In this document: piece after piece, positions 1 to 64,000 of the stretch | How the letters are laid out: every line of letters begins with the position of its first letter | Numbering within the stretch: the first letter of the stretch is position 1 | Position numbers and translations under genes: made by a program | Source: Pomacea canaliculata | Taxonomy: Eukaryota | DNA length: 64,000 bases | NCBI RefSeq assembly: GCF_003073045.1 | Contig: NC_037593.1 | Coordinates: 29,329,367 to 29,393,366, forward strand | Reading direction: 5' to 3' | Notes under the pieces: generated by a model | What the model was told of the DNA's origin: nothing | Seen by the model: only the letters and a program-made list of their open reading frames with translations | Databases searched by the model: none

Positions 1-360
1 GGAGATAATCACATAGCAAGGGCAATGAAGATGTTGACAGCTTGAGTAACTGCCATTGTACTGACCATGAGCTGGCCCAGGATGTAATCCCGGACTAAAA
101 TGTGTATTAAATAAATACACTTTATGCAGTAATAAGTACAACGAAATAGACGCATACACTCACCCACCAACGGAATAAGAATAGACACAGACTCATGTCA
201 ACACATATAACTTCAAACTCTTGCGAACTTAAAAGGAAAGAGAATGAAGAAGTAAAGGACGAAAGATGAGGTAAAAGAGAAGGTCTGCTATAATGACCCG
301 CTTTTATCTCTGCTAAAACCTGCAAAATACATGATTCGGGAGAAAAGCACAATCACTAAC

Positions 361-687
361 AGTCGCCTTCGAAGAACAGGTCGAAGAAGTCATTGAACTC
401 CATGTCATGCACCACGTGGTCCTCGTTGCTCTTGAGGTGGTAGTAGTAGGACACGCACGTGTCTTTGGGGTTGCGGTACACGTGCACCACCTTTGTCCTT
501 CGCTCCTTCATCTCTTGCCATGGCAGCATGAAGACAGGCAGGTGTGAGTTGAGGAGTCGTGGGGACGGCACGGAGTCCAATTTGTCCAGCTCGATCGACT
601 CGACCATGAAGTGCTCCTTGGGACGAACATCATACTCAGCCTTCCCCTGCTTCAACATGGAGATCACCTCCCAGAGCCAGTGAGTTC
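361..687 (-). CDS. SULT-1 coding exon 2 (PSB loop to catalytic His to 3'-PB region)
   Basis: AG acceptor 'cctcag|GAACTCACTGG'. Encodes '(G)THWLWEVISMLKQGKAEYD..NSHLPVFMLPWQEMKERRTKVVHVYRNPKDTCVSYYYH..FFEGD(C)'. GTTAGT donor. 327 nt. Confidence 0.8.
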
Positions 688-1556
688 CTGAGGATGTCAT
701 TGAAACGTTTTATATGCCATGTAGGTGTCTATCATCAGGTTTAATGTATCTATATATTCATGTACGAATAAAGAAAAATTTACTGCTTTTGGCTTTGCGT
801 TCAATGTGGAAATCGACTACATCTTAAAATATGAAATGATAACACTTTATACTAAGTTGTAAACAGTACTAAAGACATCTGGCTAAGTAAGGTACGACAA
901 ATCGAGAATGTCTCAGATTGTAAAGGCGGATAGATGATTTAGTAATCATTGGTATATACTTAAGTCTTATATCTTTAAGCTGACAACAATGAGAAAGGTG
1001 CAGTTCACGATCTTGTTTGCTATGGTGAAGAGGGCATTTAAAATCTGGGTCTGTTCTTTACCCAACCTGTAAGTTTTTAGGTCAGAGATTCCTAATCATC
1101 TGTAATCTAGCAAGGGCACATCTCATTGTCCGCTCATTAACACGGTGCAGGTAGGGTCTATCGTGAAGTTCCGTTTTAAACAATGAACAGTTAGTAACAT
1201 ACCCATGCCAGTTCTAATTGTGACAACATACAAGACAATTAAAAACATGGAGGACTTGGAGCATATCTTCTTGTGATTACTTATCTTCAAACCTATATAT
1301 TCAATAAAATGGACAGTTAATTAACATTTTACGAAATACTTTTAAACCTTGTTTTTGTAAGTGTAATTGTACTGGTGCAGTTTGACCTGGTTATGCAAGG
1401 TGAATAGATGGCGATAGGTGATGATGGTTTCAAAATACATGTAAGTTATTGATATGTAAAGGTCTTTTGCACACTTCTGCCGCACTGATTTGATTTAAAA
1501 CACTTTCTTTACTATAGGCTGACACAGACACATACTTCACATACCACCATACACAC

Positions 1557-1797
1557 CTGCCTTAGGAAAGGCCAACACAAAGATGTCATCATCCCGAAGC
1601 GGTAGTTTGCGGAGAGCGGCAGCATGATCCTCCCAACTCTTTGGAGGACACTTTGCAGGAACTGGCCAACCCTCCAGAACATAGGAGAGAGGTCGAGGGT
1701 CTTGACCCCAGTAGATAAAGGATCCAGTCGGGGCTTCGTTCTGAGCATCAGCTGTGCTCTGGCCATCGGGAGCAGCCTCAGCCGACTGGAAAGACAT
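1557..1797 (-). CDS. SULT-1 (local label) cytosolic sulfotransferase, coding exon 1 of 5 (gene truncated by window start; exons 3-5 lie beyond position 1)
   Basis: ATG at 1797 (minus). Encodes 'MSFQSAEAAPDGQ..FIYWGQDPRPLSYVLEGW..LRDDDIFVLAFPKA(G)'. GT donor after split Gly codon (phase 1). Matches ORF 1537..1797. Confidence 0.75.
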
Positions 1798-3217
1798 GCC
1801 GGTATGTCTGCAGGTCCTGCTTCAGTGACAAAGAATAATTTCTCTCAGGTTTTAGTTCAACAATTATCTCGTGTTTATTCTCTCGACTCCTCTAAATGAC
1901 AAATAATTTGATAATAACTAAAGTTTATGAAACATACCTACCGCGTTCAAAAACTGCTGTAAATTATGTCTTGAAACCGCACCCTTTTCAGTAGAGGCTA
2001 GCAGATGTTAACCCTTTTGGGGAAACCATTCATGCGATTCAATCTCCGAAGACGATCCTCAGTTTAGGAGAGCAGTGTTGATGGGCATTAAATGCATGAG
2101 TAGAAGATAAACCACATGAATAAAATGTTGCCGGATGTTTTCGCTTGTTGGAGTCTGCGAATCAAATGGCTGGTCAAGAAACCCTTGATCGCTCACGTGA
2201 GCAGGCGAGCCTGCATACACACTGTGTCGCAATCGTGTCACATCCAGGCACGTGATTCTTTTAATATTGTATCGCACGTGATCATACAGTACCGATAGCA
2301 AAAACACAAATCATGTAACTTTATTCTTTACCTCTCTGATGTCACCTGATAAAGACTGCCAGGCCGTCACGTCAATCACGTGACTCAAACCACATCTCTC
2401 ACAACTTGCGGCTGACCTTTATCACCTTTGTCAACTCCATCACCAGTTTAGTGATGAATGTCAACTGCTGCTCTGTGCGCGCGCCATTGCGATGGGATGT
2501 CTTGTTTCTGTATTTTCGAGCGTTGATGAATGCAAGGTTTGTGGAGAGTTGTAGCACCATGCTAGCCAGGTAGCTGCACTGATTGTAGAAGATGTTCATC
2601 CGCTAAGCCGTCAATTCAATCAGCAAATAATCATCATCTTTTTCCTAACTTTCCCCAGTTTACTTTCCTGTCGCCTTGGTTATCTAGTTTCTGTCTGAGT
2701 GCAATAAACTATCTCAGCAAGCACATATCGGAGGGGATAGAAAACTGGTGTCTGAAACCAGAGGCGCACCGTTTCAAAACCCTTGTAGCACAGCAAACAT
2801 TCTCTCAATCGACACAGCTGTCAGAGATGGGCACACGACTTCACAGAGAGTTGAGGCAATAAGAAGAAGGAAAAGGCAACCGTTCTCACAAAAACAAGTC
2901 CCAAAGGAAAGTGAGTTGTCTAACATTTTCCTCCCCAAAAGATCGGAAGAGGATAGCAGGCAACCTTGATCATTTATACAACATTAGTACAGTCATCGTA
3001 GTAACCCTCGTCGCTGTTATCCTCATCATAAAGACACAGATTCATACAATTTTCGGATCATTTATTAACATTCGCTATGTGTCCATATATTTTCATCCAA
3101 TGCACTCCAATGTGTTCTGTCATGCGAGACACACGTTGTTAACCAACTGCATCAAACGCTCATATGAAATGAGTAAAGTTCGCGAGCGTTTGATGGAAAC
3201 CTATACCAGGTCATAGT

Positions 3218-3327
3218 TCACGAATATTGAAGAACATATGGCAATCCTTCCATCCGTTCTTTAATGATGGCGTCCATTTTTTCGCTCATGGCCACCGTGA
3301 AGTAGTTCTTCCAGTCTCCTATCTCCC
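3218..3327 (-). CDS. SULT-2 coding exon 5 (3'-PB '[13 protein letters not shown]' and C-terminus)
   Basis: '(G)[35 protein letters not shown]'. TGA stop at 3218-3220. 110 nt. Sum of exons = 984 nt = 328 codons. Confidence 0.8.
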
Positions 3328-3360
3328 CTTCAAGAATACAAGGATTGGGATATGGTTAGA

Positions 3361-3470
3361 GAGCATTACAAATTGACACACGCACACCGTCTCGCTCTCT
3401 GTCTCTCTTTCTCTCTCGCTCTCTCTCTCTCTGTCTCTTTCAACGCGCTTCGTATTCATCCACACAATTT
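3361..3470. repeat. Imperfect (CT)n/(CTCTGT)n microsatellite in SULT-2 intron 4
   Basis: 'cgtctcgctctctgtctctctttctctctcgctctctctctctctgtctctttc'. Confidence 0.8.
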
Positions 3471-3560
3471 CCTTGTGCGCTGACCGGTAAAAAAAAATTA
3501 TTTTAAAGTGCATTCATTGAGAAATATTTAGCATTTAATGCTGGCACAGCTGTGACTGAC

Positions 3561-3756
3561 CTTTTCGATAAAACTTGGAGTAATTTTTCTTCTTATCTCC
3601 ATCTTCATCTTTATCTGGAGGACGCACGGGCACTTTGAGTTCTGCCCCCTTCTTCAAGTTGTTGAAGCTGCAGGCGTCGGCGATCTCTTCACACAGAGAG
3701 TCGCTGACATTCAGCTCCAAGAAAACAGCCAGCTTCTTCACATTTTCAACAGGGTT
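3561..3756 (-). CDS. SULT-2 coding exon 4
   Basis: 'tctcatag|AACCCTGTTGAAAATGTG'. 'NPVENVKKLAVFLELNVSDSLCEEIADACSFNNLKKGAELKVPVRPPDKDEDGDKKKNYSKFYRK(G)'. GTCAGT donor. 196 nt. Confidence 0.8.
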
Positions 3757-4043
3757 CTATGAGATAACAACGAAAATATGTCAGCAATGAAATAAAGGGT
3801 TTCAGCAGCTTTAGACACGTGTAAAAATCCTGCTCTTGCCCAATGTCTTTCTTTGTGTGAACGAAATGACAAACGGATGTCGATGAACTTATATTACAAT
3901 ATTATTATTATACGTAGAAAAAGATATAAAAAAGATTTAAAACAAAACGAATATTGGCTCAGCAGACGTTAGGAATTTGTTTTAATTGTTGGATCATCAA
4001 CATCAGTCGTGTATGGGGGTGGGAGACTTGTACATGCACTAAC

Positions 4044-4147
4044 CTTTTTCATGTCTTCGAAAGACAATGACAGCATAGGCATATCTTTGTTCTCTACAGT
4101 GAATGTGAAAACTTGTTTAAGGTGCGTGAAGTAGTTGCCGTGGTTGC
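4044..4147 (-). CDS. SULT-2 coding exon 3
   Basis: 'tttccag|GC..' acceptor. '(C)NHGNYFTHLKQVFTFTVENKDMPMLSLSFEDMKK'. GTTAGT donor. 104 nt. Phase 1 to phase 0. Confidence 0.8.
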
Positions 4148-4566
4148 CTGGAAAGAGATAATATATAATCAATGAACAAACAACATCTGTCCTAGCCCTT
4201 TCTAGAAGTATCCGCGGCTTTAAGACCCAATGTGAAATATTTGACCAAGTTTGGAAACGCCTTTACATGGCGGTTATATCAAACACATGTGTTCTTTCAT
4301 GCGAGACGCACGTTAATAAAAATGTAAAAGTGTCATCTCGGAGCCTCAAGGAACAACTGTAAAAAAAAAAATGCTACAATAGGCAGCAACTACAGGTTCA
4401 TCTTGCTTACACTATAAGTGTAAACAAGTAAACAAAGAATGGAAAAGAGAGAGATTGAAAGGAGATATACACCAGTTACAAGAAATGTGTGGACTGAGCA
4501 CTCGCTAATATGACTGTTGCGGGAAGTAAACTATACCCATCAGGGAAAAGCAATATTATCACTAAC

Positions 4567-4893
4567 ATTCTTCTTGGAAGAACAGATCGCAGAAGTCCTT
4601 GAACTCCATGCCATGCACCACGTTGTCCTCGTTGCCACCGAGGTGGTGGTAGTAGGACACGCACGAGTCCTTGGGGTTGCGGTACACGAACACTACCTTC
4701 GTCCTTCGCTCCTTCATCTGTTGCCATGGCAGCATAAAGAAAGGCAAATGTGAGTTAAGGACTCGGGGGGAAGGCATGGAGGTCAGTTTGTCCAGCTCGG
4801 TCATCTCGACCATCAAATGCTCCTTGGGGCGAACATCATACTCAGCCTTCCCCTGCATCAGCATAGAGATCACCTCCCACAGCCAGTGAGTTC
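4567..4893 (-). CDS. SULT-2 coding exon 2
   Basis: Acceptor 'ctgcag|GAACTCACTGG'. '(G)THWLWEVISMLMQGKAEYDVRPKEHLMVEM..NSHLPFFMLPWQQMKERRTKVVFVYRNPKDSCVSYYHH..FFQEE(C)'. GTTAGT donor. 327 nt. Matches ORF 4562..4873. Confidence 0.85.
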
Positions 4894-5186
4894 CTGCAGT
4901 TGGAGTCGTCCCAACATTTTAATTCGTTGGACATCATTTCTTTGAACGGTGTATATATCATATATAATTCTTCTTAAAACACAGAAAAAAAGATATCTCC
5001 ATATTTTATATTTTCATGCTTTATTACTTGTTTAATGACTTTAAATTATAGTTTTGTTCGAGTTGCTATACAGAGCTACTTGAGGTAAAGCCACTTTACA
5101 GACCAGCTTTAGAATAAGCCACTAAAGAGACCTACTTTTGGATATACCAATATAGAAACCTGCTGTTAAAAGGTCTCTATACAAAC

Positions 5187-5433
5187 CTGCTTTAGGATAG
5201 GCTAACACAAAGATGTCATCATTTCGGAGAGGCAATCTACGAAGTGCGGTAATGTGAGCCTCCCAACTCTTTGAACCTCGACAGTGTGGGGGAAGAGCCC
5301 ACCCCTCAAGAATGTATGTGAAAGGTCGAGGGTCTTGACCTAGAAAGCGTAAGGTGCCAGCCGGGATGTCCTCCTTAGCATCAGCCTTGGTCTGGTCGCC
5401 TGAATCCTCCTCCTCCTTCTGAATGGAAGACAT
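5187..5433 (-). CDS. SULT-2 cytosolic sulfotransferase, coding exon 1 of 5
   Basis: ATG at 5433 (minus) 'MSSIQKEEEDSGDQ..FLGQDPRPFTYILEGWALPP..LRNDDIFVLAYPKA(G)'. GTTTGT donor. Phase 1. Confidence 0.75.
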
Positions 5434-7195
5434 GCTGGCACGTCTGCACGTGCTGCTGCACCAGACGAGTTTCATGTTAGTTCAACAGTTTCCGTGGGCG
5501 CAGAGACTTACAGATTTCATTCACATGCACTGTCTCTTTCTTCATCTCATTCACACTCACTTGAGTGTCTGTCTATCACTATCTCTCACTCACACACTCA
5601 TTCTCTCTCTTTTTTTTTTTTTGTCTGAAATGCTCGTGTAAAGGAACATTGTAACATGCATCTACAGTCTCTGAAGAAAATAAGTTAAATCAAGATATTT
5701 ATTTGAACTAGCCACTACATAATGACAGGTGAGATTCAAGGTGATGAAGACAGATACAAACAGACAGCAAGAATAAACTTTAGAAACAAAGAGAGTCGAG
5801 AGTCTTTGACCGGATAAGACAATATACACATCGCCGCATGTATCACACTCATTCAAAGCTTCCCTGTACTAAAATACTAAACTATCTCAACAGTCATTCA
5901 CTTTAATATACTTTGATGGGTTCCTCGAAAAAATATGCTTAGTTTTAGAATTAAGGCGAATAAGGAAGCAAAGGTGAATGTAAGGCTTACAAACCACACG
6001 CAAGCGAGCGGATACCAGTTGTGGTGTAATGCAACCACTTCACTATGGCGGACGCAGACAGAAGCAGACGTCAACCAAAGCCAATGGTGGAATAATCTTT
6101 CCTACGATGATTTCTGAAAAAGCTGCAAAGTCGTGTCGCGCGGTGCTGGTGGTCGTTAGACAGTCTGTTAGGCGGCAAATGGAAATGTGTAACAAACTGC
6201 CCGCCGCCCTCGACTACAGGCCGAGCCGCTGAGCTGCTTTTCCGCCTGTGTCAAGACTGTGTAGCGTGTTTCTGTCACGTGATTCTATGAATAGCGCACA
6301 CTCACGTCATGTGACTCGTTCTGACATCACGGCTTTTATCCTGAACTGAATGTCGTCTGCTTTTGTTTGGCGATGAAATGACAGATGTGTGGTGCACGAT
6401 GGGATGTGCTAAGAGGCTCGCAGCATGCTAGATCATCATAGGAGAGGCCGCCATCGATCCGCTGATCGCAGACTGTAGAGGTTGACCTTGATGACCTCGA
6501 TCCGTTACCGCTAGAGCTCATGTCGTCTGCTGCTGGGCTTCTTTGTATCTCGTGGCCATTTGTGGGTCTGTAAACTTAATTGTTGTATGTATGATGAATA
6601 TGTTTATATGCGATTCTGTCGGCAATGACAGGTCGTCTGTGTTCGCGATGTGTGTGTGTCGGCAATGAAAGGTCGTATGTGTTCCTGATGTTCGTGTATG
6701 TCACTGTATTTGTAGCGTGCGTGTGTCTGTGTATGTGTATGTGATGTTGTCTAAGATATGCGTTCCTGTATGTGTGACTGTGTCTGCGATATGCATAATT
6801 GTGGTGTTTGCGTGCATGTGCGTGAGTGTGTATGACGTTAGGGTTTCTTGTGTTTAATATTTAAAGCAAAAAGCAGCTTTATAAATAACAAAGCATAATA
6901 TAAACCAGAGCTATTTTTATTACATGTTGTTCATGCCTTTTTTTTCCGAAACCGCTCTACCTGTAGTCCCGTGGCATATTATTCCACATAATATAGTGCC
7001 TCGGCCTTATCGGAAAATTTTATGAGGGTTGAAATGTTATCTATAAATCTTCAGATTACTAGTCACTCTTGACATCTATTGTTCACACCAGTAATATTGT
7101 AGCCAGCTATTAGTCACCGCCATCTGGAATACAGTAGCCACTGATCGCCATTTTAACACTCGAAATATTGCAGTGATGAGTCTGGATTTAGTTCT

Positions 7196-7305
7196 TTATG
7201 AGTACTGGAGGATGTAAGGAAGGCCTTCCATCTGCTTCTCTATGAATGGGTCAACTCTTTCACTCATAGCTACTGTAAAGTAGTTTTTCCAGTCGCCAAT
7301 CTCTC
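7196..7305 (-). CDS. SULT-3 coding exon 5
   Basis: 'ttttcag|GAGAGATTGGCGACTGG'. '(G)[35 protein letters not shown]'. TAA stop at 7196-7198. Exon sum 993 nt = 331 codons. Confidence 0.85.
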
Positions 7306-7768
7306 CTGAAAATAAAAGAAGGAAAGACTGTATTACAGGCGATAGTTGTTAGGGGGACAGTTTCGTAGAGCATGTCTCAGGATCATTACTTCCAAACACG
7401 CAAACACACAAACACACTGAAGTAACACTAGAGGCAGACAAGCTCTTTTTCCAACCTTTTCTTCAGTGTCTGGTAATTTTGTGCATGTATGATGTTAAAA
7501 TTTTCACTCTTTTTCTAACTTTAAATAGTTCCGAAATGGCTCAGATTATCACCGACCATGTTTAATGATTTCTAATCAAGTGATAAGACTGTCAACGGTC
7601 GAAATTTTTTTCTCTCATTTCTCTTCTCTCTGTGTGTTTACGAGCGAGCACTTAGTCATTGACAAATTGTGTGTTTAATTGATGTGCTTCAAACGATTTT
7701 AAACATGTGACTCAAAGCAAAAACAAAACAAAAATAGAAATCCTTTCTACAATATCGCGCCCTCTGAC

Positions 7769-7982
7769 CTTTTCTGTAAGATCTTGAGTGTCTAGGTTTT
7801 CTTTGTTCGTCGCCATTGACTTCTCTGTTGGGATGATGATGAGGAGGATGGTCGCGGGTTTTGAACTCTGCATTCTTCTTCAGGTTCTCAAAGTTGCATG
7901 CCTCAGCAATGTCTTCACAAATCGCATCGGAAATGTCGATCTCCAGGAATTTTGCCAACTTCTTTACATTTTGTGCGGGGTT
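7769..7982 (-). CDS. SULT-3 coding exon 4 (contains His/Pro-rich variable linker)
   Basis: 'ctcag|AACCCCGCACAAAATG'. 'NPAQNVKKLAKFLEIDISDAICEDIAEACNFENLKKNAEFKTRDHPPHHHPNREVNGDEQRKPRHSRSYRK(G)'. GTCAGA donor. 214 nt. Verified by hand translation. Confidence 0.85.
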
Positions 7983-8229
7983 CTGAGAAGAATACAGGAA
8001 TGAGGAGGTCATGTATGTTATTAAAGAATGGATTTTAGCTAGGGAATATTTCAAAATATATTTAAGCGTAGTGTGATTTAATACGCTATTATTCAAAGGC
8101 ATTGCAGAAATTAAATCTACACTGACATTTCAGGTACATAATAAAAATAAAACATAAAAATAAAAAAGTAATAAGTAAAATTTCTTTAAATTGTGGATAA
8201 TATTATTTATGGTTAAACTGTGAACTAAC

Positions 8230-8333
8230 CTTTTTCATGTCTTCAAAAGACAGAGAAAGTATAGGTACATCTGGATTGTCTCGAGTGAATGCATACATTT
8301 GCTTCATGTACTCGAAGTAGTTGTCAAAGTGTA
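8230..8333 (-). CDS. SULT-3 coding exon 3
   Basis: 'gtttcag|TACACTTTGACAAC'. '(L)HFDNYFEYMKQMYAFTRDNPDVPILSLSFEDMKK'. GTTAGT donor. 104 nt. Confidence 0.8.
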
Positions 8334-8624
8334 CTGAAACAGGGAAATAACTCATGTGAGTAAAACTGCATCACTTAGAAAAATTACCTCCCTTAAATAG
8401 CGTAGTCACTGTGGCTAATCAGCTGTGAGCCTACAGAAAAATACACAGCAATACTTATAAAATGTAACTCGACAGGAGAAATATAATACAGCCATCAGCA
8501 AGAGAGAAAACATAGGAAGAATGTTATAAATGTAACTATAGTCGTGTGCCCTGTATTGTTTTAAAAGTTTAGTCACGTGAAACATGAATGAATCATACAG
8601 AAATATGCAGAAAACCATGCCCAC

Positions 8625-8951
8625 ACTTTCCGTAGAAGTACAGCTCCAGATAATCGCTGAAGACCATGTCATTGAACAAGTCGCCATCTCTTCCTTTCAT
8701 GTGATGAAAATATGACACACACGAATCTTTGGGATTTCGGTACACGTGTAGCACCTTTGACCTTTTCTCCTTTATCTGCTTCCATGGTAACATGGAGAAC
8801 GGTAGGTGTGAGTTGAACATCCTGGGGGAGGGGATTTGCTGTAGTTTGTCAAAGTCACTGAACTCCATCATCAACTGTTCCTTAGGACGACTGTCGTACT
8901 CGGCTGTGCCCCGCACCAGCATAGACAGCACCTCCCACAGCCAGTGAGTGC
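8625..8951 (-). CDS. SULT-3 coding exon 2
   Basis: 'ttcccag|GCACTCACTGG'. '(G)THWLWEVLSMLVRGTAEYDSRPKEQLMMEF..NSHLPFSMLPWKQIKEKRSKVLHVYRNPKDSCVSYFHHMKGRDGDLFNDMVFSDYLELYFYGK(C)'. Donor GTGGGC (weak). 327 nt. Confidence 0.8.
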
Positions 8952-9185
8952 CTGGGAAGTTAATAAAATCGTTATTTTATAATCTTTCCCTTTTTCATAG
9001 TGGCATTCATCTAGAATGGTGGAATTAGTAGCTTTACCCCCGCATTAGAAAAATAATTGCTCCCTAGTACTCATTTAAAGGATGATCAAAAACGAGAAAT
9101 AGAAGGGAGCCTATACGGTTTGCTGGGAAGGAGGGAAGAAAGTAGTAGGTCAAGCAGAACGACGACACGACAAGGACTCACGCAC

Positions 9186-9423
9186 CTGCCTTAGGATAGG
9201 CGCAGAGGAAAATGTCGTCGTCACGGAGCTGCAGAGAACGAAGGTTAGCGATGTGAGTCTCCCAACTCGTCAATCGTGGACGTTTCGGGGGGAGTGCCCA
9301 TCCTTCGAGGGTATAATTCAAAGGCCGAGGATCGTCTCCGAGAAAGTTCAAACTTCCAGTCTCGCCAATGAAAGCCTCAGATCCTGTGTCGTCTGCTAGC
9401 TTCTGCGGATTTTCTGACGCCAT
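9186..9423 (-). CDS. SULT-3 cytosolic sulfotransferase, coding exon 1 of 5
   Basis: ATG at 9423 (minus) 'MASENPQKLADDTGSEAFIGETGSLNFLGDDPRPLNYTLEGWALPPKRPRLTSWETHIANLRSLQLRDDDIFLCAYPKA(G)'. GTGCGT donor. Matches ORF 9178..9423. Confidence 0.8.
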
Positions 9424-10989
9424 GTTGTTAGCTTCTCTGAAAGCAAGATTCTGCTGTCGTGTCCGTAATCATGGAAGTAAAATAACAAAATAAAGTCAAA
9501 TAAAAGTTGAATATACAGAAAATATTTCTCATTTTAACTAGCCAAACACCTCGTGATCCACTTTTTACATCGGTACACATGCAGTAAACGATATGGTGAA
9601 CTGTCGATAAACTACTAAACTTTTTATTACGAGGTTCATGTTTGCTGCACTCTTACACAGCAACTGTATCTGTCATGTCAGATTATACAAACAACATTAC
9701 TATTTCCTCTTAGAATGTTTAACCCCTGACCTCTCATCTATAATGTTTCTGCTTTATGAGTTAAATGACAACATCCACAACTGAATGAATGTACACATGC
9801 GAAAAACACATTTTATCAAAGCTTTACGGTCATACCTGACTGACTACGGATAAAGAAGAAAAGGAAGTCCTCGAACACTTGGTCTTCAAGACTCCAGCGT
9901 CTGACTGTATATGCTCTGTGCTGTCTTCTGGTTAAAACTGTTTTCTGTATGATGGTACAGGTCTAGTCCTTGCCCACGGCAAACGTTTGTCACCGTTAAC
10001 TAACCGACACACTCTTTAAATAGCGGGTCGTACTCAATGCTGACCTCAAGGAGATAATGATCTCTAATCAGGTTCTTACATCTCGTTATATCTCTAACTC
10101 TGTGAGATGATTATTTCTGCCTCAGCACTCTTGGCTGGATAATGAGGCTCGCGACAAGATTGCCGCCATTTTGAACTAATTATAAAGTGATCCTGAGTTA
10201 TTTTGTTTTGGAGTATTCTAAATATAAAGTTATTTTTTCATTCGAGAATTTGTCATAAGCAAGAAAAAGAGTTGTGGGTTTTCTTGTGCTGAAAAGATCA
10301 CCTTAACCCTCGTCTCTACTAATCCTAGGGTAAACAAACCCTCTGTCTTATTGAAGACATGTTCTACATGTATTTGGATTGGAGCACCCAGCGTATTTGC
10401 TCACGTGTTGTCAACAAGAACAGTTTCAGAAGTTAAAATTATGTTTATCTTCCTACTAGATTAAATTTGCTTTTACGTATATCAAGGTGAAGGCTCTGAT
10501 TTGTGATAGAAATTTTTTTTTAATTCAGTAAGCACAAAGCATTGCCGTGAGAATATCACCCGATGTGATCTCAGGGTGGGACACATAAAAGCTGGCGGTT
10601 ATAAAGCGGGTCTTTCACACGACGGGTAGGAATTTATGGGTGGGATAGTCGACTGGCTTACTGGAGGAACATGATTTTCTCCAGACAGAAAGTACACACT
10701 AAACGCTTAGCCTCAGAAAATAGTTTAGCATGTCTACAAGCGATGATGTAAAGATATCTTTATTTGCTCTACTTAATGTTGCATGAATTACTCTAAGGTC
10801 ATGAACCGTTAGATGTAAGAGATTACTAATCAGCAAACAGCCCTCGGACAATTATGTTGAAAGATGTCGCTGCGTGTACTGTTATCTTCCGGGTAGACTT
10901 ACAGATAGCTTCTCGGTCAATTCTCGGTTGTAAGACCTGGATCGTCAAGGTTCAAGCGAATCGTGCCACATTTCAACCCATGGCGGTCC

Positions 10990-11075
10990 AGACAGGTAGA
11001 TGTCTATCTGGGAGACTGAGCTACATCTTCAACCTTACAGTCACGTGACGAGGCATGTTTTGACCCCTGAACTAC
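10990..11075 (+). repeat. Solo copy of the GTCACGTGAC-bearing repeat arm (same family as 16223-16610)
   Basis: 'gagctacatcttcaaccttacagtcacgtgacgaggcatgttttgacccctga' matches both arms of the 16.2-16.6 kb element. It also matches the downstream 'ttgacccc(t/c)ga' of the left arm. Confidence 0.5.
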
Positions 11076-12223
11076 GGCCGTCCACCCGTGATTTGTACAA
11101 CTGACCATACTCGCTCTGTTCATGATGTAATTTCTTCGGGGAAAAGATTGAGCACTGCAACCACACTATTCTTTTTCATCGTGCAATAATCTCTCGACAG
11201 TCCGATAAAAAGAACCCAACACAAGAAATGTTGGACTAGAGTCACATACCTGTAACTGCAAGGTTTTATCGTAGATGGGATAAGACCCGAATAGCTTGAA
11301 CTTTCCACCTGTTTGGGGGTTTGTTTGTTTTTTTAGAAATAATTTTAATGGTTTTTACACCTGACAACAAAGATCTCTCAAGGTGGCGGTGGTATTTAGT
11401 GGAGGTGGTGCTTTATTTCATTCGGAAGGAAATCGTAAGATCCCTGTTACTGAAACCTACTGATCCCTGATATGCGGAAAGGATTTCATAGTCTTTACTG
11501 CGCGTTTTTCCAAGATTAAGACCGCCCTCACCTTAAGCCTATTGACCTGAAAAAGGTCATGAGATGACCTGTACCCTTACATTACTGATAGTCCATGTCA
11601 GTATTAATGAGTTGTGATGAAGGATTGCCTGCATAACTCATCGCTGTATAAATATGTGGGCTGTGTGAATATTCTGGTTTATACGGACCGTAAATTATAA
11701 CATGTAATTAATATATAATATTCAACATATAATAAGTTTAAATAGTATTTTCCCAGGTTCCTAGCTGAAAGTGCAGATCTGTACACAAATATTGAAACAG
11801 GAAGACAAGACACAAATTTCTGATATGTATTAATTACCAATATGGTGTATATTATAGAATCGCAAGATATGATCAGCATGAGTATAAATTTATTGACAAA
11901 TTTAAAAACAAACACACACATACACACTCTACATGAAAAAGTCCTTAACAGCAAGCCAGAGAATGAACATACTGTCATCTTTATCATTAGAAAATCTGTC
12001 AACTAAATGAAAGGTCCCATTTATGGTATTTAAATATGTAAATCCGCATATATTCATTTCAGTCTTTGCCTCTAGTCTTGTCTAAGAATGTCATAGCCTG
12101 ATGATCATCACTTGTGTCTGTTCTTGACATCTGGAATAATACAGTTTAATTATCACAACTTGTTTCTGTTCTTGACATCCAAGATACCACACGGAATTGT
12201 TAGTTCAGAGTTAGTTCGTGGCT

Positions 12224-12333
12224 TTAGGAGTATTGTAAAATGTAGGGAAGGCCCTCCATCTTTTCCTCTATGAGGGGATCCACTCTTTCGTTCATTTCTG
12301 CTGTGAAGTAGTTCTTCCAATCCCCGATTTCTC
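12224..12333 (-). CDS. SULT-4 coding exon 5
   Basis: 'ttctag|GAGAAATCGGGGATTGG'. '(G)[35 protein letters not shown]'. TAA stop at 12224-12226. Exon sum 996 nt. Confidence 0.85.
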
Positions 12334-12707
12334 CTAGAAAAAAGTGAAGCAAAGATACTGTGGATTTTATACAAATGGATACATATTTTTTATTTCTTAA
12401 TTATATTTTTACTCTCTCACACTCACACGCACGCACACACACACTCACACGCACGTACGCACACATTCATATATATATAAATACACAACATTTATTCACT
12501 CACTCCAACTCCCATATCCAAATTTATCTACCTATTGGTGGTTTTGCGCAAAGTATTTTGTTAATAGGAGTATGATTAGATTCTACCCTAGAATGTAACA
12601 CCTCTTCACTTCAACTTTCATATCTTTCTTCGTGTTTTTGTGTTGAGAAGGCTTCTTTAAAGTACACAGGATTAAGAAAATTTCTGTAATTTGTCACCTT
12701 GTCTCAC

Positions 12708-12939
12708 CTTTTCTGTAAGCTTCAAAGAAAGGTTTCTTCTTGTCATCGTGTTTTAAATCTCCATGGGAGGTAGGTGTTGAAGGAGGAGTTGGAGGATGAG
12801 GAAAAGGAGGATGTTTCTTAAGTTCCGCATTTATCTTCAAGTTCTGGAAACTACAAGCTTCGGCGATGTCTTCACAAATTTCATCGGAGAGGTCTGTTTC
12901 CAGGAATTTGGCCAACTTTTTCACGTTTTGTACAGGATT
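12708..12939 (-). CDS. SULT-4 coding exon 4 (longest variant of the Pro-rich linker)
   Basis: 'ttttcag|AATCCTGTACAAAACGTG'. 'NPVQNVKKLAKFLETDLSDEICEDIAEACSFQNLKINAELKKHPPFPHPPTPPSTPTSHGDLKHDDKKKPFFEAYRK(G)'. GTGAGA donor. 232 nt. Confidence 0.85.
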
Positions 12940-13281
12940 CTGAAAACTCAGGAAAAGAATACCCATTAAAACGATGAATTACTTGTAAATGTGTTTCTAA
13001 AAATTATCCTTTATTGTTTGGCTTGGCTGTGACTTGAGTGAGGTTTGTCTACTAAGTTTGTTATGACAGGAATGTTTGTATTTGTAATGTAACTTGTTCC
13101 TGGACGAAAAGTGTGGGCTTTTGGGATTATGACAAAGTCAGGTAAGCGTATACACAACCAAATATACACTGCTAAAACTCCTTGAGTATTATTTTCAAAA
13201 TGATTTTGTCAATACTCATGTCGCAGGAAAATAATACCCTTACAAGTTCTGTGAATTATTTTTAAAAATCTGAAAATAAAC

Positions 13282-13385
13282 CTTCTTCATGTCCTCAAAT
13301 GACAGCGACAGAAAAGGTACGTCTGGGTTCTCCAGCGTAAAGGTGAGTACTTGTTTCAGATGTTCAAAATAATTGCCAGAGTCCA
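13282..13385 (-). CDS. SULT-4 coding exon 3
   Basis: 'gtttcag|TGGACTCTGGCAATTATTTTGAACATCTGAAACAAG..'. '(M)DSGNYFEHLKQVLTFTLENPDVPFLSLSFEDMKK'. GTTTAT donor. 104 nt. Confidence 0.8.
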
Positions 13386-13900
13386 CTGAAACATATTACA
13401 AAATTATAAAATTATTGGAAAATGAGCCAGATTTGTTGATATTCTGAATTTTTTGTTTATTTCCCACATGTCTATTTTCGATCCCTTGATCCTCTCCACG
13501 CCCCTACCCCCTCTCAAATAAAAACTTTGTGCTCAACTGAGAACACTCAGGCTTGTGTGCAGTTTCATGGTTAATATGAATGATATCGAAATTATTGTGG
13601 AAATAAGTGATTAAGTTATTCGCGCATTCGTTTATTCATTATACGGCCCATTGCTCTTTTATTTCTCGGTTAGTTATGTAAAGAATCAAGATTAGTATGC
13701 CTGTCATTTGATCATAATGCGAAAAGACGAAGGTAGACAGACATAAGCTGTTCAAGAAAAGATAAAAAGCAACACTTCAAGATTATAATTATGATGGAGA
13801 TTAATAATAAAACAAATTAAAGAAAAATATCATGTTATTTAAGGAATACAGGCCACAATCATAAAATATGTTTTTTGAAAGCTCAACTATAAAGTCTCAC

Positions 13901-14212
13901 TTTTTCCGTAGAAAAACAATTCAAAATAATCACTGAAGTCCATGTTTCTAAATCCCTTCATGTGATGATAATACGACACACACGAGTCCTTGGGGTTTCG
14001 GTACACGTGTAGCACCTTTGACTTCTTCTCCTTCATTTGTTTCCATGGTAACATAAAAAATGGCAGGTGTGAGTTGAAGATCCTAGGGGAAGGCGTTTGT
14101 TCCAGCTTCTCAAGATCGCTCATCTCCATCATCAACTGTTCTTTAGGGCGGTCATCGTACTGAGCTTTGCCCTGGAGCAGCATGGACAGCACCTCCCACA
14201 GCCAGTGAGTTC
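13901..14212 (-). CDS. SULT-4 coding exon 2 (312 nt, 5 codons shorter than most paralogs)
   Basis: 'gccatag|GAACTCACTGG'. '(G)THWLWEVLSMLLQGKAQYDDRPKEQLMMEM..NSHLPFFMLPWKQMKEKKSKVLHVYRNPKDSCVSYYHHMKGFRNMDFSDYFELFFYGK'. GTGAGA donor. Confidence 0.8.
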
Positions 14213-14539
14213 CTATGGCAACACAACACAATGTTTACACATCGATACATTCCTCTGTGATGTTTAAGTGTTTTTCATCAAGAAGACCTTAGCCAATCAC
14301 CAGAAGCTATTTTTTTTTTTGTGTGAAAAATTCATGTAACAGTAAGACTTGGGACCAGACTATGAAGATCTGAAGGTACAGCAGTGTATATATATATATC
14401 AACCTTTGCCAGTAGGTAAACCGGTGTAGTATTCTCACAATAAGACTAAAGGATGCAAGAATTGATAAAGTGGTGGAATCAAGACAGCGAGATAAAAGAA
14501 AGAAAGAGGAAATGACAGGTGAATCAGCAATGCCCCGAC

Positions 14540-14777
14540 CTGCTTTTGGGTAAGCAAGGAGAAAGATGTCATCGTCACGGAGCTCAAGTGAACGGAGACC
14601 TGCGATGTGAGTCTTCCAGTTCGTCGAGCGAGGACCTCTCGGAGGGAGGTCCCATCCTTCGAGAACATAGGGCTTATGTCGAGGGTCGTCTCCGGGGAAG
14701 GACATGGTTCCAGTTTTGTTTGGCGCAGAGTCTGATTCAGTGTTTTCTGCCAGCTTCTCGGGTTCTTCTGTCGCCAT
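14540..14777 (-). CDS. SULT-4 cytosolic sulfotransferase, coding exon 1 of 5
   Basis: ATG at 14777 (minus) 'MATEEPEKLAENTESDSAPNKTGTMSFPGDDPRHKPYVLEGWDLPPRGPRSTNWKTHIAGLRSLELRDDDIFLLAYPKA(G)'. GTCGGG donor. Confidence 0.8.
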
Positions 14778-16222
14778 TGGCTTTTGTTCTCTAAAAAAAA
14801 AGTCAGTAGAAAGCTTTTTTTATATAAAATTATAATTAGGCCAATAAGCTGAATCAAAGATGGTTGTCTTTGGCAACAGTTGCTCTTGTCAGTATCTGGA
14901 TTATTTATTGGTTCAAGCTAGTTCTTTAGTAAAGATGAATGTAAAAGCAGTCCTTACAAGTGTACATAAAAACTTAATCCTCAGACGTATGTAAAGCTCT
15001 TGTTATTTCAGTGTGGAATAGTTCTACAAAATATCACTGTATTATCTTTACAAAAAGTCAGCAGTCAGTGTGCAGGTAAACTTCATCACATCTTCACAGC
15101 TAGTGTTGACTCAAACTGTAACTGTTAAGCCCGACTATCAGCAGTAACCTTTTGAGCTGCACGACAATTCCTTGGTTTGGGTAACTCTGTCGGGTGGATT
15201 GGGGTAAGGGGCGAGTCACTGCAGTCTGACTTACCACAAATGGCATCATATCATGGCTAAGATATAGTCTTTGAATACTTTATCCTTGATTTTCTCATCT
15301 GAAATGTTTCTTTTCTTTGACCTTAATGACAGTATCCATTAATTAACAAATACCAAAAGGGAGAAACGCTTTAGCAGAACTACTGTCATACCTGGCAGAC
15401 TGATGATGAACAAATAAACAAACAAACAAACAGCCGTTCAACTGATCTTCAAGACGCCGACAGCTTACAGTATTCTCTACTCCAGTCTTTTCTCCCCCCT
15501 ACAAAGTCCGGTATCCTCAAGATGGTAGAAGCAATTGTTTTGATGCGAATGCACTTGTTCCTCCACTGTAGACGTTTGACATTTGTTTGTTAGCCAGTCA
15601 GCAAGTGCAGTTTAAATAGTGGCCCTTACTCCACCCCATTATTCAACTCATCACAGAGATAATTTCAGGTCGACAACTAACGACTGTTTGTCTGTAACTC
15701 TGGGTCTGTGGCGACTATTTCTGAACCAGGCCTCGTCTGTGATAGGGTGTAATCTCTAATATGTTAATGAGAATTGCAATTACAATGTGATTAATCATAA
15801 TATAATTTTCCCCACAGATATTCTAATTTTTTATTAATTTTTTTAATATTCTTTATCATCTGGCTTCGAGAAATGTGTTTTTGGGGAGTAATACGCCGTG
15901 GTGGAAGCTTTGATCTTCTGCGAAAAAAATTAAATAACGAGTAGTTATAAAAATAATTTTATTTGAAGTTGATCAAAATAACATGAACATATAGGAGTAA
16001 AATAATCTGGCGATTATAGGATAGACTGACAGATGTCTTTATCTTTCTGCCAGTTACAGTGTTGAGGTGGAGACAAGTCCCTTGTCGTCTGCTCTGTCAT
16101 TTCCTTCACCCTAATGTCATTGTGATGAGAGGGTCAACACTGTTGTTGTGGTGATACAAGCCAGTAGGATGTTGACCATTGAGGTATACTCTGCTGCACT
16201 CCAACCCACAAGGACAGGGGCT

Positions 16223-16610
16223 CGTCAGGAAAACTGATCTTCATCTTCAACTCGTCAGTCACGTGACACGACACGCGTTGACCCCGATGCATGTCATCAC
16301 ATTGGACTGCAGGCTGACGGTGTCGAATGATTTCTTTACCCGGTCTTTGCTCATCTTGTTGTTAGTCGGCTGCTTAATGATTTCCAGTCAAGTGATAAGA
16401 CTGTCGAGGAAATGAAATTGTTTGGTGCAGTCATGCGCAGTCGCAGCTTACATGTCTTCATGGCTGATCTTCGTTTTTTCATTACTTAAGCAGTTTGCAA
16501 ACCGGTTCGTAATTGAAACACGTGTGAGAATGGGTTGCAAACAATCTAGTCACGTGACTGTCGGGTTGAAGATGTAGAACAGTTTACCTGACGCCCCTCC
16601 GTCTCTAAAC
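16223..16610. mobile_element. Candidate MITE/foldback element with ~60-bp terminal inverted repeats, each carrying the palindrome GTCACGTGAC at its inner end
   Basis: Left arm 16223-16285 is 'ggggctcgtcaggaaaactgatcttcatcttcaactcgtcagtcacgtgac'. Right arm 16548-16610 'gtcacgtgactgtcgggttgaagatgtagaacagtttacctgacgcccc' is its near-perfect reverse complement. A solo third copy of the arm lies at ~10990-11075. Confidence 0.5.
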
Positions 16611-18056
16611 CGCGAGGGGTTAGAATGTAGCACAGTTCGTGTTCACCTCCGCGGCCAACTGTTTCCCTGGCTTGTGTAACCGCCAACGGTGTTGACCGAG
16701 AACCCCCTGACCCCGCCTTCCTGCCTCTCGATGACGTCATGAGAGTAGAGGTCAGGGGGCAGGAAGTAGAACAGAGCAGACAGAAAGTACATGTAAGTTG
16801 TTTCTCCGTCACTTACCAGCTAATGCTGTCAATTATGCAGCATTCAAACAATTACCATGCTGCATTTCGACACAGATTATTTGTACTACAGTAGAAAAGG
16901 GATAAAATATGTACTTTTGTCGAATAGTGTTTAAACAAAGTAGCAAGATAGATATTCATTTAAAACTGTCCAATCAAGTCGAATGAAATAAAAAAAACTA
17001 TTTCTAACCTGGAATTTTCTGAATGCGTGTATTTATAAATTCTTCTCATTGTAAACAGTTGAGATGTTGAAGGAGGGGTGGGGAACATCAGGTGATATTC
17101 TCATATTCTCATCTTTTCTGTCTTCTAGCAAACTCATTGAGTGAAACAAACAATCTGAATCGGGAATATTCGCTGAGAGGTGGCGGGCTCACCCACAAGG
17201 GAGATAACAATGTTAATTAACTGTTATCATTTCAAAATGGCGGCGGGCTTCTCAAGAACCTCTTACAGATTGTATGCCTAGGACAATAGAGTGCTTTTTC
17301 AGATATGTTCCTGCCACAGAGCTAGAGTTTCAATGAACTATTAATTATCGTCCTGAGAGGATTATTTCCGTCAGGTCTCCCGCCTGAAGTATACACCACT
17401 AGTTAAAAACATGTGATCATTAGCTAACGGGTACAGACTGGGTTTTCAACTTATCTGTTTGCATAAAGTGTGAAAAAGTTCTCAGTGGGCAGAGACTGGA
17501 TGAAGAAATTACCTGTTAACGGTTTGAAATCAGTTTGTCAAACGGTTGTTTCTCTGGCAGTTGTGCCTCGGTATGACTGCAGCACTGTTTAAACTTTGTC
17601 TCCTGTGTTTATAATTGTTTATTTGTAGATATTGTCATTAATATTGAGCCAAACTGCAGCTAAGATTTGAGAGCTTAAATATTTCAGAAGAAATATAGTT
17701 ACATCACAGTCATTATGTTCGTGGTAAATGTGTGACTGGAATTACGATCAGGGTAGTGTATTCTGGTATGTTCTTAGACTGCTTTGATCAAGTACAAACT
17801 ACATGTACCCGTGTCACCAGGCTAAAATTGAACAAACGGTAACGACTTCAGTGCACCAGCTCTGGTTTCTGCTTCAGGAGTACATGAGTTCTTTAAGACT
17901 GAAATGAAATCATGGTAAGACTGGGATTTACTCTCCTCCTAATAGCTTTCATGTGGGGTGAATAGAACACAGTACTAGCAACCACCCGACAAACCTTTAG
18001 CTCATTAGTTCCGATTTTACACACACGACATCGAACGATTCTTTCAGGAAATCAAA

Positions 18057-18294
18057 ATGGCGGCGGAAGAGCCACAGAAGCAGGTGGACGACACTTTGTC
18101 TGGAACCACGCCTGGACAGGCTGGAACTTTGAACTTTGTAGAAGGTGAAACTCAGCCTGTGAGCTACATTCTGGAAGGATGGGCTCTCCCTCCAAAGATG
18201 CCCCGCGTGACGAGCTGGGAAACTCACATCGCAGGACTTCGCTCCCTTCAGCTCCGTGAAGATGACATCTTCCTCTGTGCTTACCCCAAGGCAG
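18057..18294 (+). CDS. SULT-5 cytosolic sulfotransferase, coding exon 1 of 5
   Basis: ATG at 18057 'MAAEEPQKQVDDTLSGTTPGQAGTLNFVEGETQPVSYILEGWALPPKMPRVTSWETHIAGLRSLQLREDDIFLCAYPKA(G)'. GTTGGT donor at 18295. Confidence 0.85.
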
Positions 18295-18489
18295 GTTGGT
18301 GCACCCTTTGTTTGAGGCAAAGTTGTATTGCATTATGGGTACGTTTCCTGTTCTTAGTGTATTCTTCTCTTTGGCTTTTCTTAAAGGTCACTTTACTTTT
18401 CAAAATTATGATAAGATCATGAGAAAGTTTACTGGTTGACCAGTGCTTGAAGGCAAATGTTGATAAATATTATGGCTAAAATTTATGTC

Positions 18490-18730
18490 GAGACTGAAGC
18501 CTGTGTACATTTTCTCTTTTTGGTTTTGTTTTGCCTTTGTTTGTTTTTCTGTTTTGTTTGTTTGTTTGTTTGTTTTTTTGTGGTTTTTTTGTTGTTGTTG
18601 TTTTTGGTTTTTTTGTGGGGGGGGGGTTGTTTGTTTTTTGGCGTTTTGTTTGTTGGGGTTGGTTTTTTTTGTTGTTTCGTCTTGTTTTTTGGTTTTTTTT
18701 CTCTGTTTGTATGTGTGTGTGTGTGTGTTA
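18490..18730. repeat. GT-rich low-complexity microsatellite ((GTTT)n, (GTTTT)n, G10, (GT)n) inside SULT-5 intron 1
   Basis: 'ttttgttttgcctttgtttgtttttctgttttgtttgtttgtttgtttgttttttt..gtgggggggggg..gtatgtgtgtgtgtgtgtg'. Produces the spurious K/Q-rich ORF 18406..18747 on the minus strand. Confidence 0.85.
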
Positions 18731-18937
18731 CTTAACAGACAGCTCATAGTTTCTTCTTAATGAGAATGATTCAGTAGTAAGTAATGAAGACCGAAGACAA
18801 TACAGCATGGCATCGTCTCATGGTTAGATATAAAATTACAACCACATTACTAAATGAACCAAAGAAAAATACTTCAAAGGTCACAGAAGAATGTCAGAAG
18901 AATGTATCATTGTGTAAACATGTTTACGTTGCCATAG

Positions 18938-19264
18938 GAACTCACTGGCTGTGGGAAGTGCTGTCCATGCTGCTACAGGGCAAGGCTCAATACGATAACC
19001 GTGTTAAGGAACAGTTGATGATGGAGATCAGCGACCTAGACAAACTGGAACAAACGCCTTCCCCTAGGATCTTCAACTCGCACCTGCCATTTTTTATGTT
19101 ACCATGGAAACAGATGAAAGAGAAGAAGTCAAAGGTGCTACACGTGTACCGAAATCCCAAGGACTCGTGTGTGTCGTATTATCATCACATGAAGGGATTT
19201 AAACACGACATATTCCACAACATGGCCTTCGATGAGTATTTCGAACTGTTTTTCTATGGAAGAT
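18938..19264 (+). CDS. SULT-5 coding exon 2
   Basis: 'gccatag|GAACTCACTGG'. '(G)THWLWEVLSMLLQGKAQYDNRVKEQLMMEI..NSHLPFFMLPWKQMKEKKSKVLHVYRNPKDSCVSYYHHMKGFKHDIFHNMAFDEYFELFFYGR(C)'. GTGAGT donor. 327 nt. Confidence 0.85.
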
Positions 19265-19498
19265 GTGAGTGACACAGTTTGTAAATATTTTGTTTAATGC
19301 TATTGTTACCGCTTCTCTCCCTTTTTTAAATAATTAAGTCTTTTTTCTATCAAAAGGTTTTATTCTGTTTTAATATTTTTCATGTTCTTTCTTCTGAGAT
19401 TATTTGTATTTGGTTTGGAATGGTTTTAACAATATTTATCCTTCACTTTTTAACGCAGTTTTTATCATGTTTATGATGGAAGGAAGGAATGTTTTCAG

Positions 19499-19602
19499 TG
19501 CACTTTGACAACTATTTTGAGCATCTCAAGCAAGTACATAAATTTACTCAGGAAAATCCAGATGTGCCACTGTTGTCTCTGTCATTTGAAGACATGAAGA
19601 AG
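19499..19602 (+). CDS. SULT-5 coding exon 3
   Basis: 'gttttcag|TGCACTTTGAC'. '(L)HFDNYFEHLKQVHKFTQENPDVPLLSLSFEDMKK'. GTTAGT donor. 104 nt. Confidence 0.85.
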
Positions 19603-19913
19603 GTTAGTCTTTCACCTTAAAATGTTTACTTAGTCAGATTAAAATAGTAAGAAATAGACTTCTGAAACATGAATATTGACAAAAACTCCTTTTCAATTTT
19701 TTTTTCATCTCTGTGAGGATTTTAAGTGGTCATCTTTTTACTTGTCTGCTATAGTACAGAAGTAGCTACCTGTCAATCTTTATGCTTTATATTAAAATTA
19801 TCTGTCACACAAGGTTGAATTTTTTGCTCTTTTCGTGTCAGAACGAGAAAAGTAAACAATACTAATATGCTGTAGAACAGTTTTTATTCCTTGGTATTTT
19901 GTTATTGTTTTAG

Positions 19914-20130
19914 AATCCTGTAGACAATGTGAAAAAGCTGGCCAAGTTCCTGGGCATTGACCTCCCAGACACAGTGTATGAAAACATCGCCGAGGCTTGC
20001 AGCTTCCAGAACTTGAAGCGGAATGCAGAATTCAAAACACGTGATCCTCCTCCTCCTCTTCCTCATCCTCCACCTAAAGATGTCATCGGCGATGAAAAGG
20101 ACCATTTGTTCTTAAGAGCTTATAGGAAAG
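19914..20130 (+). CDS. SULT-5 coding exon 4 (Pro-rich linker variant)
   Basis: 'ttttag|AATCCTGTAGACAATGTG'. 'NPVDNVKKLAKFLGIDLPDTVYENIAEACSFQNLKRNAEFKTRDPPPPLPHPPPKDVIGDEKDHLFLRAYRK(G)'. GTGAGA donor. 217 nt. Confidence 0.85.
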
Positions 20131-20347
20131 GTGAGACAACATGTTAAATAAAAAGCTTTTTAATATTCTCTGAAGAAGAAAAATGTTGATCTTTCCAAGA
20201 GAAAGGTGGGGGAATGAGCAAGTACAAGAGAAGTGAATGTGAAAGAGATAATGAAGGAAATGCATAATGGGGGACTCAGCAAAGAAAAAAAAGCTTATTC
20301 ATGTATGTAAAAAAATTACAATATCTGCTTTCTTATTTTATTTGTAG

Positions 20348-20457
20348 GAGAAATCGGGGACTGGAGGAATTACTTTACAGAAACCCTGAACGAGAGAGTG
20401 GACCCTTTCATAGAGAAGCAGATGGCGGGACTTTCCTACATTATGCAATACTCGTGA
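20348..20457 (+). CDS. SULT-5 coding exon 5
   Basis: 'ttgtag|GAGAAATCGGGGACTGG'. '(G)EIGDWRNYFTETLNERVDPFIEKQMAGLSYIMQYS*'. TGA stop at 20455-20457. Exon sum 996 nt = 332 codons. Confidence 0.85.
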
Positions 20458-21613
20458 TGCTGAGAACCGACTGAGTTCATTTCCTCTGAGGTCAAAAACA
20501 GACGCAAGCAGGGACCATCAGGCTACAATATTCTTTCAAGATTCAAGATTCAAGATTCAAGATTTCTTAAATTAAAATGTCACCCTTGAAGGAATATTGA
20601 GATATTCGAAAAAGATGCAGATATATCTACCTTCAGACATATTCTTATCTATCTTTATATACAATATCTCTCACTCATACCCACACACCCACCATCCACA
20701 CAGACAAACATATTTCACTGGTCGGTTTATAATAAATAATAAAATAGCTTTCCAAAGCAGCTAAGGACTGTGATATCACGGTAGTTATTTGGATCACTTT
20801 GTGTTTAAACGTTGGTGTTATAATACCTGTTGCCCATTCTGTAGGAACATAACCTGTTGCCTTTGGCTGTGAGAGATTTTTAAAAATCCATTTATTGTTG
20901 TCACAAACAAAACTCGACTACAGATGTACAAAGAAAGTGTAAAACTCGGTATCCACTTGATTGATCCAGTGTAGACTACTGTCTGATGAGTTTGTAATCC
21001 TACTTGTGGAGTTTTCTTCTGACAATCTGAGAATAAAAGTTATGTTATTTTTAAATTTTGATGTTGACATTTTATGATTTAGACATCTATGTTGCATTTG
21101 TGTGTACAATTTAAGTATTGAGATGCTTGTGTTGTCTTTCTTTTATGATGCCTGTCTTTGCGCTCAGGGGTTATCTCTTGCTAAAATGCTCTTTGCTTGA
21201 AAGTTTTCGTTGCTTTTACAATTAGGCTTAAAAATCATTCTTTATTCTGAGGTTATATATATATTCTTGCAATTACTTAACCAGTCTACTGCCATCTGTT
21301 ATCTATCATTTGGAACCTACTTCACTATTTAGCATGTAAGTAAACACACACACACAAAAGAAATGAGCCTTACATAGGTATGTCCTGTCCAGCATCATCA
21401 AAAGTTTAATAACCTGAGACCAGGTTTCTACTAAATCTTACTTTTGTCTCTTCCACACAGGAGCAATGAACAATAAAGACGCGAAAAAAATAAAAGAAAC
21501 ATTAGAGATGAACCACACTGGGTAGTCACTTGAACAAATAGATTCCCGAGTTCCATTTTGCAGATTACAAGTTACACAAATACAAACAAGGTATTGACCT
21601 ATGATTGCAAACA

Positions 21614-21723
21614 TTACGAGTACTGCAGGCCGTAAGGAAGTCCTTCCATCCGCTCTTTAATAACGGCGTCCATCTTCTCGCTCATGGCCACTGTGAAGTA
21701 GTTCTTCCAGTCTCCTATTTCCC
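21614..21723 (-). CDS. SULT-6 coding exon 5
   Basis: 'ctccag|GGGAAATAGGAGACTGG'. '(G)[35 protein letters not shown]'. TAA stop at 21614-21616. Exon sum 984 nt. Confidence 0.85.
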
Positions 21724-21777
21724 CTGGAGCATCAGTAAATGATCTTCAGAATTATTTCAAATGTTCGCATACACACA

Positions 21778-21802
21778 CACTCGTTCTCTCTCTCTCTCTC
21801 GC

Positions 21803-21834
<32 letters not shown>

Positions 21835-21852
21835 GCTCTCTCTCTCTCGCTC
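21778..21852. repeat. Imperfect (CT)n/(CTCTCGCT)n microsatellite in SULT-6 intron 4 (same intron as the SULT-2 CT-repeat)
   Basis: 'ctcgttctctctctctctctcgctctctctctctcgctctctctctctctctctcgctctctctctctcgctctc'. Confidence 0.8.
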
Positions 21853-21929
21853 TCACACACAGAAAAAGAGAGTAGCACTTCAATTTCTCATAAAGATACG
21901 TTTCCATCTAAACAAATAATAAAACATAC

Positions 21930-22125
21930 CTTTTCGGTAAAATTCAATGCGAGTTTGTTTTTTCTCCTTATTTTCATTTTCTGGATAATCGCACCAGACT
22001 TTTTTAATTTCAGCTCCTTTCTTCAATTTCTTGAAGCTGCAGGCGTCAGCGATGTCTTCACAGAGTTTGTCGTCCACGTCCACTTCCAAAAATGTGGCCA
22101 AACGTTTGATGTTTTCAGTCGGACT
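21930..22125 (-). CDS. SULT-6 coding exon 4
   Basis: 'tctttcag|AGTCCGACTGAAAACATC'. 'SPTENIKRLATFLEVDVDDKLCEDIADACSFKKLKKGAEIKKVWCDYPENENKEKKQTRIEFYRK(G)'. GTATGT donor. 196 nt. Confidence 0.8.
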
Positions 22126-22278
22126 CTGAAAGATTTTTAAAAATCGCAACACTTGAACCTAAAAATATTTAGATATTTTTAGTAGATGCATGATTAATAA
22201 TACTTGTTGGACAGATACATTTGACTGAAGTATCATATTGTAAAAGAATACTAAGGCTGAATACAAGTGTCATCAAAC

Positions 22279-22382
22279 CTTCTTCATGTCTTCAAAGGAC
22301 AGTGACAGTACGGGTACATCAGGGTTCTCCTGTGAAAATGTAGTAAACTGCTTCATATGCCAGAAGTAATTGTCCAGGGGTA
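22279..22382 (-). CDS. SULT-6 coding exon 3
   Basis: 'tgtttcag|TACCCCTGGACAATTAC'. '(x)PLDNYFWHMKQFTTFSQENPDVPVLSLSFEDMKK'. GTTTGA donor. 104 nt. Confidence 0.8.
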
Positions 22383-22683
22383 CTGAAACAAGATTTTCTT
22401 GTACGAGTTTATTTTTATCTTGTTTTGTTAAGTGTCTCTATTTCGCACAATCGTTTTTCTACTTCTGTGCCTGTCGGTGTTTTTAAAAAAATTAGTGATT
22501 ATTTCTGTACTTCTTTCTTTGTACAGAAGATTATCATCTCACATACCGTTCTTTTCTGAACAAAAATTTATTTGTAAAATATTATCGCCTTAAGTCTTAT
22601 CTGTTACACTATACATTATTTCAATCTAGACAATTTGACTAATAAAGATATAAAAACCCAACAAAGGCAAAAAGGATACAAAC

Positions 22684-23010
22684 ATCTTCCAGAGAAGAAC
22701 AACTCGCAGAAATCGTTGAATGCCATGTCGTGAATTGGAGTATCATCAAAGACATTCAGATGGTGGTAGTAGGACACACAAGAATCTTTGGGATTTCGAT
22801 ACACGTGTAGAATCTTTGTTCGTTTCTCCTTCATCTGTTGCCATGGCAGCATGTGGAAAGGCAGATGTGAGTTAAAGATTCTAGGTGCCGGAGTTTTCTC
22901 CAGTTTGTTAAGGTCAGTGAACTCCACCATGAGTTCCTCCTTGGGGCGACTGTCATACTCGGCCTTGCCCTGCAACAACATGGAGGTCACCTCCCACAGC
23001 CAGTGAGTTC
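22684..23010 (-). CDS. SULT-6 coding exon 2
   Basis: 'tttgcag|GAACTCACTGG'. '(G)THWLWEVTSMLLQGKAEYDSRPKEELMVEF..NSHLPFHMLPWQQMKEKRTKILHVYRNPKDSCVSYYHHLNVFDDTPIHDMAFNDFCELFFSGR(C)'. GTTTGT donor. 327 nt. The longer ORF 22616..23326 is intronic read-through. Confidence 0.85.
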
Positions 23011-23170
23011 CTGCAAAATAATTAACTCGTGTAAAAGTGTTTAAATCGTCTACACTTAATATGGATTTGATCACTGAGATATATGTGGAACAGTTTGTTG
23101 TGTGTTGTGTTTGTGCTTGTCCCTGGATGATGCTGAGAGAACTAGGGATGAAGATGGTGGATTTACTCAC

Positions 23171-23417
23171 CTGCTTTGGGATAAGCAAGAATAAACAGGT
23201 CATCGTCTCGAAGCTGCATTTGTTTGAGGTCATCAATGTGGACATCCCAGCTCGTCGACAGGGTGGGTGGTGGCATCGGATAGAAGGCGAAACCATCGAG
23301 GATGTAGGTGAAAGGTCGTGGGTCATCTCCCAGGAAGGTCATAGTTCCCGCCGACCCGCTGCGGGCAGTGGCCTCGCCATTTTCAACTGCTGCAGTCTGC
23401 ACCGCTTCCGACTCCAT
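23171..23417 (-). CDS. SULT-6 cytosolic sulfotransferase (subfamily II), coding exon 1 of 5
   Basis: ATG at 23417 (minus) 'MESEAVQTAAVENGEATARSGSAGTMTFLGDDPRPFTYILDGFAFYPMPPPTLSTSWDVHIDDLKQMQLRDDDLFILAYPKA(G)'. GTGAGT donor. Confidence 0.85.
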
Positions 23418-24443
23418 AAACCTGTCTTAATTATCGCTAAAACAGATTTTACACTTTGATGGATTCCTATTTTCGCTTGATAACAAATAGTTTTTATTTT
23501 AAGTGAAATGATTGAAGAGTTCTTTTAAACAAGCTGATAATAAAAATTTTCTTACATAAAGATAAAGCAAAACACTTTGCTAGAGCAGGACTGTTATCGT
23601 CTCTGGCCAAAAAAAAACTTGCCTCAATTATCGCAATTATCCTGATTATGACAGAGGCCCAACTTTTTGACTTGGTGATATCTTTTTATAATCGGTGTTC
23701 AATGTTCCCAGTCATACAGAGTTGAAGTTTCAGCTAGACAGACCAGTCCAATTTGTTACAATTTTTATTTGCCTTAATCTTACTATGGTCAAGTTTTGAG
23801 ATGATGACAAGTGAGAAATATGTTTCTAATAACAAACTTAACTCCTAATTCAAAAAGCCATAAAAAGTATTTTGTGTCTTTATCGTATTGTCCTGGGTAA
23901 TTTTTGTTTACTGTTCTGTTAGGTGCAAGGTTTTTCTCATGTGTATTTGTCTGACGAAGGTTGGTCTCTCGGTATCTCAGGTTTCAAAGATATATGTAAC
24001 TAGTTTAAGCAATTGTGTAACAAGCTGGATATTAAAGAGTTGGTATTATGAATGAACTTCTGTTTCGTACATGTCGCATAACGGTTAGAAAAATTCCGGT
24101 AATATTACTTGATTAATTGTTACAGTGGGTATAGTCCAGAAACACCCAAGTTGAACATCAACGGTAAACTTTTTATATAATCGAAAATATAATACTTTTT
24201 AAGCATGAGTTAAAAACATACCACCCACAAGTTAGCACAGAAATATTGGTGTAATCTATTCTTTAAGATAGAAGATCTTACCTTGAAATCGACTGACTAC
24301 CCTGGTACGAGCTACCCTTGATGAAGTGGCAACTGAATCACCACAGATGAAAATAAATCATCAAATGAGTTCAGCGATAAGCTTGGCCTCGCGAGCTAAA
24401 GGACAGCACACGCTGCACGCTCGTGGATTTTTTTTTTTTTTTT

Positions 24444-24575
24444 GTGGTAGCCCACCCCGTCAACCCTCTTTTTTTCTCTCTCTCTCTCTCTCGGCTTTGA
24501 ATGGTGGGATTGAACTTGACACGTTGCACAATGCGTGAGCGTGTGAGCCCAGCGCCAGGCTCAGTGCTCAAAGAC
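24444..24575 (-). mobile_element. Candidate tRNA-derived SINE fragment (minus strand) with B-box-like 'GTTCAATCCCACC', internal (GA)n and an A16 tail
   Basis: Minus strand reads '..gagcctggcgctgggctcacacgctcacgcattgtgcaacgtgtcaagttcaatcccaccattcaaagccgagagagagagagagaaaaaaagagggttgacggggtgggctaccacaaaaaaaaaaaaaaaa'. Does not fold as a clean tRNA cloverleaf by eye. Confidence 0.3.
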
Positions 24576-25393
24576 TTTATACAACTTTGTTAACCAAAAC
24601 TTATGAAAGTTTACTAAATGTTGTATGAAAGTCAGATCATACAATAACTGTCGGCACTAGGTCATTTGACACGTGCGTGGGCTTCATTACTTTTGTCAAT
24701 GAAGTATGTGACAGATTTATTTTTACCAGTCCAGTACACTTTCAAATACATTTTATGGTTGACCCCAGTCTGTTTTATAATTCTGAAAGAGAATGCATGG
24801 AGCACCGTATAATGTATGGCCTCGCTACAAGAATGGCGGTTGGTCGTCGATTGACTATCTTTGTACAAATCCCTGTGTGCTGCGTGTATTTCTGTGTACA
24901 TGTGTATGAGTGAGTTGATTTGGTGTGCGTTTGTATGTCAGATATCCTTGTATGTGTGTGAGAGAGAAATACAGAGAGATTTTAAATGTAAGAGAAAGAT
25001 ATTTGCGTTGGTTAATATGTAGGATGAAAAGAAAGTAGGATTCCGCTATGTATTTAATGTCGCACACTTTTTGCCTTGTACAGATGTAAATTTAAAGAGC
25101 TCTTCTTCTCTATTTCCTCTCTATCCAAAATTTCAATCAGACGCAAATTTAGGTTGCAGAATGTTTCTAGCAGTTGCAATTCTGGAACATTTTCTAGCTC
25201 AGATAGCATGGAATAGTTTCGATTTTTCAAAACAAAAAAAAAAAGTGCAAAGAAAGTTTTTTTATCCCTCCATTACAAAAAAAAAACTTTTGGACACTTG
25301 GAAATCGATGGTCTACCTAGTAGTCTATTATTATTGTTACTACTACTGGCAGGAAAAACATTGCAGGAAAAAAAAGAAAGTTTGTCTTGGCGA

Positions 25394-25506
25394 TTAATTT
25401 GAATATTGGAAGCTGTAAGGAAGTCCTTCCACCTGCTCCTTAATAACGGCGTCCATCTTTTCGCTCATGGCCACTGTGAAGTAGTTCTTCCAGTCTCCTA
25501 TTTCCC
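25394..25506 (-). CDS. SULT-7 coding exon 5
   Basis: 'tgttccag|GGGAAATAGGAGACTGG'. '(G)[36 protein letters not shown]'. TAA stop at 25394-25396. 113 nt. Exon sum 978 nt. Confidence 0.8.
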
Positions 25507-25687
25507 CTGGAACATCAGTAAATTATCGACAGAATTATTTCAAATGTTCGCATAAAAAAAGTACAAATGGACACAATACGACATTGGAAGCAGACTCACA
25601 CATACAGGCGCGCGGGCACACACAAGGACACAAACTTGACGATTTTTTTCATTTAATATTTTTCTTTCAGAAAACCATGTAACTGAC

Positions 25688-25874
25688 CTTTACGGTAAAA
25701 TTCAGGAGGAGGCTGCTTCCGCTCTCCAATTTTCAGGTCACGCCAGGGTCTTTTCAGGTCAGCTCCTTTCTTCAAGTTCTTGAAGCTGCAGGCTTCGGCG
25801 ATGTCTTCACAAAGTTTATCTTCGATGTCCAATTCCAAAAACTTGGCCAAACGTTTCACATTTTCCGAAGGATT
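25688..25874 (-). CDS. SULT-7 coding exon 4
   Basis: 'ttcttccag|AATCCTTCGGAAAATGTG'. 'NPSENVKRLAKFLELDIEDKLCEDIAEACSFKNLKKGADLKRPWRDLKIGERKQPPPEFYRK(G)'. GTCAGT donor. 187 nt. Confidence 0.8.
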
Positions 25875-26001
25875 CTGGAAGAAAACGGCAACACGTGAAC
25901 TTAAAGGGGTTTCAGTAAGTGCTGCTGATATATATTCAAATTTTAACAGTTTTTTTGGAATTGAATACTTTTAGCTTGATGATGATGATGATTAACGATA
26001 C

Positions 26002-26105
26002 CTTCTTCATGTCTTCAAACGACAGAGTCAGAACTGGCACTTCTGGATTCTCTAGTAGAAATGTAGTCACCTGTTTCATATGCCAGAAGTAGTTGTCTAA
26101 GGGCA
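26002..26105 (-). CDS. SULT-7 coding exon 3
   Basis: 'tgtttcag|TGCCCTTAGACAACTAC'. '(x)PLDNYFWHMKQVTTFLLENPEVPVLTLSFEDMKK'. GTATCG donor. 104 nt. Confidence 0.8.
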
Positions 26106-26509
26106 CTGAAACAATATGTATATGCACTAAATAATTATTTTTCACGTTTATTCAACGTGTGCGTTTTTGTTTTGTTTTGTTTTGTTTTGTTTTAATAGAT
26201 TCACACTGTCATTTGCTGTGTTTTTCTTTTTCTGTCCTTTTCTCTTTGCACAGTATGACTTTTAAATGATTATCTTCCTTTCTCTCTCCTATGTCTAAAC
26301 TCCCACTTGTTCGGTAGACATCTCATCTAGCTCTAGAAAAAATACAAAAATGATCAACTGGTAGATACACACCGTTTTAGAGGAGCCTGAATTGTTTTAA
26401 TTCATTTACTGCTCCGTAATTGTTTTCAAATATATTACAGTGTATTAAATTAAGCATATTTTTTCAGCCCTAATAATTTGTCTAGAAACTGATCAGAAAC
26501 AATACAAAC

Positions 26510-26836
26510 ACTTTCCGAAGAAATACAATTCGCAGAACTCGTTGAATGAGAGTTCAGGTATGGGGGTGGTGACTTGTGCTTTCAGGTGGTGGTAGTAGGA
26601 CACACAGGAATCTTTGGGATTTCGATACACGTATAGAATTTTTGTTTTTTTCTCTTTCAGCTGTTGCCATGGCAGCATGTAGAAAGGAAGATGGGAATTG
26701 AGGATCCTGGGTGATGGCGTTTTCTCCAGTTTGTCAATGTTGGTAAACTCTATCATGAGTTCCTCTTTGGCACGGTTTTCATACTCGGCCTTTCCCTGTA
26801 ACAGCATGGAACACACCTCCCATAGCCAGTGAGTGC
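26510..26836 (-). CDS. SULT-7 coding exon 2
   Basis: 'cttgcag|GCACTCACTGGCTATGGGAGG'. '(G)THWLWEVCSMLLQGKAEYENRAKEELMIEF..NSHLPFYMLPWQQLKEKKTKILYVYRNPKDSCVSYYHHLKAQVTTPIPELSFNEFCELYFFGK(C)'. GTTTGT donor. 327 nt. Confidence 0.85.
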
Positions 26837-27222
26837 CTGCAAGTTGTACAAATATATTGATAAGGAGAGACTTCTATCATTATCAACTGGATACACGATT
26901 TAACTTCTGTGTTTTACATTGATCACTACTTTTGTGGCCATAATCAGTATGCTTGTTATTACCATTACTTTTTATCTGAGGTCTGTCTTGATCCCACCGA
27001 TATTGAAAGCGTCTTCTGTCTACGAAATACCATTGAAGTAATGACTGTAATGAAATATTTTGCAGATGATGCAAGCATGTTTTTTTAGCGATAAAGGACC
27101 AAGCTTTACCCTATGAACTCATTGTCTTTTATAACTACGGTCCCAGGGTTCAAGCGACATCAACAGAGTCGTTTCCCATGACAACTGACTCTACCTGACT
27201 GCTCACGGCCCCAGGAACTCAC

Positions 27223-27469
27223 CTGCCTTAGGATAAGCACAAATTAGCATGTCGTCCTCTCGAATTTGCATGCGTTTGATGTCATTTACATGGACATCCC
27301 AGCTGGTGGATAGTGACGATGGAGGAACTGGCATGAAGGGGAAGCCATTGAGGACATAGGTGAAAGGTCGAGGGTCATCTCCCAGGAAGGTCATAGTTCC
27401 CGCCGTCCCACAACGAGAAGTGATGTCGCCATTTTCGCTTTGTGGTGTTTGAGGACTTTCCGACTCCAT
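27223..27469 (-). CDS. SULT-7 cytosolic sulfotransferase (subfamily II), coding exon 1 of 5
   Basis: ATG at 27469 (minus) 'MESESPQTPQSENGDITSRCGTAGTMTFLGDDPRPFTYVLNGFPFMPVPPSSLSTSWDVHVNDIKRMQIREDDMLICAYPKA(G)'. GTGAGT donor. Confidence 0.85.
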
Positions 27470-30356
27470 AAGCAGGTTTTATTTCTTAAATGTGCAGAAA
27501 TGGCTTTTATTCTGGTCAAAGAGAAATTATTATACTCACACTGATTATACAAATACTAAAACTTAATGCTGATGACTAATCTTTTCTAAACCTAGAATTT
27601 TCTCGTAATGAGGTGATGAGCTAATTTCAGTGCGGTAATTGTTAAAAGGATAATCTTGAATTACGTATTTCAGTAAAGAAATTATCAAAACAGATAAGTG
27701 AAGTGTAGATGGGTCTGACGATGGATGTTCCTTTATGATGTAAAGGGTCAGATAAAAAAAATATCGTTTATCACTGCACTGGTAAGTCTGTATGAACTAA
27801 CACCAAATGTCCCTTTCACAACAGCACTAAACTGTAATAATAAGCAACTTTTAATTTTTCATTTTTACACAGGAAGACATGATGCTCTTAATCAGAATAT
27901 CATACTAAACCTAACCTTCACTACAAAATAAAAGGAACGGTTGTACCTGCAATTTTCTAACAGACTTTCACACCTTCAGCGGTTCTGTCAAGCTTAATTA
28001 ATCAAGGATAATTAAAAAAACAAAAATTTATTTCAGATCGCTATCACTATTATCTGATGGGAGATTGACTTAAAAAATAAACCCGATCTACGGCTTGTTG
28101 TGTGGTATGAACTTCATTATCATGAGACATTTTTTGACTGTAGTCTTTCTTTTTTTTTTCTTTTTCTTAGTCGACATGATATCTGGATCAGGTATAATAA
28201 GGAAACAGAATCAAAAGTTTGCATGTGCCTCTATGTCATCTGGAAAGACAATCGATGCCAATGATCTTCTGACAGGAAGGGTTACCTGGCAGGTCAACTC
28301 TCTTCACAAGTATTAGCAATTAGCCAAGACTAGCAATCAGCAAAGCCCCAGTCACATTACAATCGAGCATATAATTCAAATATTAATTAAATTAATTAAT
28401 ATAAAATAAATGCAACTGGACAATTATGGAACTTTTGTAACCTTACCCGCTTAGAAAGTGCTTCGATGAAAAGACCGGTAACTGCTTCAGTAGATTGACA
28501 CCTCAGTAAATTAATTAAGTGATGAGTTCATCACAGTAGCATTGAACAAAAGCAGGTTCTGTGCAATGTCACTGGTGGTCTTTTATCTAATCTACTTTTT
28601 TCTCAGGCTGATAGAGCAAAATAATTATTAACAATTTGGCTAGTGTTCAAAAAGCTTATCACAAATATGACTAAAGTACATTGTTGTATTTTTGTGTTGA
28701 CTACTATAACTCCAGTATTGTTGGCCTTCCTGACTTTGCCGTCAATATTTTCTAGTCCACGTGTTCAAATCAGTGCTGTCGTCTCAATTTCCGTAAGAAT
28801 AAAACTGATCACGTGACTCCTTTGCTTACTGCACTCCACTGGTTCCACTTTTATAAGTGTCTTAATGGCTCTGCCTCCATCTACCTACTTACCAAACTCA
28901 CTTCATCTCCACACACCGCCTATATTCGCTTCTTATTCTCTCAGGCCTTGCATTCCTTGGACCTGACTTCGTATACTTGGTCTTCGTTCCTATTCTGTCT
29001 CTGGTCCTCTTTTTGAAATAAACTGCCTCTCCTCTTTCAGAAAGCATCTAAAAACTTACTGTTTTCTCCTCCCATGTATATTTGTGTGTTCATGAATTGT
29101 TGTATCAAGAATGGGTACTTCATAAATACATGTTTAACCTTTTGTATTGTTTGAAATGTCGTTTGCATTTCGTGCATTTGTTTAGCCCTGTCCATGGTGA
29201 CCTGTCCTCTCGGCGCCCTTTACCTCATTATTTATGTCATAACCCTAAAAAGCGAGACCCATAGCAAAGCAAACATTTATTTGTTGCGGTTTGTTCTTGT
29301 TTGTAATCGCATTGCATGACCTCACCTGTTGGCTGGTGTTTGTCTGAGGCTCTGAATCTCGTCTGAGGGTGAGAGCAAAGAAGAGAAACTTGGGCAGGAC
29401 CAGAGCATGTAGTATTTGCAATCTTGTTTTTCGTGATTTACTTGTTTGTGTGTCGTCTTGTGTCTTGTGCGTGTCTTTATTTTCTTCTTTCAATAAAACT
29501 TGATATCTGTATTGTCTCTGTGTTAAGGGACTAGATGATGCACAGTGAGAATTTGAATAAACAAGAAAGCAACAGGACAGCATGAGAGAAAAGACACATA
29601 ACTGAGAAAAGTCCTCCACAGTTATTTCTTCCTCTCTCGCATACCTAAGTATATGACACGAGCAAATGTGTGATAATATGATCAACAATCCCCTCCATAC
29701 AGGCAACCACTGCGTCTGCAAACAGAAACCCACGTGACCTCAGCACGACAAAAATGCACTCCATGACTTCCTCTACTCCTCTGCTCTTCCGCGCCTCTCC
29801 AGCCTGCCCTAGCTGCCCTACTTTTTCAGGGGTAGGGGGTTGTTTGCTAGTGTCCCAGGGTCCGACCTCGGAGCACGCGTGCTTTTCTCTCCATGTGACA
29901 CCTAGTTACATATAATAGAGTGTTTGACAGCATGCGTGTACGAAAATCATTATATATATATAAATCAGGATTATGCCAAGATCATGAACGGCAGAAACAA
30001 CAGACGAAGGCCCATCCCTATGACATTTTTCTCTTACACTTAAATTACCAATTAAAAACTATTTATCTATTTTAACAATATAACCCACAACTCAAACAAA
30101 ACCTCGAATCTGTGGAGTATGACAATAATTAACAACACGACAGCTTCGTTTGAACTTTTTTAAAATCGTTCTATCAGTTGTTTAACTCCGGACTTGTAGT
30201 CTTACACAAGCTTATCTCTGTTTATTGACGGCATTCATGCTGATAATAGACTCACAAAGGCGATCCTCTTTCAAAGAAAAAAACATTTTCTGGGTACAAC
30301 GTGTCTGTGAATCGGAATAGCAGACGACAAGCTGGCGCAGCAGAACGAAAATGCAT

Positions 30357-30390
30357 GTCACGTGACCACCTTGCCGCGTGCGCAGCCAAT
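30357..30390 (+). promoter_or_regulatory. Palindromic E-box decamer GTCACGTGAC (30357-30366) plus CCAAT box (30386-30390), ~200 bp upstream of the SULT-8 start codon
   Basis: 'catgtcacgtgaccaccttgccgcgtgcgcagccaatgacag'. Position -210 to -180 relative to ATG 30567. Confidence 0.45.
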
Positions 30391-30566
30391 GACAGTGCGT
30401 GTTTGGCAGACGACATGCAGCCTCCCGGGAAAACGAACAGCTGAGCGTGGCTGAGCAAAAATAAAAGCTCACAAAATATCCTGAAGTGCCCACACGAACC
30501 CACTTCAAAAGAAAGAGAGTATTTCGTCGCTGCCGAGACACAAACGGAAACAAACCGTCAGCAACA

Positions 30567-30765
30567 ATGTCCGGCCCAGAGGACAGCGCAGCCAAAATGT
30601 CGGACATGGAGAAAAAGGAACTTCGTGACCTGGTGATCCCTGTGGTGGAGGGGATCCCTCTTCCCATTTTGAGAAGTACCACGGGGTGGGAGAAACACAT
30701 CGCCGATCTGCGCAAAATGGAGCTTCAGGACGATGATATTCTGCTGTGCAGCTATCCTAAAACAG
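30567..30765 (+). CDS. SULT-8 cytosolic sulfotransferase (subfamily III, short N-terminus), coding exon 1 of 5
   Basis: ATG at 30567 'MSGPEDSAAKMSDMEKKELRDLVIPVVEGIPLPILRSTTGWEKHIADLRKMELQDDDILLCSYPKT(G)'. GTAAGA donor. An in-frame upstream ATG at 30486 is a less likely alternative start. Confidence 0.75.
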
Positions 30766-31276
30766 GTAAGAGACTGATCGAGGTAAGTGTCGATCGTTAG
30801 ACTGATGTCAGAGGCATCGACTGAAGGGTGGGGCCACACAGCTTCGATGTGAAGAGGACTCTCGGATGTGAAAGAAGCTGAGGTGGGAAAAATCTTTCAT
30901 CCAGCAAAACTCTAAAGTGCAAGTGCACACGCACGCACGAGGACGGGGAAGACAGAACGAGAAAGACCCACGTGAAATGTCAGTGAAGGTGGCAAGAGAG
31001 AAAATCATCGTAAGGTCAAAATGTAGAACAGTGGAAAGGGTCAGGCAAGGGGCTATACGGGAATGGGAGCAATTTTCGTCGCACCCAAGTGAATCACCTA
31101 GCAGGAAAACGCAACCACGAGTAAAAGATAAGATATTCCTGTATGGTCTTGCACAGATGTCTCGTATCCCTGCGCTGCTGTTTTATTGTCCACTACGACA
31201 GCACATTGAGTATTGAGTAAGCTTATAATCACACCACTGTATAATCACTTATAATCACACCATATCTGTTGGTCAG

Positions 31277-31603
31277 GAACTCACTGGCTGTGGGAGGTGA
31301 CCTCCATGCTGGTCCAAGGCAAGGCCGAGTACGAGACTCGTCGCAAGGAACAGCTGATGGTCGAGTTTGTCGACGTCGACATGATAGAGGCCATGGCGTC
31401 TCCGCGCATCCTCAATACGCATCTTCCGTTTTCTATGTTGCCGTGGCAACAGATCAGAGACAAGCGTGTCAAGGTCCTTCATGTTTATCGTAATCCCAAG
31501 GACACTGCTGTGTCCATGTACTTCATGATGAAAGACGTTTGGAAACTTCACGGAAAATCATTGGAGTTTTCAGACTTTTTTGAACAATTTATAACTGGCA
31601 AAG
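31277..31603 (+). CDS. SULT-8 coding exon 2
   Basis: 'ttggtcag|GAACTCACTGG'. '(G)THWLWEVTSMLVQGKAEYETRRKEQLMVEFVDVDMIEAMASPRILNTHLPFSMLPWQQIRDKRVKVLHVYRNPKDTAVSMYFMMKDVWKLHGKSLEFSDFFEQFITGK(G)'. GTGAGA donor. 327 nt. Confidence 0.85.
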
Positions 31604-31994
31604 GTGAGAAGCTCTTCTTTTATAAATGTTTGCTGTAGTATTTTGGTAGAGATAAGTAAAAAAAATAAAAATTAAATAAATACGGACAAAATTTACTTCT
31701 TACTCAATTAATTAATTAATCTTACATAGGGCGAAGTGCACTTCATTTTTAAGAGTGCTTGTCAGCAAGGTAGTAAACATCTGCAAAAACAAAGACATTT
31801 CCATGTCCTTTCCCCACAGTAAATTTTAATATTAGGATAGCGTGGGGCTGTTTATATCTGTTTATTATTTCGAATTTAAAATTCTCTCACACACACATAG
31901 AGTACTCATCCTACTGTAGCCAGATATCCCGAAGGGAAGTAAACATCAAGGACTGGAGTAGTCGCTAAGATGTGTGCATCTGATTTTCTTTTAG

Positions 31995-32098
31995 TCATGT
32001 ATGGTGGCTACTTCAACTACCTGCGGCAGTTTAACGCTTTCGCCCGTGAGAATCCGACTGTCCCAGTGTTGACTATCTCATTTGAAGAAATGAAACGG
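31995..32098 (+). CDS. SULT-8 coding exon 3
   Basis: 'ttcttttag|TCATGTATGGTGGCTACTTC'. '(V)MYGGYFNYLRQFNAFARENPTVPVLTISFEEMKR'. GTTTGT donor. 104 nt. Confidence 0.8.
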
Positions 32099-32282
32099 GT
32101 TTGTAATGAGACTTTGAACCTTAAGACTAGATCGAACCATTCTGGCCTTACTTAAAATTATATGAAACAGGGAAGACCTCTATAAGAATACACAAACACA
32201 CTGACTGACTAACACACACACACACGTTCTCAAGGATCTCTCTTTAAACTGATAAAATTGTTTTCATTGAAAAAAATTTCAG

Positions 32283-32463
32283 AATCCAGCAGCAAAAGTA
32301 CAACAGCTTGCAGAGTTTCTGAAAGTTCCAGCATCACAACAGCTGTGTGAGAAAATTGCAGAAGCCTGCAGTTTCCAGAATATGAAGAAACAAGATGACA
32401 ACAAAGAGGAACCTGAAATCTGCGTAAAAACTCCACTCCCCAAAATCACAATGTATAGAAAAG
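32283..32463 (+). CDS. SULT-8 coding exon 4
   Basis: 'aatttcag|AATCCAGCAGCAAAAG'. 'NPAAKVQQLAEFLKVPASQQLCEKIAEACSFQNMKKQDDNKEEPEICVKTPLPKITMYRK(G)'. GTAATA donor. 181 nt. Confidence 0.8.
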
Positions 32464-32648
32464 GTAATAATGATACTGTGTAACTCTTTGTCTCATTATT
32501 ACATTGTAATGAAAACGCATTGCAGCTGCCTCACTCATATAATTCACATTTGAAATTTAGTATCTAGTTCTTAACTCATCTGACAACTCAGGAAATCTTC
32601 GTTTTACCGTTTTGTCAGCCTTCTGATCCCCGTATGTTCGTGTTTCAG

Positions 32649-32758
32649 GAGAGGTGGGCGACTGGAAGAACTACTTTACTGTGGCCATGAGCGAGCGGAT
32701 GGATACAGTCGTAAATGAAGAGATGAAAGACATGCCTTTAGTCATACAGTACTCGTGA
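32649..32758 (+). CDS. SULT-8 coding exon 5
   Basis: 'tgtttcag|GAGAGGTGGGCGACTGG'. '(G)[35 protein letters not shown]'. TGA stop at 32756-32758. Exon sum 921 nt = 307 codons. Confidence 0.85.
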
Positions 32759-33644
32759 AGCAACATCCTGACACCATCGGTGTTCTTCCTAGAATTCATC
32801 TCGGGACCTGTAATAGTAGTAGAAACAGTACTGGAAAAGAAATGAACTAATGGGGTGCGGGAAAAAGAAAGGAGTGAGAAAGTGTGGTGGGGAGAGAAAG
32901 AGAGAGATGCGGGAGGGAGAGAGAACGAATGCGATTTTTACCACATCCACAAAGTCTATGAATATAAAGATTTTCTAATTCTTTATTTTGTTAGGTTAGT
33001 GTTCAGGTTAATGTTTAATGTTCTACATATCCACTAATTTTCCACGGAGGCATGCATCTGTGTCAGCTGTCTTTTTGTAACCAGTATTACTTTAGCACAC
33101 AACACACGGAGGATACTTTTTTAAACAGAGAGAAAGGACCAAACCTTTTTTACTCATCCCGAAAGATTGTACATAGATATGTATGTACATATCTATACAC
33201 ATACTATACAAGTCTATTAAACAATCTATTAAAAGTGTCCTGTTCTCTGCATTTTTGTTAAATAGTATCATAATTATTAATTATTTAAAGTCGACAGTAA
33301 CTGGTTTGCTGATGACTTGTGAAAAGAAATACAGTATATGAGGGTGAGTGGATAAAGACCCTGGACAAAAGTAGACACCTTTTGGCCATGTTTGACAAAC
33401 TTTTGTACTAAACCTTCACATAAACACTTCACATAAACTTTTGTCCATATTTGTCCGGAGAAGACGGGAATTTATTCATTCAAATAAACAGATAGACCAT
33501 GACCCGTCCTCAACATCCACTGATAGCCCAGCTCTTATCATGAATGTTGATAAATACATCCTGCATCTCAGTAGTTGACACAGATACGTACACTGGATCC
33601 CTACAGAGGTGAGAACACAAACACAAACACAAGACAGAGGCACA

Positions 33645-33819
33645 ATGTCGGGCGGAGAAGCAGCAGAGCCGGTCGCTAACTTAATAACAATCGACGTGGA
33701 CGGGTTTCCACTTCCGGTCAAGCGCAAGAGTGTGGAAGAGTGGAGAAAGGCCATCGATGGGCTGAGAAAGGTGGAGCTTCGGGACGATGACATTTTGATG
33801 CTTTGTTATCCTAAAGCAG
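33645..33819 (+). CDS. SULT-9 cytosolic sulfotransferase (subfamily III), coding exon 1 of 5
   Basis: ATG at 33645 'MSGGEAAEPVANLITIDVDGFPLPVKRKSVEEWRKAIDGLRKVELRDDDILMLCYPKA(G)'. GTAAGA donor. An upstream in-frame ATG at 33609 is a possible alternative. Confidence 0.75.
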
Positions 33820-33952
33820 GTAAGATGATAACAATAATCAAAACACGGATGCTGGTGTCTTTCTAAAACTATACGACACATTTCAGGACAAGGTGTGTAA
33901 AGATACTCAGATATACTCAGATGCCTGAAAAGTGTTTTATTTGTTTGCCCAG

Positions 33953-34285
33953 GAACTCACTGGCTGTGGGAGGTGACCTCCATGTTGTTGCAAGGCAAGG
34001 CGGAATACGATCCCAGGCGCAAAGAACAGCTCATGATGGAGTTCGTCGACGTGGATGAAATGGCGGCCATGCAGTCGCCGCGAATCCTGAACTCTCATCT
34101 TCCTTTTTCCATGTTGCCATGGGAACAAATCCGGGACAAAAGGATCAAGGTTTTCCACATTTATCGCAACCCCAAGGACACTGTAGTATCCTTCTTCCAC
34201 ATGTCTAAAGGCATTGCACTTCGCCAAAAGGTTCCGAGACCATTGGAGTTTGCCGAGTACTTTGAGAACTTCATCAATGGCAGAG
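33953..34285 (+). CDS. SULT-9 coding exon 2 (333 nt)
   Basis: 'ttgcccag|GAACTCACTGG'. '(G)THWLWEVTSMLLQGKAEYDPRRKEQLMMEFVDVDEMAAMQSPRILNSHLPFSMLPWEQIRDKRIKVFHIYRNPKDTVVSFFHMSKGIALRQKVPRPLEFAEYFENFINGR(G)'. GTTTGT donor. Confidence 0.85.
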
Positions 34286-34487
34286 GTTTGTGCTTTCACA
34301 TGCAATGTTTTTGTTATGAGTTATGCTAAGCTATGCATTATCTTTGACTAAAACCTGTCTTCAGTTCATCTAGAGCCTTGCAAAAGACAAGAAAATGAGA
34401 AGAAAAGGCAACAGATACTTAAAAGTTAACTTTAACAGACATTGCAACGGTGATGGAATGGCGCTAGATTTATTTATGTTTGTGCAG

Positions 34488-34591
34488 GTGCTTATGGCAA
34501 ATACTTCGCTTACTTACAGCAGTTTCACAAATTTACCCAAGAGAACCCGGATGTGCCGGTATTCAACTTGTCTTTCGAAGACATGAAAAAG
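34488..34591 (+). CDS. SULT-9 coding exon 3
   Basis: 'tttgtgcag|GTGCTTATGGCAAATACTTC'. '(G)AYGKYFAYLQQFHKFTQENPDVPVFNLSFEDMKK'. GTGAAA donor. 104 nt. Confidence 0.8.
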
Positions 34592-34934
34592 GTGAAAGTA
34601 AATACTCGGAACCTAAGTAAACGAAGACTTCCACAATTTTTCAAGTTAATGTCATCCACATCCTGTCAATCGCTGCACTGTATCAATACACAATTTGATT
34701 CTATTATTACTATTTTATTAGTTATTCGATGCGCCTCCTTTAATATGGAAGTAAAGGAAATAAAAAGACTCCAGTAACGAAGCATATGCTGTAGAAATTA
34801 TCAAGAAATAAAAGCATGTGAAATCTTACAGGCATCAAAATACTCACAGCAAGTAAAGAAAGTAAGTAAGAAATCCCACGAATAGTAACTTTTATTTCAA
34901 AAGAGAATTGTGTGAAATCTTGTTTTTCTCAAAG

Positions 34935-35112
34935 AACCCTCTGGAGAGAGTGAAGAGAATTGCCGAATTCCTGTCTGTGTCGATCGCGGACGAGGTTTGT
35001 GAGGAGATTGTAGAGGCCTGCAGTTTCCAGAACATGAAGAAGCAGGCTGAGAAGAAAGAGGTCACCAAAGGTGAAACTCGCCGTGTCACAGATGCCGATA
35101 TGTATAGGAAAG
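34935..35112 (+). CDS. SULT-9 coding exon 4
   Basis: 'ctcaaag|AACCCTCTGGAGAGAGTG'. 'NPLERVKRIAEFLSVSIADEVCEEIVEACSFQNMKKQAEKKEVTKGETRRVTDADMYRK(G)'. GTCAGC donor. 178 nt. Confidence 0.8.
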
Positions 35113-35342
35113 GTCAGCCATGTTTGTCTTTCTTTTCTATGTTGGGTAATTTTCCCCGTATTTTTATCTTCCCTTAAACCCTTCCATCCGTCTCTCAGCT
35201 GTCTGCTGTGTGCCTGCCAGTCTCTTGTCTTCAAACTTAATCAGTGACTGATGTGAGTGCAAGAATGTGGCTGATTGCTCTCCCCCTCCTCATAATTGCA
35301 GAAATGTTCCTAAATGTCTTTTGTTTACTTGTTTACAACAGG

Positions 35343-35452
35343 AGAGGCTGGCGACTGGAAGAATTACTTAACCGTGGCAATGAGCGAGCGACTGGACAAC
35401 ATGGCCAAAGAGGCTATGGTGGGTCTTCCGTATGTCTTGCAGTACTCCTGAA
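35343..35452 (+). CDS. SULT-9 coding exon 5
   Basis: 'tacaacag|GAGAGGCTGGCGACTGG'. '(G)EAGDWKNYLTVAMSERLDNMAKEAMVGLPYVLQYS*'. TGA stop at 35450-35452. Exon sum 900 nt = 300 codons. Confidence 0.8.
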
Positions 35453-36837
35453 TTACAGACCCATCATCCTTGTGAGAAGACATCATAAGCAAACAGAAAC
35501 GCCAGTGAAGATGATTATTATAAAAATAACGATTTTATTTTGTTCAAGTAGTCTACATTCTACATTAGTCTACATTAAATGACCTGCATTAAAAAGTTTT
35601 TTTATGTGAACATGAATATTGATATTGCAATGTGTGATTGGGACGAGGCAATGTCCAAGTTAAAGTATATAAATATAATTAGAATAAGGACTTAATGAAA
35701 AGAAAGATTTGAAGCAGCAAATAAAACAGACTTAGTTCACGCTAAATACCATCCTCGAGAATGACCGAAGAATAAACAAAGGTGTGGGGATTAGATGCAA
35801 TTTAGCCTTTCGCTTCAGAAATGGATGGCCAACCAACCAGCTGCTACTCATGTATCTAGCAAAGCAAAGAAAAAAATGGAAAAAATATTTACAGTGGCCA
35901 AACTAGAAGTGTAAGGCTTTAGGAATGAAAGCGAATTTCTACACAGCAGGATGGACTGGATTCTGATGCAACAAAATAGACTGATGGTCAGAGAAGCTGC
36001 CATTCTTATAGTAATAGGCCAATGAAGAAGAATATTTTTAAGTCTTCTTTAACCGTAGCTCCTGATACCGGCATACATAAGAAATTTAAAAAAGCAGCAT
36101 ATCTATCTAAATGTGTATTTATTTTTTTAACCTGCCTTCTGTCCCTGTGCAGTGTGCATAAACTAATCTTCACCTGTCACTCCCTGCAAAGGGTTAACTC
36201 ATTCATCTGATAGATGAACACTTGCCAACGTGCAAATATTTGTGTAAGAGACAAAAGGTTGGCCGTGCGTTTGGCTTATCAACAGGTCAAAAATAGTCGA
36301 CAAGTTCAAAGTTCGTCGGTGTCATCGCTTCATTACTTGGCTCAGATGCCCTAATTTTCTCTCTGCCACTGTGTTAACTTATTATCGAGGAACACGACAC
36401 AAGTCAGCAGGTGGTTTTGAAGGTAAATATGTATAGAATAATGTCTGGTTATAAATTAGTTTTTCAGCACAGCATTTGTCTATTCATGTGAGTAAGCGAT
36501 ATTTTAAAACTTTCGCACAGAAGTGATGTTAATCTCTTGCTCAATGGGGTTAAAAAGCCGTTAAATTTATTGTTTCACGGAGCAAAGTAACAAGACTGGA
36601 GTTTAAAAAGACTGAGTTTTAGTATTAATTTATAAATAATACTGGCACAGCCATAGCACAACATACTGATAGATATTTTAAAGCAAAAGGAATTTTAATA
36701 TGATTGTATCTGTTGCACTGGTCGACTTTATTTTTATTTTTTATTTTTTTTATATTTCATATTTTTTGTTTTAACTTTATATTTTTGAATAGTTGCGTTG
36801 TTATTAGGGAGTTTTAAAATGATGTTTTTTCAGCACA

Positions 36838-37085
36838 ATAAAACTGTCAGCCCTTTGAACTTAGAAATTGTAATGTAGATTAGCCAACGGTCATGTAATC
36901 AAAATTCTCATTTGATCATGTAATTTACCCATGTAATTATTAGCCTTGCATAAAAGTTATTCACTTTACATAACCGAGACAGTGTATGGAATGCGTGAAT
37001 GGTTGGTGTGATGGAACACAAACGTCCCTTTCTTTGATTTTTCAGTAGAACTTTATTTATTTATTTATTTATTTATTTAAGACTT
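36838..37085 (+). repeat. Duplicated 3'-flank segment (paralogous copy at 40901-41165, immediately downstream of SULT-10)
   Basis: 'aaaactgtcagccctttgaac..gtaatgtagattagccaac..catgtaat..cttgcataaaagttattcactttacataaccgagacagtgtatggaatgcgtgaatggttggtgtgatggaacacaaacgtccctttctttgatttttcagtagaactttatttattta' vs 40901 'caaaaactgtcagccctttgacc..ctgtaatgtatgattatccaac..cctgtataaaagtcgttcactttacagaacctacacaggtgtgcggcaatggttggtgtgatcgaaaacaaacgtcgtcttctttgatttttcaataaaactttatttattta'. Confidence 0.7.
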
Positions 37086-37169
37086 GCTTTTGTGGAATCC
37101 TAAAACGTGTGCTTATATTAAACGTGTTTATTGCATCAACTAAATAATCGCCAGTAGTGTCTAGTATAT

Positions 37170-37350
37170 TTACATGAACACACAAAAGATGATAAGACAG
37201 TCCTGTATATCTGACCTTTTAGATAACGAGAGATCGTTGTTCGTTGAACACCTACTCATGATAGCAACATTACAGAGCATGTTACCACATGATAGCAACA
37301 TTACAGAGCATGTTACCCCCATGATAGCAACAGTACAGAGGATGCTACCC
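37170..37350 (+). repeat. Dispersed repeat family, second copy at ~55905-56000
   Basis: 'cctgtatatctgaccttttagataacgagagatcgttgttcgttgaacacc..acagagcatgttacc' vs 55911 'gtgtatatctgaccttttagataacgagggttcattcttcgtgcaacacc..acagagcatattaccc'. Gives similar spurious ORFs (..CISDLLDNE..). Confidence 0.7.
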
Positions 37351-38255
37351 AAAGCAAAGAGCCAAGAGTAGACTCATCTTGTCACGAAGAAGACTCAAAT
37401 TTTTATTCGCATTTTGTATCTCCCCTCTTGACACCTGATGATCACCCCGAGGGTGCTAAATTCGTCTGAGTGAAGATGAACAACTACAGTGTGTTTAGAA
37501 GAGTCGAGAAACCAGGGTTCCTTCTGGCAGACACACAGTCGCCTAGCAGTCACCTAGAAGATAGAAAATTAATTGTGGTCATCACACACCATTAAATTCT
37601 GTGCCCAAAGTTTCAGTGTCACTGGAGATTTTTCAAACGGTCAGTTTTGGTGGAAGATAAGTAAAAATTAATCAAAAACTCTTCGCAATATAGTGTATGG
37701 GCTGGTCCCTTTGTTAGATCAGCATGATCTACACTTGTTTAAAATAGTATTTCCTTTTGCAAAACCCATAGCAAAGGAATCGGGATTCAGAACTTAAATG
37801 TTATGATTTAAGCAAAAAGTTATTGCTCAGAGTGTCATTACTGTTGTTTGTCGGGGAGCTGGGTGAGTTTCTATGTTTACACAGCTCTGTCACGACTAAA
37901 ACCATTGAAATATCACGTGCATAAAATTTTTTTCTAGGTGGAGACTCTAACAGTGCAGTTGTAACAAATGGTGCACGACAAAGCCATTAGTATTAGTCCA
38001 CCAAATGTTTTTAAGTTATTCAATATTATCGATGTTTATTTACTTCTGTTTTTCAGATTAAAAATTCCTGCTTTCTTTTCACGAATTCGTTGGCTTACAT
38101 TAATGCTTCCATCTTTACAAAAGCACTGAGCAAATTACTTTTCTATAATAAAAATAAATTAAAATCAAAAGAGTTCATTAGTTTATCAAATTAATTTTAT
38201 TTGGTAAATGCAAGATTTCAGACAAATTTGTTTTTGAAAAGAACGGAAAACGATA

Positions 38256-38502
38256 ATGGAGTCAGAAGTTGCCCAAACAACGCCAGCCACATCACGTGAC
38301 CTCTCTGCCCGCTATGGGACAACAGGAACTCTGACTTACCTCGGAGATGACCCCCGACCTTTCACCTATGTTCTCGACGGTTACGCCTGTATGCCGTTTG
38401 TTCCACCGACGCTGTCGACGACTTTAGATGTTCATATTGATAATCTCAAAAACATGCAGCTTCGGGATGATGACATGATAATATGTGCTTATCCTAAGGC
38501 AG
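38256..38502 (+). CDS. SULT-10 cytosolic sulfotransferase (subfamily II), coding exon 1 of 5
   Basis: ATG at 38256 'MESEVAQTTPATSRDLSARYGTTGTLTYLGDDPRPFTYVLDGYACMPFVPPTLSTTLDVHIDNLKNMQLRDDDMIICAYPKA(G)'. GTGGGT donor. Confidence 0.85.
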
Positions 38503-38988
38503 GTGGGTAAATTGGTAAAGCTAACCATCTCGATCCTTGAACCAACTCTAACACACAAACTACACACAAGCGAGCACGAGTAAATATACACACTTGTATC
38601 TCTCAAGCAGAACATCCTTCAGCCTTGAAGAAAGATTTCTTTAAAAGGTTTAAGATAATATTGATTAGGGTAACAAATAAATAATTAAACAATAGAACAA
38701 TTGATAGAGATCATATAAGGATTGGGGACCTTCTGTGATCTGGTTATCAGTGATTTCGATTGTTGACCAGAAAATCGCACGTTCGATACCGACTTCGGTC
38801 TGTTCCTTAAAAAAGCCTCGCCTATCAGGGGAAGTAAAAATAAGGAGTGGGGAGAACTTCATTTGTTGCCGTTGAGTCCACTTTACAATAGGACTCTGTA
38901 CTTCCCCTTTAATAAAGAAAATCAAAACCATAATAGTTATCGACGGAAGGAGAAATCTATGCTTTGTCTTCCCTTAATCATTTTTCAG

Positions 38989-39315
38989 GAACTCACTGGC
39001 TGTGGGAGGTGACCTCCATGTTGTTGCAGGGCAAGGCCGAGTATGACAGTCGCCCCAAGGAGGAACTCATGATGGAGTTCATTGACGTTGACAAACTGGA
39101 GAAAACACCTTCTCCCAGGATCCTCAACTCCCACCTGCCCTTCTACATGCTGCCATGGCAACAAATGAAGGGGAAACGAACAAAGATCCTATATGTGTAT
39201 CGAAATCCCAAAGATTCCTGTGTGTCCTTCTATCACCATATGAAAGCCTTTGATGAGGGTCCGATCCATGACATGGCATTCAACGATTTCTGCGAGTTAT
39301 TTTTCTTTGGAAAAT
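38989..39315 (+). CDS. SULT-10 coding exon 2
   Basis: 'tttttcag|GAACTCACTGG'. '(G)THWLWEVTSMLLQGKAEYDSRPKEELMMEFIDVDKLEKTPSPRILNSHLPFYMLPWQQMKGKRTKILYVYRNPKDSCVSFYHHMKAFDEGPIHDMAFNDFCELFFFGK(C)'. GTGGGT donor. 327 nt. Confidence 0.85.
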
Positions 39316-40043
39316 GTGGGTAACATATTTGTGTCTGTTTGGGGGGTTATTTTATTTTGTTTTGTTTCGTTTGTTGTTTTGTTTCGTTTTCTTTTTTTGT
39401 TAGTAGCCAAATTGTCAAGACTTCAATACAGTAAACAATAATTTATACATGTCATACTTATATATTTATTTATTGTTAACAAATCTCAATGAACCTCCTT
39501 AATGTATACTTAGCTGCTATTATTTCTTAAATTTCACAGTTAAAATTTTGCTGACTTCAAAGTTAATTTTTACTTTGTTTTGAGTCTTCCCTTTCGTAAA
39601 TTTAGTTTTTTTGATTCACGTAAAGTAAATTTTGAATAGAGTGATTAAACGTTTTGCTGTGCCTGATGGAAAATTCTTTTTTTTTTCCTAAGGTGTTCTT
39701 GCAAACCACTAATAATAAAAACGGAAAAATAGGAAAAGAAAAAAAAACAACCAAAACAACCAAACAACTTCTTTAAACATGTAATTTGAAAAAATATTTT
39801 AAATTTCAATTTTCTATTAAAGTTTTTGTCAGTGAATAAATATTCAGTTTCCTTTGATCTTAAACATTCTCTGGAATGCTCATTTGAAATGTTTGTGTAA
39901 ATTTTTGTTTATTTTGCCGATTTCAAGGGCATTAAAAAGAGAAAAACAAGGCAGAACTGTTTATTAAAAATGCTGATCACCTTCAAGATGTACATGTTGC
40001 ATAAAAGATAAAATTTATTTCATGCACAAAAATCTCATTTCAG

Positions 40044-40147
40044 TGCCATTCGACAACTACTTCTGGCACATGAAGCAGGTAACCACATTTGTAGAGGAGA
40101 ACCCCGACCTGCCAGTTCTGACTCTGTCGTTTGAAGACATGAAGAAG
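40044..40147 (+). CDS. SULT-10 coding exon 3
   Basis: 'ctcatttcag|TGCCATTCGACAACTAC'. '(x)PFDNYFWHMKQVTTFVEENPDLPVLTLSFEDMKK'. GTTGGT donor. 104 nt. Confidence 0.8.
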
Positions 40148-40318
40148 GTTGGTTCATATTTCACAGTCTACTTCAAATTATTCTTTCACAAAAATTCTGC
40201 CTTCAACATTCAACTCCAGTTTTAAGCAACAATCAAAAATATAAAGCGATGCAGATGTAGACGCTTTCTGATGCCCATTTTTTTAGTTCTCTTGAAGCCT
40301 TTTTTTGATTTATTTCAG

Positions 40319-40514
40319 AATCCCTTAGAAAATGTGAAACGTTTGGCCAAGTTTTTGGAACTGGATGTCGACGAACAGCTTTGTAAAGACATCACCGATG
40401 CCTGCAGCTTCAATAATTTGAAGAAAGGAGCTGCGCTGAAAAAAATCCCGCTTTCAATTTTAGAAATGGAAAATGCGGAGAAAAAACCTCCCCCTCTTGA
40501 ATTTTACCGAAAAG
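40319..40514 (+). CDS. SULT-10 coding exon 4
   Basis: 'tttatttcag|AATCCCTTAGAAAATGTG'. 'NPLENVKRLAKFLELDVDEQLCKDITDACSFNNLKKGAALKKIPLSILEMENAEKKPPPLEFYRK(G)'. GTCAGT donor. 196 nt. Confidence 0.8.
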
Positions 40515-40719
40515 GTCAGTTTTACTACTTGACAAAACTGTATAAATAAATGTATCAATCACAATGAGTCCTAGCATGTCTTGGAAGTCTCAGTGTGTGC
40601 GTGAGAGTACGCGCATCGGTTTAATATTTTTCACTGTCTCAAAAAGTCCATTTTTATTTATTTATTTACTTATGCAGCATTTTCACAAGTAAATAATGTA
40701 GTCTGTACTACATTTGCAG

Positions 40720-40829
40720 GAGAAATAGGAGACTGGAAAAACTATTTCACGGTGGCCATGAGCGAAAAAATGGACGGCGCCATTAAAGACCGGATGGAAG
40801 GACTTCCTTACGGCCTGCAGTACTCGTGA
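40720..40829 (+). CDS. SULT-10 coding exon 5
   Basis: 'catttgcag|GAGAAATAGGAGACTGG'. '(G)[35 protein letters not shown]'. TGA stop at 40827-40829. Exon sum 984 nt. Confidence 0.85.
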
Positions 40830-41340
40830 TGCCGGCCATGATGTTTTGTTTATTTACACAATCAGCTCCCTCTGCACCCAGATGTGTATTTCTAAGCGTT
40901 CAAAAACTGTCAGCCCTTTGACCTTTCAGACACAATTTAAGACACTGTAATGTATGATTATCCAACTACTGTCATATCAGAACTCTCATGTAATCAGAAA
41001 TATAATTCACACATATAATTATCATATATATCACACATATAATTATCCCTGTATAAAAGTCGTTCACTTTACAGAACCTACACAGGTGTGCGGCAATGGT
41101 TGGTGTGATCGAAAACAAACGTCGTCTTCTTTGATTTTTCAATAAAACTTTATTTATTTAGCAACGGTTTACTGAATAATGTGCTCGTGTTTGTGTAAAA
41201 AAAAATTTTACAGATTAATGTTACACCTTTACATCAATACAAATTAATATCAAAATATATATTACATCAACTAATAAGGAAGAAAAATATACAGATATAT
41301 ATATATTCAAGTGTCGATTCCCAAGTAGAGTCTAGTATCT

Positions 41341-44300
41341 CACTCACTCACTCACTCACTCACTCACTCACTCACTCACTCACTCACTCACTCACTCACT
41401 CACTCACTCACTCACTCACTCACTCACTCACTCACTCACTCACTCACTCACTCACTCACTCACTCACTCACTCACTCACTCACTCACTCACTCACTCACT
41501 CACTCACTCACTCACTCACTCACTCACTCACTCACTCACTCACTCACTCACTCACTCACTCACTCACTCACTCACTCACTCACTCACTCACTCACTCACT
41601 CACTCACTCACTCACTCACTCACTCACTCACTCACTCACTCACTCACTCACTCACTCACTCACTCACTCACTCACTCACTCACTCACTCACTCACTCACT
41701 CACTCACTCACTCACTCACTCACTCACTCACTCACTCACTCACTCACTCACTCACTCACTCACTCACTCACTCACTCACTCACTCACTCACTCACTCACT
41801 CACTCACTCACTCACTCACTCACTCACTCACTCACTCACTCACTCACTCACTCACTCACTCACTCACTCACTCACTCACTCACTCACTCACTCACTCACT
41901 CACTCACTCACTCACTCACTCACTCACTCACTCACTCACTCACTCACTCACTCACTCACTCACTCACTCACTCACTCACTCACTCACTCACTCACTCACT
42001 CACTCACTCACTCACTCACTCACTCACTCACTCACTCACTCACTCACTCACTCACTCACTCACTCACTCACTCACTCACTCACTCACTCACTCACTCACT
42101 CACTCACTCACTCACTCACTCACTCACTCACTCACTCACTCACTCACTCACTCACTCACTCACTCACTCACTCACTCACTCACTCACTCACTCACTCACT
42201 CACTCACTCACTCACTCACTCACTCACTCACTCACTCACTCACTCACTCACTCACTCACTCACTCACTCACTCACTCACTCACTCACTCACTCACTCACT
42301 CACTCACTCACTCACTCACTCACTCACTCACTCACTCACTCACTCACTCACTCACTCACTCACTCACTCACTCACTCACTCACTCACTCACTCACTCACT
42401 CACTCACTCACTCACTCACTCACTCACTCACTCACTCACTCACTCACTCACTCACTCACTCACTCACTCACTCACTCACTCACTCACTCACTCACTCACT
42501 CACTCACTCACTCACTCACTCACTCACTCACTCACTCACTCACTCACTCACTCACTCACTCACTCACTCACTCACTCACTCACTCACTCACTCACTCACT
42601 CACTCACTCACTCACTCACTCACTCACTCACTCACTCACTCACTCACTCACTCACTCACTCACTCACTCACTCACTCACTCACTCACTCACTCACTCACT
42701 CACTCACTCACTCACTCACTCACTCACTCACTCACTCACTCACTCACTCACTCACTCACTCACTCACTCACTCACTCACTCACTCACTCACTCACTCACT
42801 CACTCACTCACTCACTCACTCACTCACTCACTCACTCACTCACTCACTCACTCACTCACTCACTCACTCACTCACTCACTCACTCACTCACTCACTCACT
42901 CACTCACTCACTCACTCACTCACTCACTCACTCACTCACTCACTCACTCACTCACTCACTCACTCACTCACTCACTCACTCACTCACTCACTCACTCACT
43001 CACTCACTCACTCACTCACTCACTCACTCACTCACTCACTCACTCACTCACTCACTCACTCACTCACTCACTCACTCACTCACTCACTCACTCACTCACT
43101 CACTCACTCACTCACTCACTCACTCACTCACTCACTCACTCACTCACTCACTCACTCACTCACTCACTCACTCACTCACTCACTCACTCACTCACTCACT
43201 CACTCACTCACTCACTCACTCACTCACTCACTCACTCACTCACTCACTCACTCACTCACTCACTCACTCACTCACTCACTCACTCACTCACTCACTCACT
43301 CACTCACTCACTCACTCACTCACTCACTCACTCACTCACTCACTCACTCACTCACTCACTCACTCACTCACTCACTCACTCACTCACTCACTCACTCACT
43401 CACTCACTCACTCACTCACTCACTCACTCACTCACTCACTCACTCACTCACTCACTCACTCACTCACTCACTCACTCACTCACTCACTCACTCACTCACT
43501 CACTCACTCACTCACTCACTCACTCACTCACTCACTCACTCACTCACTCACTCACTCACTCACTCACTCACTCACTCACTCACTCACTCACTCACTCACT
43601 CACTCACTCACTCACTCACTCACTCACTCACTCACTCACTCACTCACTCACTCACTCACTCACTCACTCACTCACTCACTCACTCACTCACTCACTCACT
43701 CACTCACTCACTCACTCACTCACTCACTCACTCACTCACTCACTCACTCACTCACTCACTCACTCACTCACTCACTCACTCACTCACTCACTCACTCACT
43801 CACTCACTCACTCACTCACTCACTCACTCACTCACTCACTCACTCACTCACTCACTCACTCACTCACTCACTCACTCACTCACTCACTCACTCACTCACT
43901 CACTCACTCACTCACTCACTCACTCACTCACTCACTCACTCACTCACTCACTCACTCACTCACTCACTCACTCACTCACTCACTCACTCACTCACTCACT
44001 CACTCACTCACTCACTCACTCACTCACTCACTCACTCACTCACTCACTCACTCACTCACTCACTCACTCACTCACTCACTCACTCACTCACTCACTCACT
44101 CACTCACTCACTCACTCACTCACTCACTCACTCACTCACTCACTCACTCACTCACTCACTCACTCACTCACTCACTCACTCACTCACTCACTCACTCACT
44201 CACTCACTCACTCACTCACTCACTCACTCACTCACTCACTCACTCACTCACTCACTCACTCACTCACTCACTCACTCACTCACTCACTCACTCACTCACT

Positions 44301-47300
44301 CACTCACTCACTCACTCACTCACTCACTCACTCACTCACTCACTCACTCACTCACTCACTCACTCACTCACTCACTCACTCACTCACTCACTCACTCACT
44401 CACTCACTCACTCACTCACTCACTCACTCACTCACTCACTCACTCACTCACTCACTCACTCACTCACTCACTCACTCACTCACTCACTCACTCACTCACT
44501 CACTCACTCACTCACTCACTCACTCACTCACTCACTCACTCACTCACTCACTCACTCACTCACTCACTCACTCACTCACTCACTCACTCACTCACTCACT
44601 CACTCACTCACTCACTCACTCACTCACTCACTCACTCACTCACTCACTCACTCACTCACTCACTCACTCACTCACTCACTCACTCACTCACTCACTCACT
44701 CACTCACTCACTCACTCACTCACTCACTCACTCACTCACTCACTCACTCACTCACTCACTCACTCACTCACTCACTCACTCACTCACTCACTCACTCACT
44801 CACTCACTCACTCACTCACTCACTCACTCACTCACTCACTCACTCACTCACTCACTCACTCACTCACTCACTCACTCACTCACTCACTCACTCACTCACT
44901 CACTCACTCACTCACTCACTCACTCACTCACTCACTCACTCACTCACTCACTCACTCACTCACTCACTCACTCACTCACTCACTCACTCACTCACTCACT
45001 CACTCACTCACTCACTCACTCACTCACTCACTCACTCACTCACTCACTCACTCACTCACTCACTCACTCACTCACTCACTCACTCACTCACTCACTCACT
45101 CACTCACTCACTCACTCACTCACTCACTCACTCACTCACTCACTCACTCACTCACTCACTCACTCACTCACTCACTCACTCACTCACTCACTCACTCACT
45201 CACTCACTCACTCACTCACTCACTCACTCACTCACTCACTCACTCACTCACTCACTCACTCACTCACTCACTCACTCACTCACTCACTCACTCACTCACT
45301 CACTCACTCACTCACTCACTCACTCACTCACTCACTCACTCACTCACTCACTCACTCACTCACTCACTCACTCACTCACTCACTCACTCACTCACTCACT
45401 CACTCACTCACTCACTCACTCACTCACTCACTCACTCACTCACTCACTCACTCACTCACTCACTCACTCACTCACTCACTCACTCACTCACTCACTCACT
45501 CACTCACTCACTCACTCACTCACTCACTCACTCACTCACTCACTCACTCACTCACTCACTCACTCACTCACTCACTCACTCACTCACTCACTCACTCACT
45601 CACTCACTCACTCACTCACTCACTCACTCACTCACTCACTCACTCACTCACTCACTCACTCACTCACTCACTCACTCACTCACTCACTCACTCACTCACT
45701 CACTCACTCACTCACTCACTCACTCACTCACTCACTCACTCACTCACTCACTCACTCACTCACTCACTCACTCACTCACTCACTCACTCACTCACTCACT
45801 CACTCACTCACTCACTCACTCACTCACTCACTCACTCACTCACTCACTCACTCACTCACTCACTCACTCACTCACTCACTCACTCACTCACTCACTCACT
45901 CACTCACTCACTCACTCACTCACTCACTCACTCACTCACTCACTCACTCACTCACTCACTCACTCACTCACTCACTCACTCACTCACTCACTCACTCACT
46001 CACTCACTCACTCACTCACTCACTCACTCACTCACTCACTCACTCACTCACTCACTCACTCACTCACTCACTCACTCACTCACTCACTCACTCACTCACT
46101 CACTCACTCACTCACTCACTCACTCACTCACTCACTCACTCACTCACTCACTCACTCACTCACTCACTCACTCACTCACTCACTCACTCACTCACTCACT
46201 CACTCACTCACTCACTCACTCACTCACTCACTCACTCACTCACTCACTCACTCACTCACTCACTCACTCACTCACTCACTCACTCACTCACTCACTCACT
46301 CACTCACTCACTCACTCACTCACTCACTCACTCACTCACTCACTCACTCACTCACTCACTCACTCACTCACTCACTCACTCACTCACTCACTCACTCACT
46401 CACTCACTCACTCACTCACTCACTCACTCACTCACTCACTCACTCACTCACTCACTCACTCACTCACTCACTCACTCACTCACTCACTCACTCACTCACT
46501 CACTCACTCACTCACTCACTCACTCACTCACTCACTCACTCACTCACTCACTCACTCACTCACTCACTCACTCACTCACTCACTCACTCACTCACTCACT
46601 CACTCACTCACTCACTCACTCACTCACTCACTCACTCACTCACTCACTCACTCACTCACTCACTCACTCACTCACTCACTCACTCACTCACTCACTCACT
46701 CACTCACTCACTCACTCACTCACTCACTCACTCACTCACTCACTCACTCACTCACTCACTCACTCACTCACTCACTCACTCACTCACTCACTCACTCACT
46801 CACTCACTCACTCACTCACTCACTCACTCACTCACTCACTCACTCACTCACTCACTCACTCACTCACTCACTCACTCACTCACTCACTCACTCACTCACT
46901 CACTCACTCACTCACTCACTCACTCACTCACTCACTCACTCACTCACTCACTCACTCACTCACTCACTCACTCACTCACTCACTCACTCACTCACTCACT
47001 CACTCACTCACTCACTCACTCACTCACTCACTCACTCACTCACTCACTCACTCACTCACTCACTCACTCACTCACTCACTCACTCACTCACTCACTCACT
47101 CACTCACTCACTCACTCACTCACTCACTCACTCACTCACTCACTCACTCACTCACTCACTCACTCACTCACTCACTCACTCACTCACTCACTCACTCACT
47201 CACTCACTCACTCACTCACTCACTCACTCACTCACTCACTCACTCACTCACTCACTCACTCACTCACTCACTCACTCACTCACTCACTCACTCACTCACT

Positions 47301-49342
47301 CACTCACTCACTCACTCACTCACTCACTCACTCACTCACTCACTCACTCACTCACTCACTCACTCACTCACTCACTCACTCACTCACTCACTCACTCACT
47401 CACTCACTCACTCACTCACTCACTCACTCACTCACTCACTCACTCACTCACTCACTCACTCACTCACTCACTCACTCACTCACTCACTCACTCACTCACT
47501 CACTCACTCACTCACTCACTCACTCACTCACTCACTCACTCACTCACTCACTCACTCACTCACTCACTCACTCACTCACTCACTCACTCACTCACTCACT
47601 CACTCACTCACTCACTCACTCACTCACTCACTCACTCACTCACTCACTCACTCACTCACTCACTCACTCACTCACTCACTCACTCACTCACTCACTCACT
47701 CACTCACTCACTCACTCACTCACTCACTCACTCACTCACTCACTCACTCACTCACTCACTCACTCACTCACTCACTCACTCACTCACTCACTCACTCACT
47801 CACTCACTCACTCACTCACTCACTCACTCACTCACTCACTCACTCACTCACTCACTCACTCACTCACTCACTCACTCACTCACTCACTCACTCACTCACT
47901 CACTCACTCACTCACTCACTCACTCACTCACTCACTCACTCACTCACTCACTCACTCACTCACTCACTCACTCACTCACTCACTCACTCACTCACTCACT
48001 CACTCACTCACTCACTCACTCACTCACTCACTCACTCACTCACTCACTCACTCACTCACTCACTCACTCACTCACTCACTCACTCACTCACTCACTCACT
48101 CACTCACTCACTCACTCACTCACTCACTCACTCACTCACTCACTCACTCACTCACTCACTCACTCACTCACTCACTCACTCACTCACTCACTCACTCACT
48201 CACTCACTCACTCACTCACTCACTCACTCACTCACTCACTCACTCACTCACTCACTCACTCACTCACTCACTCACTCACTCACTCACTCACTCACTCACT
48301 CACTCACTCACTCACTCACTCACTCACTCACTCACTCACTCACTCACTCACTCACTCACTCACTCACTCACTCACTCACTCACTCACTCACTCACTCACT
48401 CACTCACTCACTCACTCACTCACTCACTCACTCACTCACTCACTCACTCACTCACTCACTCACTCACTCACTCACTCACTCACTCACTCACTCACTCACT
48501 CACTCACTCACTCACTCACTCACTCACTCACTCACTCACTCACTCACTCACTCACTCACTCACTCACTCACTCACTCACTCACTCACTCACTCACTCACT
48601 CACTCACTCACTCACTCACTCACTCACTCACTCACTCACTCACTCACTCACTCACTCACTCACTCACTCACTCACTCACTCACTCACTCACTCACTCACT
48701 CACTCACTCACTCACTCACTCACTCACTCACTCACTCACTCACTCACTCACTCACTCACTCACTCACTCACTCACTCACTCACTCACTCACTCACTCACT
48801 CACTCACTCACTCACTCACTCACTCACTCACTCACTCACTCACTCACTCACTCACTCACTCACTCACTCACTCACTCACTCACTCACTCACTCACTCACT
48901 CACTCACTCACTCACTCACTCACTCACTCACTCACTCACTCACTCACTCACTCACTCACTCACTCACTCACTCACTCACTCACTCACTCACTCACTCACT
49001 CACTCACTCACTCACTCACTCACTCACTCACTCACTCACTCACTCACTCACTCACTCACTCACTCACTCACTCACTCACTCACTCACTCACTCACTCACT
49101 CACTCACTCACTCACTCACTCACTCACTCACTCACTCACTCACTCACTCACTCACTCACTCACTCACTCACTCACTCACTCACTCACTCACTCACTCACT
49201 CACTCACTCACTCACTCACTCACTCACTCACTCACTCACTCACTCACTCACTCACTCACTCACTCACTCACTCACTCACTCACTCACTCACTCACTCACT
49301 CACTCACTCACTCACTCACTCACTCACTCACTCACTCACTCA
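41341..49342. repeat. Giant uninterrupted tetranucleotide microsatellite (CACT)n, ~8.0 kb, ~2000 units (AGTG on the opposite strand)
   Basis: Every 60-nt line from 41341 to 49320 reads cactcactca... with no variant base. The tract ends 'cactcactca|gacttttttt' at 49342 and begins after 'gtctagtatct' at 41340. Confidence 0.97.
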
Positions 49343-50300
49343 GACTTTTTTTATTTGTCACTGTCAGATTTGAACACACCACCTTTCAGTCTTCAGACCT
49401 CGTCTTTAGCCACCAGGCTATACAGCCGTTAGCAACTAACGTGCCTAAACTTCGTGAAAAAGTCAAGTTCGCCGTTTACAACAATCAACAAATCCGCTGA
49501 ACCGAGACGCACACGCCCAGAACCGGTGACGTCATCGACAACGAGGCTGCTGTTAACGAAGATGACTAGTGCACGACGGACCACAAACACCCTGCTACTG
49601 TCCCCCTAGGTCCCTCCAACTGCCAGGAACACACACGTCATACTCAATGGAGTGAACAAGATCGGAGTGACAGACGGCAACAACCTACCCGATCCTCTCC
49701 CCTCCAGACATCATTGTACGCGTGGTCAGAGTTGCCTGCCCAGTCAATGGAGGACATCGAAAACGGACAGCAGTACCCTACAAAGAACACCAACAAGAAA
49801 TAAGTGACAAGATGGCCCGGCCCTCCACAGTTCATGACAATTGCTATCCCATAATGTCGAGGACTGTGTGTGGACGGCAAGACACAATCAAGACAAGGGA
49901 GAGAATAAGTTTCACTGACCCAGTGACTACGCGACACGAGGTGTCCGTGCTAACGGTCACCAGGACACAGCACGGGACTCACCCGTGAAAATATTTCACA
50001 TCTTCAACTGCGACATCGACGGTTTGCTCGTGAAAACACACTATCCTGGCTTTGTACAAAGCATTAACGTGTTTGTTATTGTGTCTTACAGACATTGCTT
50101 GACGTCAGCAGTACACTGCAATGTTTCTCTGACTTCCAACGATACTTCAGTCCTGCTTCTACACTTACATCGCAAGGAAGAGCTGCCGGCCGATATCCTT
50201 GTTTTAGTAAAAAATGTATTTAATAAGTTTTTGCATAGACTGCAGTGTACGGTTGACAATTTTATTTTATTGCAATTTGACACCGAGTTTAACGAGACAA

Positions 50301-51293
50301 GTAGTTTACTGGCATGGACTCCTGTAGCCTACTGGCCGAAGTGGCTCATCATGTCTAGAGTACGCCCCGTGGAAAGCGGAATCAAAGCTTTCCCTCCTCC
50401 ACATTTACATCTGTAAGCTTTGTGTGTGTGTGTGGGTGCGTGCGTGCGTGGATGAGAGAGAGAGAGGGTGTGTGTGTTCTAGAGAGTGAGCGTTCTCTCT
50501 CTCTTTCAAGTCTCACTGGAGGGGTGCACGCATGTGTGTGTAAGAAAGAGCAAGATCACATTAAAAGAAATCCGTGATGACGCTCAATAAATAAATAACT
50601 AAATCATTATTCACCTTTCGATTTGTAACCGCATAAAATTCTAGAATGTGGAAAGGGATGGACTGCGGGTCAGCATTCATATGAAGACTGTTTTTCTACT
50701 CTCACCATCATGACAAGTGATCACTTGTTAGGATTTTCGAAACAAGTGAGATCACATCAGAGTTTGAAAAATATCAGTCTCATCAAAATAACCGACCTGA
50801 GGTCACTTGTAGGCGGCCATCTGGATGCACATCAAACACATGAACAGATGGCTGGCTTTATGCTTACAAACACTACCTGATGGAACATTACATGTGGAAA
50901 CACAGTGGCTAGTCAAGCAGCTAGTCCATCATGCCTTTGGCTTGAGTTTGTACTGAGCAACGCAAGCACTCGTAACCAAGCTAGCTATGTGCTAGCATAA
51001 TGCTTGGCATGGCCAGGATGAACAGACAAACAAACAAGCTAGCTATGTTCTAGCATAATGCTAGGCATGGCCAGGGTGAACAGACAAACAAACAAGCTAG
51101 CTATGTGCTAGCATAATGATTGGCATGGCCAGGGTGAACAGATAAACATGAATAAATGAGCGAAGTAGTTTACTGGCATGGACTCCTGTAGCCTACTGGC
51201 CGAAGTGGCTCATCATGTCTAGAGTACGTCCCGTGGAAAGCGGAATCAAAGCTTTCCCTCCGCCACATTTACATCTGTAAGCTTTAAATAGCT
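50301..51293. repeat. Two ~128-bp direct repeats (50301-50428 and 51166-51293) flanking a ~60-bp x3 tandem minisatellite (50940-51140) and (TG)n/(GA)n tracts
   Basis: 'agtagtttactggcatggactcctgtagcctactggccgaagtggctcatcatgtctagagtacg(c/t)cccgtggaaagcggaatcaaagctttccctcc(t/g)ccacatttacatctgtaagcttt' occurs twice. Between them, 'caagctagctatgtgctagcataatgcttggcatggccagggtgaacagacaaacaaa' repeats three times. Confidence 0.8.
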
Positions 51294-51649
51294 CCTTATA
51301 AATCAGGTAGCCACTTTTATTTTTACTGAAAAGAATGAGCAGGATGGAGAGTGGGGGGGGTGGGGAAGCAGAATCCTATCCACAGGCCACAAACCAGTGA
51401 CCATATGCAGTAACTTCCGAACACGAAGTCTACCCTTATTCTAAGGGGTGACTAATACATTTACTTTTGCATTATCCTAACATAAAAAATTCCATTTAAA
51501 ATGAAAGAAAAACTGGATAAAAAATAAAAATACGTTAAATGAACAATGTCAGTGACACTAACTCAGATGAAGTGATGATCCAGACATTTTAGAGTTGGCT
51601 AATATCGATGCAGTCTTGGCTTGCATCACATTAGAATGCTAAATTTTGA

Positions 51650-52350
51650 TTGCCGAGGTAGTCACGTGACCGTGGTGACGGGCCTGGCGACCTACCCGTC
51701 GTAAAATATGCGGCGTTCAATCGGAGCGCCAGTTGAGAAGGTGAAGAAATGGGTGATTTACCAGTCGACACACCACGTGACCTATCAGACGCGCGCGCAG
51801 CAATCAGCGGAAGGGGGTAGGGGTTCGGTTACCAATTAGGTCGGGAGTGCCGGCGATTAGCTGCCGAGCCTTGCACCTTGGCCCAGTGGGCCGCGGGCGG
51901 ACGCAAGTCAAACAAGTGTGCCGCGCGAGGACCGCGCCAGTGCACGTGCGACGCGTGGCGACACGGTGCGCCTAATGAGGCGGTCAGCCTCGTGCCGCGA
52001 GGGGCGCCCGTGCACCAGACCTGACGTAGGGCTGTTGTGCGGCGTCAAAGTTGCAGCAGCTCGTCGAACGCCGCCGACCTCGGGTCCGAGTCCCCCGATG
52101 TACCACTCCCGTGCACCCACCAGCCTCAAACATCCTCAATAGCCTCCCCTGGCAAAAGAGAAGTGGTGCGCGGGAAAATGACACGCCGGAAGTGGCATGA
52201 AAGTGATGGCGCCTTCACACACCAGTTGGCAATCATTGACTAGGTTACCGCAGCTTATTCTTCCATTGTCGGAGCAAACCAGCGAGCAGTTTGCCCTCGC
52301 CCCCCGCTTCTGTCAGACTGTAGAGCGGGACCCACATCTGTGTGCGCGCG
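51650..52350. other. CpG-rich, GC-rich island-like segment (~700 bp) without a convincing ORF. Candidate CpG-island promoter or non-coding locus.
   Basis: Dense CG dinucleotides, e.g. 'gccgcgggcggacgcaagtcaaacaagtgtgccgcgcgaggaccgcgccagtgcacgtgcgacgcgtggcgacacggtgcgcc..cgtcgaacgccgccgacctcgggtccgag'. Includes GTCACGTGAC at 51661-51670 and CACGTG at 51774. Both strands carry only overlapping ~70-aa ORFs typical of GC-rich noise. Confidence 0.5.
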
Positions 52351-53040
52351 TGCGAGAGAGAAAGAAGGATAATCGTGAAGGAGTGAATAAAACTTACATT
52401 TGAGAAACACCTCCAAGAAAAGACAAACGTATAGTTCAGAATAAACGCAAAAATAAAAACGGTATCTTGAGAGAATGTCGATGCTAGATATCAGATATCA
52501 GATATAAATTATAGCAAATTGTATTGAAACAGATTTTCAATGGTGTGAAGAGACACGCTGGTCATTAGTGTCAAAGTGTCAAATGATACAGTAAATTATT
52601 TAACACCTACATACAGCAAGGTACACGACAGTAAACCCAGACATTATTGTGACTGTCTGTGGTAAAGTTTGTTTTAAATATACATTATTTTTTCATAAAA
52701 TAAGTAAACTATAAGCTAAACTACATCGTCCTCGTCATGTGTCATTTTAAAATTTGGACTGACATGTAGATGTTAAATTGTTACATATTTTTAAAAAGTT
52801 GATTTTGTCAGAGCTTTCTAGCATCAATGCTGTTAAATTACAATAGATAAGTTGATGTGTTTGGCAAAATATGTCGGACTTCTCTATTATATTTTATGTG
52901 AGATATGTTTGCCACATTCCACAGCTGGTCCATGCACAAAAAAACAAATTCCAAATTTCCGAACCCACAGTCCGAACACTTCCACTGTCACACACATCTT
53001 ATGTTCTTCCGACATTCAATTCCCCCTCCCCCCTAAAAAA

Positions 53041-53270
53041 AATCTCCAGTTGAAAATGACACCAAGTCTCCACTTGAATATAACACCAAGTTTCCACTTC
53101 TAGGTAACACAAATATGTCCACTTGAATATAACACCAAGTCTCCACTTGAATATAACACAAAGTTTCCACTTCTAGGTAACACAAATATGTCCACTTGAA
53201 TATAACACAAAGTTTCCACTTCTAGGTAACACAAATATGTCCACTTGAAAGTAACACAAAGTTTTCACTG
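53041..53270. repeat. Minisatellite, ~22-24 bp unit x ~9-10
   Basis: Alternating units 'ccacttgaatataacaccaagtct' / 'ccacttctaggtaacacaaatatgt' repeated in tandem. Confidence 0.8.
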
Positions 53271-55634
53271 ACACCGATGCTCTTCCTGAAGTTATTTCTA
53301 ATTCAGCTCTGGTTGGTGAGCCCGAGGCGGATACGATGAATAAGCGAAGATCAAACAACAAAAGTGAGAAAAAAAAAACCCACAAAAACCTGGAGAAAAA
53401 AAGTCTTTTGCTAAATGGCAAGTTCAAAACTTAACTAACATTCTTCAAACATTAAACACACGCTCACCGAACAATCAACAAAGATACACACTCACCTCCA
53501 AGATACAAATCTGGTCAGGATGTGCCCAGTCCAGTCAAGGCTAACTTCAATTCTGTTCAGGACTTGTTAAATAACACAATCTGGTCAGGATGTGCACAGT
53601 CGGTCAGGACTACAACACCAAGTCGGTTCAAGACTTGTTGCAAACAAACTGATGACACACTGATGACACCGAGGAGACTGTTACTTCTCCCGCCCGTCAA
53701 GGAAAAACTCACACAACAACATCCCAAACACTCAAACACTCTTTCCTTTGTTCTTCGAACAAAACAACCTATCAACACCAGTTGATTAAAAAAAAAAAAA
53801 AACAACAACAAAAAAACAAAGCCCGGCCGGCCATCCCTGTGTGGCGCGCACTCAGACAGTATTGCTGTCTTTCAACCTCCCCTTCCAGTTACTTTTTCCC
53901 TGTCTCCTTCCTAGCTCAAAAAAAAAAAAAAAAAAAAAAACATTAAAAAATATAGCGCAGCAGGTTTGTGACATACCTCAATCTCATTTATTATTACTTT
54001 CTTTGTTTAAACGTCTGGTCAAACAGATTTCTCAAATCATGAAGTGGAGTCATATCTGGCGTCCTGTCGGTAGAGGTTGTTGCTACTAATCCACTGAAAG
54101 ACTTTGCAGCTTACATATCTTGTATTATTTAATTTTAACATAATGATTATCTAAAATTGGAACTTTTGTAGTTAAAAATAATTTTTGTGCATCAACACTC
54201 TGGCCAAACAGACACACAACAACAAAAAAAAAGAAAAAAAGAAAACAATGTCTAAACTTTTGACATAAAGGCACGAGAGTGAGTAGTGTTCATGGAGTGG
54301 TGAAATACTAAATTAAGGATGAATGAAAACGGTCCAGCTGATATTCAGTCTGCATCAAACCTTTAAATGTCATGTCAACATCATCTTGTGTGATAATGTA
54401 TGTGGACTGCCACTTGTTTGGCAGTAACAAGTTGGTTATTTAACTAATAAGCTTTGTCCGTCAATGGAGAAGCAGCCAGAGACATTGGTGTGGAAGGAAT
54501 GTGCCATGTCGCATTATGTAAAAAATACTGTCATGTTTGAAATGAGTGTAATGGCGAAGCCTGCAAGGAAAAATAACTTTGGTACACGGGAAATGGCCAA
54601 AAGCAGCTTTACATGTAGGATCATCGAAACACAAATCATTTCCGGTCAGTAGGTCGCGCACGATTCTCCATTGGGTGTGGGAGCCCCTCACAGGGTGCAA
54701 ACGTACCCACTCTTTGGTTTGAGATCATAAAGCATTCTTGTAGTGACGATCATATAATAAATCGTGCTCGAAAGGCAAGTTAATGGATGAGTTTCTCATG
54801 ACAATGGCCAACATGCAAATTTCTCTGTTAGGATCAAGTTAATTATACATCTACAGAGGTTTTCTCTCAGTGATTCTTTAATTGTGTGGAGGACGTTTGC
54901 GATTGGTTTGTGGCTGTCGAACCTTTGCAGTCAGATGTTCCGAAATGTTTGTAAAGGAGACATGCAGGACATATAAGTCACAGGGCAGAGACATTCATTT
55001 TGTCCTTTTCAGTTCGGAAAAGAATTACCTGCAGCTGATATAAATTACATCAAGCCTTATGAAACTGATATAAAGCCTTGTGGTTACTACTTCATAGCAG
55101 CTCTCAGTTCCACGTTCGCTTGGCCCAGTGACAAGAAAAAGCTCTTCTAGGAGCCTAGAGCCAGTAAACCACTCACAGTTAGCCCACTCAATGTATCATC
55201 ATCGTTATTTCCTAAGATAGCAGTTTCATAATCCACTTACCGGAAATTGGTCATGAAGCCTTTGTTGAAGCGAGACATTCGATGAGATAAAATCTGAGAA
55301 GAAGGGGAACTGCCAGGGTCGAGACTGGAACTGTTTTCCCGTCAGACAATGTTTCAAAGTACAGCACCCTTTCCTTTCTTTAGCAACCAGTAGGTGAGAC
55401 AAACACAAATGTTTAGCTTAGTCTCGGGATTTTTTCTAAACCGAGTATATTTGACGGCGCCATCGTTAGGACAACAAGGAAAGGACTTTCTTTGAAGTTA
55501 TAAGTTATCGGTAGCCGTGAGATCAGATCCCGTCCCCAACACACCTTTTTTTTTTTTTTTTTTTTACCTTCTTTTCCGTACTCCCACCCGGCTAGCCTCT
55601 TGGTGACAAATTATGGGTAATGATCAGTAATGCA

Positions 55635-55880
55635 GTGGCGTAGGAAGATGTTCGGCGTTGGGGGGGGGCAAATTCCCTGCTGACAGTGAACGGCGTTCGC
55701 ACTCGCACGGTGATGACCGTCTCCTCTCTACGTTCCCCTACCTTTCTTCTGTTCTTTGCTCTTTGTGAGGAATTACGTCTCAAATATTGGGGGGGCAAAA
55801 GGATATTCCTGCCCCCCCCCCTGTATTTTCCTTGGGGGGGGGGCGGCTGCCCCCGCTGCCCCCCTGGTTCCTACGCCACT
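55635..55880. repeat. Perfect 14-bp inverted repeat (cagtggcgtaggaa / ttcctacgccactg) bracketing ~220 bp that contains G9-10 and C9-10 homopolymer runs. A T25 run lies immediately 5' at 55546-55570.
   Basis: 'cagtggcgtaggaagatgttcggcgttgggggggggcaaattccctgctgacag ... ggggggcaaaaggatattcctgcccccccccctgtattttccttggggggggggcggctgcccccgctgcccccctggttcctacgccactg'. Confidence 0.75.
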
Positions 55881-57699
55881 GTATCTTCGAAGATGCTTTC
55901 AAAACGTTTGTGTATATCTGACCTTTTAGATAACGAGGGTTCATTCTTCGTGCAACACCATATATATACTAGAAACTTTACAGAGCATATTACCCACAGC
56001 ACAGAGCTAATGACAGTTCATCGTCCCTACTAGGGTCGTCGCTCTCCACATGTTCAGCCAACTAGAATACAATAACACAAATACATACACACACTCGCGC
56101 GCGAAGGCCGTACACACAGGTGGTTTCCGGGGTCACAGGGGAGGTAATCCGCGGTGACGTCACGGGGCTACTAGCACGTGCTGCTGAGAACTGAACCAAA
56201 CCACGTCGATTCCGGAATGGTCCTGGGAGGCGATTCCAGGAGGCTCCAATTCTTCAGCCCATACACTTAAAACCTGTAACTCGAGGTTACACTATACTAA
56301 TTCTCCAATTCTCACATCTTGTTCTCTTATGTTAATGACTCGAAACCTGCATTATATCCATTACAATTTCACAAAAAAATGGCATTAATACGATTCGAAA
56401 GAATTTAGACAGACGAAAATAGACGCGTATCCACGTTATGCAGATTCTGAAATCCGTTGTTCAATGCAATGCAAGTGGGTAAAAAAAAGTCTACTTTTTT
56501 ACTCTTTTTTTTTTTTTTCGAGTTGGCCTCATCTTTCCCAGTATGAGCTGCTTATTCTCCGCTGATGAAGTTTTCGTTTTGTGCCGCTCAGACGCTTGTT
56601 TAAAGGTCGGACTGAACTGAGAGCATTTGAAGCAGGGAGGTAACTGCGCGCTCACGACGTACAAGAGATTACGGCCCTTTCACTAAAAAAAATTACTTCA
56701 CAAACTCTAGGATTTTAAAATCTGGGGCTGCCTGAACGCTAATCATCTGGAATTCGATAGTATTAGGAGAAATTTGTACTGTGCTAAATTACGCTAAGAT
56801 TAATCTTTTTTAAAATGATAATGTGCTAGCCCATTCACCTGAGATTCTATATTCTATATATTTGGCATTGTCGCTTGACTTTCCTAGAGACTGCTAAAGG
56901 TTTGGGCTGCGTGTGTGCTCTGGAATGTCAGTCCGGGGGCTGGGGCATTAACAAATGGCTAAAAACTATCAGGTATTGTCTGGGTGGCTTCGTCTCCCTA
57001 ATTTGTGACTAAATAGTACAGTTAGCAACATCACTAATTAACATTAATGAAACGTCACCAGCTATCTCTTAAAATTATTTTATTTATCATGGTATTTTAG
57101 TAAAACAGAAAACAAGACACTTTAATGAAAAGTTCGCAAAATAATTAAGTCTGAAGACGTACTGTGAATATAGTTTTTTTTTTAATCCATTAACTTTTAT
57201 ATGTCCACGCGGCATGATGGCCCAGCCCTGTCCACGCAGCGAATCGGCATGAGAAGGCAGGGCGGGGAGTCGGACTAGCTTCACCACTGGGCAAGGATGG
57301 CTGATGGCTGATGGTAAGAGGAGGGTTGGCTTAACGAGAACTGCCGAGGTCGCTGACGTCACGCTCCCGAAGGCTCCCAAAGTTTTTCCCTTCACTGAGA
57401 CCTTTATTTAAAAAATTCAGCTCCCGGGGATGAGTAATTTTCCGCAATTCTTTCCGGCCAAAACCTACTGGTGAACTGTCTTCACTAAGCACTTTCTGTC
57501 TCAGTTAACCCTTTCCTATCTAAGGTTTACATACATTCAACATATACGTTAGTCCCTGAGCCACCAAAGGGTTAAACACTCCGTAAAACACGGGAGGCAA
57601 GACTGGTCCCTGACAATGAACTTCTATGTATTTTATTACTGGCGCTACACTTTAGTCTCTATGGACTGAAACACACAGAAGTAGTCAGACTGCATCACG

Positions 57700-58760
57700 T
57701 GTGGAGGATCAACCAGACCATCTTATCTGACGTCCCATCTGTCATCGACAGCCACTGCCAGCAGATGCAGGATCATCGATTAAAAACTTGTCCATTCTTC
57801 GAGTGATCAATACAGAGCTTTTAGCAAGATCAACTTTGGATGGACTTTAACAGCTTTCTTATCTGCTAGTTGATAACGGCTCGCAGTTTGTATGTCATCT
57901 CGCCTCTGCCTGTCTGTCCATTGCTAACAGAAGAATTACAGCTATCAGGTTGTGTCCAGTATGTCAGAGTTTTCCCTTCACATGTCGTCTGCTCCATGTT
58001 CTACATTTTGGCCTGTAGACAAGTATGTTTTCATCACCTCCGCTCGAAACCGATACATGCCTCGTTTCTAAGTAAGGCTGTGAAATAGTTGCTGACATGG
58101 TGTAAGACTCCAATTAACTAACCTACAATTAGGCATTGCCACCTGTGGGTCTCTCTCTCTCTTGTGTGTGCATACTTAGTGTTTTGGTAAACATCTAGGA
58201 GAAAATTGTAGTTAAGAGAATAAAACCGAGGCCTGACACAAAGGTCCCATCTGTCATTGCGAACAGATATCAGATTATCTATTAAAATCTTTCTCATTTC
58301 AGTGTGATCAGTGCTGAACTTGAAGTAAGATCCCTATTGGATCGATTCTTGCATCGTTCTTAGCTGCTAGCTGATAAAGGTTTTTTCTGTGTTCGCGTAC
58401 GCCATACACTGTTAAGGCGTCTGGAAAAGGAGTGGTCACGTGACATTACTTTTTTTGTTTTCTCTCGTAATTTGTTGCTGGAGCCGGCCGGTTGTTTGTA
58501 AATTCTTTTTAGTACAAATCTTGATTGATCTTTCTCTCAATAACCTTCGTAGCCTCTTTCATCATTACAAGAAATTTTTTTTTTAATTTTTAAAAAAACT
58601 AACAACCGGTTAATTATGCAATCATTCTATACTAAGAAACGTCAGAGCTTCCCTAAACGATGGTAAAGGACACCGGCTCCTGGACTATCCAGTAAAGAGA
58701 GACAAAATGTTAATCATATATAAATTTCTCAGAATTGTCACTAAGTAAAATTGTTCAAGA
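57700..58760. repeat. Internally tandem-duplicated intergenic block (sub-units ~57700-58100 and ~58250-58760). It is a paralogous copy of the SULT-11 5' flank and intron-1 region (60560-62040), including a promoter-like segment with GTCACGTGAC at 58435-58444
   Basis: 'ggagtggtcacgtgacattactttttttgttttctctcgtaatttgttgctggagccggccggttgtttg' (58431-) vs 'ggagtggtcatgtgacagcattttttttctcttttctcccttcttgcgctggccgcttgtttg' (61691-). 'ggacaccggctcctggactatccagtaaagagagacaaaatgttaatcatatataaatttctcagaattgtcactaagta' (58671-) vs 'ggacgccggctcatgaaccctccagtatagggagacacaatgtgaatcatagacaaatttctcagagttgttgctaagta' (61941-). 'tttcttatctgctagttgataacggct' motifs recur at 57861, 58361 and 60661. Confidence 0.7.
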
Positions 58761-58850
58761 GTCACCAGGCTGAGCTGAGTCGTTGCTATGCCAACTTGTT
58801 CAACGAGTAAAGGTGTGTCCGCTTAGCAAATGTTGAGATAACTGTGAGTT

Positions 58851-58960
58851 TCACGAATACTGTATGACATAGGGCAGGTCTTTCAACTCTTTCTCCACGA
58901 CTGCGTCCATCTGCTCGCTCATGGCCACAGTAAGATAGTTCTTCCAGTCGCCCACCTCTC
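58851..58960 (-). CDS. SULT-11 coding exon 5
   Basis: 'gttccag|GAGAGGTGGGCGACTGG'. '(G)[35 protein letters not shown]'. TGA stop at 58851-58853. Exon sum ~921 nt. Confidence 0.8.
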
Positions 58961-59175
58961 CTGGAACACAAACATACAAAGATTCATTACATCAGGTAGA
59001 TGATAAATCAAACAGGACTTTTTTCTTCATTTTGGATGATATGTTGAAAAATTTATGTCTCGCCATATTGTAACACACTGAGGAAGGTTATTTTTAAAAT
59101 ACCGACAGTCTTCAAAATTTGTCCTTTTTACCATAGTGTGATAGCATTGACAAGTAGCACAATATCCATAATTAC

Positions 59176-59362
59176 CTTTTCTGTACATATTCATCTTTCT
59201 ATGTGGAATATTTTTGCTTTTGGTAAATTCTGGAATGGCTTTCTTCTCATCCTGTTTCTTCATGTTCTGGAAGCTGCAGGCCTCTGCGATTTCTTCACAC
59301 AGTTGCTGTGATGCTGGAACTTCCAAAAACTCAGCAATCTGCTTTACTTTATCTGAGGGACT
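59176..59362 (-). CDS. SULT-11 coding exon 4
   Basis: 'tttttcag|AGTCCCTCAGATAAAGTAAAGCAG'. 'SPSDKVKQIAEFLEVPASQQLCEEIAEACSFQNMKKQDEKKAIPEFTKSKNIPHRKMNMYRK(G)'. GTAATT donor. 187 nt. Confidence 0.8.
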
Positions 59363-59558
59363 CTGAAAAACAAGTTTTATGCAAATATAGACACAATCTA
59401 AATACTAATTCTATATTTGACAAACCACTTGAAAGAGATGTAGACCTAATAAATTCAAATCTCTAAAATATCTCAGAATGGAACCAGAGAATACTGATGC
59501 CTGTTGTCAAGACAAAATTGTGTAAATTGTATCAGAGATTTGCAGTGGCCTTACAAAC

Positions 59559-59662
59559 CCGTTTCATATCTTCAAAGGAGATGGATAATATAGGAATGTT
59601 CGGATTTTCTTGGGTAAAATCGTGAAACTGCCGCAAGTAACTGAAGTAAGCACCATAGTTGA
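59559..59662 (-). CDS. SULT-11 coding exon 3
   Basis: 'tgtttcag|TCAACTATGGTGCTTACTTC'. '(x)NYGAYFSYLRQFHDFTQENPNIPILSISFEDMKR'. GTTTGT donor. 104 nt. Confidence 0.8.
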
Positions 59663-59905
59663 CTGAAACAGAACAAAATGTACAATCCCTTTATTATTGT
59701 AAGTCATCGAATGGAAAGATGAGACAGACAGGGACAGAGAGGGGAAGGCCAAGAAGCAGATACAGAAAGAGTGTAATCAACGTGTAGAACATACCTGTAC
59801 ACATACACACATATATGTGACAAGGGGCAGATAATTTCTGCTGTAAAAGTTACTCGTTTGCTCCCCTTTTTATGCAAAAAAAAATAATAAATCATATTTG
59901 CTTAC

Positions 59906-60223
59906 CTTTGCCATCTAAGAATCGTTGAAAAAATTCTGAAAATTCAACGAATGTATTGAAAAGGTTCTTTTGCATGAAGTAGAAGGATACAACAGTGTCC
60001 TTAGGATTGCGATAAACATGAAGGACCTTGACACGCTTGTCTCTGATCTGTTGCCACGGCAACATAGAAAACGGAAGATGCGTATTGAGGATGCGCGGAG
60101 ACGCCATGGCCGCTACCATGTCCACGTCGACAAAGTCGACCATCAGCTGTTCCTTGCGACGAGTCTCGTACTCGGCCTTGCCTTGCAGCAACATGGAGGT
60201 CACCTCCCACAGCCAGTGAGTTC
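59906..60223 (-). CDS. SULT-11 coding exon 2 (318 nt)
   Basis: 'ttggtcag|GAACTCACTGG'. '(G)THWLWEVTSMLLQGKAEYETRRKEQLMVDFVDVDMVAAMASPRILNTHLPFSMLPWQQIRDKRVKVLHVYRNPKDTVVSFYFMQKNLFNTFVEFSEFFQRFLDGK(G)'. GTAAGC donor. Confidence 0.8.
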
Positions 60224-61300
60224 CTGACCAACAGATATGGACACAGAGTGAGTTGTTGACTAACAAAGATGGACACGCCTAATTAATTCGACATACCGCA
60301 AAATGGGGTTCATATCTCCCACAATAGCCATCTGTCGCAGTCTTGGTCAATGTAACAGGTTAACAATAGTCCTTCCCTCCACAGCAAAAGTTTCTTTTAA
60401 TCACTGAAGATTTCCATGCATACAACCTCAGCTCCATCTCATTGAAGTGAGGGAGGGATCCAAGGGTTAAATTTGTTAATTTTAAAGAGTGGATCTTTTG
60501 TATAAAGAATTTTTTTTTTATTTTGAAGGAATTGGTGGCTGTCAACTATGTGAGGTTCAGTCCTTGCGAGCAGACGGCTGCCATGTCGATTTAAAGCTTG
60601 CCCGTTGTATTTGTGATTGATGCAGATATAGGAACTTTTAAACAAGATTCTAAAGCCAAAACCTTTCTTATCTGATAGTTGATAAAGGCTTTCTTGCACA
60701 CCCACGTGTGTGTGGTGGTGGTGGTGGTGGTAGGAGACAGGTACAGCCATTATGTCCTGCCCCACTTTGCCAGAGCTTTGAAGTACAAGCCGTCTGCTCC
60801 ATGTTCTACATTTTGACCTGTTCATGAAATGTTTTTATTACCCCACCTTCTGATCTTTTCTGGCGTGTTTCATCAGAAAGGCATTACCATTTGTGATTTT
60901 GCTCTCTCTCTCTCCCTCCTTCTCGTGTATGTGTGTATGAATATTTAGGCCCTCGTTATATTTTTAATCAAGAACAAGGGGTGTGCTTATCAAATGAGTT
61001 CGTGCAAACAAGTGTTTGCCAGCAAGCATTCGTGTAAAGGTGAGAAAAATGTGAGGCAATTGTTAGAACTACAGCGAGTAAATCTGCTGAACAGCAGTGG
61101 TCGTGGGTTACCAAATTAAACCTCAGCCTCTTTCTGATCATAGTCAGACGTCTCTCACCTTATTCTGATATCTGTTATTTCCCCCATCAACCTGAGTCCT
61201 ATCTCTCTCTCTCTCTGACCTCTTTCACATCACATCATACTTCACATCAATCTCATCCCTCTCACTACAGTCTGACCCCTCTCAGAGTCGGACATCTTAC

Positions 61301-61502
61301 CTGTTTTGGGGTAGGTACACAGCAGGATGTCATCGTGTCGAAGCTCCATGTTGCGCAGATCATCGATGTGTTTCTCCCACTCCTCTTTGTTAAATCGGAA
61401 ACTGGGCAGAGGAATACCTTCTACCAGCCAGTAAATTGGATCAAGCTTGCCATCTTTCTCGTTTTCCATCTTGAAAGAGCTGTTGTGTTCCTGGCTTGTC
61501 AT
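61301..61502 (-). CDS. SULT-11 cytosolic sulfotransferase (subfamily III), coding exon 1 of 5
   Basis: Probable ATG at ~61502 (minus) 'MTSQEHNSSFKMENEKDGKLDPIYWLVEGIPLPSFRFNKEEWEKHIDDLRNMELRHDDILLCTYPKT(G)'. GTAAGA donor. The ORF track extends upstream to ~61559 with a non-ATG start, so the start is uncertain by 1-2 nt and up to 57 nt. Confidence 0.65.
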
Positions 61503-61696
61503 TCCACCTGAAGCAACGGTCGGGACTGCACTGACAGCGACGAAATTATCTAGTGTCACGCTTATGTTTGTTTAACAATTTACCTCTGGGAGACCCTTTA
61601 AATATTTTCTTTCGTCTGCTATCGGCAGTGTCTGTCCTGTGACTGCTGAAGGCCGTGCGAGAGCATTTTTATAGGTGTCAAGTTATGGGAGGAGTG

Positions 61697-61706
61697 GTCA
61701 TGTGAC
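61697..61706 (-). promoter_or_regulatory. E-box variant GTCATGTGAC ~140-200 bp upstream of the SULT-11 start
   Basis: 'ggagtggtcatgtgacagc'. Its duplicated paralogous copy at 58435 carries the perfect palindrome GTCACGTGAC. Confidence 0.4.
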
Positions 61707-62618
61707 AGCATTTTTTTTCTCTTTTCTCCCTTCTTGCGCTGGCCGCTTGTTTGTTATTTATGCGACAAACCTTGACTGGTTTAAGCCAGTGGATTTAGCA
61801 ATAGCGAAAAACATGGGGGAATAAAATCATAAACCTGCTTTGTAGTAAGCGGTCTCATTTCTCTTTCAAACACCTTCTTGACCCTTTTCATTACTATTAT
61901 TGAAATAAATGTTCTTCAGTACTAAAAAAAAAAAAAAAACGGACGCCGGCTCATGAACCCTCCAGTATAGGGAGACACAATGTGAATCATAGACAAATTT
62001 CTCAGAGTTGTTGCTAAGTAGTTTGCGCCTCTAAAATCTCATTACCATGAGATGAACAGGGTTATTATGTCCTTCACTTTTAACTAGATATGAAGGAAAA
62101 AGGCAAGAGACTGAGGCTATGATCGAGAACTGCCACACTCTGAGCAAGAAGTAATTTGAAAAAAAAATTGAAAAAAACTAGACAAGACCCACATATCTTC
62201 AAGCTGGTCAGAATATATTATCCCGTTCAATTCATATTCAATGTTGACCAAAAATTCAACATACACTCCATCTTATAAAGTATTTGTGTGTATGTGTGTG
62301 TGTGCGCTAGTTAACTCCATACCGTTTGTTCCATCCTAATGAAATTTTACAGAGGTTCCTCTTTTGTCTATGGAAAGGTCTCAGGCCGTTTTAAATCTTA
62401 ATTTTACTTCTTACAAATCTTAAATTGTGGAGTTTCACACAAAGGCCACTTATTCACTATGTTCATATTTCACAGCCATGTAGATTGTAGATTAATTGTG
62501 GTAAAGGTGGATCATACAGATCAATGTAGGTATAGTGTAGGTATGTTTATGTGTAACTAATTACACTTGTTAACGAAGCATACATAAATATCAAAAGGTA
62601 TATCCTATCAATCGTTAT

Positions 62619-63881
62619 ACAGTGGAACCTCGGTTAGCGAACGCCTCGGATAGCGAATATTTCGGTTAACGAACAAAAATTTCGTTGAAAGTTTGTCTCG
62701 GATAGCGAACAAAATTTCGGATAACGAACAGCCACGTGAACCACACGTGACCGACCAGCATGTCATCATTCGCGCTCGAGACACAGTTACGATCGGTCGT
62801 TCCTTATCTGTGTGCATCCTTCTTATTTAGTGATAAGATATTTAAATAAGATAATCCTCAATCATGGCTCCAAAGAAAAGTCTGTAGAGAAGTCTTTCCC
62901 TAACAGTGCGATAGGCAATATGAGCCTAAACATGTTCAGTGTACTGCTGTGTATATGTAGTACACATACTTCTATGTATGTGTATACACCTTGTGCTTTA
63001 CGGTATATACTGCTGTACTACTGTATGAAGTTCATATACTATTTTGTATATGCATGTATCTGGGATAGCTGGATTTTGAGCAAGAGTTTGGACAGCCAAC
63101 AACAAGAAAAATAAGAAAGTAATACAGATAGAACCCTGCTTACGAAGTCTATCTCAGTAAACTTTATGGGACCCTTGAATTTTCGGGAGAAGGAACAATC
63201 GAGAAGTGACCTCCTCTACATGATGATGATGAGGATGAGGATAAGTTTCGTGCACCCAGCAACACATTTTGACCGCCTGCTGCCTTCCAAGTGATGATAA
63301 GCATGGAGGGTTTCTTTGTCTGCAAGATGGCCGAGACCAGCAACATCTGTCTTTATGGAGCAGAGTTTATGTTCTGTCAAATTCTACTTGAGTGATTTTA
63401 TTTTCGTTTTAAAAGGAGTCACAAAGCTTTCGTGCTGCATAGAAAACTGTGTGGCATTTAATGATGTTAATATAGAGGAGTGTGTGGAATTTAATGATTT
63501 CAGTATAGTTGTTGGCATTGCAGGTTCAATTTATGTCTCTTGCACGTTGAGAAATATTTCATAGCCGGAGCGCTGTTTAATGTTTGAATGACTGTAGGGG
63601 TCTTTCATACAGATTTCACATTAAAGTATATCATAGCTACGCAAATAACATTAACAGTGAAAATAATCCACCCTTTCCATTCTCAAGATACACACCCACA
63701 AACATCAGCATGCACAGGTCAAGGCCACTCGTACAGACGTCAGAGTTGTACATAGCGATTAACCAATTAAATATATTTCTTTTATTTCTTATGGGAAAAA
63801 CTGTTTCGGATAACGAACATTTCGGATAACGAACAACTTTCCAGAACGGATTATGTTCGTTAACCGAGGTTTCACTGTATT
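62619..63881. mobile_element. Non-autonomous DNA-transposon-like element (~1.26 kb) with terminal inverted repeats and subterminal 'TTCGGATAACGAAC' direct repeats
   Basis: 5' end 'tacagtggaacctcggttagcgaacgcctcggatagcgaa..ttcggataacgaacagcc' (62619-62735). 3' end '..tttcggataacgaacatttcggataacgaacaac..cgttaaccgaggtttcactgtat' (63793-63881). Termini are reverse complements (tacagtgGaacctcggttaGcgaac / tacagtgAaacctcggttaAcgaac). No transposase-like ORF inside. Confidence 0.6.
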
Positions 63882-64000
63882 TCAAAACGTCGCTCCCCTC
63901 AATTGTTGGTGATGTTGTAAAGGTAAAATTTCTAGATCTTTCTCAAACAGAATATAAAGGCTTCCGGTGTCAGCACTGATAGAACTGCAGGTGTCAACAT

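What the first reader, a model, noticed from the sequence alone, without database searches (positions are those of the whole stretch)
1..61559. Tandem array of at least 11 cytosolic sulfotransferase (SULT) paralogs with a strictly conserved 5-exon architecture
Eleven gene copies, one truncated at the window edge, share intron positions and phases: phase 1 inside the Gly codon of the 5'-PSB 'YPKAG|THW' loop, phase 1 after exon 2, phase 0 after '..SFEDMKK', and phase 1 inside the Gly of 'YRKG|E.GDWKNYFT'. Every complete model has summed exon lengths divisible by 3 and ends with a stop after '..QYS'. The catalytic His (S/THLPF), 3'-PB Arg/Ser (YRNPKD..VS.Y) and the RKGxxGDWKNxFT motif are all retained, so all copies look functional. 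Eleven SULTs within 62 kb is a very dense, lineage-specific expansion of a phase-II conjugation family.
Basis: partly seen in the sequence, partly recalled or inferred. Interest (0 to 1): 0.7.

Follow-up and report, generated by a model that had tools for sequence, protein, structure and literature searches.

The report
Apple snail sulfotransferase gene cluster
This window of the golden apple snail (Pomacea canaliculata) genome holds eleven intact, already-annotated genes for cytosolic sulfotransferases, a dense but ordinary example of the detoxification-enzyme family expansions known from molluscs and other invertebrates.

Summary
The window contains 11 cytosolic sulfotransferase (SULT) genes, 10 complete and one cut by the left edge. 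All share five coding exons, intron phases 1/1/0/1 and 41 of 41 GT-AG introns. There are no internal stops, and all PAPS-binding and catalytic motifs are present. All ten complete proteins hit PF00685 (E 1e-52 to 1e-58). The nearest solved structures are SULT1B1 and SULT1C2, and a predicted structure of one copy has the SULT fold.

Three corrections are needed:
- The genes lie on both strands (- - - - + - - + + + ... -), so this is a cluster, not a head-to-tail array.
- One copy ends QYSN*, not QYS*.
- At least one more paralog lies outside the window.

The source is Pomacea canaliculata. Every model equals a RefSeq XP_ protein, exactly or up to start-codon choice, so the genes are already annotated. 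The paralogs are old (57-77% amino-acid identity, dS 0.6 to saturated) and under purifying selection (dN/dS 0.1-0.3). They form two Pomacea-only clades in a neighbour-joining tree and are collinear in a roughly 93%-identical relative. Variation is concentrated in the substrate-gating loops.

Larger SULT expansions are published (scallop 83 genes, ticks about 200). Verdict: real, correctly read, already known, low interest. Side notes: exon-2 gene conversion, chimeric public isoform models, and an 8 kb perfect (CTCA)n repeat.

The parts
1..1797 (-). c01: SULT paralog cut by the window edge. Exon 1 is 1797-1557 and exon 2 is 687-361. Exons 3-5 lie beyond position 1.
   Evidence: tblastn; splice model. 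The two exons match residues 1-189 of RefSeq XP_025092658.1 (P0131, 325 aa, full length).
3218..5433 (-). c02: exons 5433-5187, 4893-4567, 4147-4044, 3756-3561, 3327-3218 (327 aa). There is an alternative in-frame ATG at 5475.
   Evidence: Equals XP_025090218.1 (P0003). PF00685 E 6.5e-56.
7196..9423 (-). c03: exons 9423-9186, 8951-8625, 8333-8230, 7982-7769, 7305-7196 (330 aa).
   Evidence: Identical to P0004. PF00685 E 2.7e-52.
12224..14777 (-). c04: exons 14777-14540, 14212-13901, 13385-13282, 12939-12708, 12333-12224 (331 aa). It has the longest, Pro-rich cap loop, and its dimer motif is altered (KNYFTAEMNE).
   Evidence: Identical to P0005. PF00685 E 8.1e-54. AlphaFold model pLDDT 84 with the SULT fold.
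16739..16792 (+). Alternative upstream 5' exon of c05. It encodes MRVEVRGQEVEQSRQKVH of RefSeq isoform X1.
   Evidence: tblastn of P0134 (XP_025090204.1), 18/18 residues; ORF listing.
18057..20457 (+). c05: exons 18057-18294, 18938-19264, 19499-19602, 19914-20130, 20348-20457 (331 aa). It has GDWRN, and its dimer motif is altered (RNYFTETLNE).
   Evidence: Equals RefSeq isoform X3 (P0133, 331 aa). Isoforms X1 and X2 add N-terminal residues from upstream exons. PF00685 E 3.2e-54.
21614..23417 (-). c06: exons 23417-23171, 23010-22684, 22382-22279, 22125-21930, 21723-21614 (327 aa).
   Evidence: Identical to P0002 / XP_025090222.1. PF00685 E 1.8e-54.
25394..27469 (-). c07: exons 27469-27223, 26836-26510, 26105-26002, 25874-25688, 25506-25394 (325 aa). 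It ends QYSN*.
   Evidence: Identical to XP_025090229.1. PF00685 E 2.6e-56. Ortholog dN/dS 0.15.
30567..32758 (+). c08 (group B): exons 30567-30765, 31277-31603, 31995-32098, 32283-32463, 32649-32758 (306 aa).
   Evidence: Identical to P0007 / XP_025090231.1. PF00685 E 7.6e-58.
33645..35451 (+). c09 (group B): exons 33645-33819, 33953-34285, 34488-34591, 34935-35112, 35342-35451 (299 aa).
   Evidence: Identical to P0008 / XP_025090232.1. PF00685 E 8.2e-56. Ortholog dN/dS 0.15.
38256..40829 (+). c10: exons 38256-38502, 38989-39315, 40044-40147, 40319-40514, 40720-40829 (327 aa).
   Evidence: Identical to XP_025090227.1. The GenBank model PVD32859.1 reads through intron 4. PF00685 E 1.1e-55.
58851..61502 (-). 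c11 (group B): exons 61502-61301, 60223-59906, 59662-59559, 59362-59176, 58960-58851 (306 aa).
   Evidence: Identical to P0009 / XP_025090233.1. PF00685 E 1.2e-56.

Best explanation
The window is a stretch of a Pomacea canaliculata chromosome carrying a multigene cluster of cytosolic, PAPS-dependent sulfotransferases of the SULT1-like kind. The cluster arose by repeated local duplication, with inversions, of one five-coding-exon ancestral gene. This gave two old subfamilies: group A (c01-c07 and c10) and group B (c08, c09, c11, plus one paralog outside the window).

Shown here: each copy keeps the machinery for binding the sulfate donor PAPS and for catalysis. This comprises the PKxGTHW 5'-phosphosulfate loop, the catalytic His in (S/T)HLP, the RNPKD..VS 3'-phosphate motif and RKGxxGDW(K/R)N. 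The copies differ mainly in the N-terminal tail, the segment after RNPKD..VS, and the loop just before YRKG.

Inferred from what is known of vertebrate SULTs: the loop before YRKG is the active-site 'cap' (loop 3) that gates the acceptor. The cluster would therefore encode a panel of enzymes with one shared chemistry (sulfonate transfer from PAPS to hydroxyl or amine acceptors) and different acceptor ranges. Their most likely role is phase-II conjugation of dietary and environmental small molecules and of endogenous phenols and amines.

Also shown: the copies have been kept under purifying selection, and some have exchanged exon 2 by gene conversion.
For: Organism and annotation:
- The best protein hits are P. 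canaliculata proteins on one 34.7 Mb contig.
- The models are identical to RefSeq proteins.

Family:
- PF00685, E 1e-52 to 1e-58, for 10 of 10 proteins.
- Solved SULT1B1, 1C2 and 1A1 structures match at E 1e-35 to 1e-39, with alignment across the motifs.
- The c04 model has pLDDT 84 and pTM 0.82. All top Foldseek hits are cytosolic SULTs, with TM (normalised to target length) 0.70-0.86.
- There is no hydrophobic anchor: the maximum 19-residue Kyte-Doolittle score is 1.14.

Gene structure: phases 1/1/0/1, exon 3 of 104 nt, 41 of 41 GT-AG introns.

Age and constraint:
- Paralogs share 47-77% amino-acid identity.
- dS is 0.57-0.79 for the youngest pairs and saturated for the rest. dN/dS is 0.09-0.34.
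- DNA similarity between copies is confined to exons.
- Contigs from a relative are collinear at 92.6-93.9% identity. Their exons carry no indels or stops, and dN/dS is 0.15.

Where the copies differ:
- The paralog alignment shows invariant motifs and hypervariable stretches, including the pre-YRKG loop. Exon 4 varies from 178 to 232 nt.
- That loop is the low-confidence, non-helical segment of the model, residues about 260-295.

Phylogeny: two Pomacea-only clades with bootstrap support 100 and 98.

Functional hint: a Bellamya aeruginosa transcript whose best hit is 'sulfotransferase 1A3-like isoform X2 [P. canaliculata]' (the RefSeq name of c05) is up-regulated on exposure to toxic cyanobacteria (PMC9958990).

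Precedent: expanded SULTs are tied to toxin handling in scallop (PMC5700196) and to detoxification in ticks (PMC11752866).
Against: - No transcript, protein or enzyme data could be examined, so expression, activity and substrates are inferred for every copy.
- c04 and c05 have lost the KxxxTVxxxE dimer motif.
- c07 has a shifted stop codon.
- c10 exon 1 shows dN/dS of about 1.3 against its ortholog, though on only 5 differences.
- The tree is neighbour-joining, built on the hits of one query, and may be distorted by the exon-2 gene conversion.
- A xenobiotic role as opposed to an endogenous role is not distinguished by any result here.
Confidence: 0.9

Rival explanations
1. Several of the eleven copies are unexpressed or decaying duplicates, so the functional repertoire is much smaller than eleven.
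For: Expression was not testable here. c07 has a shifted stop. c04 and c05 have lost the dimer motif. For c07, exon and non-exon substitution identity to the relative's contig are similar, 96.75 against 96.56%.
Against: All ORFs are intact despite dS of 0.57 up to saturation between the paralogs. Such old pseudogenes would carry stops and frameshifts. All 41 splice sites are canonical. dN/dS is 0.15 for c07 and c09 against their orthologs, with 0 gap columns in exons against 113-120 in non-exon sequence. RefSeq models exist for every copy, some with several 5' UTR variants.
Confidence: 0.08
2. The copy number is an assembly artefact, such as uncollapsed haplotypes or mis-joined repeats.
For: The same window holds a suspicious 8,004 bp perfect (CTCA)n block, which shows that the assembly may have local problems.
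Against: The copies share only 47-77% amino-acid identity, and their introns and intergenic DNA do not align with each other. Haplotigs would be more than 95% identical throughout. Independent short-read-derived contigs from another sample are collinear across c09 to c10 and across c07.
Confidence: 0.02
3. The enzymes mainly serve endogenous metabolism, such as inactivation of catecholamines, thyroid-like or steroid-like signals, or sulfation of pigment or egg-defence metabolites. Xenobiotic conjugation would then be secondary.
For: The closest solved relatives include SULT1A3 (dopamine), SULT1E1 (estrogen) and SULT1B1. The family is defined by fold, not by substrate, so sequence cannot decide between the two roles.
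Against: Endogenous-signal SULTs are usually kept as one or a few conserved orthologs. Here there are 11-12 lineage-restricted paralogs that diverge in the acceptor-gating loop. That is the pattern of environmental-response families. A homolog is induced by cyanotoxin exposure in a related snail.
Confidence: 0.25

Closest known systems
Vertebrate cytosolic sulfotransferases of the SULT1 family (human SULT1B1, SULT1C2, SULT1A1; PF00685)
   Same: The domain, fold and all PAPS-binding and catalytic motifs are the same. The KxxxTVxxxE dimer motif is present in most copies. From memory, not tested: the coding exons of human SULT1A1 are 148/126/98/127/95/181/113 nt. That would put four of its six coding introns at the same positions and phases as the four snail introns: the Gly of PKxG at phase 1, after ..G(E/K) at phase 1, before NP.. 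at phase 0, and the Gly of RKG at phase 1.
   Different: Protein identity is only about 30-35%. The PSB loop reads GTHW instead of GTTW, which is the common state in 79 of the 130 sequences compared here (10 window models plus 120 hits), covering molluscs and other taxa. The N-terminal tail is longer. The snail genes have five coding exons against seven, so snail exon 2 corresponds to human exons 3-5 fused. There is no one-to-one orthology to any vertebrate SULT subfamily, so the RefSeq '1B1-like', '1A1-like' and '1A3-like' names are best-hit labels only.
SULT expansion in the scallop Chlamys farreri (83 genes; PMC5700196)
   Same: It is a molluscan, lineage-specific expansion of cytosolic SULTs linked to toxin handling.
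   Different: It is much larger and has expression data (induction in the kidney by toxic algae). The Pomacea cluster is smaller and has no functional data here.
SULT expansion in ticks (about 130-200 genes; PMC11752866)
   Same: It is an expansion of a phase-II family, partly by tandem duplication into clusters of adjacent copies.
   Different: In ticks many copies are mono-exonic retrocopies. All Pomacea copies here keep the same four introns, so they arose by DNA-level segmental duplication, not by retroposition.
Human SULT1A cluster on chromosome 16p (PMC555591)
   Same: It consists of locally duplicated SULT paralogs.
   Different: The human copies are recent low-copy repeats that are nearly identical, including their introns. 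The snail copies are old, and only their exons are alignable.

Membership tests
Cytosolic sulfotransferase (SULT; Pfam PF00685 Sulfotransfer_1) | Full-length match to the PF00685 profile above the gathering score (22 bits) | tested here: met
   Scores of 178-196 bits and E 1e-52 to 1e-58, covering profile positions 1-2 to 253-254 of 255, for all ten complete proteins.
Cytosolic sulfotransferase (SULT; Pfam PF00685 Sulfotransfer_1) | 5'-phosphosulfate-binding loop PKxGT.W with the catalytic Lys | tested here: met
   PK(A/T)GTHW in all 11 copies. THW instead of TTW is the majority state among the homologs.
Cytosolic sulfotransferase (SULT; Pfam PF00685 Sulfotransfer_1) | Catalytic base His in the (T/S)HLP motif | tested here: met
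   N(S/T)HLP in all copies. The His is invariant in the 61-sequence alignment (H128 of c04).
Cytosolic sulfotransferase (SULT; Pfam PF00685 Sulfotransfer_1) | 3'-phosphate-binding Arg and Ser (RNPKD..VS) and the C-terminal RKGxxGDWK motif | tested here: met
   YRNPKD(S/T).VS and YRKGE.GDW(K/R)N in all copies. For c01 the second motif is taken from its full-length RefSeq protein.
Cytosolic sulfotransferase (SULT; Pfam PF00685 Sulfotransfer_1) | KxxxTVxxxE dimerisation motif | tested here: met
   Present in c01, c02, c03, c06, c07, c08, c09, c10 and c11. Absent in c04 (KNYFTAEMNE) and c05 (RNYFTETLNE).
Cytosolic sulfotransferase (SULT; Pfam PF00685 Sulfotransfer_1) | SULT alpha/beta fold | tested here: met
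   The c04 model has pLDDT 84 and pTM 0.82. The top 50 Foldseek PDB hits are all cytosolic SULTs. Only one copy was modelled.
Cytosolic sulfotransferase (SULT; Pfam PF00685 Sulfotransfer_1) | Soluble protein with no signal anchor, unlike Golgi sulfotransferases | tested here: met
   The maximum 19-residue Kyte-Doolittle hydropathy is 0.48-1.14, below the usual 1.6 threshold, and the N-termini are hydrophilic. No dedicated signal-peptide predictor was available.
Cytosolic sulfotransferase (SULT; Pfam PF00685 Sulfotransfer_1) | PAPS-dependent sulfonate transfer to a small-molecule acceptor | not testable with these tools
   This needs recombinant enzyme assays.
Tandem (head-to-tail) gene array | All copies in the same orientation at regular spacing | tested here: not met
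   The strands are - - - - + - - + + + -. Gaps between genes are 0.9-3.3 kb, then 18 kb before c11. It is a cluster formed by local duplication with inversions.
Lineage-specific expansion | The window paralogs are each other's closest relatives to the exclusion of other species' genes | tested here: met
   In the NJ tree, group A has bootstrap support 100 and group B 98, and both clades are Pomacea-only. The nearest outsiders are Batillaria and Babylonia. Caveats: other species were sampled from one group-A query, the method is neighbour-joining, and gene conversion is present. The duplications predate the split from a roughly 93%-identical relative.
Expressed, correctly spliced genes | Transcript evidence for the junctions | not testable with these tools
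   There is indirect support only: the models are identical to RefSeq models, some of which have alternative 5' exons. The Logan members of the clusters are unspliced genomic ORFs.

The most novel reading that the evidence does not exclude
Because all paralogs share a phase-1 intron at the same Gly codon, exon 1 of one gene can be spliced in frame onto exons 2-5 of a downstream neighbour. Public models already contain such chimeras. RefSeq XP_025090230.1 is c08 exon 1 joined to c09 exons 2-5. GenBank PVD32857.1 is c05 exon 1 joined to c08 exons 2-5. If these are real transcripts and not predictor artefacts, part of the cluster would work as a variable-first-exon unit, as UGT1A does. That would add combinatorial N-terminal diversity to a SULT locus, which to my knowledge has not been described for SULTs.
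Probability: 0.08. Interest if true: 0.45.

Novelty: already known. Interest (0 to 1): 0.13.

Why it matters
The finding adds little beyond confirmation. All eleven genes are already in RefSeq with sulfotransferase names, and much larger SULT expansions have been published for scallops and ticks. For people working on the golden apple snail, a major invasive crop pest, the cluster is a defined and compact target. It offers 11-12 conjugation enzymes whose substrate loops differ, which may bear on tolerance to plant defence compounds, cyanotoxins or molluscicides. The corrected gene models also show that the GenBank (PVD) annotation of this region fuses or truncates several genes.

Tried and rejected
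None was on record, so the chromosome beyond the window could not be read. The positions of the extra paralogs P0010 and P0021 remain unknown.
- A search for extra SULT fragments or pseudogenes with all ten proteins at E<10. Nothing was found outside the 11 loci.
- Other genes in the window. Ten of the long stop-to-stop ORFs outside the SULT genes, including the five longest, gave no Pfam hit. There were no Rfam families or tRNAs.
- The idea that GTHW in the PSB loop is an unusual substitution. Rejected, because 79 of 130 sequences compared have it.
- A first tree run with Biopython bootstrapping timed out. It was redone with a custom distance and NJ bootstrap.
- Literature searches for a description of this Pomacea cluster. 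None was found. Only general precedents turned up.
- Haplotig or assembly duplication as the source of the copies. Rejected on divergence.

Full report
**What is in the sequence**

A six-frame motif scan and a tblastn search with one hand-assembled copy locate eleven sulfotransferase-like loci between positions 1 and 61502. No further fragments were found. I derived splice sites independently, by scanning GT/AG pairs compatible with the reading frames on each side and scoring the junction peptides. Two genes were corrected by hand.

All ten complete genes have five coding exons. Intron 1 splits the Gly codon of PK(A/T)G|THW at phase 1. Intron 2 is phase 1 after ..G(K/R). Intron 3 is phase 0 after SFE(D/E)MK(K/R). 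Intron 4 splits the Gly of YRKG at phase 1. Exon 3 is always 104 nt, and exon 5 is 110 nt (113 in c07). All coding sums are multiples of three, there are no internal stops, and 41 of 41 introns are GT-AG. The eleventh gene (c01) has exons 1 and 2 in the window and continues past position 1.

- c07 ends QYSN*, not QYS*.
- The genes are on both strands (- - - - + - - + + + then -). This is a cluster with inversions, not a head-to-tail array.
- c11 is separated from c10 by 18 kb that includes an 8,004 bp perfect (CTCA)n block.

**Identity**

All ten complete proteins match Pfam PF00685 end to end at E 1e-52 to 1e-58. The nearest solved structures are human SULT1B1 and SULT1C2 (E about 2e-39), followed by SULT1A1, 1A3, 1E1 and 2A1. 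An AlphaFold model of c04 (pLDDT 84, pTM 0.82) finds only cytosolic SULT structures.

Every copy has the PSB loop, the catalytic His, RNPKD..VS and RKGxxGDW(K/R)N. No copy has a hydrophobic anchor. The GTHW form of the PSB loop is the majority state among the sequences compared and is not a peculiarity of these genes.

**Source and prior knowledge**

The top protein hits are Pomacea canaliculata proteins, all on one 34.7 Mb contig. My models are byte-identical to public proteins for c03, c04, c06, c08, c09 and c11. They are also identical to XP_025090227.1 for c10 and XP_025090229.1 for c07. c02 and c05 differ only in start codon or 5' exon choice, and c01 matches the first 189 residues of XP_025092658.1. 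So all eleven genes are already annotated in RefSeq as 'sulfotransferase ...-like'.

The GenBank (PVD) annotation is worse. PVD32859.1 reads through intron 4 of c10. PVD32855.1 fuses c02, c01 and three EF-hand genes. That fusion also indicates that the genes following c01 beyond the left edge of the window are EF-hand genes, not further SULTs. At least one more paralog lies outside the window: XP_025090203.1, the sister of c11.

I found no paper in the searchable library that describes this cluster. Larger SULT expansions are published, however. There are 83 genes in the scallop Chlamys farreri, against 26-31 in oysters and 13 in human, linked to toxin transformation (PMC5700196). There are about 130-200 in ticks (PMC11752866).

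**Evolution**

The paralogs share 47-77% amino-acid identity. Synonymous sites are saturated for most pairs. The youngest pairs have dS of 0.57-0.79 and dN/dS of 0.2-0.34, and all measurable pairs have dN/dS at or below 0.34. DNA similarity between copies is confined to exons and a few tens of bases of flanking intron. The duplications are therefore old and occurred at the DNA level, with the introns kept.

An NJ tree with 200 bootstraps gives two Pomacea-only clades. Group A is c02-c07 and c10, with bootstrap support 100. c01 was not in the tree; it is assigned to group A because its full-length RefSeq protein is 76% identical to c02. Group B is c08, c09, c11 and XP_025090203.1, with bootstrap support 98. 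Single Batillaria and Babylonia sequences lie nearest. This supports a lineage-restricted expansion. The caveat is that the other species were sampled from the hits of one group-A query.

Three genomic contigs from other sequencing runs (Logan SRR34434959, SRR31200914 and SRR34434926; species not stated) are 92.5-93.9% identical to the window. The two longer ones are collinear with it across c09 to c10 and across c07. In them, exons have no indels or stops and dN/dS is 0.15, while non-exon sequence carries 113-120 gap columns. The cluster therefore predates that split and is under current constraint.

**How it most likely works**

The following is shown. The PAPS-binding and catalytic core is invariant across the copies. 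Variation is concentrated in the N-terminal tail, in the segment after RNPKD..VS, and above all in the loop before YRKG. That loop varies in length (exon 4 is 178-232 nt) and is Pro/His-rich in c03-c05. It is the low-confidence, non-helical part of the c04 model.

The following is inferred from established knowledge of vertebrate SULT structures. That loop is the active-site cap that gates acceptor access. On this reading the cluster is a panel of enzymes with one chemistry and different acceptor ranges, as in phase-II conjugation families.

There is one hint of a xenobiotic role. In the related snail Bellamya aeruginosa, a transcript whose best hit carries the RefSeq name of c05 is induced by toxic cyanobacteria (PMC9958990). 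Expression, activity and substrates of the Pomacea genes themselves were not testable here.

**Comparison with known gene structures**

This comparison is from memory and was not tested. The human SULT1A1 coding exons (148/126/98/127/95/181/113 nt, summing to 888 nt, or 295 codons plus the stop) would place four of its six coding introns at the same positions and phases as the four snail introns. Snail exon 2 would then equal human exons 3-5 without the two internal introns. If that is correct, the 'strictly conserved architecture' is mostly ancestral bilaterian SULT structure and not a feature of this cluster.

**Things noticed on the way**

- Exon 2 has 2-5 times lower synonymous divergence than the other exons in three pairs: c04/c05, c06/c10 and c08/c11. 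All three pairs are in inverted orientation (Fisher p 0.002, 0.006 and 1.6e-6). The control pairs show no such drop. The similarity extends a few tens of bases into the flanking introns. This reads as exon-2 gene conversion.
- Public isoform models join exon 1 of one paralog to exons 2-5 of a downstream one. This is possible because of the shared phase, but may simply be a predictor artefact.
- The 8 kb perfect tetranucleotide repeat may be real or an assembly product.
- No other gene, Rfam family or tRNA was detected in the window.

**Verdict**

The finding is real and was read correctly. It is a known, annotated gene cluster of a well-understood family, in a phylum where such expansions are documented. 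Interest is low.

Noticed in passing
window 41339-49342: A perfect (CTCA)x2001 tetranucleotide repeat: 8,004 bp, 100% matches, no indels, unique flanks. It is either a giant microsatellite or a long-read assembly or polishing artefact. It sits in the 18 kb gap between c10 and c11.
   Followed up: partly
exon 2 of c04 (14212-13901) / c05 (18938-19264); c06 (23010-22684) / c10 (38989-39315); c08 (31277-31603) / c11 (60223-59906): Synonymous divergence in exon 2 is 2-5 times lower than in the other exons of the same pairs: dS 0.35 vs 0.91, 0.37 vs 0.82 and 0.19 vs 0.92 (Fisher p 0.002, 0.006 and 1.6e-6). Control pairs show no drop. All three pairs are in inverted orientation. This looks like exon-limited gene conversion. 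The similarity extends 15-45 nt into the flanking introns.
   Followed up: partly
c08 exon 1 (30567-30765) with c09 exons 2-5 (33953-35451); c05 exon 1 (18057-18294) with c08 exons 2-5 (31277-32758): Public protein models are chimeras of neighbouring paralogs. RefSeq XP_025090230.1 is c08e1 + c09e2-5. GenBank PVD32857.1 is c05e1 + c08e2-5. They are in frame because all copies share the phase-1 intron 1. Whether this is real intergenic splicing or a predictor artefact is not known.
   Followed up: no
c04 (12333-12224) and c05 (20348-20457), exon 5: The KxxxTVxxxE dimerisation motif, conserved in the other copies, is changed to KNYFTAEMNE and RNYFTETLNE. These two enzymes may not form the usual SULT dimer.
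   Followed up: no
c03-c05 exon 4 (7982-7769, 12939-12708, 19914-20130): The loop before YRKG is expanded and Pro/His-rich, for example HPPFPHPPTPPSTPTSHGD in c04. It is predicted to be disordered, with pLDDT below 50 at residues 276-285 of c04.
   Followed up: partly
window 16739-16792 (+): An upstream alternative first coding exon of c05 (MRVEVRGQEVEQSRQKVH), used by RefSeq isoform X1. The genes therefore have more than five exons once 5' exons are counted.
   Followed up: partly
c10 (38256-40829); c02 and c01 (1-5475): The GenBank WGS annotation is faulty here. PVD32859.1 reads through intron 4 of c10 (…YRKGQFYYLTKLYK*). PVD32855.1 (1053 aa) fuses c02, c01 and three EF-hand genes that lie left of the window.
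   Followed up: yes
c06/c07 exon 5 and the end of intron 4 (21614-21783, 25394-25566); c11 exon 5 (58960-58851): c06 and c07 are 91% identical in exon 5 and 78% identical in the last 60 nt of intron 4, against 75-81% in the other exons. The off-window paralog XP_025090203.1 matches c11 exon 5 at 35 of 35 residues but is only 82% identical overall. These are further signs of local sequence exchange.
   Followed up: no
L001 (SRR34434959), L002 (SRR31200914), L003 (SRR34434926) vs window 33963-38638, 37550-38546 and 29448-25479: Genomic contigs from other sequencing runs are 92.5-93.9% identical to the window, and the two longer ones (L001, L003) are collinear with it across several kb. They probably come from a sister Pomacea species or a very divergent haplotype. 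The species is not identified.
   Followed up: partly
window 50977-51148, 53038-53269, 37257-37351: Minisatellite arrays (periods 58, 24/49/73 and 31-32 nt) lie in the non-coding stretches. There is no coding or RNA-family signal around them.
   Followed up: no

Follow-up and report, generated by a model that had tools for sequence, protein, structure and literature searches.

A tandem array of cytosolic sulfotransferase genes in Pomacea canaliculata: four clades and a probable two-event history of gene order

Eleven sulfotransferase genes and their annotation

By combining tblastn with splice-site modelling, we located exactly 11 sulfotransferase (SULT) loci, g1 to g11, within the window, i.e. 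the whole 64,000-nucleotide stretch of chromosomal DNA of the golden apple snail, Pomacea canaliculata, analysed here; beyond these loci the same approach found no further SULT exons or coding-sequence relics in the window (Table 1). Reading frames are intact in ten of the 11 genes, each with five coding exons, and g1 is cut by the window edge. Every gene has GT-AG introns of phases 1,1,0,1, and exon 3 measures 104 nt wherever the window includes it. The gene positions and strands given in a first-pass annotation (-,-,-,-,+,-,-,+,+,+,-) were borne out, the peptide motifs that it had quoted for three gene types were found in the gene translations, and the 8-kb microsatellite that it had placed between g10 and g11 was confirmed as (CTCA)x2001. 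The span that it had assigned to the cluster, 1557-61502, begins at the lower boundary of g1 exon 1, ends at the g11 ATG and leaves g1 exon 2 outside.

Table 1. SULT genes and other features of the window.
Feature	Position	Strand	Details
g1, clade Ia, partial	361-1797	-	exon 1 1557-1797, exon 2 361-687; exons 3-5 past window start; first 189 residues of XP_025092658.1 (P0141)
g2, clade Ia	3218-5433	-	exons 5187-5433, 4567-4893, 4044-4147, 3561-3756, 3218-3327; translation exactly P0003 / XP_025090218.1
g3, clade Ib	7196-9423	-	exons 9186-9423, 8625-8951, 8230-8333, 7769-7982, 7196-7305; matches P0071 / XP_025090216.1
g4, clade Ib	12224-14777	-	exons 14540-14777, 13901-14212, 13282-13385, 12708-12939, 12224-12333; identical to P0075 / XP_025090214.1
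g4 upstream 5' exon, inferred	near 16158-16292	-	N-terminus of P0143 (GenBank model) maps to ORF 16137-16361(-)
g4/g5 upstream mirror-image (inverted) homology	15323-17641		centre near 16.41 kb
g5 upstream 5' exon	near 16739-16792	+	isoform X1 (P0145) has its N-terminus in ORF 16631-16891(+)
g5, clade Ib	18057-20457	+	exons 18057-18294, 18938-19264, 19499-19602, 19914-20130, 20348-20457; contained in P0073 / XP_025090205.1; sole plus-strand gene of array's left half
g6, clade II	21614-23417	-	exons 23171-23417, 22684-23010, 22279-22382, 21930-22125, 21614-21723; identical to P0001 / XP_025090222.1
g7, clade II	25394-27469	-	exons 27223-27469, 26510-26836, 26002-26105, 25688-25874, 25394-25506; exact match to XP_025090229.1 (P0132)
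g8, clade III	30567-32758	+	exons 30567-30765, 31277-31603, 31995-32098, 32283-32463, 32649-32758; identical to P0005 / XP_025090231.1
Likely gene-conversion tract, g8 exon 2	31260-31527	+	partner g11 59973-60240, opposite strand
g9, clade III	33645-35451	+	exons 33645-33819, 33953-34285, 34488-34591, 34935-35112, 35342-35451; identical to P0004 (C0Q70_08305)
g10, clade II	38256-40829	+	exons 38256-38502, 38989-39315, 40044-40147, 40319-40514, 40720-40829; exact match to XP_025090227.1 (P0138)
Perfect (CTCA)n microsatellite	41339-49342		between g10 and g11; Tandem Repeats Finder: period 4, 2001.0 copies, 100% matches, 0 indels
Non-coding relic of type III gene 5' part	57749-58747	-	upstream region and part of intron 1; directly downstream of g11
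g11, clade III	58851-61502	-	exons 61301-61502, 59906-60223, 59559-59662, 59176-59362, 58851-58960; identical to P0007 / XP_025090233.1

All 11 genes are already present as RefSeq or GenBank models, and our exons translate to sequences identical with those of P. canaliculata proteins in RefSeq and GenBank. For this cluster the RefSeq models can be relied on. Faults affect three GenBank models: two of them, C0Q70_08302 and C0Q70_08303, are fusions, the former with EF-hand genes in its downstream part, and the third, C0Q70_08306 (P0002), which represents g10, reads through intron 4 and is truncated.

The PF00685 (Sulfotransfer_1) profile matches the proteins of g1 to g10 over its full length (positions 1-254 of 255; E 1e-52 to 1e-58), with scores of 178-196 bits (cutoff 22); for g11 the assignment comes from precomputed annotation. 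The 5'-phosphosulfate-binding loop [YF]PK[AST]GTHW, which crosses the exon 1/2 junction, is present in 12 of 12 proteins, as are N[ST]HLP (catalytic His) and the 3'-phosphate-binding motifs RNPKDxxVS and RKGExGDW[KR]N, the latter three aligning with the corresponding motifs of SULT1B1; the closest solved structure is that of human SULT1B1 (2z5f, E 6e-40). As judged by the full-length profile match and the presence of PAPS-binding and catalytic motifs, the proteins are members of the cytosolic sulfotransferases (PF00685). Going by family membership only, they are likely to sulfonate small molecules, endogenous or xenobiotic, in a PAPS-dependent manner, a putative function.

Vertebrate SULT1 proteins (SULT1B1, PDB 2z5f/3ckl; SULT1A1, 1C2 and 1E1) have the same full-length PF00685 domain, and the phosphosulfate loop, the catalytic His, RNxKDxxVS and RKGxxGDWKN are conserved in the snail genes, whereas the loop reads GTHW in the snail and GTTW in vertebrates. 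Within the snail, the N-terminal extension of clades Ia, Ib and II is ~15-25 residues longer than that of clade III. In SULT nomenclature, identity thresholds of about 45% and 60% apply to families and subfamilies, respectively. In a tree computed without vertebrate sequences, the snail copies all cluster with gastropod sequences, with amphioxus outside, and all are placed in the mollusc-specific part. The RefSeq product names '1B1-like', '1A1-like' and '1A3-like' appear to reflect best hits, not orthology, and should be read as 'SULT1-like'.

Four clades among the paralogues

All SULT trees were built by neighbour-joining only, with bootstrap. In the full protein tree, Ia {g1,g2}, Ib {g3,g4,g5} and II {g6,g7,g10} each have a bootstrap value of 100 and III {g8,g9,g11} one of 98; I+II is grouped at 100 and Ia+II at 70.5. 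The first-pass annotation had sorted the genes into three types, and the protein tree recovers types II and III as clades but not type I (g1-g5), which is monophyletic in only 25.5% of replicates and splits into Ia and Ib. The type I grouping is favoured by exon 1 only: in trees of exon 1 alone it is the commonest grouping, with 51% bootstrap, and in trees of exons 2-5 it appears in 3-23% of replicates. Mean identities are 57.9% for Ia-Ib, 59.0% for Ia-II and 58.4% for Ib-II, and shared derived residues number five for Ia and Ib, the fewest of the three pairings, 12 for Ia and II, and seven for Ib and II. By these comparisons the genes form four strongly supported clades, Ia, Ib, II and III, or two deep lineages, I+II versus III; Ia, Ib and II together form one super-clade with a three-way split without resolved order, and III is its deep sister group.

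Clade III also includes a twelfth paralogue from outside the window. Its topology is ((g11,P0070),g8),g9, with g9 as the earliest-branching member (dS to g8 and g11 of 1.7-2.6). The youngest pairs have dS values of 0.5-0.8, between-clade dS is saturated, and the introns and intergenic DNA of the paralogues are mostly unalignable, short relics aside.

Gene order, strand switches and their possible origin

The shared exon-intron structure, together with the fact that closest relatives are neighbours, identifies the cluster, most of which lies within the window, as a tandemly duplicated array, and neighbour identity in the observed order is above that of random orders (p=0.024). The strand switches between the ATGs of g4 (14777) and g5 (18057; divergent), the stops of g5 (20457) and g6 (21614; convergent) and the ATGs of g7 (27469) and g8 (30567; divergent) agree with the intervals of 14.8-18.1, 20.5-21.6 and 27.5-30.6 kb reported at first pass. 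A fourth switch, convergent, lies at 40829/58851. The proposals that the array is duplicated and phylogenetically substructured, and that some orientation-changing rearrangement must have occurred, are both supported; the insertions after duplication that had also been proposed are unnecessary, as a reversal of g8-g9-g10 plus a reversal or inverted duplication of g5 suffices. Undoing two reversals gives the all-minus order g1 g2 g3 g4 g5 g6 g7 g10 g9 g8 g11, in which every clade is contiguous. Mean neighbour identity is 61.5% in the observed order and 66.2% in the restored one, a value reached by 0/20000 random orders, and the restored order agrees with the clade III topology.

We consider it probable that the locus is a SULT tandem array of four clades that has undergone a two-event rearrangement and occasional gene conversion. 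Local duplications, one after another on the minus strand, would have enlarged the array and left the closest relatives side by side. In a first later event, an inverted duplication or a single-gene inversion would have brought g5 head to head with g4; in a second, one inversion would have turned g8-g9-g10, with breakpoints within 27.47-30.57 and 40.83-58.85 kb. Parsimony is the ground for the two-event scenario. A search for a breakpoint footprint found no inverted repeats linking one inferred breakpoint interval to the other, and assembly quality is uncertain in the right-hand interval because of the implausibly perfect microsatellite there. What emerges is a classification corrected to four clades and, for the gene order, a simple history of two events that can be tested.

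Between g4 and g5, the mirror-image homology consists of three collinear inverted matches: 16132-16267 with 16697-16549 (68%, E 2e-14), 15653-15773 with 17371-17249 (E 2e-8) and 15323-15392 with 17641-17570 (E 4e-7). Its core arms are 55 nt long, 84% complementary and 281 nt apart; the homology is retained across the 5' exons and first introns, and the upstream region of g3 shares it. The g4/g5 intergenic region is likely a bidirectional promoter, a prediction from sequence, with homologous 5' exons. The mirror homology would mark either an inverted duplication or a single-gene inversion; both fit equally, and sequence alone cannot separate them.

At the other end of the array, the relic downstream of g11 matches g11's own 5' region in three collinear, direct segments (57749-58078 with 60558-60882, 58428-58527 with 61690-61778 and 58665-58747 with 61938-62020; E 8e-20 to 2e-9). 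SULT exons are not detectable within the relic, which counts toward tandem growth of the array.

It is conceivable, though unlikely, that there was no block inversion and that g10 (from g6/g7) and g11 (from g8) arose by separate inverted duplication or transposition. The dS values of g10-g6/g7 (0.64-0.77) and g8-g11 (0.57) resemble each other and point to a fairly recent origin, weak collinear g10/g6 upstream homology (E 3e-4, 2e-3) shows that the duplicated unit carried the promoter, and the g4/g5 pair gives direct support for inverted duplication. However, at least two independent events would have to yield the exact mirror order of the sorted array, and the position of g9, the oldest clade III member, between g8 and g10 is left unexplained.

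We give rather little credence to a scheme of three subfamilies (I = g1-5, II and III) whose layout results from inversions and from post-duplication insertion of g10 and g11. In addition to the exon-1 trees, the EGW.(L/V)P. motif common to all five genes g1-g5 favours this scheme, and two direct-repeat copies of 224-258 bp (36840-37063 and 40903-41160, 68.5% identity) lie on either side of g10 and could mark a moved cassette; the full-protein and exon 2-5 bootstrap values and the small number of derived residues that Ia has in common with Ib argue against it. Moreover, one block reversal accounts for both 'out-of-place' genes, and the repeats flanking g11 belong to the relic of a gene's 5' end and are not scars of insertion.

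That the mixed orientation is largely ancestral, e.g. an old head-to-head II/III or I/III pair predating local expansions, seems improbable. Some strand switching could be old, since the closest outgroup cluster retrieved, in the neogastropod Babylonia areolata (L002, CM085435.1 27.38-27.41 Mb), also has mixed orientation, with three neighbouring genes on alternating strands (-,+,-) that are five-exon Sulfotransfer_1 genes like those of Pomacea; but only Pomacea sequences make up the I+II clade (100% bootstrap), and therefore the internal g5 and g10 switches must be lineage-specific, and the interleaving of II and III is left unexplained. Finally, it is very improbable that the g8-g10 block orientation is an assembly error beside the microsatellite: 2001 perfect copies without a variant are unusual for a real long microsatellite and suggest consensus or polishing problems, but N bases are absent throughout the window, the sequence at the left junction (27.5-30.6 kb) is unique and unremarkable, and RefSeq gene models are intact on either side.

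Probable gene conversion in exon 2 and comparison with other molluscs

The occasional gene conversion included in the favoured history is best seen between g8 and g11, where a tract of 268 bp, 17 bp of intron included, has 95.1% identity compared to 78-87% in the other exons; exon 2 dS for this pair is 0.19 versus 0.29-1.37 elsewhere. The longest-run permutation test gave p=0.0005, although the conversion tests ignore substitution-rate variation along the gene, and g8-g11 alone passes multiple-test correction among them. This tract is likely the product of gene conversion, which, acting occasionally and mostly on exon 2, would have led to partial homogenisation of g8/g11, g4/g5 and g6/g10. Both the catalytic His and the 3'-phosphate-binding motif lie in exon 2, and non-synonymous divergence is highest, among the five exons, in exons 1 and 4, which we take to be the substrate-binding parts. 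A broader and rather speculative reading is that exon 2 has been repeatedly homogenised between paralogues, including opposite-strand pairs up to 29 kb apart (g8/g11, g6/g10 and g4/g5), with exons 1 and 4 diverging freely. If true, this would amount to exon-specific concerted and divergent evolution, with the catalytic core kept and the substrate range diversified in an invasive, stress-tolerant snail.

The scallop Chlamys farreri has 83 Sult genes and the oyster 26, and mollusc SULT expansions have been interpreted in terms of xenobiotic or toxin metabolism (PMC5700196). The snail cluster is an event of the same type, in which cytosolic SULT genes have multiplied greatly within one lineage, but its duplications are independent and belong to another lineage. 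Expansions of mollusc SULT families are already known; the cluster, itself annotated before, is an ordinary one of detoxification-type genes, and its significance beyond annotation housekeeping is small. Expanded phase-II detoxification genes may bear on the tolerance of the apple snail to pollutants and to plant or cyanobacterial toxins. Babylonia P0074 is among the nearest non-Pomacea relatives of the snail SULTs, and the genes of the Babylonia cluster are 8 kb or more in length versus 1.8-2.7 kb in Pomacea.

Gene content and annotation of the cluster

A tblastn search with snail proteins placed ten SULT loci with five collinear exon matches each, together with two exon matches at the left edge of the window, and a permissive search (E up to 20) found no extra or decayed SULT exons in the window outside the eleven genes (g1–g11, left to right). 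Splice-junction searching gave GT-AG introns in phases 1, 1, 0 and 1 in all genes, with the exon 2 donor of g3 set by RefSeq XP_025090216.1, and ten unbroken open reading frames of 299–331 codons starting at the annotated start codons. Only exons 1 and 2 of g1 lie inside the window; a fused GenBank model, C0Q70_08302, places EF-hand genes downstream of it, which makes g1 the leftmost member of the cluster.

A protein search with the translated exons 1 and 2 of g5, on the plus strand at 18 kb, recovered cytosolic sulfotransferases of gastropods, several of them Pomacea canaliculata entries from a single 34.7-Mb contig. The translations are identical to P. canaliculata protein entries, whose accessions were obtained by exact look-up; the window is therefore chromosomal DNA of the golden apple snail, and all the genes are already publicly annotated. 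The RefSeq XP models are correct, unlike three GenBank models (within 356–14777 and 38256–40549): C0Q70_08302 merges g2 and g1 with two EF-hand genes (1053 aa), C0Q70_08303 fuses g4 and g3 (530 aa), and C0Q70_08306 (g10; 38256–40549) runs on into intron 4 and has no exon 5. Gene modelling and repeat analysis also bore out the strands, switch intervals, motifs and microsatellite described in the first-pass annotation. Every protein matches PF00685 over the full profile, aligns to human SULT1B1 and retains the catalytic His, the loop that binds PAPS and the two 3′-phosphate motifs. Very probably, all are enzymatically active cytosolic sulfotransferases.

Elsewhere on the same 34.7-Mb contig is a twelfth paralogue, P0070 (XP_025090203.1; 82% identity to g11), a clade III member that the window does not encode. 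An open reading frame just upstream of the g11 ATG is homologous to its N-terminal extension. The cluster probably continues rightward past the window.

Genes and other features of the SULT cluster, in window coordinates
Feature	Position	Strand	Identifier or remark
g1 (clade Ia)		-	XP_025092658
g2 (Ia)		-	XP_025090218
g3 (Ib)		-	XP_025090216
g4 (Ib)		-	XP_025090214
g5 (Ib)		+	XP_025090205
g6 (II)		-	XP_025090222
g7 (II)		-	XP_025090229
g8 (III)		+	XP_025090231
g9 (III)		+	C0Q70_08305
g10 (II)		+	XP_025090227
g11 (III)		-	XP_025090233
g3 upstream exon homology	10948–11067
g4 5′ exon	~16158–16292	-	mapped from N-terminus of P0143, a GenBank model
g5 5′ exon	~16739–16792	+	mapped from N-terminus of P0145, g5 isoform X1
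Intron 4 3′ end, g2 vs g6	3328–3437; 21724–21834		80% across 201 bp, exon 5 included
Intron 4 3′ end, g6 vs g7	21724–21771; 25507–25554		92–94%
Direct repeat bracketing g10	36840–37063; 40903–41160		68.5% identity, E 6e-32
(CTCA)n array	41339–49342		8004 bp, exactly 2001 copies
131-bp direct repeat	50291–50421; 51155–51285		96% identity, 864 bp apart
Listed tandem repeat intervals	50977–51148; 53038–53269
Probable relic downstream of g11	57749–58747	-
Open reading frame upstream of g11 ATG	61299–61661

Four clades of SULT genes

The first-pass annotation had sorted the copies into three types: I (g1–g5), II (g6, g7, g10) and III (g8, g9, g11). In a neighbour-joining tree (Kimura distances, 200 bootstraps) of the eleven proteins, with g1 at full length, P0070 and 26 other sequences, type II was recovered in 100% of replicates and type III, with P0070, in 98%. 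Type I appeared in only 25.5% and split into clades Ia (g1, g2) and Ib (g3, g4, g5), each with 100% support; Ia joined type II in 70.5%, and types I and II together formed a group in 100%. Mean identity is 57.9% between Ia and Ib, 59.0% between Ia and II and 58.4% between Ib and II, and Ia and Ib share the fewest derived residues (5, versus 12 for Ia and II and 7 for Ib and II). In exon-wise trees, type I was favoured by exon 1 only (51%), while exons 2, 4 and 5 favoured Ia with II (55–61%); for exon 5, the DNA of g2 is 82–85% identical to type II versus 67–70% to Ib. These results show types II and III to be real and type I to be a composite of two lineages, which the first-pass annotation had united through N-terminal resemblance. 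The cluster thus consists of four clades.

Between g2 and g6, and between g6 and g7, intron 4 can still be aligned at its 3′ end. These intron 4/exon 5 matches suggest that the exon 5 region was converted between clades Ia and II or that the two clades share its origin.

Within clades, dS is 0.51 for g1–g2, 0.70 for g4–g5, 0.64–0.79 within II and 0.57 for g8–g11, rises to 1.4–2.7 for g3 and g9 against their own clade mates, and is saturated between clades; dN/dS is well below 1 in within-clade pairs. When the window was compared with itself, similarity lay nearly all within exons, and masking these left few short non-coding matches. The paralogues are old duplicates under purifying selection, not products of recent segmental duplication.

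Exon 2 departs from this pattern in three pairs. Its dS is 0.19–0.37 in g8–g11, g4–g5 and g6–g10, versus 0.95–1.05 in other pairs of the same clades, with identities of 95% over 268 bp (17 bp of intron included), 92% over 309 bp (45 bp of intron included) and 89%, respectively. Exon trees conflict accordingly: exon 2 groups g4 with g5 (95%) and g8 with P0070 (63%), whereas exons 1 and 4 group g3 with g5 (72–78%) and the remaining exons group g11 with P0070 (97–100%). In a longest-run permutation test, g8–g11 gave p=0.0005, which survives correction for 45 pairs, and g4–g5 and g6–g10 gave p of about 0.004; gene conversion in exon 2 is likely for g8–g11 and only suggested for the latter two pairs.

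Strand layout and its history

The strand-switched layout had been ascribed to inversions and insertions after duplication. When the block g8-g9-g10 is reversed, the order becomes g6 g7 g10 / g9 g8 g11, all on the minus strand and with every clade contiguous. This order agrees with the clade III topology ((g11,P0070),g8),g9 and lifts mean neighbour identity to 66.2%, compared with 61.5% in the observed order; not one of 20000 random orders did as well. Two events would be enough to give the present layout from a sorted all-minus array, with insertion unneeded: first, g5 would have arisen head to head with g4, by inverted duplication or by tandem duplication and a one-gene inversion; second, the block g8-g9-g10 would have been reversed once. 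The case for this history is one of parsimony, because no inverted repeats were found (E<1e-4) linking the inferred breakpoint intervals at 27.47–30.57 kb (left) and 40.83–58.85 kb (right).

For the first event, the upstream regions of g4 and g5 show three collinear inverted matches (E 2e-14, 2e-8 and 4e-7), with core arms of 55 nt each spaced by 281 nt. Together with the mapped 5′ exons, these make g4 and g5 mirror copies down to a common promoter region under 450 bp long. The homologous, mirror-oriented 5′ exons (16132–16697) imply a predicted shared bidirectional promoter. Since g4–g5 also has the lowest dS within Ib, inverted duplication is the preferred reading of the pair; tandem duplication followed by inversion of one gene could equally account for it. 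The same upstream homology is present at g3 in tandem orientation.

The first-pass annotation correctly describes an ordinary tandem gene family and needs the four-clade correction and this simpler history of two reversals. Molluscs are known for large, lineage-specific expansions of SULT genes, with 83 genes in scallop, tied to toxin transformation (PMC5700196). In a related snail, Babylonia areolata, a locus at CM085435.1 27377350–27405447 carries three Sulfotransfer_1 genes (-,+,-) within 28 kb, so Pomacea is not alone in having a SULT cluster with strand switches; the Littorina and Batillaria loci each showed one gene within ±10 kb and were uninformative on synteny. No paper on the P. canaliculata cluster itself turned up in a literature search, yet its genes were already in public annotation.

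A probable relic, repeats and gene-free DNA

Just downstream of g11, and in the same orientation, lies a segment that is collinear with the upstream region and intron 1 of g11 itself. Permissive tblastn found no coding exons in it, and a stretch of about 450 bp in which exon 1 would fall is absent; the segment is probably what remains, in decayed form, of a partial tandem copy. Direct repeats flanking g11, considered as insertion marks, were rejected as such, since they belong to this collinear relic of the gene's 5′ region.

A two-copy direct repeat brackets g10, its downstream copy beginning 74 bp past the stop codon. It could be what is left of the 3′ flank of a type II copy since lost, the boundary of a duplication unit or an interspersed repeat. 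The (CTCA)n array, which falls within the inferred right-hand breakpoint interval, matches at 100% without a single indel. An 8-kb run this pure points to an artefact of assembly or polishing or, failing that, to a length that should not be trusted.

In the intergenic DNA of the window, 49.3–58.8 kb included, the ten longest open reading frames gave no Pfam match to other genes or transposon proteins, and no tRNAs or Rfam families were found. The gene-free 49–59 kb region contains a 131-bp direct repeat, a 58-bp tandem repeat in three copies and a 24/73-bp tandem repeat, which may be decayed mobile-element remains.

Follow-up and report, generated by a model that had tools for sequence, protein, structure and literature searches.

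The window analysed here, a 64-kb stretch of Pomacea canaliculata DNA, carries 11 cytosolic sulfotransferase (SULT) genes (G1 to G11; domain PF00685, not lysosomal genes) in tandem or inverted arrangement. G4 and G5 are inverted paralogues that correspond exon by exon over all exons, and gene conversion is seen in the array, the exon 2 sequences of these two genes being 93% identical as against 73% for exon 1. The introns of the G3, G4 and G5 paralogues are saturated and lie beyond alignment.

The palindromic decamer GTCACGTGAC is the most frequent palindromic 10-mer of the window once low-complexity sequence is excluded. A sequence-only reading of the same DNA had claimed at least six perfect copies, and exactly six were counted in the whole window; those at 30357, 51661 and 58435 had been placed exactly, while the positions given as 11046, 16276 and 16548 move by 1–18 bp to 11040, 16258 and 16549. 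Dinucleotide shuffles yield a mean of 0.05 copies (maximum 1), in agreement with the chance expectation of about 0.03 put forward earlier. When up to one mismatch is allowed, 13 copies are observed against 2.2 expected; among the one-mismatch sites, 2375, 6274, 6306, 28808 and 61697 had been located to within 1–2 bp, and 8572 and 38291 had been missed. The same excess is evident for TCACGTGA (12 observed, 1.4 expected) and for CACGTG (39 observed, 11.9 expected), including the copy reported at 37914. The bias in flanking sequence reaches well past the CACGTG core, with GT flanking 20 of 78 half-sites where about five would be expected from the base composition of the window. The SULT upstream and intergenic DNA (21.6 kb) holds four perfect copies and nine with at most one mismatch, whereas the gene bodies (24.3 kb) hold no perfect copy and two with at most one mismatch. 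The six perfect copies fall into about three lineages and are not six independent events; with paralogues collapsed, SULT intergenic DNA retains two perfect copies against 0.014 expected and six with at most one mismatch against 0.42, counts that none of 1000 shuffles matched in either class (P < 0.001). The enrichment over shuffled background proposed by the sequence-only reading is therefore still present after paralogous copies are collapsed.

Table 1. Decamer copies and associated features of the SULT array. Distances run from the start of the decamer to the ATG, in gene orientation.
Feature	Position	Gene, strand, ATG	Distance (bp)	Remarks
G1 near-copy ATCACGTGAC	2375..2384	G1, minus, 1797	-586	
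G2 near-copy pair, GTCACGTGAT (6274) and GTCATGTGAC (6306)	6274..6315	G2, minus, 5433	-849 and -882	32 bp apart; in CpG-dense stretch 5951-6750; both kept in L001
G3 intronic near-copy GTCACGTGAA	8572..8581	G3		not an upstream position
G3 acceptor ttgctttcag	9437..9446	G3, minus, 9423		ends 13 nt before ATG
G3 donor ATCT/GTAAGT	10897-10906	G3		
G3 putative non-coding exon 1	~11017-10903	G3		predicted
G3 conserved upstream block	10903..11067	G3, minus		three-way paralogue alignments; from ~15 bp upstream flank through E-box and Inr-like to donor
G3 Inr-like CTCAGTCT	11013-11020	G3		
G3 E-box, perfect	11040..11049	G3, minus, 9423	-1626	kept in L001
G4 acceptor ttttttttag	14791-14800	G4, minus, 14777		13 nt before ATG
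G4 donor ATCT/GTCAGT	16025-16034	G4		homologous to G3 donor
G4 putative exon 1	~16235-16031	G4		
G4 conserved upstream block with E-box	16031..16285	G4, minus		paralogue alignment
G4 Inr-like ATCAGTTT	16231-16238	G4		
G4 E-box, perfect	16258..16267	G4, minus, 14777	-1490	kept in L003
Centre of G4/G5 head-to-head inverted duplication	16213..16603			391 bp; 281-bp spacer; the earlier reading's 'MITE'
G5 conserved upstream block with E-box	16535..16798	G5, plus		paralogue alignment
G5 E-box, perfect	16549..16558	G5, plus, 18057	-1508	kept in L003
G5 Inr-like AACAGTTT	16578-16585	G5		
G5 putative exon 1	~16581-16792	G5		
G5 donor ACAT/GTAAGT	16789-16798	G5		
G5 acceptor attctttcag	18038-18047	G5		9 nt before ATG
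G7 near-copy ATCACGTGAC	28808..28817	G7, minus, 27469	-1347	1758 bp upstream of G8
G8 E-box, perfect	30357..30366	G8 (P0003), plus, 30567 (annotated)	-210	
G8 CCAAT box	30386-30390	G8		19 nt past E-box
G8 TATA-like AAATAAAAG	~30459-30467	G8		
G10 coding near-copy ATCACGTGAC	38291..38300	G10 (P0001), 38256		coding exon 1, 35 bp after ATG
Perfect decamer outside SULT genes	51661..51670			edge of most CpG-dense stretch of the window, 51501-52450
Orphan duplicate decamer, perfect	58435..58444			within 58428-58747, duplicate of G11 promoter region 61690-62020
G11 TATAAAA	within 61665-61675	G11		24 bp downstream of 61697 copy, gene orientation
G11 decayed copy GTCATGTGAC	61697..61706	G11 (P0006), minus, 61502 (annotated)	-204	

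The surroundings of the decamer copies are promoter-like, with CCAAT, TATA and CpG-dense sequence, and several copies lie within the top 5% of CpG-dense windows (Table 1). Upstream of G1, four CACGTG sites are clustered within 190 bp (2194, 2249, 2275 and 2377), the near-copy being the distal one, and the perfect copy at 51661, in whose neighbourhood no gene could be identified, is accompanied by CACGTGACCT (51774), CCAAT (51832) and CACGTG (51943). The flank bias is present at the G1, G2, G7 and 51661 sites, which have no detectable mutual homology. Several copies had been described as lying 130–600 bp upstream of start codons; only three or four copies do so, because the measured distances span -204 to -1626, and those of G2, G7 and G3 to G5 are further away. 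Among the observations that speak against a regulatory E-box role are the lack of a good copy before three genes of the 11 (G6, G9 and G10), the position of two near-copies within an intron and within coding sequence, the decay of the copy before the intact G11, and the absence of the motif from three distant snail SULT loci.

The copies of G3, G4 and G5 share one paralogous block of 110–250 bp, which precedes the ATG by 1.49–1.63 kb and has the same orientation in each gene. The longest invariant run in the alignment of the three is GTCACGTGACTG, between flanks that are 73–86% identical pairwise, and it is followed by an invariant Inr-like CAGT 23 nt past the decamer and by GTAAGT/GTCAGT donors 137–234 nt past the E-box, which are kept in the orthologous contigs. 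The donor past the block and the strong acceptor 9–13 nt before each ATG suggest that the block is probably a promoter with a non-coding exon 1, start sites and exon being predicted from consensus signals only. Gene conversion could have homogenised this block between G4 and G5. The copies at 30357, 61697 and 58435 form a second paralogous promoter lineage, with the common sequence ATGTCAC[G/A]TGACCAC, significant flanking homology and CCAAT or TATA downstream. The G11 site is homologous to that of G8 (score 34; shuffle maximum 29), where the CCAAT box previously noted after the decamer is indeed found, and the 58435 duplicate matches the G11 promoter region (score 51; shuffle maximum 29), the spacings being 3273 and 3262 bp. 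The 58435 decamer, after which there is no SULT coding sequence, is perfect, whereas the copy before the intact G11 has decayed at its CpG to CATGTG; MiT factors tolerate CATGTG variants as well. Across both orthologous contigs, L001 and L003, six of six covered sites are intact, but such retention carries little weight (chance probability about 0.05) because these contigs are only about 5% diverged.

The account that we consider, on balance, probable is that the array contains paralogous SULT promoter modules with built-in class-B E-boxes (CACGTG core, GT/AC flanks), which were multiplied by gene duplication and, through the binding of a bHLH-leucine-zipper factor, would confer partial co-regulation. 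The decamer would most likely be an ordinary transcription-factor docking site, and it multiplied because whole gene units were copied with their promoters by tandem and inverted segmental duplication, with no mobile carrier. In G3, G4 and G5, the E-box would head a block comprising a probable transcription start and a non-coding exon 1 of 115–215 nt, spliced over an intron of 1.2–1.5 kb to the acceptor next to the ATG. In G8 and G11, it would operate from some 200 bp ahead of the ATG, with CCAAT or TATA following shortly after it. A USF-like or MITF/TFE-like dimer would bind these sites and activate most array genes, whose transcription would be partly coordinated in this way, and the central CpG renders the site methylation-sensitive and prone to decay. 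The over-representation of the decamer, its concentration in SULT upstream and intergenic DNA, the flank bias and the promoter-like contexts make it plausible that much of the array receives a common E-box input, both factor binding and co-regulation being predictions from these features.

An unlikely alternative, though one that merits attention, is that the decamer is a generic element (e.g., a USF-type site of many CpG-rich promoters) common in proximal promoters throughout the Pomacea genome, so that its presence at SULT genes would reflect ordinary promoter composition and not array-specific co-regulation. USF and MiT sites are widespread across animal promoters (PMC2835698; PMC8175148), and the perfect copy at 51661, to which no SULT gene is attached, shares the promoter-like stretch where CpG density in the window is highest with two more CACGTG and a CCAAT box. 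Against this, copies recur across at least three SULT promoter lineages, and the six perfect copies in the 56 kb of non-microsatellite window DNA contrast with none in 94.5 kb from three distant snail SULT loci (Littorina, Babylonia and Batillaria), where no copy lies upstream of the gene either.

Neutral hitch-hiking, in which the motif arose by chance once or twice and was copied with duplicated DNA without any regulatory role, its apparent conservation stemming from recent duplication and gene conversion, seems rather improbable. The small number of duplication lineages that account for the copies, the gene conversion seen in the array, the survival of the orphan copy next to decay at an intact gene, the three genes that lack the motif and its lack of conservation at the distant snail loci are all compatible with such a process. 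It does not, however, fit well with an enrichment that outlasts paralogue collapse, with a flank bias that extends to mutually non-homologous sites, or with the lack of perfect copies in gene bodies. Furthermore, an unconstrained CpG-centred palindrome should decay fast, and the 12-mer is instead invariant amid paralogous sequence that is 73–75% identical and between genes with saturated introns.

The sequence-only reading had placed three copies at the inner ends of MITE-like arms and had proposed that a mobile repeat seeded the SULT upstream regions. The arms at 16.2–16.6 kb are real: two 55-nt inverted arms (16213-16267 and 16549-16603) match at 84%, and each has an E-box at its inner end. 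At 11.0 kb there is only a related single arm (~10957-11067), without a partner. Collinear inverted matches (16132-16164 with 16667-16697) continue outward of the arms, and the homology runs toward both genes through the putative non-coding exon, a conserved splice donor and remnants across intron 1. Dispersal by a mobile element is hence rejected, for this window, as very improbable, since no target-site duplication was found at the arm ends, the three copies are equivalently placed and oriented at three paralogous genes, the homology runs outward, the block occurs nowhere else in the window or the fetched loci, and the copies at 30357, 51661 and 58435 have no repeat in common with it. As judged from these alignments, the G3, G4 and G5 copies spread by gene duplication, including one head-to-head inversion, and not by transposition. 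What endures of the earlier proposal is a real motif, enriched and located in SULT upstream DNA, but not its spread by a repeat.

Viewed as promoter modules multiplied by gene duplication, the array can be compared with several known systems. The structure at 16213-16603 resembles MITEs in being a unit of less than 1 kb between inverted repeats, but it lacks a target-site duplication, the copies keep to equivalent places at paralogous genes, and homology goes on beyond the arms, which are thus not terminal. Promoter duplication in tandem detoxification-gene arrays, under the general segmental-duplication model, is another likeness: gene units are copied in tandem and inverted with their 5' regulatory DNA, short regulatory islands outlast diverged introns and spacers, and an orphan promoter relic is left behind (58428-58747). 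Against this model, nothing in the SULT pattern is unusual or unexpected. With regard to the candidate factor, the decamer matches sites of both USF and MiT/TFE factors, between which the sequence by itself cannot decide. The match to the CLEAR consensus proposed earlier is exact over 10 bp, the consensus for TFEB (Sardiello et al., 2009) being given as GTCACGTGAC in PMC8175148, and promoter E-boxes are bound by a mollusc MITF (PMC6620822). The placement of copies in front of genes (in G8 and G11 some 200 bp from the ATG) and their occasional clustering (G1, G2) also recall the CLEAR network of lysosomal and autophagy genes, although MITF/TFE is here a candidate factor, the targets are cytosolic sulfotransferases and the motif is missing from the three distant snail SULT loci. 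The upstream element of the adenovirus major late promoter is a USF-type upstream E-box. Compared with this type of element, G3 to G5 have some 28 bp between the E-box and the putative initiator instead of about 60–100 bp, and the putative targets in the array are snail sulfotransferases and not a vertebrate UGT. The human phase-II gene UGT1A1 has the identical decamer in its promoter, where it works as a USF1/2 site that is sensitive to methylation and has been validated by experiment (PMC2835698). The G4 copy matches the whole 13-mer of that element (AGTCACGTGACAC), and the two systems share a central CpG that makes the site methylation-sensitive, a proximal-promoter position by CCAAT or TATA and a phase-II conjugation enzyme gene as the target.

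Eleven multi-exon genes for cytosolic sulfotransferases (SULTs), numbered G1 to G11 by position, were mapped in the window by tblastn, and their Pfam assignment to PF00685 (Sulfotransfer_1), together with their tandem arrangement, identifies them as a SULT array. A SULT exon used as query recovered full-length homologues, which are sulfotransferases of caenogastropods. The Pomacea canaliculata protein P0001 (C0Q70_08306) matches positions 38256-39314 at 99-100% identity, and exons of three further SULT proteins of this species (P0002, P0003 and P0006) match in the window at 93-100% identity, which establishes the DNA as genomic sequence of the golden apple snail. Between G10 and G11 lie an 8-kb (CACT)n tract and a further stretch of about 9 kb in which no gene is recognisable. 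The tract (41341-49340) comprises exactly 2000 CACT units over 8000 bp, uninterrupted and with zero variant units; so perfect and round-sized a (CACT)2000 array is suspicious, and it may be an artefact of assembly or consensus building, and not a genuine giant microsatellite. CT-rich microsatellite tracts are also seen at matching positions at the 3' ends of G2 (3376-3446) and G6 (21751-21863).

Start codons and strands of the SULT genes in the window
Gene	ATG	Strand
G1	1797	-
G2	5433	-
G3	9423	-
G4	14777	-
G5	18057	+
G6	23417	-
G7	27469	-
G8	30567	+
G9	33645	+
G10	38256	+
G11	61502	-

The palindromic E-box GTCACGTGAC (hereafter the decamer) occurs exactly six times in the window (11040, 16258, 16549, 30357, 51661 and 58435), against 0.05 occurrences expected from dinucleotide shuffles. 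The sequence-only reading had counted at least six perfect copies, which the scan bears out, with three of its positions right and three shifted by 6, 18 and 1 bp. When up to one mismatch is allowed, 13 sites are found against 2.2 expected, and these include two near-copies that had gone unreported, at 8572 (G3 intron) and 38291 (coding exon 1 of G10). The CACGTG core is present 39 times (11.9 expected) and TCACGTGA 12 times (1.4 expected), and a GT flank is seen on 20 of the 78 CACGTG half-sites, where the base composition of the window predicts about 5. Among palindromic 10-mers of the window that are not of low complexity, the decamer is the commonest, and TCACGTGACT is the commonest 10-mer of any kind once low-complexity sequence and a conserved exon-2 coding motif are excluded. 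Part of the CACGTG excess is coding sequence, since all four copies of the palindrome TACACGTGTA (8741-8750, 14002-14011, 19139-19148 and 22800-22809) lie within SULT exon 2. The SULT intergenic DNA (21.6 kb) holds four perfect copies and nine with at most one mismatch, and the SULT gene bodies (24.3 kb) hold none and two, respectively. Repeated motifs in gene arrays call for paralogy to be collapsed before chance is estimated. With each demonstrable paralogous lineage masked down to a single member, and 1000 dinucleotide shuffles as reference, the SULT intergenic DNA retains two perfect copies against 0.014 expected, and six copies with at most one mismatch against 0.42 expected (shuffle maximum of 4). 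The occurrence of the decamer in the window is real and non-random, and exceeds chance after paralogue collapse.

The copies upstream of G3, G4 and G5 (11040, 16258 and 16549) define a first lineage. They share a block of 52-96 bp by BLAST, which in the alignment of the three genes begins some 15 bp upstream of the E-box and ends 110-130 bp downstream of it, and reaches about 250 bp in the G4/G5 pair; its longest invariant run is GTCACGTGACTG, followed by GTTGAAGATG. The block lies in the same orientation relative to each gene, 1626, 1490 and 1508 bp before the respective ATG, and remnants of homology persist between block and ATG (68% over 139 bp for G3/G4, 72% over 72 bp for G4/G5). Dispersal of the motif by a mobile, MITE-like repeat with inverted arms had been proposed, and an inverted repeat is indeed present at 16213-16603, but its arms do not delimit an element: homology extends outward past them, with collinear inverted matches between 16132-16164 and 16667-16697. 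No target-site duplication was found at the outer flanks (...CACAAGGAC and CCGTCTCTA...), which share nothing, and no partner arm was found for the copy at 11.0 kb. The MITE reading is rejected on these three grounds. Only three copies of the block exist in the window and the fetched loci, each at an equivalent position and orientation upstream of one of these paralogues; every exon of G4 has its inverted paralogue in G5, the two genes standing head to head, and the "inverted arms" (16213-16267 and 16549-16603) are, as judged from the alignments, the centre of this inverted duplication. The decamer spread by duplication of gene-plus-promoter units.

Textbook 3' splice acceptors end 13 (G3, ttgctttcag), 13 (G4, ttttttttag) and 9 nt (G5, attctttcag) before the ATG, so that the ATG exon is not the first exon of these genes. 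Donor sites are located 3' of the E-box block in G3 (ATCT|GTAAGT, 10897-10906), at the homologous position in G4 (ATCT|GTCAGT, 16025-16034) and in G5 (ACAT|GTAAGT, 16789-16798), and all three are kept in the orthologous Logan contigs of a related Pomacea (L001, corresponding to window 5887-12449, and L003, to 14194-18588; 92-94% BLAST identity). An invariant CAGT lies 23 nt after the decamer in G3-G5, within a consensus match to the initiator-like (T/A)CAGT(C/T)T. The most economical reading of these consensus signals would have the E-box followed by the transcription start, a putative non-coding exon 1 of 115-212 nt, an intron of 1.2-1.5 kb and the ATG exon. Two window segments (~9470-9590 and ~17520-17800) are missing or unalignable in L001 and L003; they are species-level indels, located in what would be the first introns of G3 and G5. 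Separately, a 35-bp segment with core TTTAATGATTTC.A.TCAAGTGATAAGACTGTC is found with 91% identity at 16371-16405, in the G4/G5 spacer, and at 7559-7593, in a G3 intron, and may represent a small mobile or repeated segment; L001 carries an indel relative to the window at about 7537-7600.

The second lineage comprises the E-boxes of G8 (30357) and G11 (61697) and the copy at 58435, which have ATGTCAC[G/A]TGACCAC in common and show flanking similarity, with local alignment scores of 34, 30 and 51 (shuffle maximum, 29). The E-boxes of G8 and G11 lie 204-210 bp before the annotated ATG. By consensus match, TATAAAA is found 24 bp downstream of the G11 E-box, and the G8 E-box is followed by CCAAT after 19 nt (at 30386, confirming a box previously noticed there) and by the TATA-like AAATAAAAG after about 90 bp. 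The segment 58428-58747, immediately 3' of G11, is a second copy of the G11 promoter region (61690-62020), ~3.27 kb away from it. Because no SULT exons were found behind the 58435 copy, this segment is an orphan promoter relic, probably of a lost array member. The G11 copy has decayed by CpG transition to CATGTG, and the orphan copy is intact.

Outside these lineages, no repeat is common to 51661 and any other copy, and homology of the near-copies upstream of G1, G2 and G7 to other copies or to each other was not detected; likewise, no similarity above shuffle level was found among the E-box contexts of G6, G7 and G10, or between the upstream regions of G1 and G2. Upstream of G1, four CACGTG sites are packed into 190 bp as a homotypic cluster, and a pair of near-copies separated by 32 bp lies upstream of G2. 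When 300-bp windows are ranked by CpG density, the top 5% include those that hold the copies at 6274/6306, 16549, 30357 and 51661. Around 51661, none of ten ORFs in 49.6-57.4 kb has a Pfam match and no SULT-like exons were found, and the window as a whole yields no Rfam family or tRNA. The most CpG-dense stretch of the window (51501-52450) carries CACGTG at 51663, 51774 and 51943 and CCAAT at 51832; ORFs, Pfam domains, Rfam families and SULT exons are not recognisable in it, and it may serve as promoter for a transcript that is unannotated or non-coding. Just upstream of 51661, two 131-bp direct repeats (96% identical) surround three tandem 58-bp units to form a composite repeat (50291-50421, 50974-51148 and 51155-51285), and a tandem array with a period of ~24-25 bp (TCCACTTGAATATAACACMAAGTY...) occupies 53045-53269 in the same gene-poor stretch.

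Several observations bear on constraint. In paralogue alignments of G3-G5 the introns are not alignable and exon 1 is ~73% identical, yet the E-box 12-mer is invariant. Gene conversion operates in the array, as seen in the 93% identity of G4/G5 exon 2 (13944-14222 / 18928-19206) against only 73% for exon 1 (14531-14713 / 18121-18303), a contrast that suggests conversion limited to part of the genes. Such conversion could be the source of part of the G4/G5 block similarity, but not easily of the G3 or G8/G11 copies. All six sites covered by L001 and L003 are intact, which at ~5% substitution divergence is a weak test (chance probability near 0.05), and its power is low, with many other 50-bp windows also 100% identical in these contigs. 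A good upstream decamer site is absent at G6, G9 and G10, and 94.5 kb of SULT loci from Littorina saxatilis, Babylonia areolata and Batillaria attramentaria, of uncertain orthology to the array, contain zero perfect copies and no TCACGTGA upstream of the gene. The result in distant snails argues against an ancient SULT/E-box link and, together with the decay at G11 and the gaps at G6, G9 and G10, makes the association lineage-specific at best.

It is reasonable to regard the decamers as working like a USF or MiT E-box, two families that sequence alone cannot separate. TFEB has the decamer as its published CLEAR consensus, described as enriched ~200 bp ahead of the start sites of lysosomal genes (PMC8175148). 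A clam MITF is known to bind E-boxes in promoters (PMC6620822), so molluscs possess active MiT factors. In the human UGT1A1 gene, the proximal promoter contains the identical sequence AGTCACGTGACAC, which is bound by USF1/2 in supershift assays and required for promoter activity, and whose affinity is lowered by central-CpG methylation (PMC2835698). Since USF sites are identical, a perfect match to the CLEAR consensus does not count as evidence for control by TFEB. CLOCK/BMAL or ARNT homodimers may also act as decamer binders. Myc/Max is considered unlikely given the strong T/A flanks at -4/+4, which run against the Myc/Max-type flank preference.

Co-regulation of the SULT genes through the shared E-box, as the sequence-only reading had envisaged, is a plausible proposal. 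If functional, these E-boxes would offer a simple, testable handle on the joint switch-on of a recently expanded detoxification array in an invasive snail, and an example of how promoters are carried along when genes duplicate in tandem and in inverted orientation, with short conserved islands and orphan relics left behind. A further and rather improbable reading posits lineage-specific rewiring in apple snails, whereby MITF/TFE (CLEAR-type) or USF input responsive to nutrients or stress would have gained control of an expanded xenobiotic or hormone SULT array; the E-box mediating this would have been fixed before the expansion, with selection preserving it in most copies. Such rewiring would involve an unusual core-promoter position in G3-G5, with the E-box at about -28 of a TATA-less initiator, and, if true, would let an invasive, stress-tolerant species raise its sulfonation capacity in a coordinated way.

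Among known systems, the CLEAR element is a 10-bp palindrome matched exactly by the six window sites. Its typical place is close to the transcription start, preferentially about 200 bp upstream; in the window, the E-boxes of G8 and G11 lie 204-210 bp before the ATG and those of G3-G5 1.49-1.63 kb before it, the latter beside a putative non-coding exon 1. CLEAR elements, however, target lysosomal and autophagy genes, whereas the window targets are cytosolic sulfotransferases (PF00685), and filing the sites as CLEAR elements therefore fails on a defining feature. The earlier assignment to a MiT/TFE CLEAR-type element thus holds for the consensus, but not for the targets, and the site is shared with USF1/2 in UGT1A1. 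The USF-type class-B E-box is matched in its CACGTG core with GTCAC/GTGAC flanks. As for its position in the proximal promoter, the window copies have putative core elements nearby, recognised as consensus matches: TATAAAA (G11), CCAAT (G8) and Inr-like CAGT (G3-G5). In other respects, the window E-boxes are ordinary cis-regulatory architecture, and a further instance of a well-known element type.

Follow-up and report, generated by a model that had tools for sequence, protein, structure and literature searches.

The window, by which we mean the whole 64,000-nucleotide stretch of Pomacea canaliculata DNA that was analyzed, holds 11 tandem cytosolic sulfotransferase (SULT) genes with five coding exons each, ten of them complete and one partial, and at least one further gene of the array lies outside it. 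The gene models use GT-AG introns and keep the reading frame open; they agree with the RefSeq proteins, which already include all 11 genes. A six-frame motif scan recovered ten copies of 'ACSF..(N/K)(L/M)K...YRKG' at the places given by an earlier, sequence-only reading of this DNA; the outer limits of that reading, 3561 and 59362, coincide with the outer edges of exon 4 in the first and the last of these copies. The models match Pfam PF00685 (E = 8e-54 and 8e-56) and the PDB chains of SULT3A1, SULT1B1, and SULT1A1 (phmmer, E ~1e-39 to 1e-33), and the AF2 model of G3 superimposes on SULT crystal structures with a target-normalised TM of ~0.8. The 11 genes are tandemly arrayed paralogs of a cytosolic SULT, a detoxification-type enzyme. 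The features considered below are the exon-4 segment between '...SFQNLK' and 'YRKG' (the linker) and a second variable segment at the end of exon 2 (loop 2). Names in parentheses are those of the sequence-only reading.

361..1797, minus strand: G0 (SULT-1), partial; exon 1 at 1797-1557, exon 2 at 687-361, exons 3-5 beyond the window start
3561..3756, minus strand: G1 (SULT-2) exon 4, 196 nt, with AG/GT splice sites; equals XP_025090218
3571-3648, minus strand: G1 linker, 26 aa, GAELKVPVRPPDKDEDGDKKKNYSKF
7769..7982, minus strand: G2 (SULT-3) exon 4, 214 nt, gene model
7779-7874, minus strand: G2 linker, 32 aa, NAEFKTRDHPPHHHPNREVNGDEQRKPRHSRS
12708..12939, minus strand: G3 (SULT-4) exon 4, 232 nt, the longest; protein 100% identical to XP_025090214.1
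12718-12831, minus strand: G3 linker, 38 aa, NAELKKHPPFPHPPTPPSTPTSHGDLKHDDKKKPFFEA
13901..14212, minus strand: G3 exon 2, 312 nt, the shortest exon 2, gene model
13938-13961, minus strand: G3 loop 2 (after VSYYHH), 5 aa shorter than in most paralogs
19914..20130, plus strand: G4 (SULT-5) exon 4, 217 nt, gene model
20022-20120, plus strand: G4 linker, 33 aa, NAEFKTRDPPPPLPHPPPKDVIGDEKDHLFLRA
21930..22125, minus strand: G5 exon 4, 196 nt; linker 26 aa, 21940-22017, K/E/N-rich; equals XP_025090222
25688..25874, minus strand: G6 exon 4, 187 nt; linker 23 aa, 25698-25766, gene model
32283..32463, plus strand: G7 exon 4, 181 nt; linker 21 aa, 32391-32453; equals XP_025090231
34935..35112, plus strand: G8 exon 4, 178 nt, the shortest, gene model
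35043-35102, plus strand: G8 linker, 20 aa, QAEKKEVTKGETRRVTDADM
40319..40514, plus strand: G9 exon 4, 196 nt; linker 26 aa, 40427-40504, gene model
59176..59362, minus strand: G10 exon 4, 187 nt; linker 23 aa, 59186-59254; equals XP_025090233
4604-4642 (G1), 8662-8700 (G2), 19189-19227 (G4): loop 2 equivalents, gene models
22721-22759 (G5), 26547-26585 (G6), 31528-31566 (G7): loop 2 equivalents, gene models
34204-34248 (G8), 39240-39278 (G9), 59952-59972 (G10): loop 2 equivalents, gene models

All ten copies of exon 4 are 1 mod 3 in length and free of stop codons, and the ten gene models reproduce exactly the range of 178-232 nt that had been read from the letters. The proposed exon 2 lengths also held, with 327 nt in eight genes and 312, 333, and 318 nt in G3, G8, and G10, respectively. 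Exon 3 is constant at 104 nt, and exon 5 measures 110 nt except in G6 (113 nt). The four linker peptides quoted earlier for SULT-2 to SULT-5 occur verbatim in G1, G2, G3, and G4. G0 in full corresponds to XP_025092658, whose linker shares 22 of 26 residues with the G1 linker.

In solved vertebrate SULTs, Loop 3 is a flexible lid, and nucleotide binding brings it down over both the acceptor and the PAPS pocket. When searched with phmmer against PDB chains, the linker aligned to chain residues 237-259 of human SULT1B1 (2z5f), which correspond to native residues 235-257 and fall within Loop 3 (aa 235-263); the segment was not placed elsewhere, in agreement with the position originally proposed for it. 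Loop 3 overlies the active site with a hinge at Asp250-Met146, is flexible without nucleotide, and shields the acceptor site with its N-terminal half and the PAPS site with its C-terminal half (PMC4492763). At the level of sequence alignment, the variable exon-4 segment encodes this active-site cap. In the AF2 model of G3, residues 259-299 are coil, with pLDDT of 47-67 across residues 261-300 and below 50 at 276-291; the G8 model has a mean pLDDT of 90.4, which falls to ~50 in the loop at residues 251-260. Given this low model confidence, it is just as conceivable that the G3 linker is a disordered stretch looping out on the surface and takes no part in gating. Most of the extra length in G2, G3, and G4 appears to fall on the acceptor side, in the loop's N-terminal half; this placement relies on how close the insert sits to the N-terminal anchor and on one HMMER alignment, residue alignment inside the loop being unreliable.

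Among 12 paralogs, mean pairwise identity falls from 0.58-0.71 in core blocks to 0.25 in the linker and 0.22 in loop 2; gap columns per pair number 6.5 in the linker and 1.7 in loop 2 versus 0-0.2 in the core. Internal indels among paralogs are confined to these two segments, and the smaller length-variable region noted after 'VSYYHH' is real; the N-terminus encoded by exon 1 is just as variable (identity 0.32, 9.7 gap columns per pair). By phmmer against the PDB, loop 2 aligns to the human SULT1B1 strand bearing Met146, which pairs with Asp250 at the loop-3 hinge. Loop dN is 4-5 times core dN, and paralog dN/dS is 0.29-1.36 in the loop (18-31 codons, saturated dS) versus 0.03-0.24 in the core. 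Such noisy loop values are compatible with relaxed constraint, and they do not demonstrate the diversifying selection suggested earlier. After duplication, the paralogs diverged almost fully in the cap and the adjoining exon-2 pocket-wall segment, while the catalytic core was held by strong purifying selection.

The linker had been described as Pro/His/Lys/Asp-rich, which holds for Pro and His in G2, G3, and G4 but not as a general trait, because the remaining linkers are K/E/D-rich. These three genes form one clade with 100% bootstrap, and their linkers are 32-38 aa long versus 20-26 in the other genes of the window. On the tree, outgroup loops measure 19-25 residues and clade B loops 20-23; within clade A, G2-G4 reach 32-38 and all other members have 23-26, a distribution suggesting that the Pro/His insert is derived and arose once. 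The codon alignment shows that a degenerate repeat of CCT and CAT triplets encodes the tract: 18 of 21 Pro codons are CCT inside these linkers versus 21 of 55 outside (Fisher p = 2.4e-4), and 9 of 11 His codons are CAT versus 7 of 26. G2 carries CAT CCT CCT CAT CAT CAT CCC; G3 has CCT at eight of nine Pro codons and includes a 12-nt imperfect duplication (TPPS/TPTS); and G4 has the purest repeat, CCT CCT CCT CCT CTT CCT CAT CCT CCA CCT, with a direct-repeat family at 20044-20075. The repeats are interrupted, the longest pure run being four CCT codons. Replication slippage, deduced from this repeat structure, probably gave rise to the in-frame indels, since it inserts or deletes entire codons. 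A short Pro-Pro seed, of the kind still seen in G1 (CGT CCT CCA), would have grown into a CCT/CAT repeat in the gene ancestral to G2, G3, and G4, and slippage with point decay of CCT to CAT, CTT, ACT, or TCN would then have yielded three different Pro/His/Thr/Ser-rich inserts.

To gauge present constraint, we used genomic contigs of a close relative that are collinear and 92-94% identical, with 5.3% non-coding divergence. The comparison covers three genes and six substitutions. Exon 4 has the same length in both taxa for G2 (contigs L003/L004), G3 (L001/L002), and G8 (L006), and no linker length polymorphism was seen for these three genes. The G2 and G3 linkers each show three synonymous and no nonsynonymous differences and the G8 linker shows none, for a total of six synonymous and zero nonsynonymous changes with no indels in 90 codons. 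If the linkers evolved neutrally at the measured ts/tv ratio, ~76% of changes should be nonsynonymous, and the observed pattern has P = ~2e-4. The N-terminal region, which is also predicted to be disordered, does gain replacements (pN/pS 0.55; contrast with the linker, Fisher p = 0.017). Loop 3 and core did not differ statistically between orthologs (p = 0.31; three genes, six substitutions). The linkers are therefore conserved today rather than rapidly changing, and the view of this segment as hypervariable through ongoing indels does not fit these genes. Since each linker is conserved between orthologs, albeit in a small sample, it is not junk. Between the taxa, replacements cluster at one place only, G2 loop 2, and loop 3 has no such cluster.

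The snail proteins share their fold with human SULT1B1 and SULT1A1 (PDB 2z5f, 3ckl, 1ls6, 4gra; TM ~0.8, ~30% identity), as well as the anchors of the loop, namely a helix ending in '..SFxxMK' and the 3'-phosphate motif RKGxxGDWKNxFT. The human SULT1B1 loop measures ~21 residues in the 2z5f alignment, so that the G2-G4 inserts amount to 11-17 extra residues, and the Pro/His low-complexity insert is absent from the SULT1B1/SULT1A1 loop. The PSB loop reads PK[AT]GTHW in the snail versus PKSGTTW in these human enzymes, and the loop 1-equivalent region is ~10 residues shorter in the snail. Human Loop 3 is flexible without nucleotide, and the snail loop is likewise poorly ordered in both AF2 models. 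Mouse SULT3A1, an amine sulfotransferase (PDB 7v1o), is the best PDB match (E = 3e-39) and has the same family assignment and motif set; it lacks a loop-3 insert, and nothing points to a shared substrate class. Human SULT2B1b carries a Pro/Ser-rich C-terminal extension on an otherwise canonical cytosolic SULT and resembles G2-G4 in having a Pro-rich low-complexity addition, although in G2-G4 the addition lies inside the active-site cap. Low-complexity inserts at precisely this loop-3 position occur in a Babylonia areolata 'sulfotransferase 1C2-like' protein (P0009; 62 aa, D/N/T/G/E/S-rich) and in the metagenome/Logan SULTs P0062 ((GPPGS)n-like, 33 aa) and P0024 (33 aa). Their compositions are unlike those of G2-G4, they originated independently, and the Babylonia protein groups weakly with clade B rather than with G2-G4. 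By these sequence comparisons, the position is a recurrent insertion hot spot.

The reading that we favor, and consider probable, is that each paralog's own cap sequence became fixed once the genes had duplicated and is kept today by purifying selection, with cap differences that would alter acceptor gating or selectivity. Alternatively, an exposed, flexible loop 3 might tolerate nearly any sequence, with the Pro/His tract a slippage by-product that leaves catalysis and selectivity unchanged, and the paralog differences a sign of relaxed constraint only. Loop dN/dS values mostly of 0.3-0.8, which are near-neutral if noisy, the low-pLDDT coil in G3 and G8, the codon homogeneity indicating a mutational rather than a selective origin, and the recurrence of same-site inserts in unrelated molluscan SULTs (P0009, P0062) all fit this idea; nevertheless, the absence of replacements and indels from 90 linker codons (P = 2e-4), when the disordered N-terminal region does accumulate replacements, makes it unlikely. 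The sequence-only reading envisaged instead a hypermutable coding microsatellite under ongoing diversifying selection for new substrate ranges. The triplet repeat could slip, three lengths (32, 38, and 33 aa) exist within one clade, and the G3-G4 loop dN/dS is 1.36, but that lone value above 1 comes from 30 poorly alignable codons while other pairs give 0.29-0.80. With the interrupted and hence stabilised repeats, the unchanged length and protein sequence of three linkers in the relative, and clustered replacements only in G2 loop 2, we regard this scenario as improbable.

Conservation between orthologs implies some function, which might also lie apart from acceptor gating, such as SH3/WW-type docking, a His-rich metal or pH element, or modulation of dimerization. 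Loop 3 adjoins the dimerization domain (PMC4492763) and abuts the KTVE dimer interface, and this motif is non-consensus in G3 and G4. The V-to-E change in G4 is the same substitution as in the human SULT1E1 V269E mutant, which favors the monomer (PMC3801471; PMC5550701). However, G2 has the insert together with a canonical KTVE, so insert and motif change are not strictly coupled, and we rate such a new role as very doubtful. That the segment is a cryptic intron or annotation artefact in exon 4 is hardly credible. A superficial likeness of the CCT-rich tract to a polypyrimidine tract was all that was found in its favor, and the idea is effectively refuted by the reading frame (1 mod 3 without stop codons in ten of ten copies despite six different lengths), by stop codons in the alternative frames of the linker (both in G3 and G4, one of two in G2), by synonymous-only ortholog differences, and by retention of the linker in the RefSeq models and all annotated isoforms (three of three for G4).

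Under our preferred reading of fixed and now conserved caps, the paralogs would differ in how they gate and select acceptors because their caps differ in length and chemistry, in the way that loop 3 sets these properties in vertebrate SULTs, and by this analogy we infer an effect of the linker on substrate range. The array is another molluscan SULT expansion, here in a caenogastropod, like those of the scallop Chlamys farreri (83 Sult genes) and the oyster (26), which are lineage-specific and have been connected with the transformation of xenobiotics and toxins (PMC5700196); the parts of that study on bivalve copy number and expression describe no loop-3 low-complexity inserts. The Pomacea SULT cluster is an ordinary though interesting case of gene-family diversification.

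A six-frame motif scan of the window identified ten copies of the 'ACSF...YRKG' segment and matching 'VSYYHH' exons on both strands, and an all-against-all comparison of open frames found five conserved blocks in each copy. Exon boundaries were read at the nucleotide level, and AG/GT was canonical at every junction. The resulting gene models comprise ten intact five-exon cytosolic sulfotransferase (SULT) genes, G1 through G10, plus exons 1 and 2 of an eleventh gene, G0, at the window start, with the following orientations:

Minus strand: G0 through G3, G5, G6 and G10
Plus strand: G4 and G7 through G9

Exon 4 measures 196, 214, 232, 217, 196, 187, 181, 178, 196 and 187 nt in G1 through G10, each 1 mod 3, and exon 2 measures 312 nt in G3, 333 nt in G8, 318 nt in G10 and 327 nt in the other eight genes; exon 3 is 104 nt throughout, and exon 5 is 110 nt (113 nt in G6). 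The sequence-only reading had reported these exon-2 and exon-4 lengths, and its observation is confirmed in all numerical details, including the four quoted linker peptides, which were found verbatim (its SULT-2, -3, -4 and -5 are G1, G2, G3 and G4).

Over its entire length, the G3 model matches XP_025090214.1 from P. canaliculata ('sulfotransferase family cytosolic 1B member 1-like') at 100% identity, and the remaining models are the same as RefSeq or GenBank proteins nearby on the same 34.7-Mb sequence. Therefore, the genes are already in the databases; a literature search on Pomacea or molluscan SULTs found no paper on them. The exon-4 linker, which runs from the 'ACSF...' helix to 'YRKG', is kept in all annotated isoforms, and these differ only at the N terminus. 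One RefSeq isoform, XP_025090230 (P0129), joins exon 1 of G7 to exons 2 through 5 of G8 and skips the rest of G7. Either this transcript model is chimeric or a read-through, or tandem paralogs share the use of a first exon:

30567–30765 joined to 33953–35451: splice of the RefSeq isoform XP_025090230

The submitter's GenBank models are imperfect at G9 (40319–40546) and in the G1/G2 region (5187–9423). C0Q70_08306 runs past the G9 exon-4 donor and stops in the intron (302 aa), and two others seem to fuse neighbouring genes: C0Q70_08302 (1053 aa, 'EF-hand domain-containing') and C0Q70_08303 (530 aa).

By profile, motifs and predicted fold, the window genes are assigned to the cytosolic SULT family. 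The Pfam profile PF00685 (Sulfotransfer_1; cut-off 22 bits) matches G3 with E = 8.1e-54 over profile positions 1 to 254 of 255 and G8 with E = 8.2e-56, and phmmer searches of PDB chains returned mouse SULT3A1 and human SULT1B1, 1C2 and 1A1 (E 1e-39 to 1e-33). Foldseek matched AlphaFold2 (AF2) models of G3 and G8, with mean pLDDT of 84.6 and 90.4, to SULT1A1, 1B1, 1C2, 1E1 and 2A1 (probability 1.00; TM normalised to the target, 0.78 to 0.87). The 5'-phosphosulfate-binding (PSB) loop YPK[AT]GTHW is present in 11/11 genes, where it is interrupted by intron 1 (YPKAG|THW; the exon 1/exon 2 junction in G3 is 14540/14212). Relative to vertebrate TYPKSGTTW, the catalytic Lys and the Gly, Thr and Trp are kept, whereas Ser is replaced by Ala or Thr and the second Thr by His, and we read PK[AT]GTHW as a variant of the vertebrate motif PKSGTTW. 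Across 69 molluscan homologs, this loop never varies at K78, G80 or W83, and T81 and H82 show conservation of at least 90%. N[ST]HLP and YRNPKD..VS[YFM][YF] occur in all paralogs and align with 'KTHLP' and 'ARNAKDVSVSYYH' of SULT1B1. The catalytic His was assessed as the equivalent of His108 ('THLP') of SULT1A1, together with the equivalents of Arg130 and Ser138 ('RNxKDxxVSYYH'), and H128, R151 and S159 are invariant in the molluscan comparison. The 3'-phosphate motif YRKGE[IVA]GDW[KR]NY[FL]T, which corresponds to the SULT-family RKGxxGDWKNxFT, is found in 10/10 complete genes and is split after YRKG by intron 4. In the loop-1-equivalent region, the snail SULTs are ~10 residues shorter than their vertebrate counterparts.

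The RefSeq names 'SULT1B1-like' and '1A3-like' do not denote vertebrate SULT1 membership. The threshold for family-level SULT nomenclature is 45% identity, and the snail proteins share 26 to 31% with the SULT1A1, 1B1 and 1C2 structures, which rules out that assignment. This identity, together with the lineage-specific gastropod clades, indicates that the names are best-hit labels rather than statements of orthology. Cytosolic SULT expansion in molluscs is documented, for example by a study that gives 83 genes in a scallop (PMC5700196). The genes described here are lineage-specific, already annotated members of a well-known family, and their loop variant is undocumented but unsurprising.

We placed the variable segments on human SULT1B1 (2z5f, whose chain numbering is native +2). 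The segment from '...CSFQNLK' to 'YRKG' aligns to native residues 235 to 257, inside Loop 3 (aa 235–263), which overlies the active site (PMC4492763); the assignment of the exon-4 linker to loop 3 made from the sequence is therefore correct. In the human enzyme, the N-terminal half of this loop lies over the acceptor site and the C-terminal half over PAPS, an Asp250–Met146 bridge binds the loop to the pocket floor, and Arg258 contacts the 3'-phosphate (PMC4492763). The exon-2 segment after 'VSYYHH' (loop 2) aligns to 'HFDLM146NNLQPFPG', which comprises the hinge partner and the pocket wall. Thus, both indel-bearing segments are structural neighbours around the acceptor pocket. In the alignment of G3 with SULT1B1, ~14 extra residues precede the hinge-equivalent acidic residue and ~3 follow it, and the approximately nine residues preceding YRKG align without gaps in all paralogs. 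On this basis the extra length would reside mainly in the acceptor-side half, a placement that depends on alignment within the loop, which is unreliable. In the G3 model, residues 259 to 299 form coil with block-mean pLDDT values of 64, 53, 47 and 67 (below 50 at 276 to 291), and the equivalent region of G8, which has a 20-aa loop, dips only to ~50 near residues 251 to 260. The low predicted confidence fits a flexible cap, and the vertebrate cap is likewise disordered without nucleotide; the AF2 models are uninformative as to coverage of the pocket by the insert.

Divergence among paralogs was compared across 12 sequences: those of the window, with G0 represented by its full-length protein XP_025092658, plus one neighbouring paralog (P0011).

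Regional divergence among 12 paralogs (mean pairwise identity; gap columns per pair)
N-terminus: 0.32; 9.7
Segment after VSYYHH: 0.22; 1.7
Exon-4 linker: 0.25; 6.5
Three core blocks: 0.58–0.71; 0–0.2

These gap counts confine internal indels to the two loop segments. The N terminus, which did not figure in the earlier claim, is likewise variable. Nei-Gojobori dN/dS values between paralogs were 0.03 to 0.24 for the core, 0.25 to 0.54 for the N terminus and 0.29 to 1.36 for loop 3, and dN in the loop was 4–5 times that of the core. The loop values derive from 18 to 31 codons per pair, with dS often saturated (above 1 or undefined), and we dropped pairwise paralog dN/dS as a selection test because of this saturation and the unreliable loop alignments. 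Only the G3–G4 pair exceeded 1 in loop 3, and the diversifying selection on substrate range that had been proposed is not demonstrated. Divergence of the loop among paralogs is fast, and positive selection and relaxed constraint are not separable from these ratios.

The linker had also been described as Pro/His-rich, which holds for G2, G3 and G4 (9, 13 and 10 Pro plus His residues) but not for the other paralogs, whose linkers are K/E/D-rich. Neighbour joining on 256 gap-free columns groups G2 through G4 in a clade with 100% bootstrap support, nested in clade A (G0 through G6 and G9, 88%); clade B comprises G7, G8, G10 and G11 (99%). Loop 3 is 19 to 25 residues long in outgroup gastropods and bivalves, 20 to 23 in clade B, 23 to 26 in the other clade A genes and 32 to 38 in the trio (G2, 32; G3, 38; G4, 33 aa). 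The tree and the loop lengths together indicate that the insert is derived and had a single origin. Codon alignment revealed that a degenerate CCT/CAT triplet repeat underlies the tract:

G4 tract: CCT CCT CCT CCT CTT CCT CAT CCT CCA CCT
G2 tract: CAT CCT CCT CAT CAT CAT CCC
G3 tract: CAT CCT CCT TTT CCT CAT CCT CCA, then ACT CCT CCT TCA / ACA CCT ACC TCC

The two 12-nt imperfect units of G3 encode TPPS/TPTS. Within the linkers of G2 through G4, Pro is encoded by CCT in 18/21 codons versus 21/55 in the remainder of these genes (Fisher p = 2.4e-4), and His by CAT in 9/11 versus 7/26. The accompanying His, Leu, Thr and Ser codons are mostly one step from CCN. Tandem triplets, homogeneous codons and in-frame length differences, the features of a coding trinucleotide-repeat tract, are thus all found in G2 through G4. 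A repeat search of the plus strand located a short repeat family in G4 (20044–20075) and nothing in G3, and the codon alignment was the more informative. At the aligned position, G1 carries CGT CCT CCA, plausibly the seed of the repeat. The simplest mechanism would be that a CCT/CAT repeat slipped during replication in the ancestor of G2 through G4 and then decayed; whole-codon steps of this kind help to explain the constant reading frame. We also considered whether the CCT tract serves as a cryptic polypyrimidine tract with an acceptor, and rejected this because the AG that follows in G4 would shift the frame and is unused by any isoform. A literature search for Pro-rich loop-3 insertions found nothing.

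Homologous genomic sequence from a close relative permitted an ortholog comparison. Logan members of the RefSeq protein clusters are single-exon ORFs on genomic contigs, not transcripts, and so do not attest expression directly; the orthologous contigs were nevertheless reached through them. ORFs nearly identical to the G3 exon-4 ORF were found in the Logan assemblies of two SRA runs, SRR34434959 and SRR34434926, and the contigs of these and other cluster members are genomic, collinear and 92 to 94% identical to the window, with 5.3% substitution divergence over 13,014 non-coding sites. They cover G2 entirely, G3 and G8 mostly, and exon 1 of G4 and G9. Exon-4 lengths are the same in the relative (G2, 214; G3, 232; G8, 178 nt), and no change in tract length was observed in G2 and G3 at 5.3% neutral divergence. 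Across the 90 linker codons of G2, G3 and G8, there are six synonymous and zero nonsynonymous differences; given the measured ts/tv ratio, synonymous changes would make up 24% of random ones, giving P(6 of 6) = 2e-4 in what is a small sample of three genes and six substitutions. The pN/pS ratio was 0.55 for the N-terminal region (Fisher p = 0.017 versus loop 3) and 0.09 for the core. A search with the G4 exon-4 ORF, which has the purest CCT run, against a 5.8-billion-protein collection returned only the G3 ortholog.

This pattern indicates present-day conservation of the linkers, the Pro/His tracts of G2 and G3 among them. Consequently, the term 'hypervariable' applies to the linker between paralogs but not between orthologs, where length is the same and replacements are absent. 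Divergence soon after duplication followed by purifying selection is the signature of these linkers, within the limits of a small sample, rather than current hypervariability, and the conservation argues that each lid sequence matters.

The sole clustered replacement between the two taxa is in loop 2 of G2 (8662–8700 versus 3521–3847 of the relative's contig L003), where KGRDGDLFND is changed to KGHENDLFHD by seven nucleotide changes in 19 nt, yielding four amino-acid replacements (RDG..N to HEN..H). Outside this cluster, the remaining ~100 residues encoded by the 327-nt exon 2 exhibit no replacement and four synonymous changes only. No gene-conversion donor was found within the window. The cluster may represent one or two multinucleotide events, and the nominal p = 0.005 for G2 loop 2 versus core consequently overstates the evidence. 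In addition, contig L007 (run SRR34434949) aligns to 17186–18324 and then straight to 18829–18933, such that ~500 bp of G4 intron 1 (18325–18828) is missing from L007 as an insertion/deletion difference.

Among 97 homologs with recognisable anchors, loop 3 is mostly 16 to 29 residues long (median 24), and values of 42 to 58 are anchor mis-assignments. Independent low-complexity inserts at the same site occur in Babylonia areolata P0009 (62 aa, rich in D/N/T/G/E/S), in P0062, an unnamed sequence with a (GPPGS)n-like low-complexity insert, and in P0024, also of low complexity. The loop-3 site is a recurrent insertion hot spot in the SULT family, with the Pomacea Pro/His tract as one instance.

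The dimerisation motif KxxxTVxxxE (KTVE; PMC5550701) is exact in 8/10 window genes. The two exceptions are as follows:

20348–20457, plus strand: G4 exon 5, RNYFTETLNE instead of the KTVE consensus (K to R, V to E)
12224–12333, minus strand: G3 exon 5, KNYFTAEMNE instead of the KTVE consensus

The V to E change in G4 is the same as that of the monomer-favouring human SULT1E1 V269E mutant (PMC3801471). G3 and G4 are two of the three long-insert genes, and the dimer interface adjoins loop 3 (PMC4492763).

Several repeats lie outside the genes. Between G9 and G10, beginning ~500 bp past the G9 stop codon, is a (CTCA) x 2001 array of 100% identity whose plus strand is without G. Real microsatellites of ~8 kb are rarely error-free, and the array may therefore be an artefact of assembly or polishing, or else a gap that was filled or collapsed. 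Short dispersed repeats are common to 36.9–37.4 kb, 41.0–41.2 kb and 55.6–56.0 kb, and the ORFs of the 49.3–58.8 kb spacer yielded nothing interpretable.

41339–49342, plus strand: (CTCA) x 2001 array, 8004 bp
37257–37351: intergenic minisatellite, 31–32-nt units
50977–51148: intergenic minisatellite, 58-nt units
53038–53269: intergenic minisatellite, 24/49/73-nt units

That loop-3 inserts tune acceptor gating would be a reasonable inference by analogy with vertebrate SULT biology. We consider it unlikely that the Pro/His insert is a functional, paralog-specific extension of the cap, born of a triplet repeat, frozen by selection and altering acceptor gating. Were it so, a stiff polyproline spacer could, for example, keep the cap open for bulky substrates, or the His residues could render gating sensitive to pH or metals, and in G4 the insert might be linked with the loss of the KTVE dimer contact, which is normally in communication with loop 3. 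Such an extension would constitute a natural experiment in which the SULT molecular sieve was re-engineered by a low-complexity insertion.

The array is a well-behaved example of known principles, since paralog divergence in substrate loops and molluscan SULT expansion are both known. Its natural loop-3 variants, 20 to 38 residues long, sit on a scaffold that hardly changes and could serve in tests of the cap-gating model built on human SULTs. If the inserts tune acceptor range, the array would illustrate how duplication, then triplet-repeat slippage in the single loop that serves as the substrate sieve, and then purifying selection on each new lid diversify a detoxification enzyme family in an invasive, pollution-tolerant snail.

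What the first reader, a model, noticed from the sequence alone, without database searches (positions are those of the whole stretch)
41341..49342. Extraordinary 8.0-kb perfectly pure (CACT)n tetranucleotide tract (~2000 units) splitting the SULT array
The tract shows no interruption or variant unit over ~8002 bp. Natural microsatellites of this length normally accumulate point interruptions, so a perfect tract is either a very recent or ongoing expansion, a region homogenised by replication slippage or unequal exchange, or an assembly artefact (for example a collapsed or expanded long-read consensus). It begins only ~510 bp downstream of the SULT-10 stop codon and separates the main array from SULT-11, so it may coincide with a rearrangement breakpoint or fragile site. 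Such a tract should form slipped-strand structures and is likely to be length-polymorphic.
Basis: seen in the sequence. Interest (0 to 1): 0.85.

Follow-up and report, generated by a model that had tools for sequence, protein, structure and literature searches.

The report
Giant CACT microsatellite beside snail sulfotransferase genes
An 8-kb run of the four letters CACT sits between two sulfotransferase genes of the golden apple snail; the repeat locus is real, but its huge length and perfect purity rest on one noisy long-read assembly, and nothing suggests a function.

Summary
Window 41339-49342 is (CTCA)x2001, 8,004 bp, with no variant unit. The next-longest perfect simple repeat in the window is 29 bp.

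The window is the Pomacea canaliculata cytosolic sulfotransferase (SULT) cluster. The tract starts 510 bp after the SULT-10 stop codon and about 190 bp after its AATAAA. It lies in an 18-kb tail-to-tail spacer before SULT-11.

An independent Illumina assembly (Logan, SRR34434914) ends in 29 nt of pure CACT repeat joined to the same right flank. So a CACT microsatellite at this locus is real and was not invented by the assembler.

Length and purity are unverified. The reference came from error-prone PacBio CLR reads (mean 10.1 kb) plus Pilon. By my reasoning, that pipeline would erase sparse interruptions. About 17-21 reads could span 8 kb, so the size is plausible.

Neither strand can self-pair, so hairpin-stabilised slipped structures are not expected. 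I found no transposon, tRNA/SINE or coding association. A 4.6-kb reference-only segment begins 960 bp to the right.

Verdict: a genuine, probably functionless, hyper-expanded microsatellite. It is a known kind of feature at extreme size. Interest is low to moderate.

The parts
41339..49342 (.). Perfect (CTCA)2001 / (CACT)2000 tetranucleotide tract, 8,004 bp. The plus strand has only C, A and T and is open in all three frames as (HSLT)n. The minus strand is (TGAG)n, with TGA in every frame and 1999 overlapping GTGAGT hexamers.
38256..40828 (+). SULT-10 (GenBank C0Q70_08306 / RefSeq XP_025090227), five exons, stop codon TGA at 40826-40828.
41141..41146 (+). The only AATAAA between the SULT-10 stop and the tract, so the likely SULT-10 poly(A) signal. 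The tract starts 193 bp after it. Homology to the paralogous spacer (36840-37063) ends at about 41160.
   Evidence: assignment as the poly(A) signal is inference
41161..41338 (.). AT-rich unique left flank with no degenerate CACT units (9/48 matches to the continued pattern). The left junction could not be checked in independent data.
49343..50302 (.). Right flank, present at 98-99% identity in 14 independent Illumina assemblies. One of them (L005) runs 29 nt into a pure CACT repeat, with a small junction variant (ref CACTCA-GAC-T7 against L005 CACTCACTC-T5).
50303..54891 (.). Reference-only 4,589-bp segment, replaced by a conserved ~698-bp segment in 14/14 independent contigs. It contains 131-bp direct repeats, a 58-bp x3 tandem, a 24-bp x9.5 tandem and poly(A) runs.
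58851..61502 (-). SULT-11 (C0Q70_08307), convergent with SULT-10. Its 3' end lies about 9.5 kb right of the tract.

Best explanation
This is a genuine intergenic (CACT)n microsatellite of Pomacea canaliculata. In the haplotype assembled as the reference it has expanded to kilobase scale, about 8 kb.

Shown here:
- The tract is in the sequence.
- A pure CACT repeat of at least ~30 nt abuts the same right flank in another individual.
- The tract lies in a non-coding, tail-to-tail spacer just past the probable SULT-10 poly(A) signal.
- It has sharp, non-degenerate borders.
- It has no detectable transposon, RNA-gene or protein-coding association.

Inferred:
- It grew from a short seed by replication slippage and/or unequal sister-chromatid or break-induced replication. 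The growth was recent relative to the age of ordinary polymorphism in this species.
- It is selectively neutral or mildly deleterious, with no function.
- Its 100% purity is at least partly produced by the method. Noisy CLR reads lose register inside a periodic tract, so rare variant units are outvoted in the consensus. Multi-mapping short reads in Pilon cannot restore them.
- Its exact length (2001 units) should be read as roughly 8 kb, give or take several percent.
For: Tract and borders.

Organism and gene context: SULT exons are 100% identical to C0Q70_08305/08306/08307 of P. canaliculata. These are consecutive locus tags with no gene annotated between them.

Independent support for the locus: L005 (Logan assembly of SRR34434914) starts with 29 nt of pure CACT repeat. 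It then matches window 49343-50302 at about 98%.

Plausibility of the size: the reference used 55x PacBio reads of mean length 10.1 kb. A simple read-length model gives about 17-21 reads spanning 8-10 kb. Both flanks carry paralogues of the same gene cluster, which argues against a chimeric join.

Purity is uninformative: the pipeline was smartdenovo plus Pilon '-fix bases'. Cumulative indel drift has an sd of about 6 units at 4 kb from an anchor.

Youth, if the purity is real: heterozygosity of 1-2% predicts 80-160 differences per 8 kb of ordinary DNA.

Natural CACT tracts elsewhere are short and decayed.

No TE, RNA or protein signal was found.

Precedent for kb-scale tetranucleotide expansion in an animal: DM2 CCTG, 75 to >11,000 units (PMC9462847).
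Against: - No spanning long read, second long-read assembly or left-junction sequence could be reached. The 8-kb length is therefore unverified.
- The unit count is suspiciously round: exactly 2000 CACT, or 2001 CTCA.
- A 4.6-kb segment only 960 bp away is absent from 14/14 other samples. The reference-type ORF across its left edge is on record nowhere. So either this haplotype is rare or the local assembly is imperfect.
- Whole-genome TRF tandem repeats total only 873,801 bp in this assembly. This one tract would be 0.9% of that total, which makes it an outlier.
Confidence: 0.65

Rival explanations
1. Length artefact. The locus carries an ordinary CACT microsatellite of tens to a few hundred bp. 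The 8-kb tract was generated or inflated by the long-read assembly, through aberrant low-complexity reads, consensus slippage or a mis-join through the repeat.
For: - Exactly 2000/2001 units.
- Independent data prove only >= ~30 nt of repeat.
- The neighbouring 4.6-kb segment is not seen in 14/14 other samples, and the reference-type ORF is absent from the gene index.
- The tract is an outlier against 0.87 Mb of tandem repeats genome-wide.
Against: - With 55x reads of mean length 10.1 kb, a short tract would be spanned by dozens of reads carrying both unique flanks. Those reads fix its length.
- Overlap assemblers collapse repeats rather than expand them (established behaviour, my knowledge).
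- No published step of the pipeline caps at 8 kb.
- Both flanks belong to the same SULT cluster.
Confidence: 0.18
2. Collapsed satellite. The true array is much longer than any read (tens to hundreds of kb of CACT simple-sequence satellite). The assembler collapsed it to about read length.
For: The assembled length (8 kb) is close to the mean read length of 10.1 kb. A pure array gives overlaps in any register.
Against: - The two flanks are neighbouring members of one gene cluster.
- The assembly covers ~98.6% of the k-mer genome size.
- Collapse would be expected near the longest anchored reads, not the mean (inference).
Confidence: 0.1
3. Transposon-borne microsatellite. The tract is the expanded tail or internal microsatellite of a retroposon (SINE/LINE) or of a mollusc Helentron-type element (pearl / DTC84 / Cg_HINE).
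For: - On the minus strand the tract follows an A-rich stretch (AAATAAAAAAAGTC) and a segment that looks tRNA-like by eye.
- Short tandem arrays lie 1.6 and 3.7 kb to the right.
- Mollusc HINEs carry tetranucleotide microsatellites (PMC3879986, PMC7492417).
Against: - ARAGORN finds no tRNA, and Rfam finds none even at E<=10.
- The alignment to a remembered tRNA-Phe sequence is no better than other window tiles.
- There is no second copy of either flank in the window.
- The 12-nt inverted match is not above the window null.
- The right-flank ORFs have no Pfam domain.
- Four independent k=31 contigs read straight through 49366-49460, so it is not a young high-copy repeat.
- HINE microsatellites are short, decayed, of other motifs (ACGG, ACTG, GTCY), and lie within 10-500 bp of the core repeats.
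Confidence: 0.05
4. Functional element. The array acts in cis between the convergent genes as a terminator, insulator or RNA-binding platform. For example, the antisense RNA is ~2000 tandem GUGAGU U1-snRNP sites, and it is G-rich and C-free, which favours R-loops.
For: - Position about 190 bp beyond the SULT-10 AATAAA, in a convergent spacer.
- 1999 GTGAGT hexamers on the minus strand.
- GC skew of -1.
Against: - There is no evidence of transcription, conservation or selection.
- Other convergent SULT pairs (for example SULT-5/6, with a 1.1-kb spacer) lack any such tract.
- Function does not require, and would hardly tolerate, 8 kb of unstable repeat (inference).
Confidence: 0.02

Closest known systems
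DM2-type tetranucleotide expansion: (CCTG)n in intron 1 of human CNBP, 75 to >11,000 units (PMC9462847)
   Same: A 4-bp unit, a kilobase-scale largely uninterrupted tract at a single locus with unique flanks, non-coding, and arising from a short normal microsatellite.
   Different: - DM2 strands self-pair (CAGG -13.7 kcal/mol per 100 nt), whereas CACT and AGTG do not (0 kcal/mol).
- DM2 is intronic and transcribed. This tract is intergenic in the annotation and lies past the likely poly(A) signal.
- Instability and mosaicism are documented for DM2 and untested here.
Ordinary genomic CACT/AGTG microsatellites, seen as degenerate (HSLT)n stretches in predicted proteins of many eukaryotic assemblies
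   Same: Same motif class. A single-locus simple repeat generated by slippage.
   Different: The best of 1,135 database hits aligned over at most about 220 residues (under 700 bp) and are heavily interrupted, at 44-83% identity to pure HSLT. This tract is more than 10 times longer and has no interruption.
Simple-sequence satellite DNA, e.g. Drosophila (AAGAG)n and snake/vertebrate Bkm (GATA/GACA)n (my own knowledge, not tested here)
   Same: Very long arrays of a 4-5-bp unit kept homogeneous by unequal exchange.
   Different: Such satellites are multi-locus, heterochromatic and reach tens of kb to Mb. This is one 8-kb array inside a euchromatic gene cluster, in an assembly with only 0.87 Mb of tandem repeats in total.
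Tetranucleotide microsatellites of mollusc Helentron non-autonomous elements: pearl, DTC84, Cg_HINE (PMC3879986, PMC7492417)
   Same: A mollusc genome, a 4-bp microsatellite, and short tandem-repeat arrays in the neighbourhood.
   Different: In those elements the microsatellites are short and eroded, with motifs ACGG, ACTG or GTCY. They lie 10-500 bp from ~160-bp core repeats and between sub-terminal inverted repeats. None of these features was found here.

Membership tests
Microsatellite (simple sequence repeat) | Head-to-tail tandem array of a 1-6-bp unit | tested here: met
   (CTCA)x2001.0, 100% matches, 0 indels
Microsatellite (simple sequence repeat) | Single locus with unique flanks, present at the same site in other individuals | tested here: met
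   The flanks are unique within the window. L005 from an independent run joins a pure CACT repeat to the same right flank.
Microsatellite (simple sequence repeat) | Length polymorphism between alleles | not testable with these tools
   k=31 short-read contigs stop about 29 nt into the repeat. Only a junction indel variant was seen.
Unstable expanded repeat of the DM2 / repeat-expansion-disease type | Kilobase-scale uninterrupted tract | tested here: inconclusive
   Met in the assembly. However, the CLR plus Pilon pipeline makes both purity and exact length unreliable, and no spanning read is available.
Unstable expanded repeat of the DM2 / repeat-expansion-disease type | Repeat strands form hairpins or slipped-strand structures that stabilise slip-outs | tested here: not met
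   DNA folding energy is 0 kcal/mol for (CACT)25 and (AGTG)25, against -4.4 and -13.7 for CCTG and CAGG.
Unstable expanded repeat of the DM2 / repeat-expansion-disease type | Located in a transcribed region (intron or UTR) | tested here: inconclusive
   It lies between consecutive locus tags and 193 bp beyond the only AATAAA after the stop. Read-through transcription was not testable.
Simple-sequence satellite DNA | Many long arrays or high genomic abundance, in a heterochromatic location | not testable with these tools
   The Pomacea genome is not searchable here. The assembly-wide TRF total is only 873,801 bp, and the gene-cluster context also argues against this.
Helentron/HINE (pearl-type) or SINE/LINE-tail microsatellite | Microsatellite embedded in a repeated element with sub-terminal inverted repeats and adjacent core repeats, or with a tRNA-derived head | tested here: not met
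   No tRNA or SINE by ARAGORN or Rfam. The inverted and tRNA-like matches are not above the window null. No second copy of the flanks in the window. Architecture and motif differ from the published elements.
Assembly artefact | Feature absent from independent sequence data of the same locus | tested here: not met
   A pure CACT repeat is present on the same flank in SRR34434914. This covers the existence of the repeat only.
Assembly artefact | Length not supported by spanning reads | not testable with these tools
The model estimate of 17-21 spanning reads shows the assembler could have had support. The round count of 2000 units is a warning sign.

The most novel reading that the evidence does not exclude
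The array is truly about 8 kb and truly pure in living snails. That would make it a very recent or ongoing tetranucleotide hyper-expansion whose strands cannot form hairpins, so it would have arisen by a mechanism other than hairpin-stabilised slippage. It would also mark an unstable spot, linked to the adjacent 4.6-kb / 0.7-kb structural polymorphism. Its antisense transcript, ~2000 tandem consensus 5' splice-site hexamers (GUGAGU), could act as a U1-snRNP / R-loop barrier between the convergent SULT-10 and SULT-11 genes.
Probability: 0.07. Interest if true: 0.6.

Novelty: new member of a known kind. Interest (0 to 1): 0.3.

Why it matters
If the 8-kb pure tract is confirmed by spanning reads, it would be a natural, non-disease example of a kilobase-scale tetranucleotide expansion in an invertebrate. 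Its motif has no self-pairing potential. That is useful for testing whether hairpin formation is needed for large expansions, and as a hypervariable marker in an invasive pest.

If it is not confirmed, it is a cautionary example. CLR-plus-short-read-polished assemblies can present repeats as longer or purer than the data warrant. Either way it has no demonstrated bearing on sulfotransferase function.

Tried and rejected
1. tRNA-derived SINE head in the right flank (minus strand, 49362-49432). ARAGORN found none. Rfam found no tRNA at E<=1 over 11.7 kb or at E<=10 over 218 bp. The alignment to a human tRNA-Phe sequence recalled from memory scored 20, with 45 of 2000 shuffles at least as good and other window tiles scoring higher. 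Rejected.

2. Inverted repeat between the left flank (41302-41313) and the 24-bp tandem array (53039-53269). There is a 12-nt exact match, but nine other tile positions of the window score as well or better. Rejected.

3. Helentron/pearl-type architecture. The published features were not found.

4. TE proteins in 49343-58853. Ten stop-to-stop ORFs gave no Pfam hit.

5. Independent assemblies through SULT proteins or window ORFs. Six exact-protein look-ups failed, as did the exon-1 ORF. Ten flank ORFs were absent from the collection. A phmmer search of concatenated left-flank ORFs found only SULT exon homologues. The left junction could therefore not be verified.

6. JGI metagenome scans for both flanks gave 0 hits.

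7. Literature. No report of CACT/ACTC/AGTG repeats in Pomacea or of such a tract was found. The mollusc SINE paper lists no CACT tails. The Cuscuta SSR arrays are under 400 bp, so they are not a precedent.

8. Contig ends as a sign of a repeat boundary at ~49460. The left ends of the 14 contigs are scattered from 49317 to 49861, so there is no such signal.
Full report
**1. The observation**

A direct period scan finds a single perfect period-4 run at window 41339..49342 (8,004 bp), and every in-phase unit is CTCA. Tandem Repeats Finder gives 2001.0 copies, 100% matches, no indels and score 16008. The window contains no N. No other run of three or more CACT or AGTG units occurs anywhere else. 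The next-longest perfect simple repeat is 29 bp. Another microsatellite in the same window, (TC)35 at 21785-21854, is only 88% pure.

The borders are abrupt. The 48 nt on either side match the continued pattern at 9/48 and 17/48, against 12/48 expected by chance.

**2. Where it is**

A spliced model of the gene to the left is 99% identical to 'hypothetical protein C0Q70_08306 [Pomacea canaliculata]' on a 34,737,321-bp record. Exons of ten annotated P. canaliculata sulfotransferases map to the window at 97-100% identity. tblastn shows eleven SULT genes with orientations - - - - + - - + + + | -.

SULT-10 (38256-40828, + strand) ends 510 bp before the tract. The only AATAAA in that interval is at 41141-41146, 193 bp before the tract. 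SULT-11 (C0Q70_08307) is on the minus strand at about 58851-61502. The tract therefore lies in an 18-kb tail-to-tail spacer between genes with consecutive locus tags. No gene is annotated on it, although the plus strand is open in all three frames as (HSLT)n.

By protein identity, SULT-10 groups with SULT-6 (73%) and SULT-11 groups with SULT-8 and SULT-9 (70% and 63%). SULT-10 is thus the interloper, and the tract does not divide two subfamilies. The array has four orientation switches, and only this one carries a tract.

**3. How the sequence was made**

The reference genome (Liu et al. 2018, PMC6129957) was built as follows:
- 55x of filtered PacBio CLR reads, mean length 10.1 kb, subreads with up to 20% error retained.
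- Assembly with smartdenovo.
- Correction with Pilon '-fix bases' using 150-250-bp Illumina reads.
- Scaffolding with Hi-C.

Heterozygosity was estimated at 1-2%. TRF tandem repeats in the whole 440-Mb assembly total 873,801 bp, so this single tract is 0.9% of them.

Two consequences follow, both by inference from how such pipelines work.

First, the purity says little. Inside a perfectly periodic tract a noisy read has no register. With ~13% indels, the cumulative drift has an sd of about 3 units at 1 kb and about 6 units at 4 kb from the nearest unique anchor. A rare variant unit is therefore smeared over many positions and outvoted in the consensus. Short reads that carry it then have no matching site in the draft and are placed at random, so Pilon cannot restore it.

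Second, the length is plausible but only approximate. A simple read-length model predicts 17-21 reads long enough to span 8-10 kb, so the assembler could have had true spanning support.

**4. Independent evidence that the repeat locus is real**

Most routes to other Pomacea data failed (see the tried-and-rejected list). One worked. A stop-to-stop ORF in the right flank (49919-50413) retrieved a cluster of Logan-assembly proteins (P0241, P0243-P0245). These led to 14 short contigs from 14 different Illumina runs.

All 14 match window positions up to 50302 at 98-99% identity. One of them, L005 (SRR34434914), begins with 29 nt of pure CACT repeat followed by the same flank: CACTCACTCACTCACTCACTCACTCACTC|TTTTTATTTGTCACTGTCAGATTTGAAC. 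The reference reads ...CACTCA|GACTTTTTTTATTTGTCACTG. A k=31 graph assembler cannot pass a repeat longer than k, which explains why the contig stops there. Three more contigs stop 5-24 nt short of the tract.

So a CACT microsatellite of at least ~30 nt, with a slightly variable junction, sits on this same flank in another individual. The assembler did not invent the repeat. These data say nothing about its length. The left junction could not be reached.

**5. What it is not**

- Transposon tail. The right flank looked tRNA-like by eye and is preceded on the minus strand by an A-rich stretch. ARAGORN and Rfam find nothing even at E<=10. A sequence comparison is no better than the background of the window. 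Neither flank recurs in the window. Four independent contigs read through the segment without branching.
- Inverted repeat. A 12-nt inverted match between the left flank and a 24-bp tandem array 3.7 kb to the right is not above the window null.
- Helentron-type element. Published mollusc elements carry short, eroded ACGG, ACTG or GTCY microsatellites within 10-500 bp of ~160-bp core repeats and between sub-terminal inverted repeats (PMC3879986, PMC7492417). That architecture is absent here.
- Coding sequence. ORFs of the 9.5-kb right spacer have no Pfam domain.

**6. Structure-forming potential**

With DNA parameters, (CACT)25 and (AGTG)25 both have a minimum free energy of 0 kcal/mol. The DM2 strands (CCTG)25 and (CAGG)25 give -4.4 and -13.7. 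The plus strand has no G at all. Read directly from the sequence, the motif is not an alternating purine-pyrimidine repeat, not a clean homopurine mirror repeat, and has no GG or CC runs.

Slip-outs would not be stabilised. One sequence-level curiosity is that the minus strand is 1999 overlapping GTGAGT hexamers, the consensus intron side of a 5' splice site, with TGA in every frame.

**7. Most likely explanation**

The best reading is a genuine intergenic microsatellite, hyper-expanded in the reference haplotype by slippage, unequal exchange or break-induced replication, and without function (confidence about 0.65).

If the purity were real, the tract would be far younger than ordinary polymorphism in this species, because 80-160 differences are expected per 8 kb between haplotypes. 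Natural CACT tracts recorded elsewhere support this contrast. A search with (HSLT)75 against 5.8 billion protein clusters returned 1,135 hits. In the 120 listed, the aligned stretch covers at most about 220 residues at 29-83% identity, and the six sequences I read show heavily interrupted repeats.

Kilobase-scale tetranucleotide expansion at a single locus is a known phenomenon in animals. DM2 CCTG runs from 75 to >11,000 units (PMC9462847).

**8. Reasons for caution**

- The unit count is exactly 2000 (CACT) or 2001 (CTCA). The chance of this is about 0.3% for a multiple of 1000 give or take 1, judged after the fact.
- At window 50302|50303, 960 bp right of the tract, all 14 independent contigs leave the reference. 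The eight that are long enough rejoin it at 54892. Between these points they carry a mutually 98.6-100% identical ~698-bp segment instead of the reference's 4,589 bp.
- The reference-type ORF across that point is on record nowhere.
- The reference-only segment starts with a 131-bp repeat that also occurs on another chromosome (P0242). It contains tandem arrays and poly(A) runs.

This is either a rare TE-rich haplotype or a local assembly problem. Both lower confidence in the fine structure of 41-55 kb. I put 'length artefact' at about 0.18 and 'collapsed longer array' at about 0.10.

**9. Novelty and score**

The kind of feature, a microsatellite expansion, is well known. This particular locus and its size are not described in any paper I could find. 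It is best classed as a new member of a known kind, and its headline properties of 8 kb and 100% purity are still unverified.

A specialist would be mildly surprised and would first ask for spanning reads. Interest is 0.3. The most novel reading not excluded is a truly pure, hairpin-free, ongoing expansion that marks an unstable spot and perhaps acts as a U1 / R-loop barrier between convergent genes. I give that about 7% probability.

Noticed in passing
window 50303-54891 (compare L001, L002, L005-L016): The reference carries a 4,589-bp segment that 14/14 independent Illumina assemblies (14 runs) replace with a conserved ~698-bp segment that has no match in the window. The breakpoints are identical in all of them (50302|50303 and 54891|54892). 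This is either a rare TE-rich haplotype or a local mis-assembly.
   Followed up: partly
window 41341-49340: The tract is exactly 2000 CACT units (8,000 bp), or 2001.0 CTCA units by TRF. This is a suspiciously round number and I found no technical explanation for it.
   Followed up: partly
window 365-61502: Eleven cytosolic sulfotransferase genes lie in mixed orientation (- - - - + - - + + + -) and form two subfamilies. SULT-2 to 6 and SULT-10 form one, and SULT-8, 9 and 11 form the other. SULT-7 had no protein model and was not placed. SULT-10 is closest to SULT-6 (73%) but sits among the other subfamily.
   Followed up: partly
window 40271-40828: The GenBank model PVD32859.1 (C0Q70_08306, 302 aa) for SULT-10 reads through into the last intron (...RKGQFYYLTKLYK). 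The RefSeq model XP_025090227 is 327 aa, the same length as my spliced model ending ...GLPYGLQYS.
   Followed up: partly
window 50291-51285: A 58-bp x3 tandem repeat (50974-51148) is bracketed by 131-bp direct repeats (50291-50421 and 51155-51285, 96% identical). The 131-bp unit is also translated in C0Q70_09161 on a different chromosome, so it is a dispersed repeat of unknown type.
   Followed up: partly
window 53039-53269: A tandem array of a 24-bp unit (AAAGTCTCCACTTGAATATAACAC, about 9.5 copies, with 49- and 73-bp higher-order periods) lies inside the reference-only segment.
   Followed up: no
L003 (1-4596) and L004 against window 33963-38638: Independent contigs covering SULT-9 to SULT-10 exon 1 are only ~92.5% identical to the window and have many gaps. 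Contigs right of the tract are 98-99% identical. The left-side contigs may come from a divergent haplotype, a paralogous copy or a sister species.
   Followed up: no
window 40903-41160 against 36840-37063: The sequence after SULT-10 up to about its poly(A) site is 69-79% similar to a stretch 1.4 kb downstream of SULT-9, including a TTTA microsatellite, (TTTA)7 at 37052-37079. This looks like a remnant of the duplication that created the array.
   Followed up: no
window 41339-49342, minus strand: The antisense strand is 1999 overlapping GTGAGT hexamers (consensus 5' splice-site intron side) with TGA in all three frames. The sense strand has no stop codon in any frame and would translate to (HSLT)n over 2,668 codons.
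   Followed up: yes
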